DNA of 64,000 bases from Octopus sinensis (lineage: Eukaryota). The stretch's first letter is position 1; the number at the start of each line of letters is the position of its first letter. Both the position numbers and the translations under genes were made by a program. Positions 1-64,000 of this stretch are shown one piece after another. Below the pieces are notes generated by a model. That model made no database searches. It had not been told where the DNA came from and was given only the letters and a program-made list of their open reading frames with translations. The stretch is taken from positions 50,158,001-50,222,000 of the forward strand of contig NC_043014.1 of NCBI RefSeq assembly GCF_006345805.1, in the 5' to 3' direction.

Positions 1-916
1 ATTTGAACTCAGAATGTTAAACAATAACCCTAATAACATTATTACTGTAACTACTTAAAAAATATATTGATAAACAGAAATGTTTTTTTTTTTAATTCTT
101 TTTCTATTTTAGTTAAGGGAGAAAAACATTTAACAACACTAAACATTGATAAAATTTGAAGGGCTTTCCAGTAGAAACACTAATATCTAATAATGATGGG
201 GTGAACTGAACTTCCGACTCTGAAAATTAAATCTTTATCTCTCTCTATATACATACATCCTATTAAACATATTAAATCTGCATTTCATAATAATACACAA
301 TTAATTAATTCTAAATCTAAAACGAGACCCTGTGGGAAAACAAAAGACAAAACACACACACACACACACTGAAGGGAAAAGCAAATAAACCATGTGAAAA
401 AGCTTCTCAATGACATTTATCCTTACTCTTATTAGAAATCATTTTGAAAATTAAATACCAAATTGCCAGAGGTAAAATTACAATTTTCTTAATTATTAAA
501 CCAATGTCATGGATACTTCCAAATCTAATAGCTTGTGCCTCAATTCTGATCATTGTTATCAAGGCTCTTATTCCTCCTGAATGTGGACTTACATCTGATG
601 TAACGTAATGGTTTCACTCATTAACAGTTAATAACTAAATTATCTCAGGTAGACCATCACACAGGTGTACACAAATTCCTCCAAATTAACATTAAATAAA
701 TGAAAAAAAAGAGCTTATAAATTTTTAAACATAAATTACACAGAGACAATCTAAATGAGCGTGTGTGTTTATATATCTGCACAAGTCAAATAGTACAGCC
801 GAGATAGTCATTGAAATAGATAAAAACTCATGAAATGATAACAATTATAATAAATAGTACATACATAGGTCATTAATGAACATCACAGCAACAGTTATTT
901 GATTTTGAAAGTGGTA

Positions 917-1138
917 CTAAGAATAAAGGAAAACCTGGTCTAGAATGCTCAGGTGCAACAAGTACTTGCTAACAAGGATAGAAAGTGGTGCATGACTGCT
1001 ACTACTACTACTACTACTGCTGCTGCTGCAACTACTAATGGCTATGTGTATGGGGGAAACTATACTAGTAGATAAAGGAAAATATAGTTGGGATTCAAGT
1101 GTTGGTCTAATACTACTAGGGTCTAAAGGGACTTGAAG
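917..1138 (-). CDS. Candidate alternative terminal exon: phase 0 LQVPLDPSSIRP...ISSC(S)11HAPLSILVSKYLLHLSILDQVFLYS*; phase 1 xSSPFRP*; inner acceptor at 1041 reaches the same tail in phase 1
   Basis: ttttaacttttttag acceptor at 1139-1141 and ccccatacacatag at 1042-1044; 73 open codons. Confidence 0.35.
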   Translation of the reverse strand, partial: LQVPLDPSSIRPTLESQLYFPLSTSIVSPIHIAISSCSSSSSSSSSSSHAPLSILVSKYLLHLSILDQVFLYS

Positions 1139-2260
1139 CTAAAAAAGTTAAAAACCAAAACAAAAAAAAATGTGTGTTGGCATGTGTGCATGTCTGAAAG
1201 CAAAAATAAAACCAAGAAATAAAATAAAATATGCAAGTGAATACACACACGCATTTTATTTATATATATATATGCACCTACACACACAACATTTAAAATA
1301 AAATGGAATAACTTTTGTAAACTTTGTTTTTTAGCAACATAACAGCTATAATTAATGATTTCAAATTTTGGCACAAGGCCAGCAATTTCAGGGTAGGGGG
1401 GGAAAAGTTGATTACATCAACCCCCAGTGCTCAACTGGTACTTGTTTTATCAACCCCAAAAGAATGAAAGGTAAAGTCAACCTGGGTGGAACTTCGAATG
1501 TAAAAACGGACAAAATGCCGCTAACATTTTGTCCGGCATGCTAACGATTCTGCCAGCTATAATCAATAAAAATTAACTTGTCTTAAATATAGTGGTTACT
1601 TTAAATGTGTAACACTGTGACAACAAAACAAAAGCTAGTTAGCTAATTATAGATTGTGATTGTACACTGGTTGGATTGATTTAATTAGCTACATTAACAT
1701 AAGCCAATGAAAACCCCACTCTAACACAGGTGACTGATTCGACAGAGGCAAGATTTGACCTCTTTAACTGATAAACCTCACTGTGCCATCTCAACCATTT
1801 CCAACATTGGCACTGTATTACTGTAGGTAATACCTCTACATGGTCACTAGAAATAACAGCTAAAGTCTCTCAAATTATGCCCTATTGTCTTAATGGGAAG
1901 ATATAACCATAACATTCACATAATTAAGAGCAAAATGGTCACAGCTGGCTGGATCAAGATTAACCTGGGACTAGATTAACAAAAGGCTTCAACGTTAACC
2001 CTTTTGACACCAACCATCTTGAGACTGCTTATTTTAAAATGATACTTCCATAGAAATTACATGCTAATTTATACTCAAAAAACCATCCTAACAACAACCA
2101 AATTATTCGACTAATTTCATCAAAATCAATGTATTTCAAATGAAACAAATGGGTTGAAGTCTAGAGGAAGGACGTTAAACACTGAATGACATTTTAGCTC
2201 AGTACCTCCAGTCGACTATAAACAGTGCTACATGTTTCAAATTACAGTTTAGAGGATTAA

Positions 2261-2481
2261 CCCTTTAGTGTTCACATTATTCTGCCAAAATTAATCCTTT
2301 TTTATCTACATTGTTTTAAACTAATCAGGCATTATCTTGTAGCTATGAGATTTTGATGAGGTAGCTGTTAATTTTTAAAACGATATTGTAGGGCTGGTGT
2401 GAGAGACAAGATCTGGCCAGTTTGAACATAAAACAGGCAGAATACTTTTGGCCGGATATGGCCGGTTTAAATGCTAAAGGG
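2261..2481. mobile_element. TTAA MITE family 2; inverted copy 38299-38518, partial near 24000-24200
   Basis: TTAA|CCCTTTAG...CTAAAGGG|TTAA. Confidence 0.82.
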
Positions 2482-3236
2482 TTAAATCAACACCTGTGCT
2501 GGTGATTATTTTATCAAACATGCTAGAAGGATCTCGGCAGGGTTTCAAATGACAACGGTGCAGTCACTAAGTTCCACAAGGGATGCTCTACTACTAAATC
2601 CTTTCTAACCTGAAGCATTTCCAAGGTTGCCGTCATTGGAACTGCACCTTCAGAGTGCTACACTAAAATTTAACTAGTTGATTTTTTTTTTTCTTTTTTC
2701 TTTTTTGTACTTGTTCATTTTTAATTTACTTTTACTAATTATGGTTACAGAAAACACCAGAATAACAAATTACAAAGTGGTATTTTCACAGCAAAAGAAT
2801 ATATTTCTTTCTCGTGAATTAATGAATAAATAAATTTTAAAAATCCAGAAGACACTGCTAAAATTGAACCATGGTAGATGTGTAACAATATAATTATATT
2901 ACTGAAACCACAACCCCTAAAATAGTATGTGGGTGTAAAAATCTTGACAGTGAATAGAAAACAAAATGAAATCATGTAGAGAATATAGCATAAATGTATA
3001 ATTAAATCCTTTAGGTGTATAAAAAAATACATAAGTATATAGAGTCTGTATAAACAAGAAATGAGAAAGAAATACATTGAACTAGTTCATAAAAATACAC
3101 CTACCACGACATTAGTAAAATAAACTGATCAAAAACAAACAAAAAAAAGACAGAGTTAGCGTGAGATTAATGTTGAAGTTTTGAGAGAGAAAAGAGAGAG
3201 AGATGAAGGAAAAGCAAGAGACAAGCAAATGGCAAA

Positions 3237-3278
3237 CTAAGTGTAGAATCGAAGAGGAAAATAATAATGATATGCTAG

Positions 3279-3309
<31 letters not shown>

Positions 3310-3373
3310 TGCACTGGATGAAGACCCATTAGATGAAGCTTTACGTAACTCATGCTGCTTCTTAATGTTTGGA
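3237..3373 (-). CDS. Candidate terminal exon, GPI-signal-like in phase 1: (I)[44 protein letters not shown]
   Basis: (t)n-catttag strong acceptor; phase matches upstream cassettes; small residues, spacer, then hydrophobic stretch and stop. Confidence 0.55.
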
Positions 3374-6300
3374 CTAAATGAAAAAAAAAAATTCTTGATA
3401 CTAAGTAAAATATAAACTATTGTATATGTGTATGTATGTATACATACATATACGCATACACACACATTTGTGTATACACTCTCATACACATTTGTGTATA
3501 CACTCAGACATATGAATCCAAAGCAAAAATGGAAACAAACCTAATAAAACATCCAATTTTACTAACTTTGAAAGACTTGCAAAATGTCAAAAAAAAAATT
3601 TAATAATGAGCAGTAATTAATTACTATATCATTTAGAGTTACACGGCAAAACTGAACTCAACGTGTTATGTATGATAGAAATTATATTAATAATCTCAAC
3701 CGAAAACAATGTTAGAAATTGGTTAATTCACTCTTTGTATAATAGCACCACTTTCAAGTGTTAGTACTTCTCTGGGAAGTATTCTATGAACACCAAAGTC
3801 CACCTGGGTATAATTGAATGTAATAAGGTATTTGTACTCAGTTTCCACAAGTAGTTTCTCCCAGACACAGACACCAAGTTTGCATGGGTCTTGTCAAGCA
3901 AATTTCACCTACAAGGCTATAGTCATGCCAAGGCTATGTGCTGTACAAACAAAGTCACACAACTAAAACTTTACGGCTGACACAGGGGGGGGGGGGAATT
4001 TCTAAGGTTTGTTTCACCTCTAAAATCTTGACATTTCAATATGTTGTTCCGTATTTACAGAATGAAATGTGCTTATTCAGAGTAGAGTTTTCCCACAAAG
4101 CCCAACGATATTAAATCTATTTTAAATACTTACTTTCTTGAGCTTTTGGGGGTTTGATTCTGTCTAACAGGGCAAGCAGACATTATCAATAGAAACAGTT
4201 ACGCCTATATTCTCAAAGAACAAATGCATTTAGCTTATATTCTAACTACCTTCACCTCTACTAGGTACTGATTCAAATATCTGAAGTTACAACAGTGTTT
4301 TGATTTGTTATCAAAATCGAAATCGATCCACATCAATGGAATTTGTAGTTTGTGGTACCAGTGCCGGTGGCACATAAGAGAACCATCCGAACGTGGCCGT
4401 AGCCAGCACCGCATCGACTGGCCTCCGTGCTGGTGGCACGTAACAAACACCATCCGATCGTGGCCGTGCCAGCCCTGCATGGCCCCCGTGCCGGTGGCAC
4501 TTAAAAAACACCATCTGAGCGTGGCCGTTCGCCAGCTTCGTCTGGCACCTGTGTCGGTGGCACATAAGCACCCACTACACTCACGGAGTGGTTGGCGTTA
4601 AGAAGGGCATCCAGCTGTAGAAACACCGCCAGATCTGACTGGCCTGGTACAGCCTTCGGGCTTCCCAGACCCCAGTTAAACCGTCCAACCCATGCTAGCA
4701 TGGAAAGCGGACGTTAAACGATGATGATGATGATGACTCCAGTGCTTTTTAAACAGGTTACAAGTCAACTGTTTTATAATTAAAGCTTTCTTCACTGCAG
4801 CTTAGTAATTATGTTGTTGTAGGTTCCATTAGAAGAAAGGAGAAATATATTTTATCAAATCAAATACCTAACAGTAGAAAATAACAGGAAGGCAACACAT
4901 CAGTGTCATGTACCCCAGTATAACAAAACAAGGAGCTACTATTAAATATTGCTACATCTCTCAGTCCATCAGCCCCTGAGTGCAAGGAAATGACTAGTGC
5001 CTGTACTTAAAAATTAAGGGAATTATCTGAAATTATCTGTGAATCTAATCCCATCAGTATTACTGTCAGCTGATCGAGGACCAAGGCCCTTCTTCATTTG
5101 ACACTTTTCACTTGAAACTTCATCTTTGCCCCCAAGCCATCCATCATAATTAAAATCTAAAATTTGAAAGCAATTTACATTTTTCTCATATCCCTTTAAA
5201 TGTGTCGAGTCGCGTTAAGTTCATGGTTGAAACATTCAGGGGAGGGAGGGTGTGGGTGAACACAGAACAACACCTAAAAAATACACTATCTGCAAGTAGA
5301 CATTAGTAAACAGCCAAGTTCTATCTTTATTCTGTCTGACCAATGTTTAGTTGGACTGGATTTTCACATGGAATTTACCAATTCCCACTACATGAGATAT
5401 TCAGATAGTCAAAAGTGAAGCTTCAAAATTCCCAGAGGGGGGAAGAAAAAAAAACAGGAATATGGCCTGAATAGGTTAAAGAATTGAAGAGGAAGTCTCT
5501 CTGAGGGGAGAAGAGTATATTCACAAGGGGCTAATGCTGAAAGCATTTCAATTAAAATTTATAAAAAATGAACTCAAAGACTTCTCAAACCTGAAAATGT
5601 TGAAGACTAACTCTGAGAGTGTTATTTGTATTACTTTGAGAGGTGGTGGGAAACCTTAAATAACAATTTACCAGTGTTTGATAACCAGTTTTCAGTCATG
5701 TTATTGATTTTGGGTTTTCACTGCATTCAAAACAGTTTTCTCTCTCTCACACACACACAAATTGGTTCTCTATCATCAACTGGGCCCAACATTCCCAAAT
5801 AAATTCTCTCCACTTCGAGCACAACTTCAACATCATTAGAAATCAATCAAGATCAATAACCCTAATAAGTCCCCAACAAAGACAACTGCCTCTTCTTCCT
5901 CCTGTCTTTCACTGTCAACCTATCAACCTCACCTTTCCCCACCATCTTCCAACCTCTTTCTTCATGGTCATCCTGTACCTCTTTTACAGGACCCATATTC
6001 TCTACAGCAAGCGGTGTATATGGTGCTGTTGTTAGTTGACCAACAACACTTACATGGTCCAAACTTCCCAAAATTATTTCTTTCTAAACATATTTTTTAG
6101 TCCAATGTTCTGCCGGATGGAATGTAAAGTAATTTTCTATATTCCTTAATAATAATAATGTTTCAAATTTTGGCACAAGGCCAGCAACTCTGAGGGAATG
6201 GGGTAAGTTGTTTACACCAGCCCCAGAGCTTCCCGGGAACTTATTTTATCATCTCTGAAAGGATGAAAGGCAAAGTTGACCATACCAGAATTTGAACACA

Positions 6301-7278
6301 AAATGTAAGAACAGATGGAATACCACTAGGCATTTTACCTGGCGTGCCAACAATTCTACCACCTCACTGCCTTAATAATAACAAAACTATGTTCTTTGGA
6401 GTACGGGATTCAAGCCGCTTCTCCTTATCTCCTCAAAGACATACATCATCTCGAAATAGTCCAGAAGCTGGCTACCCGCATGGTTCTTGGTCTCAAGCAT
6501 TTGTCTTATGAAGAAAAGCTGAAGACGCTCGACCTTTATTCTCCAGAAAAATGCAGACGCCGTGGTGATCTCATTCTTGCTCACAACATCATAAGCGGAA
6601 AGTGTAACCTCTCGAAAGAGCTGTTCTTCACTCCTGCTCCAGAGCGTCGGCTGCGGGGTCACTCCGAAAAGCTCTATCTGCGACGATTTTATCTCAATCG
6701 AAGGAGAGGGGCTTTCTCCATCCGGGTTGCGGATCTGTGGAATAAGCTGCCGGACGAGATGGTGAAGATGCCGACGACCGCTCGGTTCAAAGTCTCCCTT
6801 GACCACAAATGGCCTGAACTCTTTGCATGAACACCACCCCGTACATAACTCCATGTCCCCCTACATGGTCTTGCGTTTTGCTTTTTGAGCCAAAAAATTA
6901 ACCTAACCTAACCTAACATAAAGCAAAACAGTTTTGTACATTCTTCAGTTAATGTTCTGCAACATGGAATATAAAGTACTTTCTGGTATTCCTCAGTTCA
7001 ATGTTCTGCTACATGCCACCCCATCACCAGCACAATGTAGTACGCCTAATATCAATATGCCAATATGCATCAGACAGGGTTCATGTTTTGGTCATAGCTC
7101 TGTTTAGCCACAACTGACTGGCAGGACTCGAAAGTATCAAAAACTTAAAAGAAGATATCAATTCAATTTTTACACAAGCTGATGTCTCCTCAGCGAAACG
7201 AAAAGATCCTCAAATTTGCCTTCAATAATACATGCCCAAGCCAATTATACTTGCACAAACAAATTTGACCGAGCATCA

Positions 7279-7336
<58 letters not shown>

Positions 7337-7499
7337 CGCAGGAGTGGCTGTGTGGTATGTAGCTTGTCTACCAACCACATGGTTCCGGGTTCAGTCCCAC
7401 TGCGTGGCAACTTCGGCAAGTGTCTTCTGCTATAGCCCCGGGCCGGCCAAAGCCTTGTGAGTGGATTTGGTAGACGGAAACTGAAAGAAGCCCGTCGTA

Positions 7500-7540
<41 letters not shown>

Positions 7541-7917
7541 GGTTGGCGTTAGGAAGGGCATCCAGCTGTAGAAACATTGCCAAATTAGACTGGAGCCTGG
7601 TGCAGCCTTCTGGCTTCCCAGAACCCCGGTTGAACCATCCAACCCATGCTAGCATGGAGAACGGACGTTAAACGACGATGATGATGATGACGATATATGT
7701 ATGTGTATGTATATGTTTGTGTGTCTGTGTTTGTTCCTCTAGCATTGCTTGACAACCGATGCTGGTGTGTTTATGTCCCCGTCACTTAGCGGTTTGGCAC
7801 AAGAGACCGATAGAATAAGTACTGGGCTTACAAAAGAATAAGTCCCGAGGTCGATTTGCTCGACTAAAGGCGGTGCTCCAGCACGGCCGCAGTCAAATGA
7901 CTGAAACAAGTAAAAGA

Positions 7918-7953
<36 letters not shown>

Positions 7954-8062
7954 CAACCGACCAGACCATCAGATGTTGCTACACATCGCTGGTCACAATG
8001 CGTTCGCATTGTTTTTTTTAGCCTTCGAATGACGCCACCCCACTGGGTAAGCGAGCAGGCCA

Positions 8063-8098
<36 letters not shown>

Positions 8099-11000
8099 CA
8101 ATGACAGTCACTTAAGCAATGTGAAAACTGTTTATAAATTTTTAGTTTAAATCTTTCAAAAAGGTCATCGTTTTCACAATTTCCCAAAAGACGGAAGATA
8201 TAAAACCATTATCAGCATACTGCTGCCATGATGTATGATTCCAAAAAACACAGAAGGGAGGAAGGTGGGCGGGACAATTGTTTGATTATCAGATTGTAGA
8301 CTGATACTGTGTCTAGTTTCTGGGTCAGAGTAGACTGTCTTTTTCAACATAATGATGAAATATATCTAAACTATCAAACACACAATCTAAATCACATTTC
8401 TCTCTCTCTCTCTCTCTCATCAAACCCAAATGATTCCTAGATTCGAGAGAGAGAGAGGGGGGTGCAAGAGAATAAGAGGGCAAGTGAGAGAGATTGCTAT
8501 TGGCTGCACCATCGTTAACATTATGTCCTTAAAATACAGAAAAGTTACTGCTCATGATGATTATGATGATGATGAGTGACTGACTTAACCAGATGTCATT
8601 TACAATAAATGCTTGTGTCAAATGTAAATTGCTCCATTTTCTCAGAAATAATAGCTCTTTGACCTTACAGATACCTAAAATTCCCACCAGGAGGTGAGTA
8701 GCAGAAAGAGGAAACAGAGAAAGGAAGGAGTAAGAGAAGAGAAATAAACACCATCACCACCACCACCACACCACCACCACCACTGCCTGCCTGCCCACAC
8801 AATGTAAGATTTAAGTGAAAATTAAATCATCCCCAGCCCATCGTTGATTGCAAGTTAGAAATGGTTGTATTGTTGGAAGTTAGAAGTGTTAGAAGACAGA
8901 GGAAGAGAAGTGGTAAAATAATAGAAAGTTTGGTTCATAACAACTTTGTTAGAGGACAAGGAGGAGACCGTGTGCCAAGTTAGCGGGGAAGGTGGGAAGG
9001 GATATACTTCGGAAACTAGATTCAGACAAGGCCACTACCAAAGATTCTAGCAAGTCAGTGTTACAACAGAAAATGGCATCATTATTTCTAATAAGGCTAG
9101 AAACAGTAGTGGGAGGAGAGTGGAGGTCGGTCAATACAAATGACCATCCTCCAACCCCCCAACCCCCACTGCCCTAAACCAATACTTGACTGGCAGTTTA
9201 TTTTAGTGAACCTCGAAAGGATGAAAGGCAAAGCTGATTTCCACAGGATTTGAACACACAGAAAAAAAAAAAAATTTTTTTAATTAAGAAAAATGTAGAG
9301 AGCAGAAAGAGATACTGCAATGCTCTAATGATTCTTCCAATCCATTGTTGGAAAAACAACAGGAGTTTTAGTAGAAGAGGATTTGAAACATTTGCAAGAA
9401 AGAGAAAAGTTTTGACACACATTACACATATATGTTACACATATGCAGCTTTCAGAAAAGAAAATGTTAAATATTCAATAAATGGTCAAGGCATTGCCCA
9501 TGAAATGTAATTTGTGACAAGAGCAACCGTTTGATTTCATACATAAGATATACCATATTTGCCTGCATATAAAACACACTTCTATTTCAAAAAAAGGTAA
9601 TTTGTGTGTGTGTGTGTATGGGGGATTTAGTATGTTTCATCATACATTACTGAAAGATATCTTAACCCTTTCAATACCAACCCGGCTGAAACCGCCTCTG
9701 GATCTCTAGTACAAATGTCTTGTTTTCATAAATTTTGAATTAAAACCTTCCACCAGACCTTAGTCACGATTAATGTTCCTAACACCAACTTAATGATAAC
9801 GAAGTTATTTTACTAAATTCTTTGTTATATTTAAAGTAACTGAAGGAAACACAGAGCATCTCAAAATAGATACGGTAATGAAGGGGTTAAAGTGGTTTTG
9901 TAGGGGAAAAGGTATGATTGTGTGTGCACGTAAATATGATGCTGTGACAGTAGAATGGAATAAAATATGAGCTTCAGTGGTCTGGAGTGCAGGCTTCAAA
10001 CCTGTAGCTGACTGACGTCAGAGTGGTTCAATTCCACCTTTCGGGCGAAGGACCGCCCCTGGGTCCTATTTTGTTTATCACACAAGAAAACCATCCGAAC
10101 GTGGCCACACACAAGAAAACCATCCGAACGTGGCCATAGCCAGTACCGCATCGACTGGCCTCCGTGCTGCGGGCACGTAACAAACACCATCCGATCGTGG
10201 ACATTCGCCAGCCTCATCTGGCACCTGTGTCGGTGGCACATAAAAACACCATCCGAGCGTGGCCGTTCGCCAGCCTCGTCTGGCACCTGTGTCAGTGGCA
10301 CATAAAAAACACCATCCGAGCGTGGCCGTTCGCCAGCCTCGTCTGGCACCTGTGTCAGTGGCACATAAAATCACCCACTACACTCTCGGAGTGGTTGGCG
10401 TTAGGAAGGGCATCCAGCTGTAGAAACACTGCCAGATCTGACTGGCCTGGTGCAGCCTTCGGGCTCCCCAGATCCCCAGTTGAACCGTCCAACCCATGCT
10501 CGCATGGAGAACGGATGCTAAATGATGATGATGATGATATATGTAACATGAATAAACCATGTTCTGTAAGTATTTCAATTTTTTTATATTGTCATCAACA
10601 CACTACACACAGCTGACAGACAGGCAGATGGAAGTTCAACATTCCTTTCACCTTACATTCAGACCAATTTAAAAGAAAGTTTCTTAACCCTTTCATTACT
10701 AACCCGGGCCGTACCCAGCCGAAAAAATTTTTTGTTCATAATACCAACCCGGTTGAGAGAACCTATTGTTATTTAAATGTAAATTTGAACCCAAATCTCG
10801 TTGGTACATTCGTTAAAACATGTGATTTCACTTTGTAAATAGTTGGCTTATAGTATCCGACATTGCTTGAAGTGATATCTCAACTCAGTGAATTTTGGGA
10901 GATTTTTTTCCACATTTTTTTCAGCATCGATTTTTCTTCAACTTTGAAAATGAATAGAAGTTTCATGTTATCAAGCATTGATTCCGAATTTAAAGCTTTT

Positions 11001-14000
11001 TGAACGGAAAATAGGGAGATATCGAGAAAAAGAATGAATGAGGTCTTAAAGCATGTGGTGTACAATAATGAATAGATATTTTTTTATCCGTTAACCGAAA
11101 GCAGCGATTCCGAAGAAACAAAGCGGCAATGGCGACAGCAAAGACAATTTTACATCAGAATGAAGTAAAAAAACTTTTTAAATGTTTTTATTAGCAATTT
11201 TTCTGAGGAGATAGTTTATCTATAGTCTTTCTTAGGAAGCGAAACCATTAGACTATTTTTTTCAGTATGCTTGTTTGGAGCGATCACTGTGGAAGCAAAC
11301 TGTTTCGCAGATTGTAAACAAACACAAAATGGGGGATCAAAATTCGGAAAATTTGTGAAGCAAAATACTAAGTACTGCAGTGGATTTAGTTTTTATACAG
11401 GGAAAATAATGTTAGTCGGCATGGCCTAGGGAACGATGTGGTCTGGAATTTATCACTTCCATACCATAACCAGGGCCATATATTATTTTTTGACCTATTT
11501 CTTTAGTTCGGTCAAACTTGCGGTGGATTCCAGTATTTCAGTTTATTCCACCTTTATGGTACACCCATTGTGCATTAAATTCAACTGATAAATCTAGTGA
11601 TGTGCACAATTCTTCTTTATCAAAATTTTGTTGCATACCCATTTGAATATTAGCTGATGATTCATTTTCTATGGTGATGTTTAAACAAAATTTTAATATT
11701 TTTACCTTTTGCTCAATTTAAAATGTTAATATTTTTACCTTTTGCTCAATTTACCTGGATTTACCTGTAATTAAAGTCACTTTGAGACAAAAGTTATGCA
11801 ATAGAATTGATTAAGAACCCTTTCTTTTAATTATGTTCCAAATATCATATTAATATGTTGATAAGTAAAAAAGTTACAGTAATTTAATGAAACAAGCCTA
11901 AATTCATGATTATTTTAGAATTTAATTGAAACTCATGAGGAATGTATTTTGGTCAGAAATATAGTAACGAAAGGGTTAAGTAAAATGTAAATCCCATATC
12001 AGGTGAGTTATATTTGCTGAGGAATGAGATAGGAAAGGATGAGACTTTACCATTTATAATTGCTGACTTGCTGTAAGCAATTTCCCACAAGTTTGTGATA
12101 TTTTGGCCAGTTTTCAATATTTTATGGTTAACAATTATCATGCCCAGCAGACTTATGCTCATTAAGTTTCCTAGCCTACAACACACACAGCCTTCCATAC
12201 ATAGTATGACTGCATTAGATGCAGAGCAATTTTTTTTCATATATTTATAACTAGAAAACTGCATCTTTACACACTGGCAAATATGGTATACGCATACACG
12301 CAATTCTAACAACCCAAGCAAATGTATAACAACAGCATTGAATAACAACCCTCATGATTTTGTTACTGATGAAAAGAATTTTAAGTGAAACGGAGACATT
12401 TAAAAATACAGGTAGTAAATATGTACACAGTTAGTGAGAAACTAAATATTAAAAACAAAAAGAAAAACATACAAAAAATAAAAGAAACAGACAAACAAGA
12501 CAGATAGACAGACAGACAGACAGACAAAGAAAAAGAACTGAGCCAGACATGCATAACTATGATTATCATCATCATCATCATAGTAGTACAGATGAAGTAG
12601 AACATTAATATGAAAGTTCATTTGGTAAATGTTTAATTTGTCAAGAGATTGATTGGAGAGAAACATCACAAGTCAAGAGAGTAAGCAATGATTAATAATA
12701 ATAATAATAATCATAATAATGATAATAATAACAATGACATGATCAAATCAGCAGTGAAGCCACAATTGAGAAATTTCATTATCAATACATTATATTCGCC
12801 ATTTAAATAAAAACAAAAAAACAAAAAAGAAAAAAAAAAGGGTCAGAAAGAAAGTCAAGAAATATTTAAGACAGTTCAATAGCTGAAATCATTAAAAATG
12901 AAATCTTACTCCTATCATTAGTGAGAAAATGTGGGGGGGCTGGAGTCACAAGAAATCATATACACACACACGTGTGTGTGTGTATGTGTAGAAGATTGAT
13001 GATGCAAGGACTGCATAAACACATCAGAGAGAAGTCAGAATTTATTGGTTGGACCAAATAAGAAACGTGAGAGGAAATGAGCGTGTGAAATAGAAAATCA
13101 ATGATTAATAAAACTGTAGTTAGTGTTGAGGAGAAAATTGACGAATCCAGGGATTGATTAATTGGGAAGACAAAAAATGAGAGAAAAAGCTTCTTTTCGA
13201 GTGGACAAGGAGAAACAGGATGAGACGAAGTATCACTGTCTAGAGAGAGAGATATATTTACAACAGTAGATAAAAAGTTTGAAAATATTAAAAAGACAGA
13301 TAATTGTAAGTAGATGTGGTTTCAGCATGCAAAAAAACAATGTAACAGCTTTTCACCAGTGGTCACTGAAGTTACAACTTTGGTCACAGTGACAGCAATG
13401 CCACTTGTTGTGCTAGTACTGATACCAGTAGGGTTCCTAGTAGAAGGGCTCATAGTGGTAAAATATGGATCTGCGCAAAAAATAAAGGGTTTTAACATGT
13501 CACTAAAATTGATTCATCTTATCTTGAAGATGCGAGATGCCGAAATGTTAGAGAAGGCGAGAGAGAGAGAGAGAGATAATAGGGGAGGGGGAAAAAAAAA
13601 AAGAAAAATAATAATACCAGCTAAGGATTACTAACGTGAAATTGGGTACTATAAAATATTAAAAACAAAATATTACGATTTCAATGGAAAGTTGAACAAA
13701 AAAAAAAAAATGCATGCGTAAAAAAAAGTAAAACCCAAGTAGACCAAACTTAAGGGTTTTGGTAGATTTAAAAAACAAATATCAAATAGAAAACAACTTT
13801 CAAAAAGTTCATCCCATTATAGGAGAGGTGCAATGGCAGACTTGAATGGCTAAAAGCAAAAGGGCTTCTGTCTATACTGATAGAGATGACGTCTTGAGAA
13901 CATTCATTGGTGTTTATAGAGAAATGTCTGTGAATGGGCATGTGTATATAATTATTGACATGTACATCAATGATGCGGATGTTACAGGGGACAGTAGACA

Positions 14001-17000
14001 GAAGGCTACCACATTTGGCAGGGGATCAGGAATTGCAAGCCCTAGAAGGAGCTATGCTACTAGAGATAGTGCTAACAGGACATAAGGTGCTTGGTCAACT
14101 CCAGCAGGATCACCCGAGTGAAGTATGTTTGATTTCTGAAAAACACCAAAACATCTAACAACCCCAGAAAACATCATTGATGATATATGTGTACAGGTGT
14201 ATCACAGGATGATGTATGGAATATATATACATTTCAATATTGGACTTATATGTATATATAATAATAAATATCCATCATGAAATTCAAATAAATATTAAAA
14301 ATGAAGAAAAAACATATTTTCTTACATCATTAACATTTGAATTTCAAACAAGTATAGTAAGTCCATTATTGAAAGATATTCAATGATTATTTCAATAAAT
14401 CCTTTTAAATTTTAAATATTCTACTTTATAGATTTCTTATGATGTGAAATATGACAAAAAAAACTTTTTACTCCTAGTTAATCAGTTTGCATCTTTTCCA
14501 TATTGAGTTTCTAAATTACAGTTTGTATCTTAAAACATTCCAATACATTCCCATTGCAATTTATATTGTGTGTGTGTGTATTAACAAGGATAACAATGGC
14601 TTCATGTAGGAAATTTTGTGAGATCCATGTAGTCTCATCCAACATGCATGCCAATAAGCAATATTCATAAGTGGAAATATTGAAAAATTAAGGAATTTCA
14701 CTATAATGAGACCAATAGTAGCATTGATAATCCAAAAATAAATATATTTATCCAACAAATGCAGTGTTGAGCACTCAAAAGGCCATTGTCAATACAAGGT
14801 GAATGAGGGACCTCAAAGCTTCCCCCTTCTTGAAGTGTTCAGAGGTTAAAGTATGAAAGACTGGGCAGAAACAAATTTCTCGCTGTTGAAGAGGTACATA
14901 GCTACTCCACATTATATAATGGTGATTGGGAGTAATTAGGGTAGAGCTAGAACTGGGAGATAAAGGTGGTGGGGGCAGACAAGAAAGGAATGGTGGGGAG
15001 TTTGAGGTTGGAAGAATATATGGAGAATGAGGGATGATTAGAAAGGGCCGGAGATGAATGTAATGAATGGTAAACAAGGGTTGAGGTGTGGTTTATGATA
15101 AATATGAGTTGGAAGGTGGTGGAGAATAGATGGCTAAAGATTGGTTAGGGTCAAGGGGTGGATGTGAATAGTAAACAAGGGTAGATGAATGGTTGATAAA
15201 CAGGAGTTGGAGAAAAGGTAAAAGAGAGTACATGATGACTGAGAGTCCAGAATAGTGATAATCGAATAGACATTGGGAGGATGAGAGAAAGCTGATGTGT
15301 GAATGGTGAGAGTGAGAGACATATGGTGAGTATGGTGATAAGGAAGGACATGTTAACAGGAAGTGGTTCAGGAAAGAAGGAGAGATAAGAAGGAGTAAAA
15401 AAGAATGATCAATGTAAAATCTAAGTAGAAAGAGGTAATGATAAAAATGGAAGATGGATGTCAAATGGAAGAAGTAGCTAGTAGAACGGATATAGATGAA
15501 ATATGTCGTACTTCTCCCACCGTTTAATTATAGCAACAGAACACTGCAATCAATGGACAAAGGGAGGAATATTGATACAAAGAGGAACAGGTGGCAGGAA
15601 AGACATAAGGTAATTGGGCAGGGAGTCCAGTTTTGAATATATACATTATGCTCCAAGGACTTCAGATTCATTGAGACAGGAAGGCCTTCTTGAGCATCAG
15701 GGATTGCCAATCAACCAAGCCTTTGTCATTTCCTCTTTGAGACTAAGGCCCAAGATCAGCCTTTACTACTTTGTTCCAAGTTTTGCCAAATCATCCTCTG
15801 CCACGTTAAGCTATTGCGGTCTTCTTTATATGGATTTCCTCAGCCATATGTATACCAGCACACTATCTCCAAGCCTTTTAATGCCTAACCTTTCTCTCAA
15901 CATATTAGGTTGAGGAAAAAAGGTTGTACGCCGTGTTAAAATAATGCATTTTTTAATATATACTTTTGTGGTGTGTGTGTGTGTGTTCATTCAGTTCATA
16001 TCATGTTCAATGGTGACTCACTATGTTCGTCGAAAACACGCTTTGTTTCAACAAGACAATGCAAGCCACAGACCACCAGTAACAAGATTGAAGAATTGGA
16101 CGGTGTTGAAGTTCTGCCGCATCCAGCCTATAGTCCAGACGTTGCTCCATCTGACTACAGTCTCTTCCGATCAATGCACCAATTTATGAAAGGTCGCTGA
16201 TTTGAGTCATTCAATGAAGCTGAAGAAGTCTGTCAAGAATTTTTCAATTCAAAGCCAAGGCATTGGTACTTTAACCAAATCCAAAAGCTTGCAGATCGTT
16301 GGCAGAAGGTCATGGAAAATGGTCTTTATTTTGAAGAACAGTTGTTTTTGAATAAATGCTTGCATTAAAAAAAAATCACTATTTTAACACAGCACACAAA
16401 TTTTTTCCCTCAACCTAATATTTATAATTTTCAGTTATGTACATGGCCATTGCATGTCCAGTGGAGAAATGCTAGCTTTATTTCTAATCACCACAAGTCT
16501 CCTGCAGTCTGGCCTCACATTTCACTACCTTGTAGCAAACCTGCCCATACACAAGCATTGTACAATTTGTTTCACAACCCTTTTTGCTACCAACTTATGT
16601 AACATATCTCTGAACTTTACTTCAGCCCGTTCTTATTCTAATAACTATATTTCCAGAACATCTTTCTCCACTGGTAATTAGATTACCTAGCAGCAGAAGC
16701 TATCTACTACCTCTAGGGGTCCTCCTGGACATTAGAGAAAATCTATTTCCCATACAGTCTTAGTGCTTATAGCTTCTGCACATCTGCTACATTCAAAGTT
16801 TACTTTCTCTGTTAACTTACCACAGAATCATTTTACCATTTTGCACTGGGTATACTGTGTGGAATTTCTACCAACCCCTTTTTGTACAAATTGAGTAAGG
16901 CCATTTCATCCCGCTCTACAAAATGCAACTTTTGCAATGTTTGGCCAAAGAAATAATTGCCATAAGAAGAATACAAACCAAAATGGCCATATCGACAATA

Positions 17001-20000
17001 ATTATGGGTTTCTAAAAATAAAAGGTGTCATTACATTAAATACACAGAATTGTTTTCACAAAGCATCAAAATTCCAAGAAATTCTCTACAGTTTGGAAGA
17101 GCACAAATTATAGTCACAGAAAACATTAACTTTCTTTTTATTTCCAGAATTTATAAATACCGTGCTTATATGAAGGTGCACTATGCCTCATGTTTTTACT
17201 CATTTCTGTCAATGAACAGTGGCCATGCTGGAGCACTGCTTTGAAAGACTTAAACAAACTGACCTCCCCAGTACGTACTTTTTGGCTGGTACTTCAACGC
17301 TCTCTCTCACTGAATGCTAAATTACAAAGATGCAAACCAACACAGGCTGTCAAACAGTGGAGGTACAAACGCAATATATGTTTCCACGCAGTTTCTATCT
17401 ACAAAATTCACTCACAAGGGCTGGGTTGGCCCAGGGATATAGCAGAAGACATTTATCCAAGGTACCAATCAGTGGGATTAAACCCATCATCATCATCATC
17501 GTTTAACATCTGCTTTCCATGCTAGCATGGGTTGGATGTATGACTGAGGGCTGGCGAACCAGATGGCTGCACCAGGCTCCAATCTTGATCTGACAGAGTT
17601 TCTACAGCTGGATGCCCTTCCTAACGCCAACAACTCCGAGAGTGTAGTGGGTGTTTTTTACGTGCCACTGGCATGGGGGCCAATCAGGCGGTACTGGCAA
17701 TGACCTAACTCGAATCTTTTTACACATGCCACCAGCACAGGTGCCAGTAAGGCGACGTTGGTAACGATCACGCTCAAATGGTGCCCTTTTACGTGCCACT
17801 GGCACGGAAGCCTGTTGGCTGCTCTGGCAACGATCACGCTCGGATGGTGCTCTTGGCACCCTACTAGCACGGGCACAAGTACCAGTAATGTGACGCTGGT
17901 AACGATCACGCTCGAATGGTGCCTTTTTTAAGTGTGTGTACATAGTATTCTGAGCAAAAATGTTTGACAATTTTCTTCTGTTGACATTGCTATGCATCCA
18001 GCACTTCACTACAAGTTAATTTTGTTCTCTAGATACAATGAAGTGAAGGTCATTCACAGCTTCGTAAATGATCGAAGTTCAAGTGATCATTGGTACTGTC
18101 AGAAAAGGACAGGACACACTAAACAACATAATGTACTATAGTGTCTACACTACAACACCTAACTTCATAGTCCTACTAGATCAGGTTTGACCAAGAGCTA
18201 ATCATCAACATTACAAGCACTGAATAATAAGCCTGCAGGGGACAAAATATGGAGGCAGGGCTTTACCAAATCAATTTGTTTTCAATACCATTATTACAAA
18301 ATACCATATGTGTGTGTAGATTCATTCTTTTACTGGTTTAAGCCACTTGATTGCAGCCAGGCACCTTTAGTTGAACAATTCAACCCCAGGACTTATTCTT
18401 TGTAAACCTAGTACTTATTCTATCAGTCTCTTTTGCTGAACCGCTAAGTTACAGAGACGTAAACACATCAAAATCTGTTGCCAAGAGGTGTTGGGAGACA
18501 AACACACACATAGATATATGTACCTACATATATATATATATATATATATTATATGTATACAACAGGCTTCTTTCAGTCTACCAAATCCACTCGCGCAAGG
18601 ATTTGGTCGGCCTGAGGCTAAAGTAGGAGACACTTGCCCAAGGTGCCACACAGTGGGACTGAACCCAGAACTATGTGGTTGGTAAACAAGCTCCTTACCA
18701 CACTGCCACACCGTGCTAGATTTTTTAATTTTTTAAACCTTGAACCTCAAGACTCATAAGATCAATTTCCTGGTTTCCATGGTCTGTAAGTGACCAAGAT
18801 CGGAACATTTCCCCACAACGGAATGCAGTTCAGTTGCAAGGTTCAAGACCAACAATATTTTGAAGTGAAGTGGACAAGTTGATTTCACTGATTCTAGTAC
18901 TTGACATGTACTTTATTTTACCAACCCCGAAGAGATGAAAGGCAAAACTGACTCCAGTGGGATTTGAACACAATGTAAATAGCCAGAAGAAATGTTGCTA
19001 AGCATTTTGTTAGACATAACAATTCTGCCTGCTCTCTGCCTTAGGTGTAATATTGGCTTCAAATCTGGCACAAGGCCAGCAAGTTCGTGGGGAGGGGGGC
19101 AAGTTGATTACAACAGCCCCAAAAAGATGAAAAGCAAAGTCAACCTTGTGGAATTTGAACTTAGAATGTAAAGATGGATGAATTGCTACTAAGCATTTTA
19201 CCTGGCATACTAATGATTTTGCCAGCTTGCCGTCTTGATGATGACGATAAAATTATCAATAATAATGATTTGAAAATCTGCCAGTTCACTACCTTAAGCG
19301 TGAGGTGTAACATTACATCTATTTCACATCATGAGAGGAAGATGTAACACAGCAGTCAGGGACATTTCACTTCTCTCACCAAGAAATTTTTTACCTCATG
19401 TTAAACATTTTCAGCAGAATTTGTTATTAAACAAATTTATTTCTTAACTGACTTATTTTCAGCAATTAAAAGAAAAATATTTCAATAACAAATTTCAAAT
19501 TTTATAAATACAGGAAAATTAATCTAAAATCTTGGTTGTCATTAAATGTCAATTTAAAATATAAATCATTGTAGGTGAAAGTCAATATCTTCATTCTCTC
19601 GTGTTACCTCTAATATTTGAAATGCTTGAAATAGTCAAAACCTGACTCTAAAACCACATCAAGTACTCAATACAGCACAAGGTGAAGGACAAATAGACAA
19701 ATAAAACCAGTAAAAATTGGATAATTTCAGACCCTCTGGTTTTGTCTATTTGTGCTTTCACCTTGTGCTGTATTGAATACAAGATGTGGTTTTAGAGTCG
19801 GGTTTTGACTGCTATTTCAAGCATGGTGATATCTCTTTGACGCCCTTATTTATAATGTTAATAATTATAATAACCTATATAGTTTTTCACTTTCATACTG
19901 TCGCTTGATTGCTTTTTAAAATAATGATCTTATCCTTATTTATATAGTAATATTTGAAATGCATTATTAGCATTAAAAAAAAAAAAAGCAAAAAAAAACC

Positions 20001-23000
20001 CAAAAAAACACAAGCATAAAACCATAAGGAAATGCTGACAAATACTTGTGCTGTTGTCAACAACTTCTGATTTTGGCACAAGGCCAGCAAATTTGAAGAG
20101 TGTGTGTGTGTGTGTGTGTGTCCATTACATCAACTCCAGTACTTGACAGGTACTTATTTTAACAATCTTGGAACGATCATAGGTAAAAGCGACCGTGGCA
20201 GAATTTGAACTTTAAGCACCAGAAGAAATGCTCAGCATTTTGTCCAGCATGCTAACGATTCTGCCAGCTTGCCACCTTAAATCACTAAAATTTATAATGA
20301 ATGATTAAAAAACAGCTCAATTCAGCCATATGATGGTTATTTGCTGGTTTTGAAACATGCCTCCATCTTAGACGGAAACTAATGTACAATAGACAATAAA
20401 ATCACAGTGAACAAATTGAAGATTTATTTTGAGAGAAAAACCATTCAATTTATATAGGCTTTAAAAAGAAAAAAATTCCATTATATCTGAAAATTGTAAT
20501 GACCAATCAGTATATATATACATATATAAATATATATATATGTATTTCAATTTTGACATGCTTAAACTAAAGTTTTATTCTAAACGTTACTTGTAACCTC
20601 CTTCCTTACTGTGCAACAAATCATATTAAAATAGAAAGATTATTAGGTTTTGAAAGAGAAAAATATATTAATTTATGGAAAAGTTTTGTCAATTCAAAAG
20701 CTATAAATGAAAATTAGTACAAAAAGACTTAATGGCAAGATTAAAAAAAAAAAAGAAAAGAAAAAAGAAAAAAAGAATCACTTATGGATTTCGATGGTTC
20801 TTCAGGATCTAAATTATTTTCTGAAAGGAAAAATGTAACTTGCAAATCACTAGTAAACAAAACAACACACAAATCAAATTTAAAAAATGCTGGAACAATT
20901 AGATAAGATCAAACAATGACCAAGTCAAATAGATAACATGTTAACTCCATCTTATAGTAGTAGTAGTAGTAATAATAGTATTGATTAGTTTCAGAGACAT
21001 GATTGAAAACTGTTGAAACTGCAAATGTCTAAAATTAAACTCATTTTCACATTGATTATTAGGAAACTATTTTAAGAAAGATCAGTAATAGCTGTACATT
21101 GATTGAGATACTGTGGTGTGAAATAAGAGAGAAGGAGGTAACTTAAGGGCAGAGAAGGACAAAAAGTCAAACAGCTTCTCAAAATAGTTAATTTATGAAA
21201 GAATTTTCAGAACCACAGAAGTTAATACTGTAGTTACAATTAACGACTTTAGAGAGAGAGAGAGAGAGAGAGAGAAAGCAATTTTTCTACAGTTGAAATA
21301 AGCTTAACAAGGCATTAAGAAAACCAATTTTCTCCCAACTGGATAAATAAAGATCAGCAGGTGGTACTCGGAGATATTATGTGTCAGACACATACCCTAT
21401 CTCTATAGAGGGGTAGGGTGTCTATGAGGTAGAAAACTAAAAAGAAGCCAACAAAGTGAGGTTCCCCCCACAACCGACTGCTTCTGTTTCTTAACAGAGA
21501 AGGTGGGGGGTTCCAAAAGCACAGGTAACTATGGAAAAAAACAAGGTAGAAAAAAGAATGAGCGTCAGTTGGTAATGCTGTGAAAAAGAGATTATATATT
21601 GCTTGGGTGTAAAATTGCAATATTGCATGAATGCCGACAATGAGGGGAAAAGTAGAAATAAAAGAGGAGAATACACACTATGGAATGCGTACTGCTAGTG
21701 GGGTGGAACAAAGGAACATAAAAGGAGCTGGGGAAAAGACAATTAGACTTTTTAGAGAGAGATGGAAGAAATGGTGATAGTTGATGCCTTGAGGATGAAT
21801 TTCATGTAGAAGGTAACAGAAGACTGCAAAAAGTCATCCCAAAATGAGCATAAAATGGTGATGAGGAATGTTATTAAAAACATGTTATTACAGTTATGAT
21901 TAGCTTACAAGTATTTCAGGATACTAAATGTTGAAATGAGGGCCTTAACTTGGAGCAAAGTTCGTAAGGAAAGAAATCAGAGGTAGAGGAATACAAGGAA
22001 GCTGGTGTGAGTGTTCTTGGTAACAGAAGTAGATACAACTGAAAATTAAATATTTTAATGGCTAACTTACCAAAAAAATGACTATAGTCACTTATTTGAT
22101 AAGTGCTAAGTAAATATATTCCTACATGAAGTCTATAAAGTAGGAAAAGTGGTGTATGAAGACAAAGAACTAGTTCCAGAATTAAGACAGTTTGATAAGG
22201 CTAGAAAGGTTTTTGATTTGGAAGAGAAATAAATGTAATTTTATTAAAACAAAGAAACTAGAGAGGAATCACAGATTTTAGCCTTCAGCATCTTACCTAC
22301 CTTTCAGCTGGAAATTGGAAAAAAAAATTTCTTAATTCAATGTATAAATATGAAAATGTATTGCAATGATGATGGATTATAGAATAAACGATCCAAGAAT
22401 AATGAAATGAAACCTTATGATGTGAATGGATTGGCTCATCAAAAATCAATAATGAAAATTAACAGACAGTAATTGACACACACGCACATATACAGAGAAT
22501 TTCAATAGCAGAGAATTCAGAAATATAAAGCAATGAAAAGTGTGAGCTTCTAGTCAGTTAACAAAATGGGAGAAGAGAAAGAGCAAAACACACTCACACA
22601 CACCATGCAATAAAAGGTTTGTTAAACCAGAAATTGAAAAACCTCCCTTTGCACTCCTACACTAAATATTTCAAGCTTATTAAGATATTAAAATTCTGAC
22701 TGCCCACATGATAGCAATTTTTTGTTTGTTTATTTAATTTTTTTTAGTTTTTAAAATAGACTAGTTAAAAAATTTTTTTTTTCATAACGAAGATCTTCGG
22801 AAGGGACCTATTTAGTAGGTGGGAATCAATGAGTATTGAGTGGAAAAGGTTAACAGAAAAATATGAACAATTACTGGAACTGTTTTAAGCAGATCAATCA
22901 ATAGGTTTGAGAGCGTGTTAGTAGCAGAGCAGTTTTATAGAGCAAAATAAAGATTCTCTTGCGGCAGATACTTAGCAGTCTCAGAATTTTGTGAGAAAAT

Positions 23001-26000
23001 ATATACACCATCTGCATTGCAGAACTATTTAACAACACACTAAGTTGTTAAATTCACTTCCATGATGTGTCAAAATTTGATTGATATATATATATAACAC
23101 TATTCTACATTTGGCTATAAAAGTAATGCAAAAAGAGCTCAATACACTTGAAAGAGCTTAATCTTAAAGCAGAACAGAGATCATCAGTTCTGAACAAATA
23201 TGTATGTGCACACGAAACTATTGGAGCTAGATACGTTCCCGTTACAGCACCCAAAAATATAATCTAACTACATAGATCAGTCAAAGCTCATCATTAAAAG
23301 AACCAAATAAGCTTCCGTCAACTACTGAAATATACTGATATTTCTAAAACCACATTAACCCTTTCGTTACTGTATTTATTTTGAGATGCTCTGTGTTTCT
23401 TTCAATTATTTTAGATGTAACAAAAAGTTTAGTAAAATAACTTCGTTATCATTAAAGCTAGTGTTAGGAACATAAATTGTGACTAAGGTTTGCTGGAAGA
23501 TTTTAATTCAAAACTTATGAAAACAAGACATTTGTACTACAGAGCCAGAGTCAGTTTTTCAGCCAGGGTGGTATCAAAAGGGTTAAGAATTGTTTCTCTA
23601 TTATATATTTTAACCCTTTCATTACTGTATTTATTTTGAGAAGCTCTGTGTTTCTCTCAATTACTTTAAATATAACAAAGAATTTAGTAAAATAACTTAG
23701 TTATCATTAAGCTAGTGATAGGAACATAAATTGTGACTAAGGTTTGGTGGAAGATTTTAATTCAAAATTTATGAAAACAAGACATTTGTACTAGAGATCC
23801 AGAGGCGGTTTCAGCCGGGTTGGTAACAAAAGGGTTAATCAACTACAACAATAATATGCATGATTTTTGCTATGGGTAAGTTTTGCTGTCTAATACTGGG
23901 AAGAAAATATATTCAAAACTGTTGAATAACTTGATAATTTAAAAAAGAATTTAAATTACACCTTTTGGTGTTAACTCAACTACATTGAAATTTTTTTTTT
24001 TTTATTATCCTGACTGTTTAAACCGGTCATATATGGCCCAAATACTCTACCTGTATTGTGTTCAAACTGGCCAGATCCAGCCTCTTACACCTACCCGACA
24101 ATGTTATTCTAAAAATTAACAGTCACATCATTGAAATCTCAAAGCTACAAGATAATGCATGATTAAATCAAAACAATGTGAACAAACAAGCATCACATTT
24201 GACAGAGCACCTCTGCATAGTTACTTGACCTGCTAAAAAATGCAAGCAAACCTCCTTCAAACTTACTCTCTACTATCTTCAGAAAGTAGAGAGACATTAG
24301 ACAATGTAGTCCTAGATAAGCAACATGCAAGTGAAAAGGTTGGTCATGGTCGGAACACCCTTGATCATAGGCCTACTCACTCAGGGCTAAACAACAACTA
24401 GTTCTCATCTATGTTTTTGTATTTGTGGCGTTAGGACGGGCATCCAGCCGTAGAAACATTGCCAGATCAAACTGGGCCTGGTGCAGCCTTCTGGCTTCCC
24501 AGACCCCAGTTGAACCGTCCAACCCATGCTAGCAAGGAAAGCGGACGCTAAACGATGATGATGATGATAATAAGTTTAGAAGATAGAGGTATGAATTACA
24601 TTTAGAGCTGAAGTGATAAGGAGCAAATATTTTCAACACGAGCTTAATATCTATCTATAGACATATACACACACTTTCAAATTCAATGCATACATATAAC
24701 AGTGCAACAAATATTAATGCATGCAGTGAATACAGTCAACTTTAGGACTGATTGTTCCTATATACACAAATATAACATTCAGCTGACAACAACGTTTAAA
24801 ATCAATATTCTTTATTGTCTTTATAGTTGATGTGTGTGTGTGTGTGTGTATAATACATACATACTTACACATATGTATACATACAAACATGCATGCAGAC
24901 AGACACACAAAAATTGGATGAAGACATGGAATTTAAATCTTTAGTTTTTTTAATATTAATTCTGACTGATGTAGTGTCTACACAAAACAAGAGAGAGAGA
25001 AAGAGATAGATAGAATGTGTGTTAAACTATTAGTTTATTTAGATCTATCTTTATCATATACACAGGGTGCGGTGAACAAACTGTCATCAAAATTACGCAA
25101 AGATGAAAATAACACCGACATCTCATTTTTTACTAAAATTACATAAAAATATCTTGAAATATTCAATAAAATTGCCATTGGCTTCGACCACAGCATCCAG
25201 ACAACTTCAGCATCTCCTGCAACTCTTCCGGACAGTCTCCTTGTTTAAGTTGGTGAATGCTGCCGTAATCCTTGCCTTCAATTCAAAGGAGTTTTGTTGG
25301 TCTCTTACTCAACTGCACCCCACACATAATAATCAAGGGGGATTGCAGTCTGGGGAGTTAGGTGGCCAGATGTTAGGGGTGAGGTGGTCGCAGAAATTGT
25401 CTGACACCATGACTGGGTCCTCCTGCTTGTATGGCATGGTGAAGAGTCCTATTGCCAGACATAGGGTCTTCCAGCAGCCACCCTCTTGACCCAAGGTAGC
25501 ACTACCTCCTCCAGGCACTTGATGTAGACCTCCGTGTTGAGTCTGAGGCTATGTGGGAAGATGAATGGAGGCATAACATCGCCATCACTAGTGATCTCTC
25601 CAAACATCATGATGTTGACTGGATGTTTGATTTTTATCGCTCTCGGTACATGTCCTCAGATTGACACCCAAACACTGAAATGTTCGTATTGGAGCTTCCA
25701 GCGTGAATGCCAAGCAGTGCAGCATGTTGTTTCCAAATTTCTGGCAATGCGAACTGCGCTGTGGTGCCGTTTTTCTCACAGACGATGCCCAACTGACCCT
25801 ACTATACTGTGTAGTCAACAAAATCATAAACAATGCGCCTGCACGAAATTAAGAGTATAAAATGGCAACAATTTACCCATCGCACCCTGTATATACATGT
25901 ACATAAAAATGAAAGCTATCTGGCAGACTTTTACAAAAAAAGAAGAGAAAATTCTTTCTTTAATAAAAGAAATTGTAACTTTTTATCCAACTGATAAGAG

Positions 26001-27469
26001 AAACAGTTTGCAAATAACTACTAACATAACCAGAGACAATGTTATCAAGTTTTCTTGTCAATAAAGATTGACTAATGCATTTTCGTTGTCTTAATCCTAC
26101 AGAAGGATTTACTCCACATAAGCTCTTAAAAAAGGGATGGGGACTTAAACAACAAGAAATCAATAATTTCTTTTTTCCAAAGTAGATATTGGCCTAATGT
26201 AAAAACAGCTTTTTCTTACCCTACCCTCAATGAAGGGTAGGAACCAAAAACACTTTCCACCCATCATTGCCATTCTATAAACTCACCAGGTCACCATATT
26301 ATACAATTATTCTGGAAGTAATTGGGACAATATTCCAGAAGTTGTTTTAGGTCTTTAAAAAAGGAAATTGACATAATGTATCCAGGTCCTTGAAGAGAAG
26401 GAATAAAATCTTAATTTAAGTATATTCTAAAACTTTCAATTTAAAATGAAGGATAAATTCACCAAAAATATAAATGTATTTATTACTTGCAAATTTGTCA
26501 TGGAAAACTGAAGTGAAAAGATGGAGGAAAGCTAGAAAAATTCTTCATATGATATATTCAGAGAAAAAGAAGCTTATGAAGTGGATTAATGAGTTAAGAA
26601 GCAGAATTAATTAGGAACATGCTGCCTCGTTTTGAAAGTGAAATATTTATAACAATGACCAAACCAAAAGAGGTTTGAAACATTTCTCTCTCAAAATTTA
26701 AATGAAAATAAAAGAAAAGACTGAAGATGAGCAAATATAGATGAATGAATAAATGAATGAATAAATGAATGAATGAATGAATGGATGGATGACCGACAAG
26801 ACTCGCCATCTGCAATGTTTGGCAGTCGTTAAGGGACAAAGGAACAGTTCCCATTACAGTTATTGCAAACTAACCTTTGGTTGTAGCCTTGTAAATATTA
26901 GTTTTCGGGTTTGATGCTGTGCCAGCAGGTGATGGATCTGAAATGATTGATGAGCCAGGGGCATCTTTATTTCATTTATGATTGGAGAGATCAGAGTGAA
27001 GATGACACATATACTAGTCGACAGTGTACAAAGTAGAGTTGAAATATTGCAGAACCAAAGTGAATTGTTGTCAGTGGACAGTAATGAAATGACGATGAAT
27101 GAACACTTTACATAATGAATAGTTGTTATTGTAAGCAATGGACAGCAGGATAATTAATTAGCAGAAATAATTAGCTATAAAATATTTTATTTAAACCCTA
27201 AACAAACAAATATGAAATTTGGCTTAAAAGTTTAAAATCTGATAATGGTTTATAATTAGGTTATCTAAGTGAAGATTTTTTTTTTTTCTATAATCTTTCC
27301 AGGTATAGTTATGACCATTATTAAAAAACAAATATTTTACCATCACATTTTAATATGATTATTGAACAGAGAATGGAAACACAGAACAACACTAATGTCA
27401 TCATGGAATAACTAATACCAAAACAAGATTATAAAACAAACTGCTTCAATTAACCACACTTCTCACTAT

Positions 27470-27502
<33 letters not shown>

Positions 27503-29726
27503 CACAAAGATATTGAGACAAAAGTGAAATATGAAAGAAAAGTCATTGGAGAAGAAATGCCAACATAAAAATATGTAAAAAAAAACAAAACATTTGAATA
27601 AATGAATAGTCACTGGATGCTGTCACAAGATGATACATTCAAGATGTTTATGTATTTGTTTCTAAGAAGCTTCACCAAAACACCATCATTGTTGGTTAAC
27701 ACAGCATTAGAACTGATGAAACAGTTGAAAAACTGTCAACAAAACAGTAAAGAATCTACTGTTCAAAGAGGTTAGGAATTTTGATTTCCGTGGTACTATG
27801 TAGAAGACTATGAAAACGTTATATACTAGACTATGTACAAGACAAAGAAAGATTGTTATATAAACTGGGATCTCATGCAAGAGACTTAAAAATTCTTAGT
27901 TTGACAAAATGATATATATAGTATGAATGAACAAGGGATGATCCATGCAATGTGATATAATGGAGGTGTAAGTTCAAAATTATGATGAACATTGTAAAGA
28001 AGCCGGTCTATCTCACCATGTTGAGAAGCGTGTATTACAAACTTCTGATTTTACAAGTGCGTAATGAATTTAAATAAGCAGCAAATAACCAAATGCATAC
28101 ATAGGAAATCAGACAAGAAGCTGAAATGGTTAGAGTTCATGTAATGCCACTGAACTGTTTCATATAGTGCAGGTATATTGAAATGATTTAGTGATTGCAA
28201 TCACATCTACACTTCTCTACCATCATGTGGCATCTGTAACAAGTGGGGTCTGTACATGTATTTTAAAGAGCCTCAACTTCAATGTCAAGTCACACTAAGT
28301 TTACTGTGAAGTTTATGTTAAGAGGACAAATGTTTGTGGAAGACACACACTAGTAATATTAACCAAATAACCAAAAAGAAGATCACTTTTACATTTATTG
28401 TATATCAAAAATAAAATGCTTCACTAAGTGCTACATGTTCTGCTGATGCCGTTCAGTACCATCTATCTGACGAAAAGGTACAACTGTTTAAATAAGGGAT
28501 AATAGTTCAACCTGTTAGAAACAACAGCAAAATCTCCCTTAAATCACATCCCCAATGTTGTTGCAATAGAAAAACAAAAATCCATTAAAATGTTTCTGAA
28601 AACAGTCCTCTGGACATTACATAATCCAAGACACTAATATCTGAAATAACTCTGATCATAGGTTGATTTACTCTAGCAGTTATCTGGAGCAAAATATGAT
28701 TAAATTGTTAGGCCAGTTGCTATGATTTTGCACATTCAGGCATGCAAATTGCAAGAAAGTTCAGTTTTACTTTAAGCAGTCAAGTGGAGTCTATTGCAAG
28801 TGATGGGAAAGAATTACTCAAGAGGATTCCTTAAAAAAGTAAAAAATTTTTTTAAAAAAAGTCCTTTCTTGGAGCCAGTAGTAGAGGAGACAATAACAAG
28901 AATTATATATCTAGAAAAAAAGGTTAAGTATAGAAACATTTAGCAATACATAAACACACAGAGAAAGAAAGGAGGAAAGATTTAAAAAAAAAAAAAAGAT
29001 TAAACTAATAAATACATAAAATACACGTTTCTATTGCTGTAAAATGAAAAATATTTTTTTAAAAATTCAGTGATTCCAATTTAGCTGTTAAATAAAACTG
29101 AAAAATGTTAAAAACTTTTTATGCATTTAGCTTAAAATCTCCCCCAGTAAATATTGAGCACCACCAGTTCTAGGTATTTCTGGTGCTTCATATTAGTAAC
29201 AACAGCCAAATTATGTAGAGTGCTTAAAGCAAATTTAGATGAACAAGGTGGTTGGAGAGGTAGATTATCTGGGGTTTTTCTAAGGTGCACAATGAGCTTA
29301 CCATATTCATCTACATATTCGTCTGGGTATTCTGCAGAGTAAAAATATACAAACAAGTGTATTTCTAAAATAAATTGTAGACTTCAGTCAATCAATTGGG
29401 TTGTTTAGAAATAGTGGGAATAAAATGAAAACTATATTTAATGAAAAAAACTTTGGAATTAAGTATGCCACCTTAAATTTAAATTTAAATATAATTATTG
29501 GAGTGTCAATAAGAATGGGTTCATTTAAAGAGAAAAAAAATAATGAAACAAATAAGACAACATTTAGTAGAACACATAACACAAGCAATAATGACATGGT
29601 TTGAAGTAAGAGTAAGCAGCAGTGAAAAAATTTCTAATTAATATTCATCGTTAAAAAAAAAAAGGACAATTCCACACAGTATGCAAAACAAGATTCACTT
29701 AAGCAAAATAGATTTTTTTCTTTTTT

Positions 29727-29785
<59 letters not shown>

Positions 29786-31805
29786 GCAATTGAGAGATAT
29801 TTACTTCTGGACCAATCAGAAGAACAAAAATGTGATTAAAAAACTATCTATTTTTTAATTAGAAATTTGAATATATAAAAAAAAAAAAATGTGTGACGAT
29901 TCAGGTTAAATCTGATTATATAAGAAATTGCGCAAATTAAAAATTATTCTAAAGTTTACTCTATAAAAAGAACAAAGCTGTTATTTAAAATTCAGTAAAG
30001 AAATTATCTAAATAAACAGCAAGTCATTAAGTCTAATAATCTTATTAGGCTTAACACAAAGCTCAACGGGCCATGATCTTGCCCAGATAGATGCATTTAA
30101 TTTATGGCCGTTTGTTGGGGTCTAATGTCACTCAAACACTCCAATACCCCCCACATCCACCCCACTAGAATGCAAGAGGACTAATAGCTCAACTAATGAC
30201 TTTTCAGATGATGTAAAATTTGCCACCATTGTATACTAAGAAGATATTCTAACTATTTTGTGCATGGTAGTCACATTTTCATGAAATGTGCTCGGCAGTT
30301 CTTGCTATGTAAGTGCAAATCCCAGCGTTTTATGGGTTAATTAAAAACCAATTCTAATATGCTTTTTGTTAATTATTTAGGTAATACTGAAAATATGCAA
30401 GAGTTCTACTTTAGTTCCATAATTTTTGTGTCCCTGAAGCCATTCCTACAGAAAGGATAAATATTTATAGAATAAGGTAAATTTTTTAATAAAAATGAGC
30501 TGAGTGGCTGTGTGGTAAGTAGCTTGCTAACCAACCACATGGTTCCGGGTTCAGTCCCACGGCGTGGCATCTTGGGCAAGTGTCTTCTGCTATAGCCCCG
30601 GGCCGACCAATGCCTTGTGAGTGGATTTGGTAGACGGAAACTGAAAGAAGCCTGTCGTATATATGTATGTGTGTGTGTTTGTGTGTCTGTCCTCCTAGCA
30701 TTGCTTGACAACCGGTGCTGGTGTGTTTGCGTCCCCGTCACTTAGTGGTTCGGCAAAAGAGACCGATAGAATAAGTACTGGGCTTACAAAGAATAAGTCC
30801 CGGGGTCGATTTGCTCGACTGAAGGCGGTGCTCCAGCATGGCCGCAGTCAAATGACTGAAAAGAGATAGATATAAAGATACCTAGTTGAGATATTAATAA
30901 ACAGAACCTCGAAATGCAATTCAAGGAGTAGTGCTCTCATCAGTTTTCCACTATCTACAATGGACTTATTGATATATTTTGAAGCTTTAATCTGCAAAGC
31001 TGATTCACTTAAAACAAATCATTCTCTTTGCTTTCCAACAGGTTTGAAAACTGCTCATAGACACTGTGACAGGACAAACAAGATCACAATATACTAGAAA
31101 AAGCTATTTTGATATCTATCAGTTTATCTACAAAAACAATTGGGAACCGAAGACAGTGACTAGAGTTTAAATTCTTCTAAATAAGAATCGTGCCCAAACA
31201 TCAAGGACTGACTCTGAAAAAATGGTTAGGCATTGACTGACAATCACAGTGTCTTCAATGGACCTCATACCCTACATTCCACCATTGGCTAAGCAATAGA
31301 GAGTTCATGTGATTTCAGGATATGTCAACTCTATATTCCATCACTGACATACCAACCAACCTAGACAAGGCTGACATTTGACTAACAGCAAAGCAAGATA
31401 GAATACCATCAACGGAGCACCAAATTAGCTTAAAATTTTAGAAGGAGGAGATTATGTTTATAGTTAAACAATTCGAATACATAATCATGCCTGCCAGCTA
31501 GCAGCAGCAACAACCACCTTTAATATTACTGTATTAGATGTAAAGTTCCTTTAAAACTGTTATTAAATATCAACTGATCGACCATTTAAATGATAGACGA
31601 TAATTCTTTCCATGATAGACCCGATTGTCTTTCTTTTTTCTTTGAGTGTGAGGTTTATTACTTCAACTCCAGTCCTCGAATGGTTTTATTTTATCAATAC
31701 TACCAGAAAGATGAAAGGCAAAGTTGATCTGAGCGAGATGTGAACTCAAAATCTAAAGAGCCAGAAGAAATACCGCTATGCATTCTGTCATTTCAGTCCA
31801 CTTCC

Positions 31806-31839
<34 letters not shown>

Positions 31840-32906
31840 TGATGATGATAATGTATAAATAAATAAAATGCCCAAAAGACCTTTGAGAGAAGAGAAATAG
31901 ATTAAAAGTACAACATTTGATAAAAAAAATTAAGGAGAATATATAAACCAACAATAAATCTTTATATTTTTTTTCAGGTACCAGAAGGAAATGCCTGCAG
32001 GAATAAGTGCTCATTAAATTTAGCAAGAGAGGTAAAGAATGGCTTGAAGAAGAATTTATAATTCCCTCAATTGTGTTATAGTTCTTACCAGATTCTTCAA
32101 TACTATCAGGTGAATCTATATGAATATGAAAAAAAAGTGGGAACAATTTCATTTTTAAATTTGATAAACAGCTAAAAATATATTTCTTAGTTACTGTGTT
32201 GTAGTACTAATTTTTCTGTTTTTTTCTTTTTTTTTCTTAATTCTTTTTACACTAAAAATAGGAAGTATCAAATGCCTAAAATACATGCTACATATATCAT
32301 ACATATACATGCAAAAACAATTTTTCAACGCTGAAATTATTAAATCTATTTTTAATGAAAATCTTATTTGTGTACTTCAAATCCAAAACATTAACATCAC
32401 ACAGCTCAAAAATCAAATCCAATTGTAAAACTAAACAGAACATTTTACAAATACAGTAATTTAAATAACATAACATAACATTAAATAACAGAAAATAATA
32501 CTTGGGTGATGATGAAATAAAAACTGTGTTGGAATCTAATGTCAAATATTCAGTTTTATAAGTTCATGCAACAAACAGGAGATAACTATTTTATATATAA
32601 CCTTTTTAACAACATTTCCAGCAAAAGACAATGGGAGGGAAACTAACACATTTAACCAATATTATGAGGAAATAAAAAGGTAAAACTTACGTTTTTTTGT
32701 CACAATAATCACAGGTCGTGGAGCTGAACCTCCAACTTTATTAACAGCTACAACTTGTACCTCGTAGTGTGTATCAGCTTTTAAGTTTGTAAGTAATGCA
32801 GAGGTCTTTCCTTCAACAGTCCTTGTCATATAGTCTCCATTTTCCTTACTGTTGTCAACTGCCCAGGGCTCTTTTTCTGTTATATGAACCTGTGTATGTC
32901 AAAGGT

Positions 32907-32937
<31 letters not shown>

Positions 32938-35900
32938 GCAAGGTTCAGATATCGCCACTTGCCAAGGGAACAAAAAAAAAAAAAGTACAAAGAAAATTGT
33001 AAGAAGGGTTCATGGAAATTTTCAAAACACATCCATAGGCGCAGGAGTGGCTGTGTGGTAAGTAGCTTGCTTACAAACCACATGGTTCCGGGTTCAGTTC
33101 CACTGCGTGGCACCTTGGGTATGTGTCTTCTACTACAGCCTCGGGCCAACCAAAGCCTTGTGAGTGGATTTTGGTAGACGGAAACTGAAAGAAGCCCGTC
33201 GTATATATGTACATATATATATGTGTGCGTGTTTGTGTGTCTGTATTTGTCCCCCAGCATTGCTTGACAACCAATGCTAGTGTGTTTATGTCCCCGTCAC
33301 TTAGCGGTTCGGCAAAAGAGACCGATAGAATAAGTATTGGGCTTACAAGGAATAAGTCCCGGGGTCGAGTTGCTCGATTAAAGGCGGTGCTCCAGCATGG
33401 CCGCAGTCAAATGACTGAAACAAGTAAAAGAGTAAGAGTAAATCAAAAGATACTGTCGAACTACCTGCATCAAGAACTACAAAACAAAAAAGTAAAAATG
33501 CTACAACATTACACCCTTTTGATATCCACCCTTCCTGAGGCCACCCCAGTTTCTCCAATATAAACATCCTACTTTAAAAGTGATCTAAATTAAAGCCATC
33601 CCTCAAAATTTTACATAAATTTATGTTCCAAAAGCTTGCTAATAATAACAAAGTTATTCCAACATATTCTTCATTATTCTCAAAATTAATTGAGACAAAG
33701 AGCTTGGTCAGCCAAGGCCTACAGTAGAATAACTTCTAGATACCGCACAGTAGGAATGAACCTGATAACACATGGTTAAGAAGTAAGCTTCTTAAACACT
33801 CTACCACGCCTATGTGTGTACATATACACACATGTATACACACATACATACATACACATATCCAATGCAAACTTATACGTATATACAAAACACAGATCCA
33901 CATATACATCGTAGTTTACTCACTTGCAAGTTGATCTAGAAATTAAACACCAAGAAAGTAACAAAACCAAACACGGAGAATGTTAACTTGAAAAACTTCA
34001 AGAGAATTCTTTACCATTCTGTATTGAATTGAATAGGACACTATATCTGCTCCACCAGTGCGGGGTTCGTCCCAAGTCACCCGGTAACTTTGCGGACTGG
34101 TTCCATATCTATTTGAGGTAATGATTACATCAAATGGTGCTCCTGAAATTTAATAGCAAAGTTAACAATGAACAGTATTTTCCCAAATGAACAAGGCAGA
34201 GAGGTGTGTGTGTGTGTGTGGTTGTGTGTGTGTGTGTGTGTGTGTGTGTGAGTGAGTGAGAGAGAGAGAAAGAGAGAGAGAGGAAAGAGAGAGGGTGGGG
34301 GTGGGGAATAAAATCATCTTTCTAATCCATTTTTAGGATCTTTTCGGTTTGAACGGCAGTTTTTTAAATAATTTCCACGTAACTAAACACTTTTAAACTT
34401 TGTATACAGGTAGAATGTGTTTAAAAAAAACATCTTTTTCTCTTGGCTTTATTGAGAAAATTCTATAGTTAGTAAGGTATTTGTTATTTTTCTTCAATTT
34501 CTGCAATTTCAACCAATCAATGACATCTATTGAGGTGAAAACATTTTGTGCCGTATGAATATGTCCCTTGTTTAAGAAACAGATTGGGTTTATTTACATT
34601 TCTGAAGAAAAAAAAGATACCCTTACCCCCACCCCTAACCAACTCTAACTAACCCTAAAACAGATTGAAATGCAACAGATCGATACTAGGGTCATAATTA
34701 TGGGTGACAATTTCATATGACACCGCTAGAAAAATCTGCCGTTCAAACAGAAAAGATCCCATTTTTACCCACACCACTCAATTTCAATTAGATTCAAGCG
34801 CATACTTCATGCAAGAAGCTCTCCACCTGATTCTCATGCTGGCACCGGCTGAACATGTTTTCTGTGACACTGGTTTATGGACTGATACTTTCCCTGCCGC
34901 CGACTCTTTTAGTCACCACTTTTGAACACAAAAAGACCCAGTGCACCAATTCTAAAATTGGGATTCACATATCCACACACACTTTCTAAATCAGGAGGAA
35001 GTGACTGTGTCCAATGGCCTTTGCAAAACTTTCCAGGCTACAGGTGAGGTTGATGCAATTGAAGCTTAAACAATTTCAGGCAATACACAGGTGGGAAGGT
35101 TGGGGATGACATGGTTGAAAGGAGAAGAGATGCATTAGGTGTGGGAGTATAAGAGCCAGCTACCTCTGAGGAACAGAATTCATTGTAGTGGCAGCAGCAA
35201 AGGTAGAATGAGAAAACAGCCAAGTCTGTAGGTCAGGTCAGGGTGTATTAGGTATGGTAATATAATGTTAATAAAGAAATCAATGGAAATTGTAGTTGTG
35301 ATCCCTGTGTCGGTGGCACGTAAAAAGCACCATCCGAACGTGGCCGATGCCAGCGCTGCCTTCCGTACCAGTGGCACGTAAAAAGCACCATCTGAACGTG
35401 GCCAATGCCAGCGCCGCCTTGACTGGCTTCTGTGCCGGTGGCACGTAAAAAACACCAATCCTATCATGGGCGTTGGCACATGAAAAGCACCCACTACACT
35501 CACAGAGTGGTTGGCGTTAGGAAGGGCATCCAGCTGTAGAAACACTGCCAGATTAGACTGGAGCCTGGTGCAGTTTCCTGGTTTCCCAGACCCCAGTCGA
35601 ACTGTCCAACCCATGCTAGCATGGAGAACAAATGTTACACGATGATGATGAAAAACTTGCAGAGAAGGGCTTAGTACAAGGCAATTAGACCCCATGTAAA
35701 TGTAGTAAAACTGAAATGATGTAAGAAAACTGATTGTTATGGGAGAAAATATAGAAGGGAAGAAAAGAAAAATTTACAGCAAATGCAAGCAGAGAAAACT
35801 ATGATTAAAATCTACTTACTAATATTAGGTGTCTCAGAAGATAAATCAACTGATGTTGTACTGAGTCCAACTCTGTTTCCAGCAAACACTTTTAGCTGAT

Positions 35901-37083
35901 ATTTGGTGTTTGGAGTCAAGTATTCAAGTATAACAGTCTGGGGTTTACTTGGTTCTACAAAGAAAAGGTTGAAACGTGAAAATTGTTAGACAAAAGCCAA
36001 AATACATTTAAACTTGCTGGTACTTCTGCTAGCACCATTACATTACCTATTTCTTTATTACCCACAAGGGGCTAAACATAGAGGGGACAAACAAGGACAT
36101 ACATAGGTATTAAGTCGATTACATCGACCCCAGTGCGTAACTGGTACTTAATTTATCGACCCCGAAAGGATGAAAGGCAAAGTCGACCTTGGCGGAATTT
36201 GAACTCACAACGTAACGCAGACGAAATACCGCTAAGCATTTCGCCCGGCGTGCTAACGTTTCTGCCAGCTCACCGCCTTACACCATTACATTACCGAAGA
36301 CTACATCATATTCCTGCGAATAAAATGTTGATTTCCCAACCTGCCAAACAGCCATGCACACCAAATTGTTGTTATAAATGCAGTTAGGCCTAAATTTGAT
36401 CAGGCACTGATATTGAATGATTTATCTTCAAATAGTGTCAGTCGATTGACAATCAGAAGCCAACAAATGAAGTCTCAATGCTGTTGCTCAACCTGATGGA
36501 AACAGCTGTTAAATCTCAATTCAAAATTATGGGATCTTTTCGCTTTGACCGGCAGATTTTTAAAATAATTTTCTACCAAAAATACCAATATGGTCCAGAA
36601 AGGAAATGTAGTGTCAAGGGAAACGGCAGTGGGATAGATGTGCTGCTGGTGGTGGTGGTGATAGTAGCAGAAGCAAAATGGGGATGAGGAAGATGAAGGT
36701 GAGGTGCCCATATGTAATATGGGCATACACAGTGTTTCCAGAACTGTTTTGCTATGATGGGAAAGTCTTTTCAAGGACCATGCATCACCAGACAGCCTGG
36801 TCCCCTGTGACACTCAGAGTCCTGTGGTCAGCCTCTACCACCATGTCCCATGTCTTCCTGGATGTCCTTCAACCACAAGCTCCAGCCATGTTTAGTGATT
36901 GGCACTTCTTTACAGAGCAATCCTCATCCATACACACCACATGTCCCTACCAGTGCAGTCTTTTTTTTGTACAGTACATCTGATTCCACTTAGGCTCAGT
37001 TTTTCTCCCAGCACATATTGTCATTTATGTATACTTTTATTTGCACATACAACAGAGCATGCTCATTCATTTCTTTCCAGTCT

Positions 37084-37122
<39 letters not shown>

Positions 37123-40100
37123 TATATATGTGTGTGTGTTATAACATACAGACACAATGGGACTGAGTTTCCACCTACCAAACCAACTCGCAAGGATTTG
37201 ATCAGCCTAGGATTATAATAGAAGACATCTGCTTAACCCTTTCATTACTGTATTTATTTTGAGATGCTCTGTGTTTCTTTCAATTACTTTAAATATAACA
37301 AAGAATTTAGCAAAATAACTTAATGATCATTCAGCTAGTGTTAGGAACATAAATTGTGACTAAGGTTTGGAGGAAGATTTTAATTCAAAACTTATGAAAA
37401 CAAGACATTTGTACTACAGAGCCAGAGTCAGTTTCAGCTGGGTTGGTATCAAAAGGGTTAAGAATTGTTTCTCTATTATATATTTTAACCCTTTTGTTAC
37501 TGTATTTATTTTGAGATGCTCTCTGTTTCTTTCAATTATTTTAAATATAACAAAGAATTTAGTAAAATAACTTAATGATCATTCAGCTAGTGTTAGGAAC
37601 ATAAATTGTGACTAAGGTTTGGAGGAAGATTTTAATTCAAAACTTATGAAAACAAGACATTTGTACTACAGAGCCAGAGTCAGATTCAGTTTCAGCCGGG
37701 TTGGTAATGAACGGGTTAAAGTCCCACACAGTGAGACTGAATCAACAACTATGTGGTAAAACAAGTCATTTGTATAACATGAATTATTGTAGAAAAATAT
37801 AACTAACCAGTGACTGGGATATCTTTTTCTGTTTTCGTTTCACTGCCACTAGCAACCTGAGTGATATGGTATTGGGTGACAGGGATACCGCCATCACTCT
37901 CTGGAGGATTGATTACCAATGTGATAGTAGTTGGAGTGGGATCAAGTACATTGACTTTAGAAGGGCGTTTAGGAACAACTGTAAAAATTAGATGATACAT
38001 GCATATATATATATATATAAAACTGATGGAATATAACAAAAATACATACATAAATCTACATAGAGCAATACTTTAAAAATCTAAAATTTCAAATCTACAC
38101 AAGTTTATATTCATAGTATTCCATTCTAAAACTAAATAGTCACATCTTTGAAATGTCAAATCTACAAGATAATACAATTAGTTCAAATCAATGCTACTGA
38201 ATAAGCTTCGTACTTGACAGAGTCGTCTGAATGTTAAAGATCATTAAAGAGTAAGAAAATGGCAGAAAGCCCTAAGTAGCTGTTTAACAGAGTCTTAACC
38301 CTTTAGTGTTTAAACCGACCATATCAAGCCCAGAAATTCCACATGTTTTATATTCAAACTGGCAATATCTAGCCTCTCACACCTACCCTACAATGTCATT
38401 CTAAAAATAAACAATCACATCATTGAAACCTCAAAGCTCTAAGATAATGCATGATTAATTCAAAACAATTTGAGTGAAAAAGTATTACATTTAACAGAGT
38501 AATCTGAACACTAAAGGGTTAAAGAGTGGATGTGGAGGCGCAATGGCCCAGTGGTTAGGGCAGCGGACTCGCGGTCATAAGATCGCGGTTTCGATTCCCA
38601 GACCGGGCGTTGTGAGTGTTTATTGAGCGAAAACACCTAAAGTTCCACGAGGCTCCGGCAGGGGATGGTGGTGATCCCTGCTGTACTTTTTCACCACAAC
38701 TTTCTCTCACTCTTACTTCCTGTTTCTGTTGTACCTGTATTTCAAAGGACCGGCCCTGTCAATCTCTGTGTCACGCTGAATATCCCCGAGAACTACATTA
38801 AGGGTACACGTGTCTGTGGAGTGCTCAGCCACTTACACGTTAATTTCACGAGCAGGCTGTTCCGTTGATTCGGATCAACCGGAACTCTCATCGTCGTGAC
38901 CGACGGAGTGCTTCCACAAAGAGTGGATATCCACACCAGTCATTCCTGAACCACATAAAAGTATAAGTCAAATACAATTGTTGTTTAGGGACTAAAGACT
39001 AGAACTTAGTGCTCTTCTGTGCCAGAAGAAGCAACTTCATTTTGCAAAGAATTTTCTACCAAAAAGCCTCCAGTTTGCATCAGGTGTTATTTTTGCATTT
39101 TATCAAGTATATTTCTCAATTTTTTTCTTCTGCCTTCACCTTTAAAGTTTAACGACAGGAAATTCATCCAACATCGAGTTAGAATTTTATATTATTGTTA
39201 ATGATCGATTAGTTAATTATTTATAATTGATTTATCAATTTTTATTTATTCATGATTGAATTAGGAAATCGAAAACACTAATGTGTAATCAACTTAAGTG
39301 ATTAAGTGAAGGAACATGGCTCAGTGGTTTAGAGCATTGAGCTCACAATCATGAGGTAGCAAGTTCGATTCCTAGACTGAGCTGTATGCTGTGTTCCTGA
39401 GCAAGACATTTTATTTCACATTGCTCCAGTTCACTCAGCTGTAGAAATGAGTTGCGATGTCACTGGGGCAAAGCTGTATCAGTCTTTGCATTTCCCATGG
39501 ATAACATTGGTGATATAGAGAGGGGAGGCTGGTATGCATGGGTGACTGCTGGTGTTAATCCTGCCCAGACTTGTGCCTCAGAGGAGAACTTTCTAGCTGC
39601 AATCCCATGGTTATTCATGACCAAGGGGAGGGGATCTTTAATCAACTTTACTATATTAAAGTACCTTGGTAGAATTATATTTTCATGAATCTGGACTAAC
39701 TGTATTTGTGATTTATAAAGGCAAAAAAGGCACTACGTGATTTTAACAGTTAAAACATATCACACTATTTTCCTACACCATTAAAAACTCAGAAAATGAA
39801 TTTTCCCCAATACATTTCAGCAACTATTTTAGTCAAACAACAAAATTTTTTTTTTCCCTTTATTTCTTAGAATTAATGTGACTGAAATCAAACTATAAAC
39901 CATTACAATGAAATAGTGGACATATATGGACAAGGACAAGAAAACACTAAATGTCTCATAATTGATACAAGAAAGTAACATTTTAATGTAAAAAAAAAAA
40001 AAAAAAAAAATAAACAAACCTGCTTTCTTTAAAATTATTGTTATCTCAGATTCATCTCTGATGCTGAGAGCTATGCATTTATAGTCAGTGAATACAGACT

Positions 40101-43100
40101 TCTCGTTGCTAGGAGTCACCTTAACCTAACAAAAATAACAAAAATGTCAATAATACTGCACAGGAAGATTTTTTTAAATTCACATCCAATTTCCTAATAT
40201 TAGATATATTTCTTCAACGATGAAATAACTGCCAGCATTTTATTATTACCATTAAAGTCAATGCAATTTCCATATTGCACAACAACAACAACAACAACAT
40301 CATTAACATAGTGTTCCATCTGGAGTCATATATCAAGCAAACATATCTGTCTCAAGCGGAATCAATAAAGTTTTCATACACATTCGATAAATGTCTAAAA
40401 TGTATGGTCAGGCATAGTCATGTGTGTGTTTGTGTGTGCAGATATCCACAAGAAATAGGTCTGGAAATGTTGTTATGAAAAGAGGTCCTTTATGAATGTG
40501 AGAAATGCATAAGAGAAAGACAAACAAAGGGACCAAGTTTGAAGCAAACAATTATATATATTGGGGCTAAACATAGAAGGGACAAACAAGGACAGACAAA
40601 GGGATTAAGTCGATTACATCAACCCCAGTGCGTAACTGGTACTTAATTTATCGATCCCGAAAGGATGAAAGGCAAAGTCGACCTCAGCGGAATTTGAACT
40701 CAGAACACTTAACGGCAGACGAAATACGGCTACGCATTTTGCCCGGAGTGAGACTGAGGCAAAGTAGCCAGTCCATCAAATATAGTTGCCGAGATGGTGA
40801 CAACTGGCTGATGACTAGCTGATTGCTTGCATTGTCAAGTAGGTCATCTGTTTAGGGAGGTGTCAGGTTGGCAATGGCAACATGGGCAAAAGAGATGCTT
40901 TTGTGTGTGTTGACATCCTATAATTGTAAACAAGCATCTTGTCTTACATAGCATGATGTCAAAACAAAGAGACACGCGTGCATGAATTACACACACGCAT
41001 ATACTAACACTCAGTGCATATACTAACACTCAGTCGAAGGGTCCTTATCTTGTGAGTTACTTTGTGATGCTACAAATGCTGGAGTCATGAAAAAAAAAGC
41101 ACCCAGTACAGAGCATATACACACACACACACACGACAGGTTTTCTTTCAGTTTCCCACTATCAGATCCACTCACAAGGCTTTGACTGACCCAGTGCCAT
41201 AGTAGAAAGCACTTGCCTAAAGTATCATGCAGTGGGACTAAAGCCCAAATCGTACAGTTGGCAAGCAAACTTCTTAAGCACACAATCACGCTTGTGTAAC
41301 ATAAAATAGCAACTATATTTATCACAAACCCAAATTTCCAAATAGCACGTTAGATATGTTGATACTTACTTGAAGTAAGCTGGTCATCTGTTCTTGACCT
41401 TCTATTTTGAATATTTTATATGTGTCACTATCTCCAATATCATTCTTACCCCTTTTCCATGATATTATAGCTTTAGGATAACTTTTGGCAGTGCAAGTTA
41501 TGTTGGCTTTGTTGCCCATCCAATTGTAAGCAATTTTGGGGGTATTTATAAAAACAGGTTTATATTCAACCCTGAGGTAGGTTCGCTTGGCATCGTTACC
41601 AGCCTCATTATCTCCAATACAGGTGTAATTATCAGCATGCTCAGCTGTCAGAGAGGCAATGGTTAAAGTCAATTCTTTTTCTGGCTGATTCTTGGTTTCT
41701 TCAACTAATACTCCATTTGACTGTTAAAAGACATAAATAGTAAAGTAGAAAAATAAAGAATAACTCATTTTAATCAATAAATCGTGTGAAATTTCATTGT
41801 TAACCATTGCTAATTTTGCTAACCTTTTCACCAATAGGGAAAGGAGCATCGTTACTTCTTTGCCAGGTAAGTGATGGTACTGGAACACCTTTTCCTTTAC
41901 AAACTAAAGTGATTGATTCACCTTCTTTACCATCTTTAGTTTGAGGGATTTCAACTGTAGGAGGAACTGTAAAATAAAAAATAAAAAAAAAGAAATTTTG
42001 AATTTTGAAATGATTGAAGTTCAAATTTCGGTATTGAAAATGTTGGTTAACATTATTACAACACAACTTCACAAACTTAAAAAGAGGACCTAACATTCCT
42101 TAGCCTTTTCACTCCAGTCCATGTCACAGACAATCCCTACCAGAACATTATTCATCATCATCATCATTTAATATGCTCTTTACTCTTACTTGTTTCAGTC
42201 ATTCGACTGCGTCCATGCTGGAGCACCGCCTTTAGTCGAGCAAATCGACCCCGGGACTTATTCTATTGGTCTCTTTTGCTGAACAGCTAAGTGACGGGGA
42301 CATAAACACACCAGCATCAGTTGTCAAGCAATGCTAGGGGGACAAACACAAACACACACACGCATATATATATATATATATATATATATACGACAGGCTT
42401 CTTTCAGTTTCCGTCTACCAAATCCACTCACAAGGCATTGGTCGGCCCGGGGCTATAGCAGAAGACACTTGCCCAAGGTGCCACGCAGTGGGACTGAACC
42501 TGGAACCATGTGGTTGGTTAGCAAGCTACTTACCACACAGCCACTCCTGCGCCTATATAGTAATAAACAGAGAAAACAGAAGGTTTTATTTTAGTCCTAT
42601 CACATTGTGTCGCTAGTATACTGGAAATAGCTTAACCATCTGGGTTCCCACTGGCCTCCATGCCGGTGACACATAAAAAACACCATTCAAGCATGATCGT
42701 TACCAGCATCGCCTTACTGGCACCCGCACCCTATGTAAAAGATTTGAGCAAGGTCGTTGACAGTGTCGCTTGTCTGGCCCCGTGCCAGTGGCACGTAAAA
42801 GCACCCACTACACTCTCGGAGTGGTTGGCGTTAGGAAGGGCATCCAGCAATAGAAACTCTGCCAGACCAAGATTTGAAGCCTGGTGCAGCCATCTGGTTC
42901 GCCAGCCTTCAGTCACACGTCCAACCCATGCTAGCATGGAAAGCGGATGTTAAACGATGATGATGATGAACAACACATGCAGGGAAAATATAAAATACTA
43001 AAAACAGACAACTGATCACATTGCAGCTTTGTAATCAAATTGTATTTAGGACTCCTTGATAAGGGTGTGCCACACGGCTTGGGCTTTTTTTCTTTTTTGC

Positions 43101-46100
43101 TTTTAAAAGAAGGGGGTGTGATGATCCCAGCACTTTGTCTAGTAAACAAGCAAAGGACTAGAGTCACTGCAGTTGAAGAACTTATTGAGGACAAGTTTAC
43201 TCTTGTGCGGACAATGATTAAGACAAACAGGCGAAAGTGAAGAGGAAAATAGCAAATACAGTTGCTGAGAGATAGGCCTATTAATTATTGTCGGTGGTGG
43301 TGTTGTATACCTGAAGTTTTTTTTTTTTTGTGATTTTATGCATTGTTTGTCCGCAATCGTTACTCGAGTTGTGTATGCAACTATTTATATTTTTGTTTAG
43401 GATCCCAGGTGGAGGGTGAAGTTAGACACACGGGGGGGGGGGGGGTCCCCCAGATCAGAGAGTGTTAAACTTTGTAAAGCATACACGTTTCAATAAATAA
43501 TCAGTCATTATTATGGAAGGCAATTATATCAGATGCCATAATATATATTTCTTTACTACCCACAAGGGGCTAAACACAGAGGGGACAAACAAGGACAGAC
43601 AAAGGGATTAAGTCGATTACATCGACCCCAGTGCGTAACTGGTACTTAATTTATCGACCCCGAAAGGATGAAAGTTAAAGTCGACCTCGGCGGAATTTGA
43701 ACTCGGAACGTAACGACAGACGAAATACGGCTACGCATTTCGCCCGGCGTGCTAACGTTTCTGCCAGCTCGCCATTCTGATGCCATAATATAATTGATTC
43801 ATTCCTCAGCACCTGCAGCACACTTTTACAAACACCATAAATTTTAGGAAAAATCTCACTTACCAAGAATAGTTACTTGTGCAGTAGCAGTGTCATTGCC
43901 ACCAACATTAATTGCCATACATTTGTATTTGCCTCCATCACTTTTTTTTACATTGGACACCTTTAATTTACCACCAATGCTGTCAATTTCAAATCTCGGA
44001 TCTGTCAGTTCTTGATTATTCTATGCAGAAATTAAAATTAATTAGTTACATACAGTGCTTCTGTCAATAATAAGTTATTTAGTATAGAAAAATGAAAAAA
44101 AAGAAAATGTTCAAAACGCACCTTAAACCACATATATCGAGGATTAGGGTCTCCTGTAGCTTTGCAACTTAATGATAACTCTGACCCTTCAACAGGCTTA
44201 CTCACTTCTGGTGGCTTTGATATCTTGGGAGGTACTGCAAAGAGACAACACTCATACAGAAAAAGCAATCATAATATCTAAAGATTAGTATTGTTAGTAG
44301 TAGTAGCAGCAGCAGTAAATGAATCAATAAGAGAAAACCTTAATCCGTATCGATATCTACATGTGGAGATGCAAATTATTAGACAGATAATCAGCTAGCT
44401 TGAGATAGATAGATGGATGAACAGAGGGCTAACCATCTACTTAGCTAGCTAAATAGGTAGATAGGTATCTCTCTTTCTCTTTACTTGTTTCAGTCATTTG
44501 ACTGCGGCCATGCTGGAGCACCGCCTTTACTCGAGCAAATCAACCCTGGGACTTATTCTTTGTAAGCCCAGTACTTGTTCTATCGGTCTCTTTTGCCGGA
44601 CCGCTAAGTGACGGGGACGTAAACACACCAGCATCGGTTGTCAAGCAATGCTAGGGGGACAAACACAGACACACAAACATACACACATATATGTACATAT
44701 ATACGACAGGCTTCTTTCAGTTTCCGTCTACCAAATCCACTCACAAAGCATTGGTCGGCCCGGGGCTATAGCAGAAGACACTTGCCCAAGGTGCCACGCA
44801 GTGGGACTGAACCCGGAACCATGTGGTTGGTTAGCAAGCTACTTACCACACAGCAATTCCTGCGCCTTAGGGGTCCTAGGTATGTAGGCCATCATACAAT
44901 GGTTGTAAAAGCAATTGGAAAGACTCAATCTTGGACACATGCTTTGATTAAAAGACTTAATAGCCATTAGTGAAACTCATTTGATGAAAGATCAATTAGT
45001 TCCCCTAGCAGCCCTTTCAGCACGGAAGTTTTTGCTATGTTCCTGCCAAATGATTTAGTAATATTATAATTGAAGATGGTGTTTAGTTTAAGCAACAAGC
45101 TTCTGTACAATCTCTATCTACCCAACAACTCACAAAGCTTTAGCCAACTTGGAAAGACAGTTGTCCAAGGTGCTACACCATGGCTTTGAATATGTAATCA
45201 AGTGAGAGTGAAGTAAACTTCTCAAAGTGATTAAACCAAATTCGTTAGGGTTTCTTTACCCTTCCCTCCCATGTGTGTGTGTGAGACTGTTTTGACAGCA
45301 GTATCTATTTTTCAAACCAAAGTTTACTATTGGTATATACCTATTTCTTTATTACCCACAAGGGGCTAAACACAGAGGGGACAAACAAGGACAGACATAG
45401 GTATTAAGTCGGTTACATCGACCCCAGTGCGTAACTGGTACTTAATTTATCGACCCCGAAAGGATGAAAGGCAGTGTCAACCTCGGCGGAATTTGAACTC
45501 ACAACGTAACGACAGACGAAATACCGCTAAGCATTTCATCCGGCGTGCTAACATTTCTGCCAGCTCGCCGCCTTATTGGTATATACCCAAAGATTTTAGC
45601 ATCTGTAAATTAATGTAAAGAGAAAAAGAGCGGTGGGAGGGAAATGGTAGTGTAACTGAGAAGTTTGCTTTACGACCATGCGGTTTAGCTTTTAGTCCCA
45701 CTGTACAGCACCATGAGAAAGCATGTTATAACAATATCCCTGGGTGGCTGACCATTACTTTCAGAGTGAAATAGGTAGACAACAACTGTAGGAAGCTCAC
45801 TGCATAAATACGCGCGCAAACGTGTGTGTGTGTGTGTGCGCTTCCATGCGTGTGAATGTTGACATGTCACAGCTTCACTTATGCCGAATGTTATTTACAT
45901 TCCTTGTTGACATGACTAGTTACTCCTTCAAAACTGGTGGAATAAGTTATCTGTTTTCTTAGCAAACAAGTAACGGTTAGCAATAGTAAGAGTGTCAGGC
46001 TGTGAAATCCAGCCTCAAATATACCCACTTCCCTATTACCCACAAGGGGCCAAACACAGAGGTGACAAACAAGGACAGACATAGGTATTAAGTCGATTAC

Positions 46101-49100
46101 ATCGACCCCAGTGCGCAACTGGTACTTAATTTATCGACCCCGAAAGGATGAAAGGCAAAGTCGACCTCAGCGGAATTTGAACTCAGAAACGTAACGGCCG
46201 ACGAAATACCGCAAAGCATTTCGTCCGGCGTGCTAACGTTTCTGCCAGCTCGACCTCCATTTCAACTCACAAGAGAGGAGACACTGGATGAAGAAATGAA
46301 CACACACACACACACAGCAACAACAATAAAAAGAAGCGCCCGCTAAGAACACTGTTGCAACCAACTACAATAAGATAAACAGACAGGTACGATTTTACTT
46401 TAATACAATCGACAAAAACAACATATTAAGTGAAAAGAAGAAATCTGTTTTTTTTATTTCTACTTACCAACAACTTTAACTAGGATTGATTTCTCATCAT
46501 ACGAACTTTTTGTAACAATTTCTGCTTCCAAAATATATTCTCCATTATCATCTTTAGTAATATTCTTAATTACCAAGCCATCAGCTTGCACTTCATAACG
46601 TCCCGCTAAATAAGAGAATCATAATTTTCAGATTAAAATATTTAAAATATTCAAATCTCAAGGTACGAATACAGAGTAAAATATCTTTTGATCATTTCAA
46701 AGGAAACTGAGCATTGTTATCTCTTTAAATAAAATACTTTTAAGGTATCTTTAATTTAGGTGGCACGTAAAATGCACCAATCCGACCGTGACCGATGCCA
46801 GCCTCGCCTGGCACCAGTGCAGGTGGCACGTAAAAAGCACCCACTACACTCACGGAGTGGTTGGCGTTAGGAAGGGTACCCAGCTGTAGAAACATTGCCA
46901 GATAAGACCGGAGCCTGGTGCAGCCTTCTGGCTTCCCAAATCCCCGGTCGAACCGTCCAACCCATGCTAGCATGGAGAATGGACGTTAAACGATGATGAT
47001 GTATCTTTAATTTATATATTCTGTACCGGATATATAACAAAGCAGGGTGAAGAAAGTATATGAACACACTACTATAACTATTACAGGAGACTCAACGTTC
47101 TACATCAAAGGCTCGCAGTGAATTGCTACCTACACAAACTCACAGTTCTTTCTAGGAATGAATCAGTCCACCGTTTTAGTCTCTTGCAGGGTGGTTGGAA
47201 TACTTCCACAACATTCATTCTAAAAACAAATGTTATTCATCTTTAATATTTAGTTACATTCAAAACCATCACCTAGTTACCTTGCAACATATGTAGAGAA
47301 TAAAGTAGGAGAAAGTGTGCTGGTGGCACATAAAAAGCACCATCCGATAGTGGCCGTTGCCAGCCTCGTCTGGTCTCCGTGTCGGTGGCACGTAAAAAGC
47401 ACCATCTGATCGTGGCTGTTTGCCAGCCTCATCTGGCACATGTGCCGGTGGCACATAAAAAGCACCCACTACACTCACGGAGTGGTTGGCGTTAGGAAGG
47501 GCATCCAGCTGTAGAAACATTGCCAGATCAGACTGGGCCTGGTGCAGCCTCCTGGCTTCCCAGATCCCAGTTGAACCGTCCAACCCATGCTAGCATGGAA
47601 AGCGGACGTTAAACGATGTTGATGATCATGATGATGAAATGAAAGATGGGAGATGGTTTTTAGCGGGCACATTGCATCTAGAGAGATGACAGTACATGTA
47701 CCCAAAAGTAGCATCCTTGATGACTGCCATACGATAAAAGAGCAATTTCAAAGAAACACTTGTGTACTGAAGCTGCTAAGATGATATTTCATCTCATCAA
47801 ATGGTGAAGTAGCTCTGGAAGTGTTTTGGCTGATCTTTGTGGCTCCAGAATTGCCAGGAGACACCCATTTAGTCAACAAAACTCCTGCATGACAGCATGT
47901 GCTTTGTGGAGATAAATGTCAGGATTCTGAGACAGATGTTTCTACCATCTTCAATGCTTGCTTTTGCTGTATCACTCCTCTCCCTTGAGCCAGATAAAAT
48001 GGTCTGCTTTCTCAGTGAAAGGGGTAGAGACTTAGAATATAGCAAATGGCAGATAACAGTTGAACTAGATTGAAATCAGGTAGCAGTCAAATTCGTACCA
48101 ATGTATAGAAATACATGGTATATATATATATATGAGGTGATATGACAAACAGCTAGAGATGCTTTCTATTGAAAACAATTTTCACTGGTAATTCATGCTG
48201 TCCTGGAAACCATCGGATAGGATTCTACATTCTTCGCTTGGATGAGCAAATCAAAAATCTGTCAAAGCTATTTTAAAGCATTGTGATCAGATGTTTTATG
48301 ATGATGCTCTCAATTTTACTGTGAAGTTCAGGCTAAGAGCTCAGTTTTCAAACAACTCTGATCATGAATAAATCGTGCTTTATATATATATAATATATAT
48401 ATAAAGCACAATTTGTGATCAGAGTTGTTCAAAAGCCGAGGTTCTACACACACATATCATATATATAACTGTGAAATCAAAATTGCTGACACGGCTGATG
48501 ACAGTACTGCCTGATTGGCACTCATGCCAGTGGAACATTAAAAGCACATCTGAGCATGATCATTGCCAGAGTCGCCTTACTGGCACATGTGCTGGTGACA
48601 CGTGAAAAACAACGTTTGAGTGTGGTCATTGCCAGTGTCGCCGGACTGGCTCCTGTGCAGGTAGCATGTAAAAAAAACACCTTTTGAGCGGGATCGTTAT
48701 CAGAACCGCCTGACTGGCCAGTGGCACGTAAAGGCACCCACTGCATTCTCAGAGTAGTTGGCGTTAGGAAGGGCATCCTGCTGTAGAAGGTTTGCCAGAT
48801 CAAAGTGGAGCTGGTGTGGCCTTCTGGCCCACCAGTCCTCAGTCAAACTGCCCAACTCATGCCAGCATGGAAAGTAGACGTTAAACGATGATGATGATGA
48901 TGAGGTACATATAAAAAAATATAAATAACAAGCCCTTGTCATTTTACCTTATTACTAGATGAGGTGGTGACTCTCAGAAGAGGGTTAGCACCTTTGTAAT
49001 TACTAATGTATGAAAAAAACCTTACTAATTTTGGTGTTACAATAAAAGAAAAGCCATACCTGTGATAATTTTTTTCGATTTGTGTCTCCACTGAATTTTG

Positions 49101-52100
49101 GGAGCAGGGTCTCCTGTTGCAGTACATCGGATTCTGGCATCAGTATAAATAATTGGTTGCTGCTCTGCTTTACAACTACTAAAACCAAGTGGTCCTGCGG
49201 AAAAAAGAAAATGCTTCAATACTTTTTACTTCTTTACAACTGTGAAGCAATTCACTGACCATTATGAAGTTTTTCTTTTTTTTTTTCTTCTTCTTTTGAC
49301 AGTAAAAAAAATATTACAAGTACCAAGACTAATATTAGATCACATTAACTAGACCTAAATCTACCTCAAAGTCTGCATGGGAACAATATGTTAGGTTGCA
49401 TATTTATCATATGCACAGAGTATGTTTGGAGATTTATGTGCGTGTATGCATTACAACAAACAACCTATCAAACTCAGTGCTGTTAGAAGACTAAAAAACT
49501 GTGCACTTGAAAATGACAAAATTAGTAAACTGGATACAGGTGTTGCACTTCTCAGGTGTGATAAAACTGACACAATGTTGAACCCCCTTCATGGAAAAGC
49601 CATTTCTGAATGGCTTCGTCTACTAAACAGCATGTTTAAGTGGCTTATTTTGCTTGTACTGAGTATGTAGTTAAGATGGGGGGGCTCTGAAAGGTTCATA
49701 GGCTAAGAAGGAGTTACCATACAGTAATTAAACTTGGCATGCATTAAATTCAACCTTTACTGATGCTAACTGCATTTTTTTTTCTTTCCAGATAAACCCA
49801 CATTAGATACAGAATTGAGGACTTGGAAAAGTGGTACTAGAGACATTTCGTAAAAATAGATAAAATTTGGAACTGTGGTGTTATCAAATATCTGCAGAAA
49901 AAGGGAGATTCATGCCGACATGGTTGCTACATTAGAAGATGCCCCAGCTTTATCAACTGTGCGAAAGCGAGCAGTTGAAGATGACCTGAGGTCTGGATGT
50001 TCTGCCACAGCCACCACCCAAGAAAACATCAACTATGTTCACCACATGGTAATGGATGACAAACGTTTAAATGTTAATCAGATAGCTAATACTGTAGGCA
50101 TCTCCCTTGAACAAATTGAGAACATTCTGCATATCGAACTGCTGCATGTCGAAGATTTTCACTTGGTGGGTGCCAAGACTTTTGACACCTGATCAAAAGC
50201 ACACCAGGCTGGTCATGTCGCAGGCGAACTTGGCACTTTTTGAAGCAAATCCATCCAGTTTTCTTGAACATTTCCTCATCCAAGATGATTATGAGGTTCA
50301 CTATTTTGAGCCAGAGACCAAATAGCAATCCATGCAGTGGAAATGCCCGTCTTCTCCCCCACCAAAGAAGGCCAGGGTGGTGATATTGACAGGGAAGGTG
50401 ATGGTCTCCATCTTTCGGGATGCAAAGGGCATTGTGTTCATTGACTACCTTCAGAAAGGCCATACTAACAATGGAGAATACTATGCCAACCTGCCGAGGC
50501 AGCTGTGAAAAGCAACCAAGTCAAAACGGCCTGGAAAACTGACAGGGGGGGGGGGGCCTGCTTCACCAGCACAATGTTCCTGCACACAAGCCTGTGGTTG
50601 CAATGGCCGCTGTGCACGACTGTGGCTTTCAACTGATTGGTCCCCCCTCCGTATTCTCCTGATTTGGCACCATCTGCCTATTTTCTGATCCCTAACATGA
50701 AAAAACACTTGGCTGGGAAGCAGTATTGGACCGATGATGTCATATCGGCTGTTGACTCTTCCGACGGTCAGGATAAGAACTTCTATACCACAGGAATCAA
50801 AAGCACTGAAACACCGATGGAAGAAGTGTATGGAATGTAGGGGAGACTATGTCAAAAAAACAAAACACATTTGGTCAAGTTCAACCATTGCATCATGGTG
50901 CTCCAGCATGGCCACAGTCAAATGACTGAAACAAGTAGTAAAAAAGTAAAGGATGGGAGGAAATATTTTGCTTGGTAAAAAGATGAGTCAATGAAAGAAT
51001 AATAGCACCTAGCCATACAAGACCGGTCTCAATGAATTAGGCCTGATCCATGCCAAGTATAGATAAGTGAATGTTAAAATAATATACACTCAATCATTAT
51101 TTAAAACAATAACTTAGAAGAAAGAACTTACGGTATATTTTCAGTATTGTATTAGCTTCTAACTTCTTGCCATTTACTTCAGCTCTGCAAGCGTACACCC
51201 CAGCATCACTTGTTTTCAACTCCTTCAAAATGAGTTTGCTACTGAGTCCATCGTTACGAATGCTGATGCTAGAAAAATCAAGAAAAAAAACAAAATGTCC
51301 TTAAGTCAAAATTACACTTAAGCATAAATGGATAAAATTTTACAAATGAATGAATTTTCAATATTGAATATTTAAAATCTAAAATTTTTTATTAGACAAG
51401 GAAAATTACAAAATCTTATTTACTGAATAAATATTATTCCACTGTAATTTGTTTAAATCAACACTTAAAGGATATTTTGGTTTATAATGGATAAAACAAA
51501 GGAAACCATGAGAAAAAGAAAGATGAAGAAAATTTCTGAAGTTTTAATCTCTCATCATTCATTCAGCTAACTCATAAATACTAACATGCTATACTTTGAT
51601 GTATAATAACTATCAAAATTTGTAATTCCTTAATTTTTAAAATAACTTTCAAAACCCCTAATTCTTTAAATTTTTGCAGTATTCTCTCCATTTCATAACC
51701 CATGCGTTTCTAAACTTCACGTTTTCCTCAGCGACCCCCTTCCTCTCTCTAAGATTTGTGAACATTCTTGCCTTGTTTTGTAACTTGTGTCTTTCTCATA
51801 CTTGCCACAATTCCTTCAGCAATAAAGTCTCTCAAGGCTCTCTCTCTATTCCTTACAAGTGTCTTCTTGGCTGCTATTTCCCCGAGGTGAAGCTGGCCAT
51901 TGCTTGTCCACGATGCATCCACTCATTCCCACCTACCAATACCAGAAATCTCTTCTCTTATACTAGAAACTCCTACAGGGCTCTGCCTTGCTTCTGTACC
52001 AGAAGACTTGCATAGCTCCCTCCCACCACCATGAGCAATCAACCACACTACTGCATGTGCCAAAAGATGTGTTATTTAGTAAATTAACAAACCACCGACC

Positions 52101-61055: not shown

Positions 61056-61327
61056 CTGAAAAACAAAAAGAAATCAACATATTAATTAAACATTCAAGCT
61101 TTAAAAATAAAGTAGGATACAAAATAAACTAAGATAAAAATTAAATTTAAAAACTTTGAACATAGGCGCAGGAGTGGCTGTGCGGTAAGTAGCTTGTTTA
61201 CCAACCACATGGCTCCGCGTTCAGTCTCACTGCGTGGCACCTTGGGCAAGTGTCTTCTACTATAGCCTCGGGCCGACCAAAGCCTTGTGAGTGGATTTGG
61301 TAGACGGAAACTGAAAAGAAGCCTGTC

Positions 61328-61370
<43 letters not shown>

Positions 61371-61869
61371 ATATATATATATATATGTGCATGTGTGTGT
61401 GTGTCCCCCACAACATCGCCTGACAACCGATGCTGGTGTGTTTATGTCCCCGTTATTTAGCGGTTCGGCAAAAGAGACTAATAGTATAAGTACTGGGCTT
61501 ACAAAAGAATAAGTCCCGGGGTCGAATTGCTCGATTAAAGGCGGTGCTCCAGCATGGCCGCAGTCAAATGACTGAAACAAGTAAAAGAGTATGTAAAAAG
61601 AAAGTTTTACAATTTCGATCATTCAGTGAGGAGTCAGTTGTACTTATGACCTCCGTACAGCCTGCGTAGTGTTAAAACTGATGTAATTGAAGATCAACAT
61701 TGGTCAATAAACGCAAATATAGAAGGAAGGAAATTCAAAAGGATAGACATTCAGGGGAGGAAGGATTGGGAAAGTGATTGATGTGCGCTCAGCTGGTGGA
61801 GAAGAGGCTGTTACAATGGACTGGGATTTGGTAGTAAGTTTACTACTATACACTGAATTAGTAAACTGA

Positions 61870-64000
61870 TAGAGACTTCGTTATTGTGGCAGGTGACTTC
61901 AATGGACATATTGGACAGCATCCCCATGGCCCTGGGAATGGGGAGAGAACAAGGCTGCTGGAGTTCTGTGATGCAAATGATCTCATGATCTGCAACACTA
62001 ACTTCAGAAAACCAGCCAGCCACCTAATCACTTATCTGTCTGGTGGGCACATAAGCCAGATTGACTACCTCCTCCCCAGGCAACGGGATAGACAGATGCT
62101 TGCAAATATAAAGTCTTTTCCAGGTGAAGAGTGTACAACCCAACATAGGTTACTAGTTAGTGACTTCAGAATTAGAAAGACTCAAAGAAATAAACCAATC
62201 TGGAAAAGAAGACAAACTATGGAAGCTCAGAGGCCCAGCAAAGAGACAGATATTTAGAGATTTCCTCATGGAAGCTTCTGAGAAAAGAGAGGAAGAGTTG
62301 GGGACATATAGCTTAGAGGATGATTGGAAGTTCCTGCAGGACAATCTACTGAGGGCTACAGACGAAATCTGTGGTTGGTTCTGTGTCCCAGCTAGGCTAA
62401 GGGTGATATGGTGGTGGAACAAGGAGACAGACAGTGCTATAAAAACAAAGGGACAGGCCTGAAAAGACTGGAAAACTGTGGAAGTAGAGTTATATCAGGT
62501 AGCAAGAAGGACAGCTAAGTGTCAGGTTTACAAAAGAATAGCAGAAGGTAAGAGATTTGCAAATGCTCAATACAGTGCGAGTTGTTCAGGACTGCAAAGC
62601 AGTGAACCAGAGTATAGGGATGTGGTGGGTGAAAAATGAATGCAAATGGATAATGGTATGCTTGCACTTGGTGGCTCAGAGATGAAAGAGTGCGGAAGTG
62701 CCACTATGAAAGGTTAATAAATGTGGAAGATAAATGTGGTAGAGTTTACCAAATAGGAAACCAACTGAGGGACCAGCCAGAGTTGATAGCAGCATAATAG
62801 ATAAGGCAATTAAGGATATAAAGACTGAGATTCCCTGGGCCGTCAGGAATCATTGCCAAAATTAATAACATTTCTGGTGATGTAGGATACAGCCTAGTCA
62901 CCCATATAGTTAATCAGATTATTCAGGAAAGCACCATCCCCAATGACTAGCATAATAGTATTATAATTGGCTGCTACAAGGGTAAAGGTGATGCCTTAGA
63001 TAGAAACATCTAAACTGCTAGACCAGGTTATAAAAGTTACTCAATTGATTAGGAATAGAATTTAACTAGATGAGATACAGATGGGTTCTGTACCTGTTCA
63101 GAATACCACACATGCCATCTTCCTAGTGAGAGAACTGCAGGAAAAATATTTGGTCAAAAGTAAGCCATCGTACTTAGCTTTCATCAACATGGTGAGACCT
63201 TTTGACGGAGTCCCCCACTCTGTTATCTGGCGAGTAGAAGAGTGGTTTGTTAGAGCTGTACAAGCCATGTACAGCGGTGCTGTCAGTAAGGTGAGAGTTG
63301 GTCATGAATACAGTGATGAATTTAGTGTACAAGTAGGGGTTCACCAAGGTTCAGTTTTCAGCCCACTCTTATTCCTTATAGCCCTCCAGACCATAACAGA
63401 GGAATTCAAAACTGGATGCCTTTGGGAACTACTTTATGCCGACAGCCTTGTGCTTATTGCAGAATCTGTAGCAGAATTGGGGGAGAACTTCCAGGTATAG
63501 AAGCAAAACCTGGAATCAAAGGGCCTTAAAGTTAACCTAGTAAAGACCGAAGTTGTTGTTAGCAAGAAAGAAGACTCTTTCCATCAGGTAAATTGCCCAG
63601 CTCATTACGTAGGAAAGGAGTTGGAAGAAATTCCATTCACTGCACCCAGTGTAAGCTATGGACACAGAAGAGGTGCAATGAAATCACAGATTAACAGATA
63701 AAGTCGTCTTCATATGTGACAGATGTGCAGGGACAATAAGCACTAAGAGTACAGAGGACATCAATTCTCTCAAATTCCCAGGAGGCTCTCTTCAGGTTGT
63801 AGATAGCTTCTGTTACCTAGGTGACCAAATTAGCAATGATGGCAGATGTTCTGAAAGCATTGCTTCTAGAACAAGAATACAATGGAGAATGTTCAAAGAG
63901 CTATTATCTCCTAACAAAAGGACTCTCAAGAATGAAAGGTAGACTGTGTGATGCTTTTGAGCAAACGGCTATATTCAATGGTAGTGAGACATGGGCTCTG
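61870..64000 (+). mobile_element. Decayed RTE LINE (APE end, RT, Cys-rich PHD-like insert), runs off the window
   Basis: GDFNGHIG, LEFCDANDL, GVHQGSVFSPLLF, ELLYADSLVL, CTQCKLW motifs. Confidence 0.9.

Follow-up and report, generated by a model that had tools for sequence, protein, structure and literature searches.

A variable stalk of five cassette exons in an octopus NCAM-family gene

The membrane-proximal part of an octopus NCAM-family protein is encoded in part by five small alternative exons, E1 to E5, which follow the last FN3 exon. The five-cassette variable stalk is real and is already present in automated annotation. We hold it highly probable that the model as a whole is right, namely an NCAM-family gene with five true cassettes after FN3-2 and two look-alike segments, E6 and E7, that arose by chance. 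Proteins of the NCAM family play a central part in axon fasciculation and synaptic plasticity, as exemplified by apCAM in Aplysia learning, and their known isoform diversity outside vertebrates is mostly a matter of TM versus GPI anchoring. The result is a modest one: the exons are already found in RefSeq models, and cassette mini-exons are familiar in adhesion receptors.

The gene and its constitutive exons

The window, the whole stretch of genomic DNA that was analyzed, comprises 64 kb of a ~172-kb Octopus sinensis gene on the minus strand, which is named "neural cell adhesion molecule 2" in RefSeq. The product had been taken for an NCAM/Fas2-like protein, and this assignment is borne out because the window model contains five Ig and two FN3 domains (Pfam: 5 I-set/Ig stretches and 2 fn3) that are collinear with NCAM2 structures (Ig1-3, 2wim; Ig4 to FN3-2, 2jll). 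Judged by its sequence, the gene belongs to the NCAM / Fas2 / apCAM family. O. sinensis isoform X2 (XP_036366934.1) contains the 13-exon window model without a single mismatch. The exons outside the stalk array are as follows.

34015..61055, minus strand: Ig1-Ig5, FN3-1 and FN3-2a, twelve constitutive exons (splice and frame reading)
60905-61055, 51132-51268, 49060-49194, 46468-46605, 44122-44234 and 43864-44020, minus strand: six of the twelve constitutive exons
41824-41966, 41370-41720, 40020-40125, 37808-37978, 35820-35954 and 34015-34142, minus strand: the other six constitutive exons
32691..32889, minus strand: FN3-2b, the last constitutive exon ahead of the array (ORF and splice reading)
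58304..58309, minus strand: 6-nt micro-exon CCCGAG in the intron that splits Ig1 (cttttcag/CCCGAG/gtaaat)

FN3-2b ends in ...ACAAAAAAAC/gtaagt with C as its last base (AAAAAAC/gtaagt), which confirms the phase 1 claimed for the last FN3 exon. The 6-nt micro-exon inserts Pro-Ser (ESKF[PS]ISIR), and its site is the sole match to the required pattern on the minus strand, with 0.22 matches expected for the whole window on both strands. The PS insert is carried by 12 of the 13 O. sinensis RefSeq isoforms. Besides this exon and the stalk cassettes, the octopod gene also has a cytoplasmic insert.

Five cassette exons behind the last FN3 exon

Seven small segments downstream of FN3-2b had been described as alternative exons, and their positions, lengths, AG/GT borders, phase 1-1, stop-free frames and final G or A were all confirmed on the minus strand. 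As exons, five of them stand, since E1 to E5 occur in RefSeq isoforms; E6 and E7 occur in 0 of 25 and score like antisense decoys. Splice ranks in the lines below refer to the chance control given further on.

32089..32115, minus strand: E1, 27 nt, (H/D)SPDSIEES, tatag/ATTC..TCTG/gtaaga, splice rank 2 of 1,144
29302..29331, minus strand: E2, 30 nt, ctgcag/AATA..TATG/gtaagc, splice rank 1 of 1,144
26875..26937, minus strand: E3, 63 nt, tttcag/ATCC..AAAG/gttagt, splice rank 14 of 1,144
20782..20820, minus strand: E4, 39 nt, tttcag/AAAA..ATAA/gtgatt, weak donor, splice rank 39 of 1,144
13357..13470, minus strand: E5, 114 nt, gcgcag/ATCC..ACTG/gtgaaa, splice rank 3 of 1,144

E1 to E5 are verified alternative exons with base-exact borders, because they are found in RefSeq isoforms whose junction codons agree with the window DNA base for base. 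RefSeq provided 13 isoforms for O. sinensis and 12 for O. bimaculoides, which were reached through a single contiguous exon, exon H. After ...VIIVTKK, these 25 isoforms contain only E1 to E5 plus a TM or GPI exon. The junction residues are all as the window DNA predicts (KK-H-SPDS, KK-Q-NNLD, KK-H-PSPA, KK-H-PYFT and ES-D-PSPA), and further predicted junctions were matched as well (ES-E-YPDE, TK-E-NNLD, SI-I-ENKE, KK-L-ENKE and ES-V-ENKE). No cassette lies within a repeat.

The cassettes differ in composition and in use. E1 is acidic (net charge -3) with an S-x-E motif, occurs in 7 of 13 isoforms in O. sinensis and 6 of 12 in O. bimaculoides, and has the Argonauta counterpart RSPGSLDES. E2 contains 3 Tyr and 5 acidic residues (net charge -5) and is included in one isoform of each Octopus species (X11 in O. 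sinensis, X9 in O. bimaculoides); its Argonauta counterpart, EFPDDYLDEY, retains two of the three Tyr. In composition, the Tyr/acidic context of E2 is similar to sTyr clusters described in the literature, and E2 may be a candidate sulfotyrosine cluster. E3 is Pro/Ser/Thr-rich (29% Ser/Thr and 3 Pro) around a conserved core, PK(T/S)N(I/V)YKA, and occurs in 6/13 O. sinensis isoforms, in O. bimaculoides X2 and in Argonauta. E4, also acidic by composition (net charge -3), is used in O. sinensis X1-X5 and in O. bimaculoides X2 and X4, where it is 9 nt longer (..KSISDS). E5 is mucin-like in composition, with 47% Ser/Thr, and is included in O. sinensis X8 and in O. bimaculoides X1, X3, X7 and X8, with a length of 123 nt in the latter species.

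Isoform combinations and membrane anchors

Ten of the 32 possible E1-E5 combinations are annotated, with at most three cassettes in any of the 25 RefSeq isoforms, and six combinations ({}, 1, 12, 134, 4 and 5) are common to both Octopus species. These RefSeq XP_ isoforms are automated models, and their cassette-anchor combinations may in part reflect assembly instead of direct observation. Among them, E4 is confined to isoforms with the TM anchor and E2 to GPI-anchored isoforms that also include E1, and E5 is never combined with E2-E4. Cassette use appears to be non-independent. None of the refuting outcomes named beforehand applies to E1 to E5; one of these was constitutive inclusion in a single isoform, whereas the five exons are variably used. 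The fully included reading given in the preliminary description corresponds to no annotated isoform.

The isoform sequences contain alternative TM and GPI endings from one octopus gene. O. sinensis X1-X7 end with a TM segment and cytoplasmic tail, while the end of X8-X13 is DTGSRIMDSTASFNCNSHLLMAVNAFLCCLLALL, a hydrophobic C-terminal signal from which we infer GPI attachment of the products. Octopus and Argonauta have the conserved juxtamembrane cytoplasmic motif C-Y-F ... G-x-x-M-F in the form DLICYFKFEKGVTMF, and the NCAM-like protein P0137 shows this pattern too. The array had been described as lying between FN3-2 and the anchor; tblastn with the TM, GPI and cytoplasmic peptides gave no match in the window, and the TM and GPI exons lie beyond it. 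A hydrophobicity scan for a TM/GPI exon within the window returned only low-complexity or repeat artefacts, such as the GGT-repeat 'GGGGVVVVV' at ~8.7 kb. Neither the O. bimaculoides X12 terminal exon nor an extra Argonauta segment, NSNVSHMLSVTIIDIKLSVPV, has a convincing counterpart in the window.

Splice criteria, conservation and alternative explanations

The two remaining candidates are located further downstream in the gene.

12910..12939, minus strand: candidate E6, 30 nt, ctccag/CCCC..AGGA/gtaaga, splice rank 31 of 1,144
4134..4163, minus strand: candidate E7, 30 nt, gttag/ACAG..GAAA/gtaagt, splice rank 10 of 1,144

Neither is present in any of the 25 RefSeq isoforms from the two Octopus species, and E6 is likewise missing from the Argonauta model. 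The chance control covered segments in positions 1-32690 that are bounded by AG..GT, 24-120 nt long, divisible by 3 in length and free of stops in phase 1-1; 1,144 such segments were present in sense and 988 in antisense. AG/GT borders with phase 1-1 and an open frame are thus no more than chance, and the phase 1-1 symmetry reflects no special design, because any in-frame cassette in a phase-1 intron must be phase 1-1. A generic splice-site score places the seven candidates at ranks 1, 2, 3, 10, 14, 31 and 39 of the 1,144. High scorers (sum >= 4) number 14 in sense versus 11 in antisense, and five antisense candidates score as high as E7. After removal of verified exons and their sub-variants, ~24 sense versus 17 antisense segments remain at the E6 score and 6 versus 5 at the E7 score. 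Since verified E4 ranks only 39th and antisense decoys are equally good, the splice-site score alone cannot tell real exons from false. Most likely, E6 and E7 arose by chance as open AG..GT stretches within the intron.

The abundance of formally acceptable segments in both orientations could suggest that none of the seven is an exon and that all are chance open frames in a long intron, but the E1-E5 peptides occur in proteins annotated for three species, with junctions correct to the base, which refutes this for E1 to E5 and leaves such a reading with hardly any probability. At the other extreme, the preliminary description allowed for 2^7 = 128 stalk forms from seven independent cassettes. 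All seven do have AG/GT borders, phase 1-1, open frames and unique sequence, and E7 and E6 both outrank verified E4. However, five cassettes lower the ceiling to 32, the annotated combinations fall well short of even that number with apparent exclusions and no more than three cassettes together, E6 and E7 are absent from every isoform of two species, and no clear sense excess over antisense persists once the verified exons are removed; seven independent cassettes are therefore very improbable. E6 and/or E7 could still be real exons that are rare or tissue-restricted and were overlooked by automated annotation, as standard aligners often miss short exons, E7 has a strong donor (AAA/gtaagt), and only 417 nt separate E6 from verified E5 upstream. 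We consider this unlikely, because the same pipelines caught 6-nt and 27-30-nt exons in this gene, and both candidates are absent in both species and score like antisense decoys.

Another explanation accepts E1 to E5 as truly spliced and takes their variation in a disordered linker to be functionally neutral noise. In its favor, the linker is short and probably disordered, vertebrate NCAM with and without MSD1 was equally adhesive in one assay, and E4 and E5 evolve fast, with 67-68% identity between the Octopus species, indels and a donor shift (for E5, 25/37 residues identical and a 3-aa indel). In contrast, comparison across species at the protein level shows the other three cassettes to be well conserved. 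Between O. sinensis and O. bimaculoides, E1 (8/8), E2 (9/9) and E3 (19/20) are 100, 100 and 95% identical, compared to 84.8% for the folded Ig/FN3 core, and at the sequence level E1-E3 are more conserved than that core. All three are kept in Argonauta, where identity is 62% for E1, 67% for E2 and 56.5% for the core. The same combinations recur in both Octopus species, and every length change is in frame, with the interspecies differences in E4 and E5 being multiples of 3 only. Neutral noise is accordingly a rather improbable account of the array. A search of 150 representatives for other NCAM-family stalks yielded a single additional family member.

Proposed model of the stalk

In the model that we favor, the phase-1 intron behind the last FN3 exon contains the five cassette mini-exons, and any subset of them preserves the frame because all are phase 1-1. 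The codon split at each junction switches one residue (H/D, Q/E or L/V/I), depending on which base the preceding exon ends with. Downstream of the window, the transcript ends in either a GPI-signal exon or TM and cytoplasmic exons. The product is a membrane-proximal stalk lengthened by 0 to 43 residues, a maximum that rises to 50 in O. bimaculoides, and it is assembled from chemically distinct modules: acidic E1, E2 and E4, Pro/Ser/Thr-rich E3 and mucin-like E5. The proposal that the stalk tunes length, charge and glycosylation holds in that length, charge and Ser/Thr content vary by combination; its glycosylation part is a reading of composition. On the same compositional grounds, stalk variants may set ectodomain height and flexibility as well as negative charge, E3 and E5 may be O-glycosylated, E2 may bear sulfotyrosines, and susceptibility to juxtamembrane shedding may be altered. 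Cassette choice would be partly coupled to anchor choice.

A more specific version is possible but doubtful. It supposes a few regulated programmes tied to the anchor (E4 with TM; E1 and E2 with GPI; E5 excluding E2-E4). Here E2 would be a binding module of sulfotyrosine/acidic character, E5 would be a spacer bearing O-glycans, and the whole would be an independent cephalopod invention parallel to NCAM1 MSD1. If true, a programme-coupled stalk would allow octopus neurons to adjust the height of NCAM, its shedding or its ligand binding.

Comparison with known systems

Drosophila Fas2 and Aplysia apCAM are orthologous family members that share TM and GPI anchors with the octopus gene. Anchoring through TM or GPI by alternative splicing is common to NCAMs across bilaterians. 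The background assumed in the preliminary description, with NCAM1 MSD1 between FN3 domains and Fas2/apCAM diversified mainly by anchor choice, agrees with the literature found. That literature yielded neither an account of a multi-cassette stalk in Fas2 or apCAM nor a paper on the octopus NCAM stalk array. An Srrm/eMIC-dependent programme of neuronal micro-exons is conserved in bilaterians (PMC8797185). The octopus gene, itself a neuronal adhesion gene, resembles it in having exons as short as 6 and 27-30 nt, a comparison made on size alone, in which only E1 and the 6-nt PS exon fall within the eMIC limit of 27 nt or less. Unlike typical micro-exons, E3-E5 are longer.

In NCAM1, MSD1 is flanked by exons 12 and 13 and so falls between the two FN3 domains, and its insert is Pro/Ser/Thr-rich and O-glycosylated. 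Vertebrate MSD1 has been described as 'a four-exon group'. The octopus array resembles it in belonging to the same family, in forming a short linker in the membrane-proximal half of the ectodomain from very small in-frame cassettes, in occurring in both GPI and TM contexts, and, for E3 and E5, in composition. In contrast to MSD1, the octopus array follows FN3-2b and lies directly before the anchor, consists of five cassettes rather than four, includes acidic and Tyr-rich modules (E1, E2 and E4), and has no sequence similarity to it. The two are probably of independent origin. CD44 v2-v10 offers a functional analogy without homology: it is likewise a combinatorial cassette run in the membrane-proximal stem of an adhesion receptor that alters length and glycosylation (the latter judged by composition in octopus), but the protein family is unrelated, and the CD44 variable exons are larger, several with defined ligand or GAG-attachment sites. 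Set beside the NCAM1 MSD1 hinge and the CD44 stem, the octopod stalk would be a concrete and testable example of parallel evolution.

The octopus gene and its orthologs

The window holds 13 constitutive exons of the gene on the minus strand, from 61055 down to 32691, as read from stop-free stretches and splice sites. Pfam assigns five Ig and two FN3 domains to their conceptual product, which is collinear with the solved NCAM2 fragments Ig1-3 (2wim) and Ig4 to FN3-2 (2jll). Phase 1 is found at most domain borders, as is usual in Ig-superfamily genes. Exon H (41370-41720), the largest single exon, was used as the protein-search query and returned an 850-aa protein aligning end to end, CAI9737963.1 ('neural cell adhesion molecule 2 isoform X5 [Octopus vulgaris]'), which as query retrieved the ortholog clusters of O. 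sinensis, O. bimaculoides and Argonauta hians. The isoform set comprised 13 O. sinensis RefSeq models (X1-X13), 12 O. bimaculoides models (X1-X12) and one Argonauta model. O. sinensis X2 (XP_036366934.1) contains the whole 13-exon model unchanged, and thus the window is O. sinensis sequence. The gene spans ~172 kb in this assembly.

A 9.6-kb intron splitting Ig1 contains a micro-exon (slashes mark exon borders):
58304-58309, minus strand: 6-nt micro-exon, cttttcag/CCCGAG/gtaaat
Of the 13 O. sinensis RefSeq isoforms, 12 carry the Pro-Ser that it adds (ESKF[PS]ISIRNDG); X2, O. vulgaris and O. bimaculoides lack the insert. No other minus-strand site fits the required pattern, for which 0.22 matches are expected in the whole window.

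Self-matching sequence makes up about 23% of the window, including long (TA/CA)n-type microsatellites (7279-7956, 29718-29789, 56500-57000). Up to about 15 copies of a dispersed ~400-nt repeat, the GGTGGCACATAA... family, are present (4332-4737, 10108-10552, 17389-17854, 24423-24572 and others). Fragmented non-LTR retrotransposon ORFs on the plus strand, intronic and antisense to the gene, lie at 61865-63497 and about 52500-54200; the 61.9-63.5 kb copy is supported by Pfam matches to Exo_endo_phos_2 and RVT_1, and the other had no Pfam match. Candidate mariner/Tc1-like ORFs lie at 49860-50840 (plus) and 25336-25860 (minus); those searched likewise had no match in Pfam.

Small exons downstream of FN3-2

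The preliminary description named seven small exons, E1-E7, after the last FN3 exon. Segments of the claimed lengths were found for all seven on the minus strand, with AG/GT borders and open in phase 1-1:
32691-32889, minus strand: last FN3 exon, ending AAAAAAC/gtaagt in phase 1, last base C
32089-32115, minus strand: E1, 27 nt
29302-29331, minus strand: E2, 30 nt
26875-26937, minus strand: E3, 63 nt
20782-20820, minus strand: E4, 39 nt
13357-13470, minus strand: E5, 114 nt
12910-12939, minus strand: E6, 30 nt
4134-4163, minus strand: E7, 30 nt

Borders, length and frame alone carry no weight as exon evidence. Between positions 1 and 32690, 1,144 sense versus 988 antisense segments pass the same formal criteria (AG..GT, 24-120 nt, multiple of three, open in phase 1-1). 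By a splice score from a generic donor/acceptor weight matrix, the ranks among the 1,144 are E2 1, E1 2, E5 3, E7 10, E3 14, E6 31 and E4 39. High scorers (sum of at least 4) number 14 sense versus 11 antisense, and the lack of overlap with within-window repeats (0/7 segments) is weak evidence because just 18% of the region is repeat. Given the similar numbers on both strands and the weak repeat evidence, sequence alone was undecisive on these exons.

The annotated isoforms supplied the decisive evidence for E1-E5. Stalk composition, i.e., the juxtamembrane linker between FN3-2 and the anchor, was obtained by comparing the sequence after ...VIIVTKK.

Stalk composition of annotated isoforms with transmembrane (TM) or glycosylphosphatidylinositol (GPI) anchors
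O. sinensis, TM: E1+E3+E4 (X1, X2, X5); E3+E4 (X3); E4 (X4); E1 (X6); none (X7)
O. sinensis, GPI: E5 (X8); E1+E3 (X9); E3 (X10); E1+E2 (X11); E1 (X12); none (X13)
O. bimaculoides, TM: E1+E5 (X1); E1+E3+E4 (X2); E5 (X3); E4 (X4); E1 (X5); none (X6)
O. bimaculoides, GPI: E1+E5 (X7); E5 (X8); E1+E2 (X9); E1 (X10); none (X11)

The terminal exon of O. bimaculoides X12 differs from other isoforms. Before its TM exon, the Argonauta model carries E1-like RSPGSLDES, E2-like EFPDDYLDEY, 21 additional residues and a segment resembling E3. All junction residues match the prediction from window DNA exactly: C+AT gives H (KK-H-SPDS, KK-H-PSPA, KK-H-PYFT), C+AA gives Q (KK-Q-NNLD), G+AT gives D (ES-D-PSPA) and G+AA gives E (ES-E-YPDE, TK-E-NNLD), and at the border with the TM or GPI exon, T after C, G or A gives L, V or I. 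Therefore, the borders of E1-E5 are confirmed to the base, and these five of the seven exons are real.

E6 and E7 are absent from all 25 O. sinensis and O. bimaculoides isoforms and from the Argonauta model, and are probably chance segments. With verified exons and their sub-variants set aside, candidates scoring at least as high as E7 number 6 sense (E7 included) versus 5 antisense, and about 24 versus 17 for E6. The same annotation pipelines recovered 6-nt and 27-30-nt exons of this gene, so short-exon sensitivity is not an obvious reason for the absence, and it is unlikely that either is a rare exon. The verified array runs from 32115 to 13357, 18.8 kb rather than the 28 kb first proposed.

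Conservation of the cassettes

Core identity, i.e., of the constitutive Ig/FN3 part, is 84.8% between O. sinensis and O. bimaculoides and 56.5% between O. sinensis and Argonauta. The corresponding values are 8/8 and 62% for E1, 9/9 and 67% for E2, and 19/20 and 40% for E3, whose core motif PK(T/S)N(I/V)YKA is kept in Argonauta. E4 (8/12) and E5 (25/37, with a 3-codon indel) were compared between the two Octopus species. Isoforms and identities thus show E1-E5 to be used, non-constitutive and conserved, contrary to the refuting outcomes named beforehand (no use, constitutive use, no conservation).

E4 is 39 nt long in O. sinensis, with the donor ..KSI/gtgatt, versus 48 nt in O. bimaculoides, where it ends ..KSISDS/; GT is missing from the window at the O. 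bimaculoides border (E4 donor region, 20773-20782, minus), and therefore the donor moved 9 nt between species, in frame. The 27 nt upstream of the E3 acceptor (26938-26964, minus) extend the E3 reading frame without a stop, as APGSSIIS; in Argonauta, the E3-like exon has the sequence ..PVGPSIISDSST.. A putative alternative or ancestral upstream 3' splice site (aaataaag/ATGCCCC) is thereby suggested.

Stalk variation and anchors

Five symmetric cassettes, i.e., alternatively included small exons, lie within one phase-1 intron. Their symmetry is not a special design because any in-frame cassette in such an intron must have it; that no skipping combination creates a junction stop is correct yet trivial, since no upstream exon ends in T. 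Annotated isoforms use at least 10 of 32 possible cassette combinations, giving 11 stalk-plus-anchor combinations per species and adding 0-43 residues between FN3-2 and the anchor in O. sinensis and up to 50 in O. bimaculoides.

Among the distinct stalk/anchor combinations, the cassettes do not appear to be used independently. Across both species, E4 occurs only with TM (5/11 TM versus 0/11 GPI combinations), E2 only with E1 and GPI, and E5 with any of E2-E4 in 0/5. The nominal Fisher p values (0.035 for E4/TM, 0.054 for E5 exclusion) are leads only, as isoform models are not independent samples. The proposed variable juxtamembrane stalk was right in kind, and seven independently used cassettes overstated both number and independence: five are verified, with apparent coupling to the anchor and apparent exclusion between E5 and E2-E4.

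E5 is 47% Ser/Thr, and its composition and that of E3 make both candidate sites of mucin-type O-glycosylation. E1, E2 and E4 contribute net charges of -3, -5 and -3, respectively, and E1 contains S-x-E, the Golgi casein kinase consensus. By its composition, E2 resembles a sulfotyrosine cluster within a flexible acidic stretch, a context described elsewhere (PMC9372746). Judging from these compositions, stalk variants would likely change ectodomain height, flexibility and surface charge, and possibly juxtamembrane shedding.

The same-species TM exon (ENKEVPITAAS...GGVAGLIIALILIILIILDLICYF...) and the GPI-signal, cytoplasmic and signal-peptide exons had no match in the window, and are located past its two ends. 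Hydrophobic stretches in the window were rejected as anchor exons, being repeat or low-complexity artefacts. At the protein level, O. sinensis isoforms X1-X4, X6 and X7 include an alternative cytoplasmic cassette of 33 aa from outside the window, QETTLLTDKQQKEEVEQAGEENKEAATEEGVTD, which is conserved in Argonauta and missing from every O. bimaculoides model, representing an additional axis of isoform diversity. Also outside the window, O. vulgaris CAI9737963.1 has a truncated GPI exon joined through 8 aa (GECEENIA) to the TM exon; this arrangement is either a mis-model or one more mini-exon lying between these two exons.

Comparison with known systems

Alternative TM/GPI anchoring is common to NCAMs across bilaterians (PMC10084454). 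Drosophila Fas2 isoforms differ 'primarily by their C-termini', and apCAM has both TM and GPI forms (PMC4810158). A literature search found no paper describing the octopus array; E1-E5 are already in RefSeq automated models, so they are not new to databases. The array follows FN3-2, whereas muscle-specific domain 1 (MSD1) of NCAM1 lies between the two FN3 domains, and the two have no sequence in common; the octopus array is thus best seen as a further case, probably independent in origin. In its working it is like MSD1 and the stem of CD44, where variant-exon combinations are placed in the membrane-proximal region (PMC9351704).

Follow-up and report, generated by a model that had tools for sequence, protein, structure and literature searches.

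A selenocysteine tRNA remnant joined to a LINE 3′ end in Octopus sinensis: a probable one-off chimeric retrocopy

Results

Composition of the locus

In the 64-kb stretch of Octopus sinensis DNA that was analyzed (hereafter, the window), a selenocysteine tRNA (tRNA-Sec) remnant and a LINE 3′ untranslated region (UTR) lie on the + strand, with the small RNA sequence 5′ of the 5′-truncated LINE end. The locus comprises the following features:

9965–9969, no strand: candidate 5′ target-site duplication (TSD) ATATG, with no longer exact match shared by the 5′ boundary and the 3′ flank
9967–10047, + strand: tRNA-Sec remnant, 81 nt, tRNA positions 7–87 (Rfam RF01852, stem pairing, B box)
10048–10072, + strand: 3′ trailer from the source tRNA-Sec gene, still unprocessed, with a hairpin followed by a Pol III terminator
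10073–10078, + strand: GTTTAT, six bases between the T-run and the LINE part, with no homology to the LINE 3′ UTR of sister copies at this point
10079–10136, + strand: first part of the 5′-truncated LINE 3′ UTR, an exact 29-bp tandem duplication (TRF)
10137–10370, + strand: LINE 3′ UTR minisatellite region (TRF; same units in the 3′ UTR of a LINE fragment)
10371–10521, + strand: conserved 3′-terminal LINE domain of ~150 bp, with a counterpart closing the LINE fragment (54426–54570)
10522–10538, + strand: terminal trinucleotide repeat (GAT)n, i.e., (ATG/GAT)n (TRF)
10539–10543, no strand: candidate 3′ TSD ATATG, a TA-rich target typical of the family

The tRNA-Sec remnant and its trailer

The sole Rfam match across the window is to RF01852 (9967–10040, + strand; 56.8 bits, compared to a gathering score of 47; E 7.8e-09; model positions 7–85 of 91), and direct reading extends the remnant past this match to the discriminator G73 at 10047. 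This bears out the initial annotation, which described an 81-nt tRNA-Sec missing the first six acceptor bases, with anticodon TCA (9996–9998) and a compensatory 5-bp variable arm (CTGAC/GTCAG). The tRNA body is intact: outside acceptor pairs 1–6, 24 of 24 pairs are standard, the 6-bp D stem includes a compensatory pair, and where the D stem and variable arm differ from those of human tRNA-Sec, the changes compensate each other. It also carries a B box (GGTTCAATTCC, 10025–10035) and an A-box-like motif (TCAGTGG). Given that all remaining stems are intact and hold lineage-specific compensatory pairs, the source was a functional tRNA-Sec gene rather than a sequence resembling one by chance. The tRNA-Sec core and the LINE tail motif are not chance matches, with 0 occurrences of either in shuffled sequence.

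At the 5′ end, the bases at 9961–9966 (TAAAAT) are unable to pair with the 3′ acceptor strand. None of acceptor pairs 1–6 is standard, the complete paired 9-bp acceptor stem of the 9/4 cloverleaf is absent, and the calculated cloverleaf energy is −16.0 kcal/mol, compared to −38.3 kcal/mol when a generic 5′ end is supplied. ARAGORN called no tRNA at the remnant, as expected from the truncated acceptor stem. Because the 5′ acceptor strand is gone and no tRNA fold is possible, the locus is predicted to be non-functional rather than a working gene.

At the 3′ end, G73 is followed by AAG, so that CCA is absent, and then by a 6-bp hairpin (AGGACC/GGTCCT; 10049–10067; −10.2 kcal/mol) and TTTT at 10069–10072, the only run of four or more Ts in the whole element; in these respects too the earlier description was accurate. 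A trailer with a hairpin and a T-run, combined with the lack of CCA, points to a primary Pol III transcript or a genomic copy as the source and not to a mature tRNA. No similarity to the trailer (10048–10072) was found in the rest of the window or in two Octopus vulgaris loci that were retrieved via an open reading frame (ORF) in the tail and that contain tail copies (L001 and L002). The initial annotation had the trailer running directly into the tandem units and (GAT)n repeat. Both are present, but GTTTAT lies in between, and the tRNA-Sec-side sequence ahead of the LINE part ends in CCTATTTT followed by GTTTAT. These six bases could be read-through trailer past the T-run, non-templated bases added during a template jump, or flanking sequence of the parent locus, and their presence argues against a cleanly terminated transcript having been joined directly to the LINE.

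The LINE-derived tail

Followed upstream, family homology of the focal copy stops at 10079, and a 29-bp unit (CACACAAGAAAACCATCCGAACGTGGCCA) begins exactly at this junction and is present twice (TRF: period 29, 2.0 copies, 100%). The sister copy at 4379 has a single 29-bp unit and LINE sequence further upstream. Farther 3′, 63-bp units are repeated 3.2 times at 10172–10370 (TRF), and the units of the focal minisatellite recur at 54180–54300 in the 3′ UTR of a LINE fragment (52773–54570). Since this fragment contains an APE-like endonuclease and an RVT_1-type reverse transcriptase (RT) and runs into the same units and tail, the tail of the chimera is truly LINE-derived. The 3′-terminal domain (10371–10521) shows 7.7% divergence from the family majority consensus, and (GAT)n closes all family copies examined. 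Twelve tail copies were found in the window and ~10 in L001 and L002, giving ~22 in 105 kb of octopus DNA, or ~1 per 5 kb. Their 5′ ends vary, which is typical of 5′-truncated retrocopies.

The parent is an APE-type LINE with a trinucleotide-repeat tail, and it plausibly belongs to the RTE clade. In two LINE fragments, endonuclease-like ORFs lie upstream of the RVT_1 ORF, which rules out a Dong/R4-type parent with a restriction-like endonuclease. The endonuclease pieces gave sub-threshold hints alone against PDB and Pfam, with matches to PF14529 that are weak and below the cut-off (E 0.03–0.04). The C-terminal ‘...GRPRK...’ motif resembles RTE/BovB-type ORFs. Repeat tails and a repeat-rich 3′ UTR of ~600 nt have been reported for the octopus element RTE-2_OV (PMC9115989).

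Target site and flanking sequence

The whole chimera is bracketed by ATATG (5 bp; P[≥5 bp] = 0.083 for random 5′ boundaries), and the LINE part alone by a 3-bp match (P about 0.44). The 5′ ATATG overlaps the first three retained tRNA bases, which allows junction microhomology of up to 3 nt. Being just 5 bp long and AT-rich, the ATATG match could be due to chance. In the tail family, TSDs taken from manual reading of the copies range from none to 14 bp, with short or absent ones common, and TA-rich targets are habitual. A longer imperfect duplication (ATGGAATAAAATATG vs. ATGAATAAACCATG, 9 bp past the tail) was discounted, since AT-rich DNA is likely to yield such a match by chance.

Transcription of tRNA-Sec relies on upstream PSE and TATA elements. 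The hexamer TAAATA at 9931–9936 lies exactly 30–25 bp upstream of the hypothetical +1, and an A-rich block (GGGGAAAAGGTA) lies near −55 (~9899–9912). These are the spots for the TATA box and PSE of a type-3 Pol III promoter if the gene were native; by a rough estimate, such spacing would plausibly arise by chance in AT-rich DNA (P about 0.1–0.2). A displaced 5′ piece (GCCCGGATGA-like, GCCCGG) was sought upstream at one mismatch, and none was found. A split tRNA-Sec gene was rejected accordingly, ACCCGGCTGA at 9680–9689 being part of a 230-bp repeat and fitting chance. This ~230-bp repeat 5′ of the chimera stops at 9899, 66 bp before the junction, and its other copies are therefore silent on the insertion site and provide no paralogous empty site.

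Search for other copies

None of the ~21 other tail copies (window, L001, and L002; 105 kb) carries a tRNA-Sec head, placing the tRNA-Sec-headed share of the tail family at roughly ≤13%, a proportion that gives no absolute count. An exact look-up of two ORFs spanning the chimera found nothing on record in public assemblies, and a homology search with a 47-aa peptide (tRNA-Sec 3′ half, trailer, and first LINE unit) returned no candidate. A single HMMER match among 1.84 billion representatives was a translated satellite, unrelated to tRNA-Sec. Among 5.8 billion proteins and 1.84 billion representatives, no ORF lying over a sister copy turned up, which is a weak test. The pattern of variable arm plus T arm had no match in metagenome contigs, and the tail motif pattern had none in metagenome contigs or prokaryotic genome contigs. 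There were no cephalopod entries in the Secmarker supplements, and no report of a tRNA-Sec-headed SINE of this type was found in the literature searched. Toward the orthologous locus, an Ig-domain exon elsewhere in the window (41.3 kb) led only to an 83%-identical 2-kb Logan contig (L003) from another octopod.

Discussion

Origin of the chimera

We consider it probable that a single retrotransposition copied a composite RNA of pre-tRNA-Sec and LINE 3′ end and left six bases at the tRNA 5′ end uncopied. The chimera would then most likely be a one-off, dead by-product of the LINE copying machinery, a known kind of event, rather than the sign of a new repeat family. Capture of a pre-tRNA-Sec by LINE machinery, first proposed in the initial annotation for RTE machinery, is the reading best supported by the unprocessed trailer, the lack of CCA, the 5′ truncation, and the ATATG around the unit, and it stays short of proof because the TSD is just 5 bp. 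We infer both the single-event origin and the way in which the two RNAs were co-copied. An octopus tRNA-Sec Pol III precursor, with its 3′ trailer and without CCA, may have been joined in sense to the 3′-terminal ~460 nt of RNA from an abundant, RTE-like LINE of APE type, and the composite inserted at a TA-rich site by a single target-primed reverse transcription. Copying would have begun in the (GAT)n tail and passed through the LINE 3′ UTR; it may have continued into the pre-tRNA-Sec by a template jump at the 5′ end of a broken LINE RNA, or because the RNAs were already joined. It would have stopped six bases before the tRNA 5′ end, with the cDNA joined to the target through 0–3 nt of microhomology (ATG), and the exact 29-bp duplication at the junction could be a second template jump. 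Incomplete reverse transcription would account for the missing tRNA 5′ end, as is often seen in retrocopies. An RTE-type enzyme requires its own 3′ end, so a tRNA-Sec retrocopy made by it would be placed exactly upstream of such a tail (Kojima 2018, PMC5786205).

An origin in independent events, in which a tRNA-Sec gene or DNA-level pseudogene stood in place, a truncated LINE landed 31 bp downstream, and the first six bases were separately replaced or lost, appears unlikely. The target TTTTGTTTAT^ATATG is TA-rich, as the LINE prefers, the tail copies are dense (~1 per 5 kb), and a 3-bp TSD is compatible with a family in which TSDs are often short or absent. GTTTAT and the 3′ flank (ATATGTAAC), taken together, look like an unbroken AT-rich gene flank, and TAAATA at −30/−25 and the A-rich block near −55 are placed as in a native gene. 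However, two unrelated happenings within 120 bp would be required, and from the tail density we put the chance of a LINE 5′ end lying no more than 30 bp from any chosen position at roughly 0.6%. No simple mutation turns GCCCGG into TAAAAT with the stems of the next 81 bases all intact, the upstream DNA contains no displaced 5′ piece, and the 3-bp TSD of the LINE alone has P = 0.44. A disabled native gene would also demand a second, functional tRNA-Sec gene. A functional tRNA-Sec gene with a misassembled 5′ end is highly improbable. The pristine tRNA body, discriminator, trailer, and terminator and the TATA-like hexamer at −30 would suit it, but TAAAAT is clean and non-repetitive, without a gap or N, a precise six-base substitution is unlike an assembly error, and in neither case would the LINE tail 31 bp downstream be altered.

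We regard as quite unlikely that the locus is one of several 5′-truncated retrocopies of a SINE or proto-SINE, i.e., of a transcribed master consisting of tRNA-Sec, trailer, and LINE tail. Such a master could be, for example, a real tRNA-Sec locus with a LINE tail 31 bp downstream, where Pol III reads through a weak T4. Less probable again, and distinctly doubtful, is a retrocopy of a nascent SINE, namely a tRNA-Sec locus that gained a LINE tail immediately past its weak T4 and whose read-through transcripts, made from the external type-3 promoter of the gene, would be mobilized by the LINE enzyme to form a small, opal-decoding, tRNA-Sec-headed family; if it were true, this type of head would be unreported for any SINE in the literature searched. 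RTE-type LINEs have repeatedly spawned SINEs with tRNA or 5S heads, cephalopods included (PMC5786205). The locus has an intact B box, its best TSD (ATATG) encloses the entire unit, its 3′ end is common to the partner LINE fragment (52773–54570), and GTTTAT would be parental flank if a parent locus had been read through. The initial annotation had offered a U6-L1-like chimera or a tRNA-Sec-headed SINE. The chimera is the better supported of the two, by the sense orientation of its parts, the trailer, the TSD, and the truncations, and the SINE gained no positive support: none of the ~21 other tails in 105 kb carries the head, the focal copy has no 5′ end, and TTTT at 10069–10072 intervenes where a terminator-free passage from head to tail would be expected and would stop Pol III ahead of the LINE recognition sequence. 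A retrocopy would also lack the upstream PSE/TATA elements on which tRNA-Sec transcription depends. The empty protein-index searches for an ORF over a sister copy, a weak test, and the lack of reports of such a SINE in the literature searched point the same way.

Comparison with known systems

As a probable chimeric retrocopy, the octopus locus has precedents in U6/L1 and tRNA/L1 chimeras (PMC6789731, PMC11838501). Like mammalian U6/L1 and other small-RNA/LINE-1 chimeric retropseudogenes (PMC6789731, PMC4476161, PMC11838501), it combines a sense Pol III transcript ending at or near a U-tract with a variably 5′-truncated LINE 3′ end, the unit probably having been inserted whole and being dead on arrival. 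The partner of U6 is a poly(A) L1, whereas the octopus LINE is APE-type and RTE-like with a (GAT)n tail; the octopus small RNA has lost 6 nt from its 5′ end, while most U6 copies are complete; and six extra bases lie at the octopus junction. The U6 route uses a 2′,3′-cyclic phosphate end, which pre-tRNA is not known to have. Reported L1/tRNA chimeras mostly involve mature tRNA halves in antisense, whereas the octopus chimera contains a tRNA precursor in sense.

In Magnaporthe grisea, tripartite chimeric retrogenes arose from double LINE template jumps (PMC2104539). There, as in the octopus, a non-L1 LINE joins a copy of a cellular RNA to its own 5′-truncated 3′ end, but the kingdom, LINE, and partner RNAs differ, and the octopus chimera has two evident parts plus the exact 29-bp duplication. 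Human TRNAU2 is a tRNA-Sec retropseudogene that is unbound by Pol III (PMC5330540), and like the octopus locus it is a retro-derived, non-functional copy of a normally single-copy gene. Its homology is confined to the mature tRNA and its discriminator base is mutated (PMC5330540). In the octopus copy, by contrast, G73 and the trailer of the precursor are retained, the 5′ end is missing, and a LINE tail is attached. Bov-tA, AfroSINEs, and Ceph-SINEs (Kojima 2018, PMC5786205) likewise place a tRNA-related head ahead of an RTE-type LINE 3′ end, and elements like the focal chimera could provide the starting material for such SINEs. These families are multi-copy, use type-2 internal promoters, join head and body at a fixed point, and lack an internal terminator (PMC5786205), in contrast to the one truncated octopus copy with its external-promoter-dependent head and T4 before the tail.

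Implications

The single-insertion view implies a pre-insertion site GGAATAAAATATGTAACATG with one ATATG. Knowledge of selenocysteine decoding is unchanged by the tRNA-Sec/LINE chimera. If the chimeric retrocopy reading is true, the locus would keep a record of the octopus tRNA-Sec 3′ trailer in the state it had when the insertion occurred, and its presence or absence would be a clean marker in octopod phylogeny. It would also mean that an RTE-like, non-poly(A) mollusc LINE can co-copy a Pol III precursor and its own 3′ end, which matches the first step in models for the origin of tRNA-headed, RTE-tailed SINEs, including those of cephalopods.

The tRNA-Sec remnant and its trailer

An Rfam scan matched the tRNA-Sec family RF01852 at 9967–10040 on the forward strand (56.8 bits against a gathering score of 47; model positions 7–85 of 91), and no other Rfam family was detected across all 64 kb of the window. 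Read by eye, the remnant extends to the discriminator G at 10047 and retains 81 nt, tRNA positions 7–87; ARAGORN called no tRNA here. With the human tRNA-Sec sequence and the 9/4 cloverleaf as yardsticks, pairing is standard in every one of the 24 base pairs that lie beyond acceptor pairs 1–6. Both a C-G to U-A change in the D stem and a change from CTGTC/GACAG to CTGAC/GTCAG in the variable arm, relative to the human sequence, are compensatory, showing that the source was a functional, lineage-specific tRNA-Sec gene.

The six bases directly 5' of the remnant, TAAAAT (9961–9966), are unable to pair with the 3' strand of the acceptor stem. CCA is absent, and its place is taken by a trailer comprising a 6-bp hairpin (10049–10067) and TTTT (10069–10072), the only run of four or more T anywhere in the focal element, i.e., the composite of tRNA-Sec remnant, trailer and LINE 3' end at 9967–10538. 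Sequence reading and Rfam therefore confirm the initial annotation of a tRNA-Sec that lacks the first six acceptor bases and CCA and carries a hairpin and TTTT trailer. The reported order of trailer and retroposon part also holds, but not their direct contact, because six bases (GTTTAT, 10073–10078) intervene. Upstream, TAAATA (9931–9936) lies exactly 30–25 bp before the point where the tRNA-Sec +1 would fall, and the A-rich GGGGAAAAGGTA (about 9899–9912) lies ~55 bp before it. The TATA box and PSE of a type-3 Pol III promoter would be expected at these positions; the two motifs may be there by chance, the DNA being AT-rich.

The tail family and its parent LINE

The retroposon part belongs to a family whose copies combine ~60-bp units, varying in number, with a conserved end of ~150 bp and (GAT)n, and in which all 5' ends differ. 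The window contains 12 occurrences of its motif GGCGTTAGGAAGGGCATCCAGCTGTAGAAAC, whereas shuffled sequence contains none. In each of two LINE fragments in the window, an ORF for an RVT_1-type RT is preceded by one for an APE-like endonuclease (PF14529 matches to the endonuclease pieces are weak):

52773–54570, forward strand: decayed LINE copy, APE-like endonuclease and RVT_1 RT; internal deletion, own 3' UTR and tail kept
61886–64000, forward strand: decayed LINE copy, APE-like endonuclease and RVT_1 RT; continues past the window end

In the copy at 52773–54570, the ORF end is followed by a 3' UTR containing the GGCACGTAAAAAGCA units also seen in the tail copies, and then by a diverged copy of the conserved tail, showing that the tail is a genuine LINE 3' end and that the short tail copies are 5'-truncated progeny of the LINE. 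Its retained 3' UTR and tail identify 52773–54570 as the type of autonomous element that partners the abundant tails. The APE-type endonuclease excludes the Dong/R4 class as parent. The tail ORF matches annotated Octopus vulgaris proteins. Published features of octopus RTE-2_OV agree with the tail of trinucleotide repeats and the repeat-rich 3' UTR found here (PMC9115989), and RTE membership of the parent LINE is plausible.

Target sites, junction and age

Many family copies are inserted into or next to (TA)n tracts, in particular those that form the tails of an abundant tRNA-derived octopus SINE:

7282–7545, 55699–55745, 56400–56900 (window): tail copies at (TA)n tracts
L001:4918–4950 and L002:18470–18488 (two O. 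vulgaris loci): tail copies at (TA)n tracts

TA-rich targets are thus the norm for the family, which suggests that the LINE endonuclease prefers TA repeats. Target-site duplications (TSDs) vary among family members, from copies with none to the copy at 46759–47019 (copy 46863) with a clean 14-bp GTATCTTTAATTTA, the clearest in the window, which shows that tail copies originated by target-primed insertion. For the focal element, the longest exact duplication is ATATG (9965–9969 and 10539–10543), which flanks the combined tRNA and LINE parts; 8% of random 5' boundaries give a match this long or longer. The best duplication around the LINE part alone is TAT (3 bp; chance 44%), and the TSD evidence points weakly to one insertion event for the entire unit. 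The candidate TSD shares ATG with tRNA positions 7–9, and microhomology of this kind is known at 5' junctions of truncated L1 insertions. There is no paralogous empty site, because the ~230–240-bp repeat 5' of the focal element stops at 9899.

Alignment with sister copies places the start of LINE homology at CACACAAG (10079), and in the closest sister copy (from 4379) the LINE 3' UTR extends upstream of the matching point. The first LINE-derived unit forms an exact 29-bp tandem duplication (10079–10136) whose first base coincides with the trailer/LINE junction. RT stutter where the template ended, or slippage at a later time, may account for this duplication, which does not discriminate between models. 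The focal tail differs by 7.7% from the family majority consensus (family range 2.5–19%), but most differences are common to sister copies and private divergence is therefore ~2–3%, which fits an insertion of moderate age in which the tRNA stems have yet to decay.

Other elements in the window

An unclassified ~230–240-bp repeat forms two head-to-tail pairs ~20 bp apart and one single copy that closely precedes the focal element; at a distance of 136 bp on the 3' side of that element, the first 34 bp of the repeat are present again. A tRNA-derived SINE with many copies (head GGCGCAGGAGTGGCTGTGTGGT, end GAAAGAAGCCCGTCGTATATAT(TA)n) is unrelated to the tRNA-Sec remnant. The best public match of two Ig-domain exons is the orthologous octopod contig L003 (Logan run SRR11869384), 83% identical through exon and intron; no annotated octopus protein was retrieved for them. 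Two further ORFs, recognized by eye, had no Pfam match.

9652–9899, 33513–33703, 60089–60238, 10675–10707; 23346–23838 and 37233–37719 (reverse strand): ~230–240-bp repeat
7330–7500 (forward), 42390–42570 (reverse), 18415–18711, 30406–30741, 32880–33260, 44638–44970, 61094–61426: tRNA-derived SINE
41322–41672, 41800–42096, reverse strand: Ig-domain exons (Pfam Ig_3/I-set) from a real gene
6396–6830, forward strand: ORF like the CR1/jockey-type RT C-terminal region
49875–50192, forward strand: ORF like a mariner-type transposase N-terminus

Origin of the composite element

The most economical account, which we consider reasonably probable, is that the focal element is a chimeric retrocopy, in which a composite RNA of pre-tRNA-Sec and LINE 3' end would have been inserted in one retrotransposition event. 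This would explain why a tRNA-Sec copy with its precursor trailer is present here, why that copy directly precedes, in matching orientation, the 3' end required by the LINE enzyme, why the tRNA 5' end is missing, and why the best TSD surrounds both parts. The main rival invokes a resident tRNA-Sec gene or pseudogene at which two events occurred independently, in keeping with TAAATA exactly at −30/−25 and with an AT-rich flank that is continuous when read across the LINE. However, the LINE 5' end must then land within ~30 bp of the tRNA (~0.6% at the observed tail density), and the clean swap of six bases beside 81 untouched ones is left unexplained.

The initial annotation had proposed either a captured pre-tRNA-Sec or a tRNA-Sec-headed SINE; the former is the best explanation, whereas the latter was unsupported. 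tRNA-headed SINEs are recurrently sourced from RTE-type LINEs, Ceph-SINEs included (PMC5786205), but a SINE origin, including a proto-SINE variant, is unlikely here given that the focal copy is truncated, a terminator separates head from tail, the promoter of a tRNA-Sec head is external, and neither tRNA nor trailer has another match, and hence no sister copy with this head was seen, in the window or 41 kb of O. vulgaris DNA. Exact look-ups of ORFs, a search with a peptide across the junction and DNA pattern scans gave no match, and a full HMMER scan returned one, a spurious satellite.

For the chimeric retrocopy, three joining routes are possible. The reverse transcriptase may have switched templates, leaving a broken LINE RNA for the 3' end of the pre-tRNA, in which case GTTTAT would be either non-templated bases or trailer from read-through; the RNAs may have been ligated beforehand, as shown for U6/L1 (PMC6789731); or a parent tRNA-Sec locus already followed by a LINE tail may have produced a read-through transcript. 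Chimeric L1 retrocopies with Pol III RNAs are well documented, with U6 and, more rarely, tRNAs, mostly as antisense halves (PMC11838501, PMC6789731), and such retrocopies are also known for a fungal LINE (PMC2104539), as are human tRNA-Sec retropseudogenes (PMC5330540). In the literature searched, neither a tRNA-Sec-headed SINE nor any cephalopod copy of tRNA-Sec was found to be described. The octopus element would follow the same logic as the documented Pol III RNA/LINE chimeras but differ in LINE type, host, and partner RNA, the last being a sense-oriented precursor tRNA in contrast to the mostly antisense halves of L1/tRNA chimeras.
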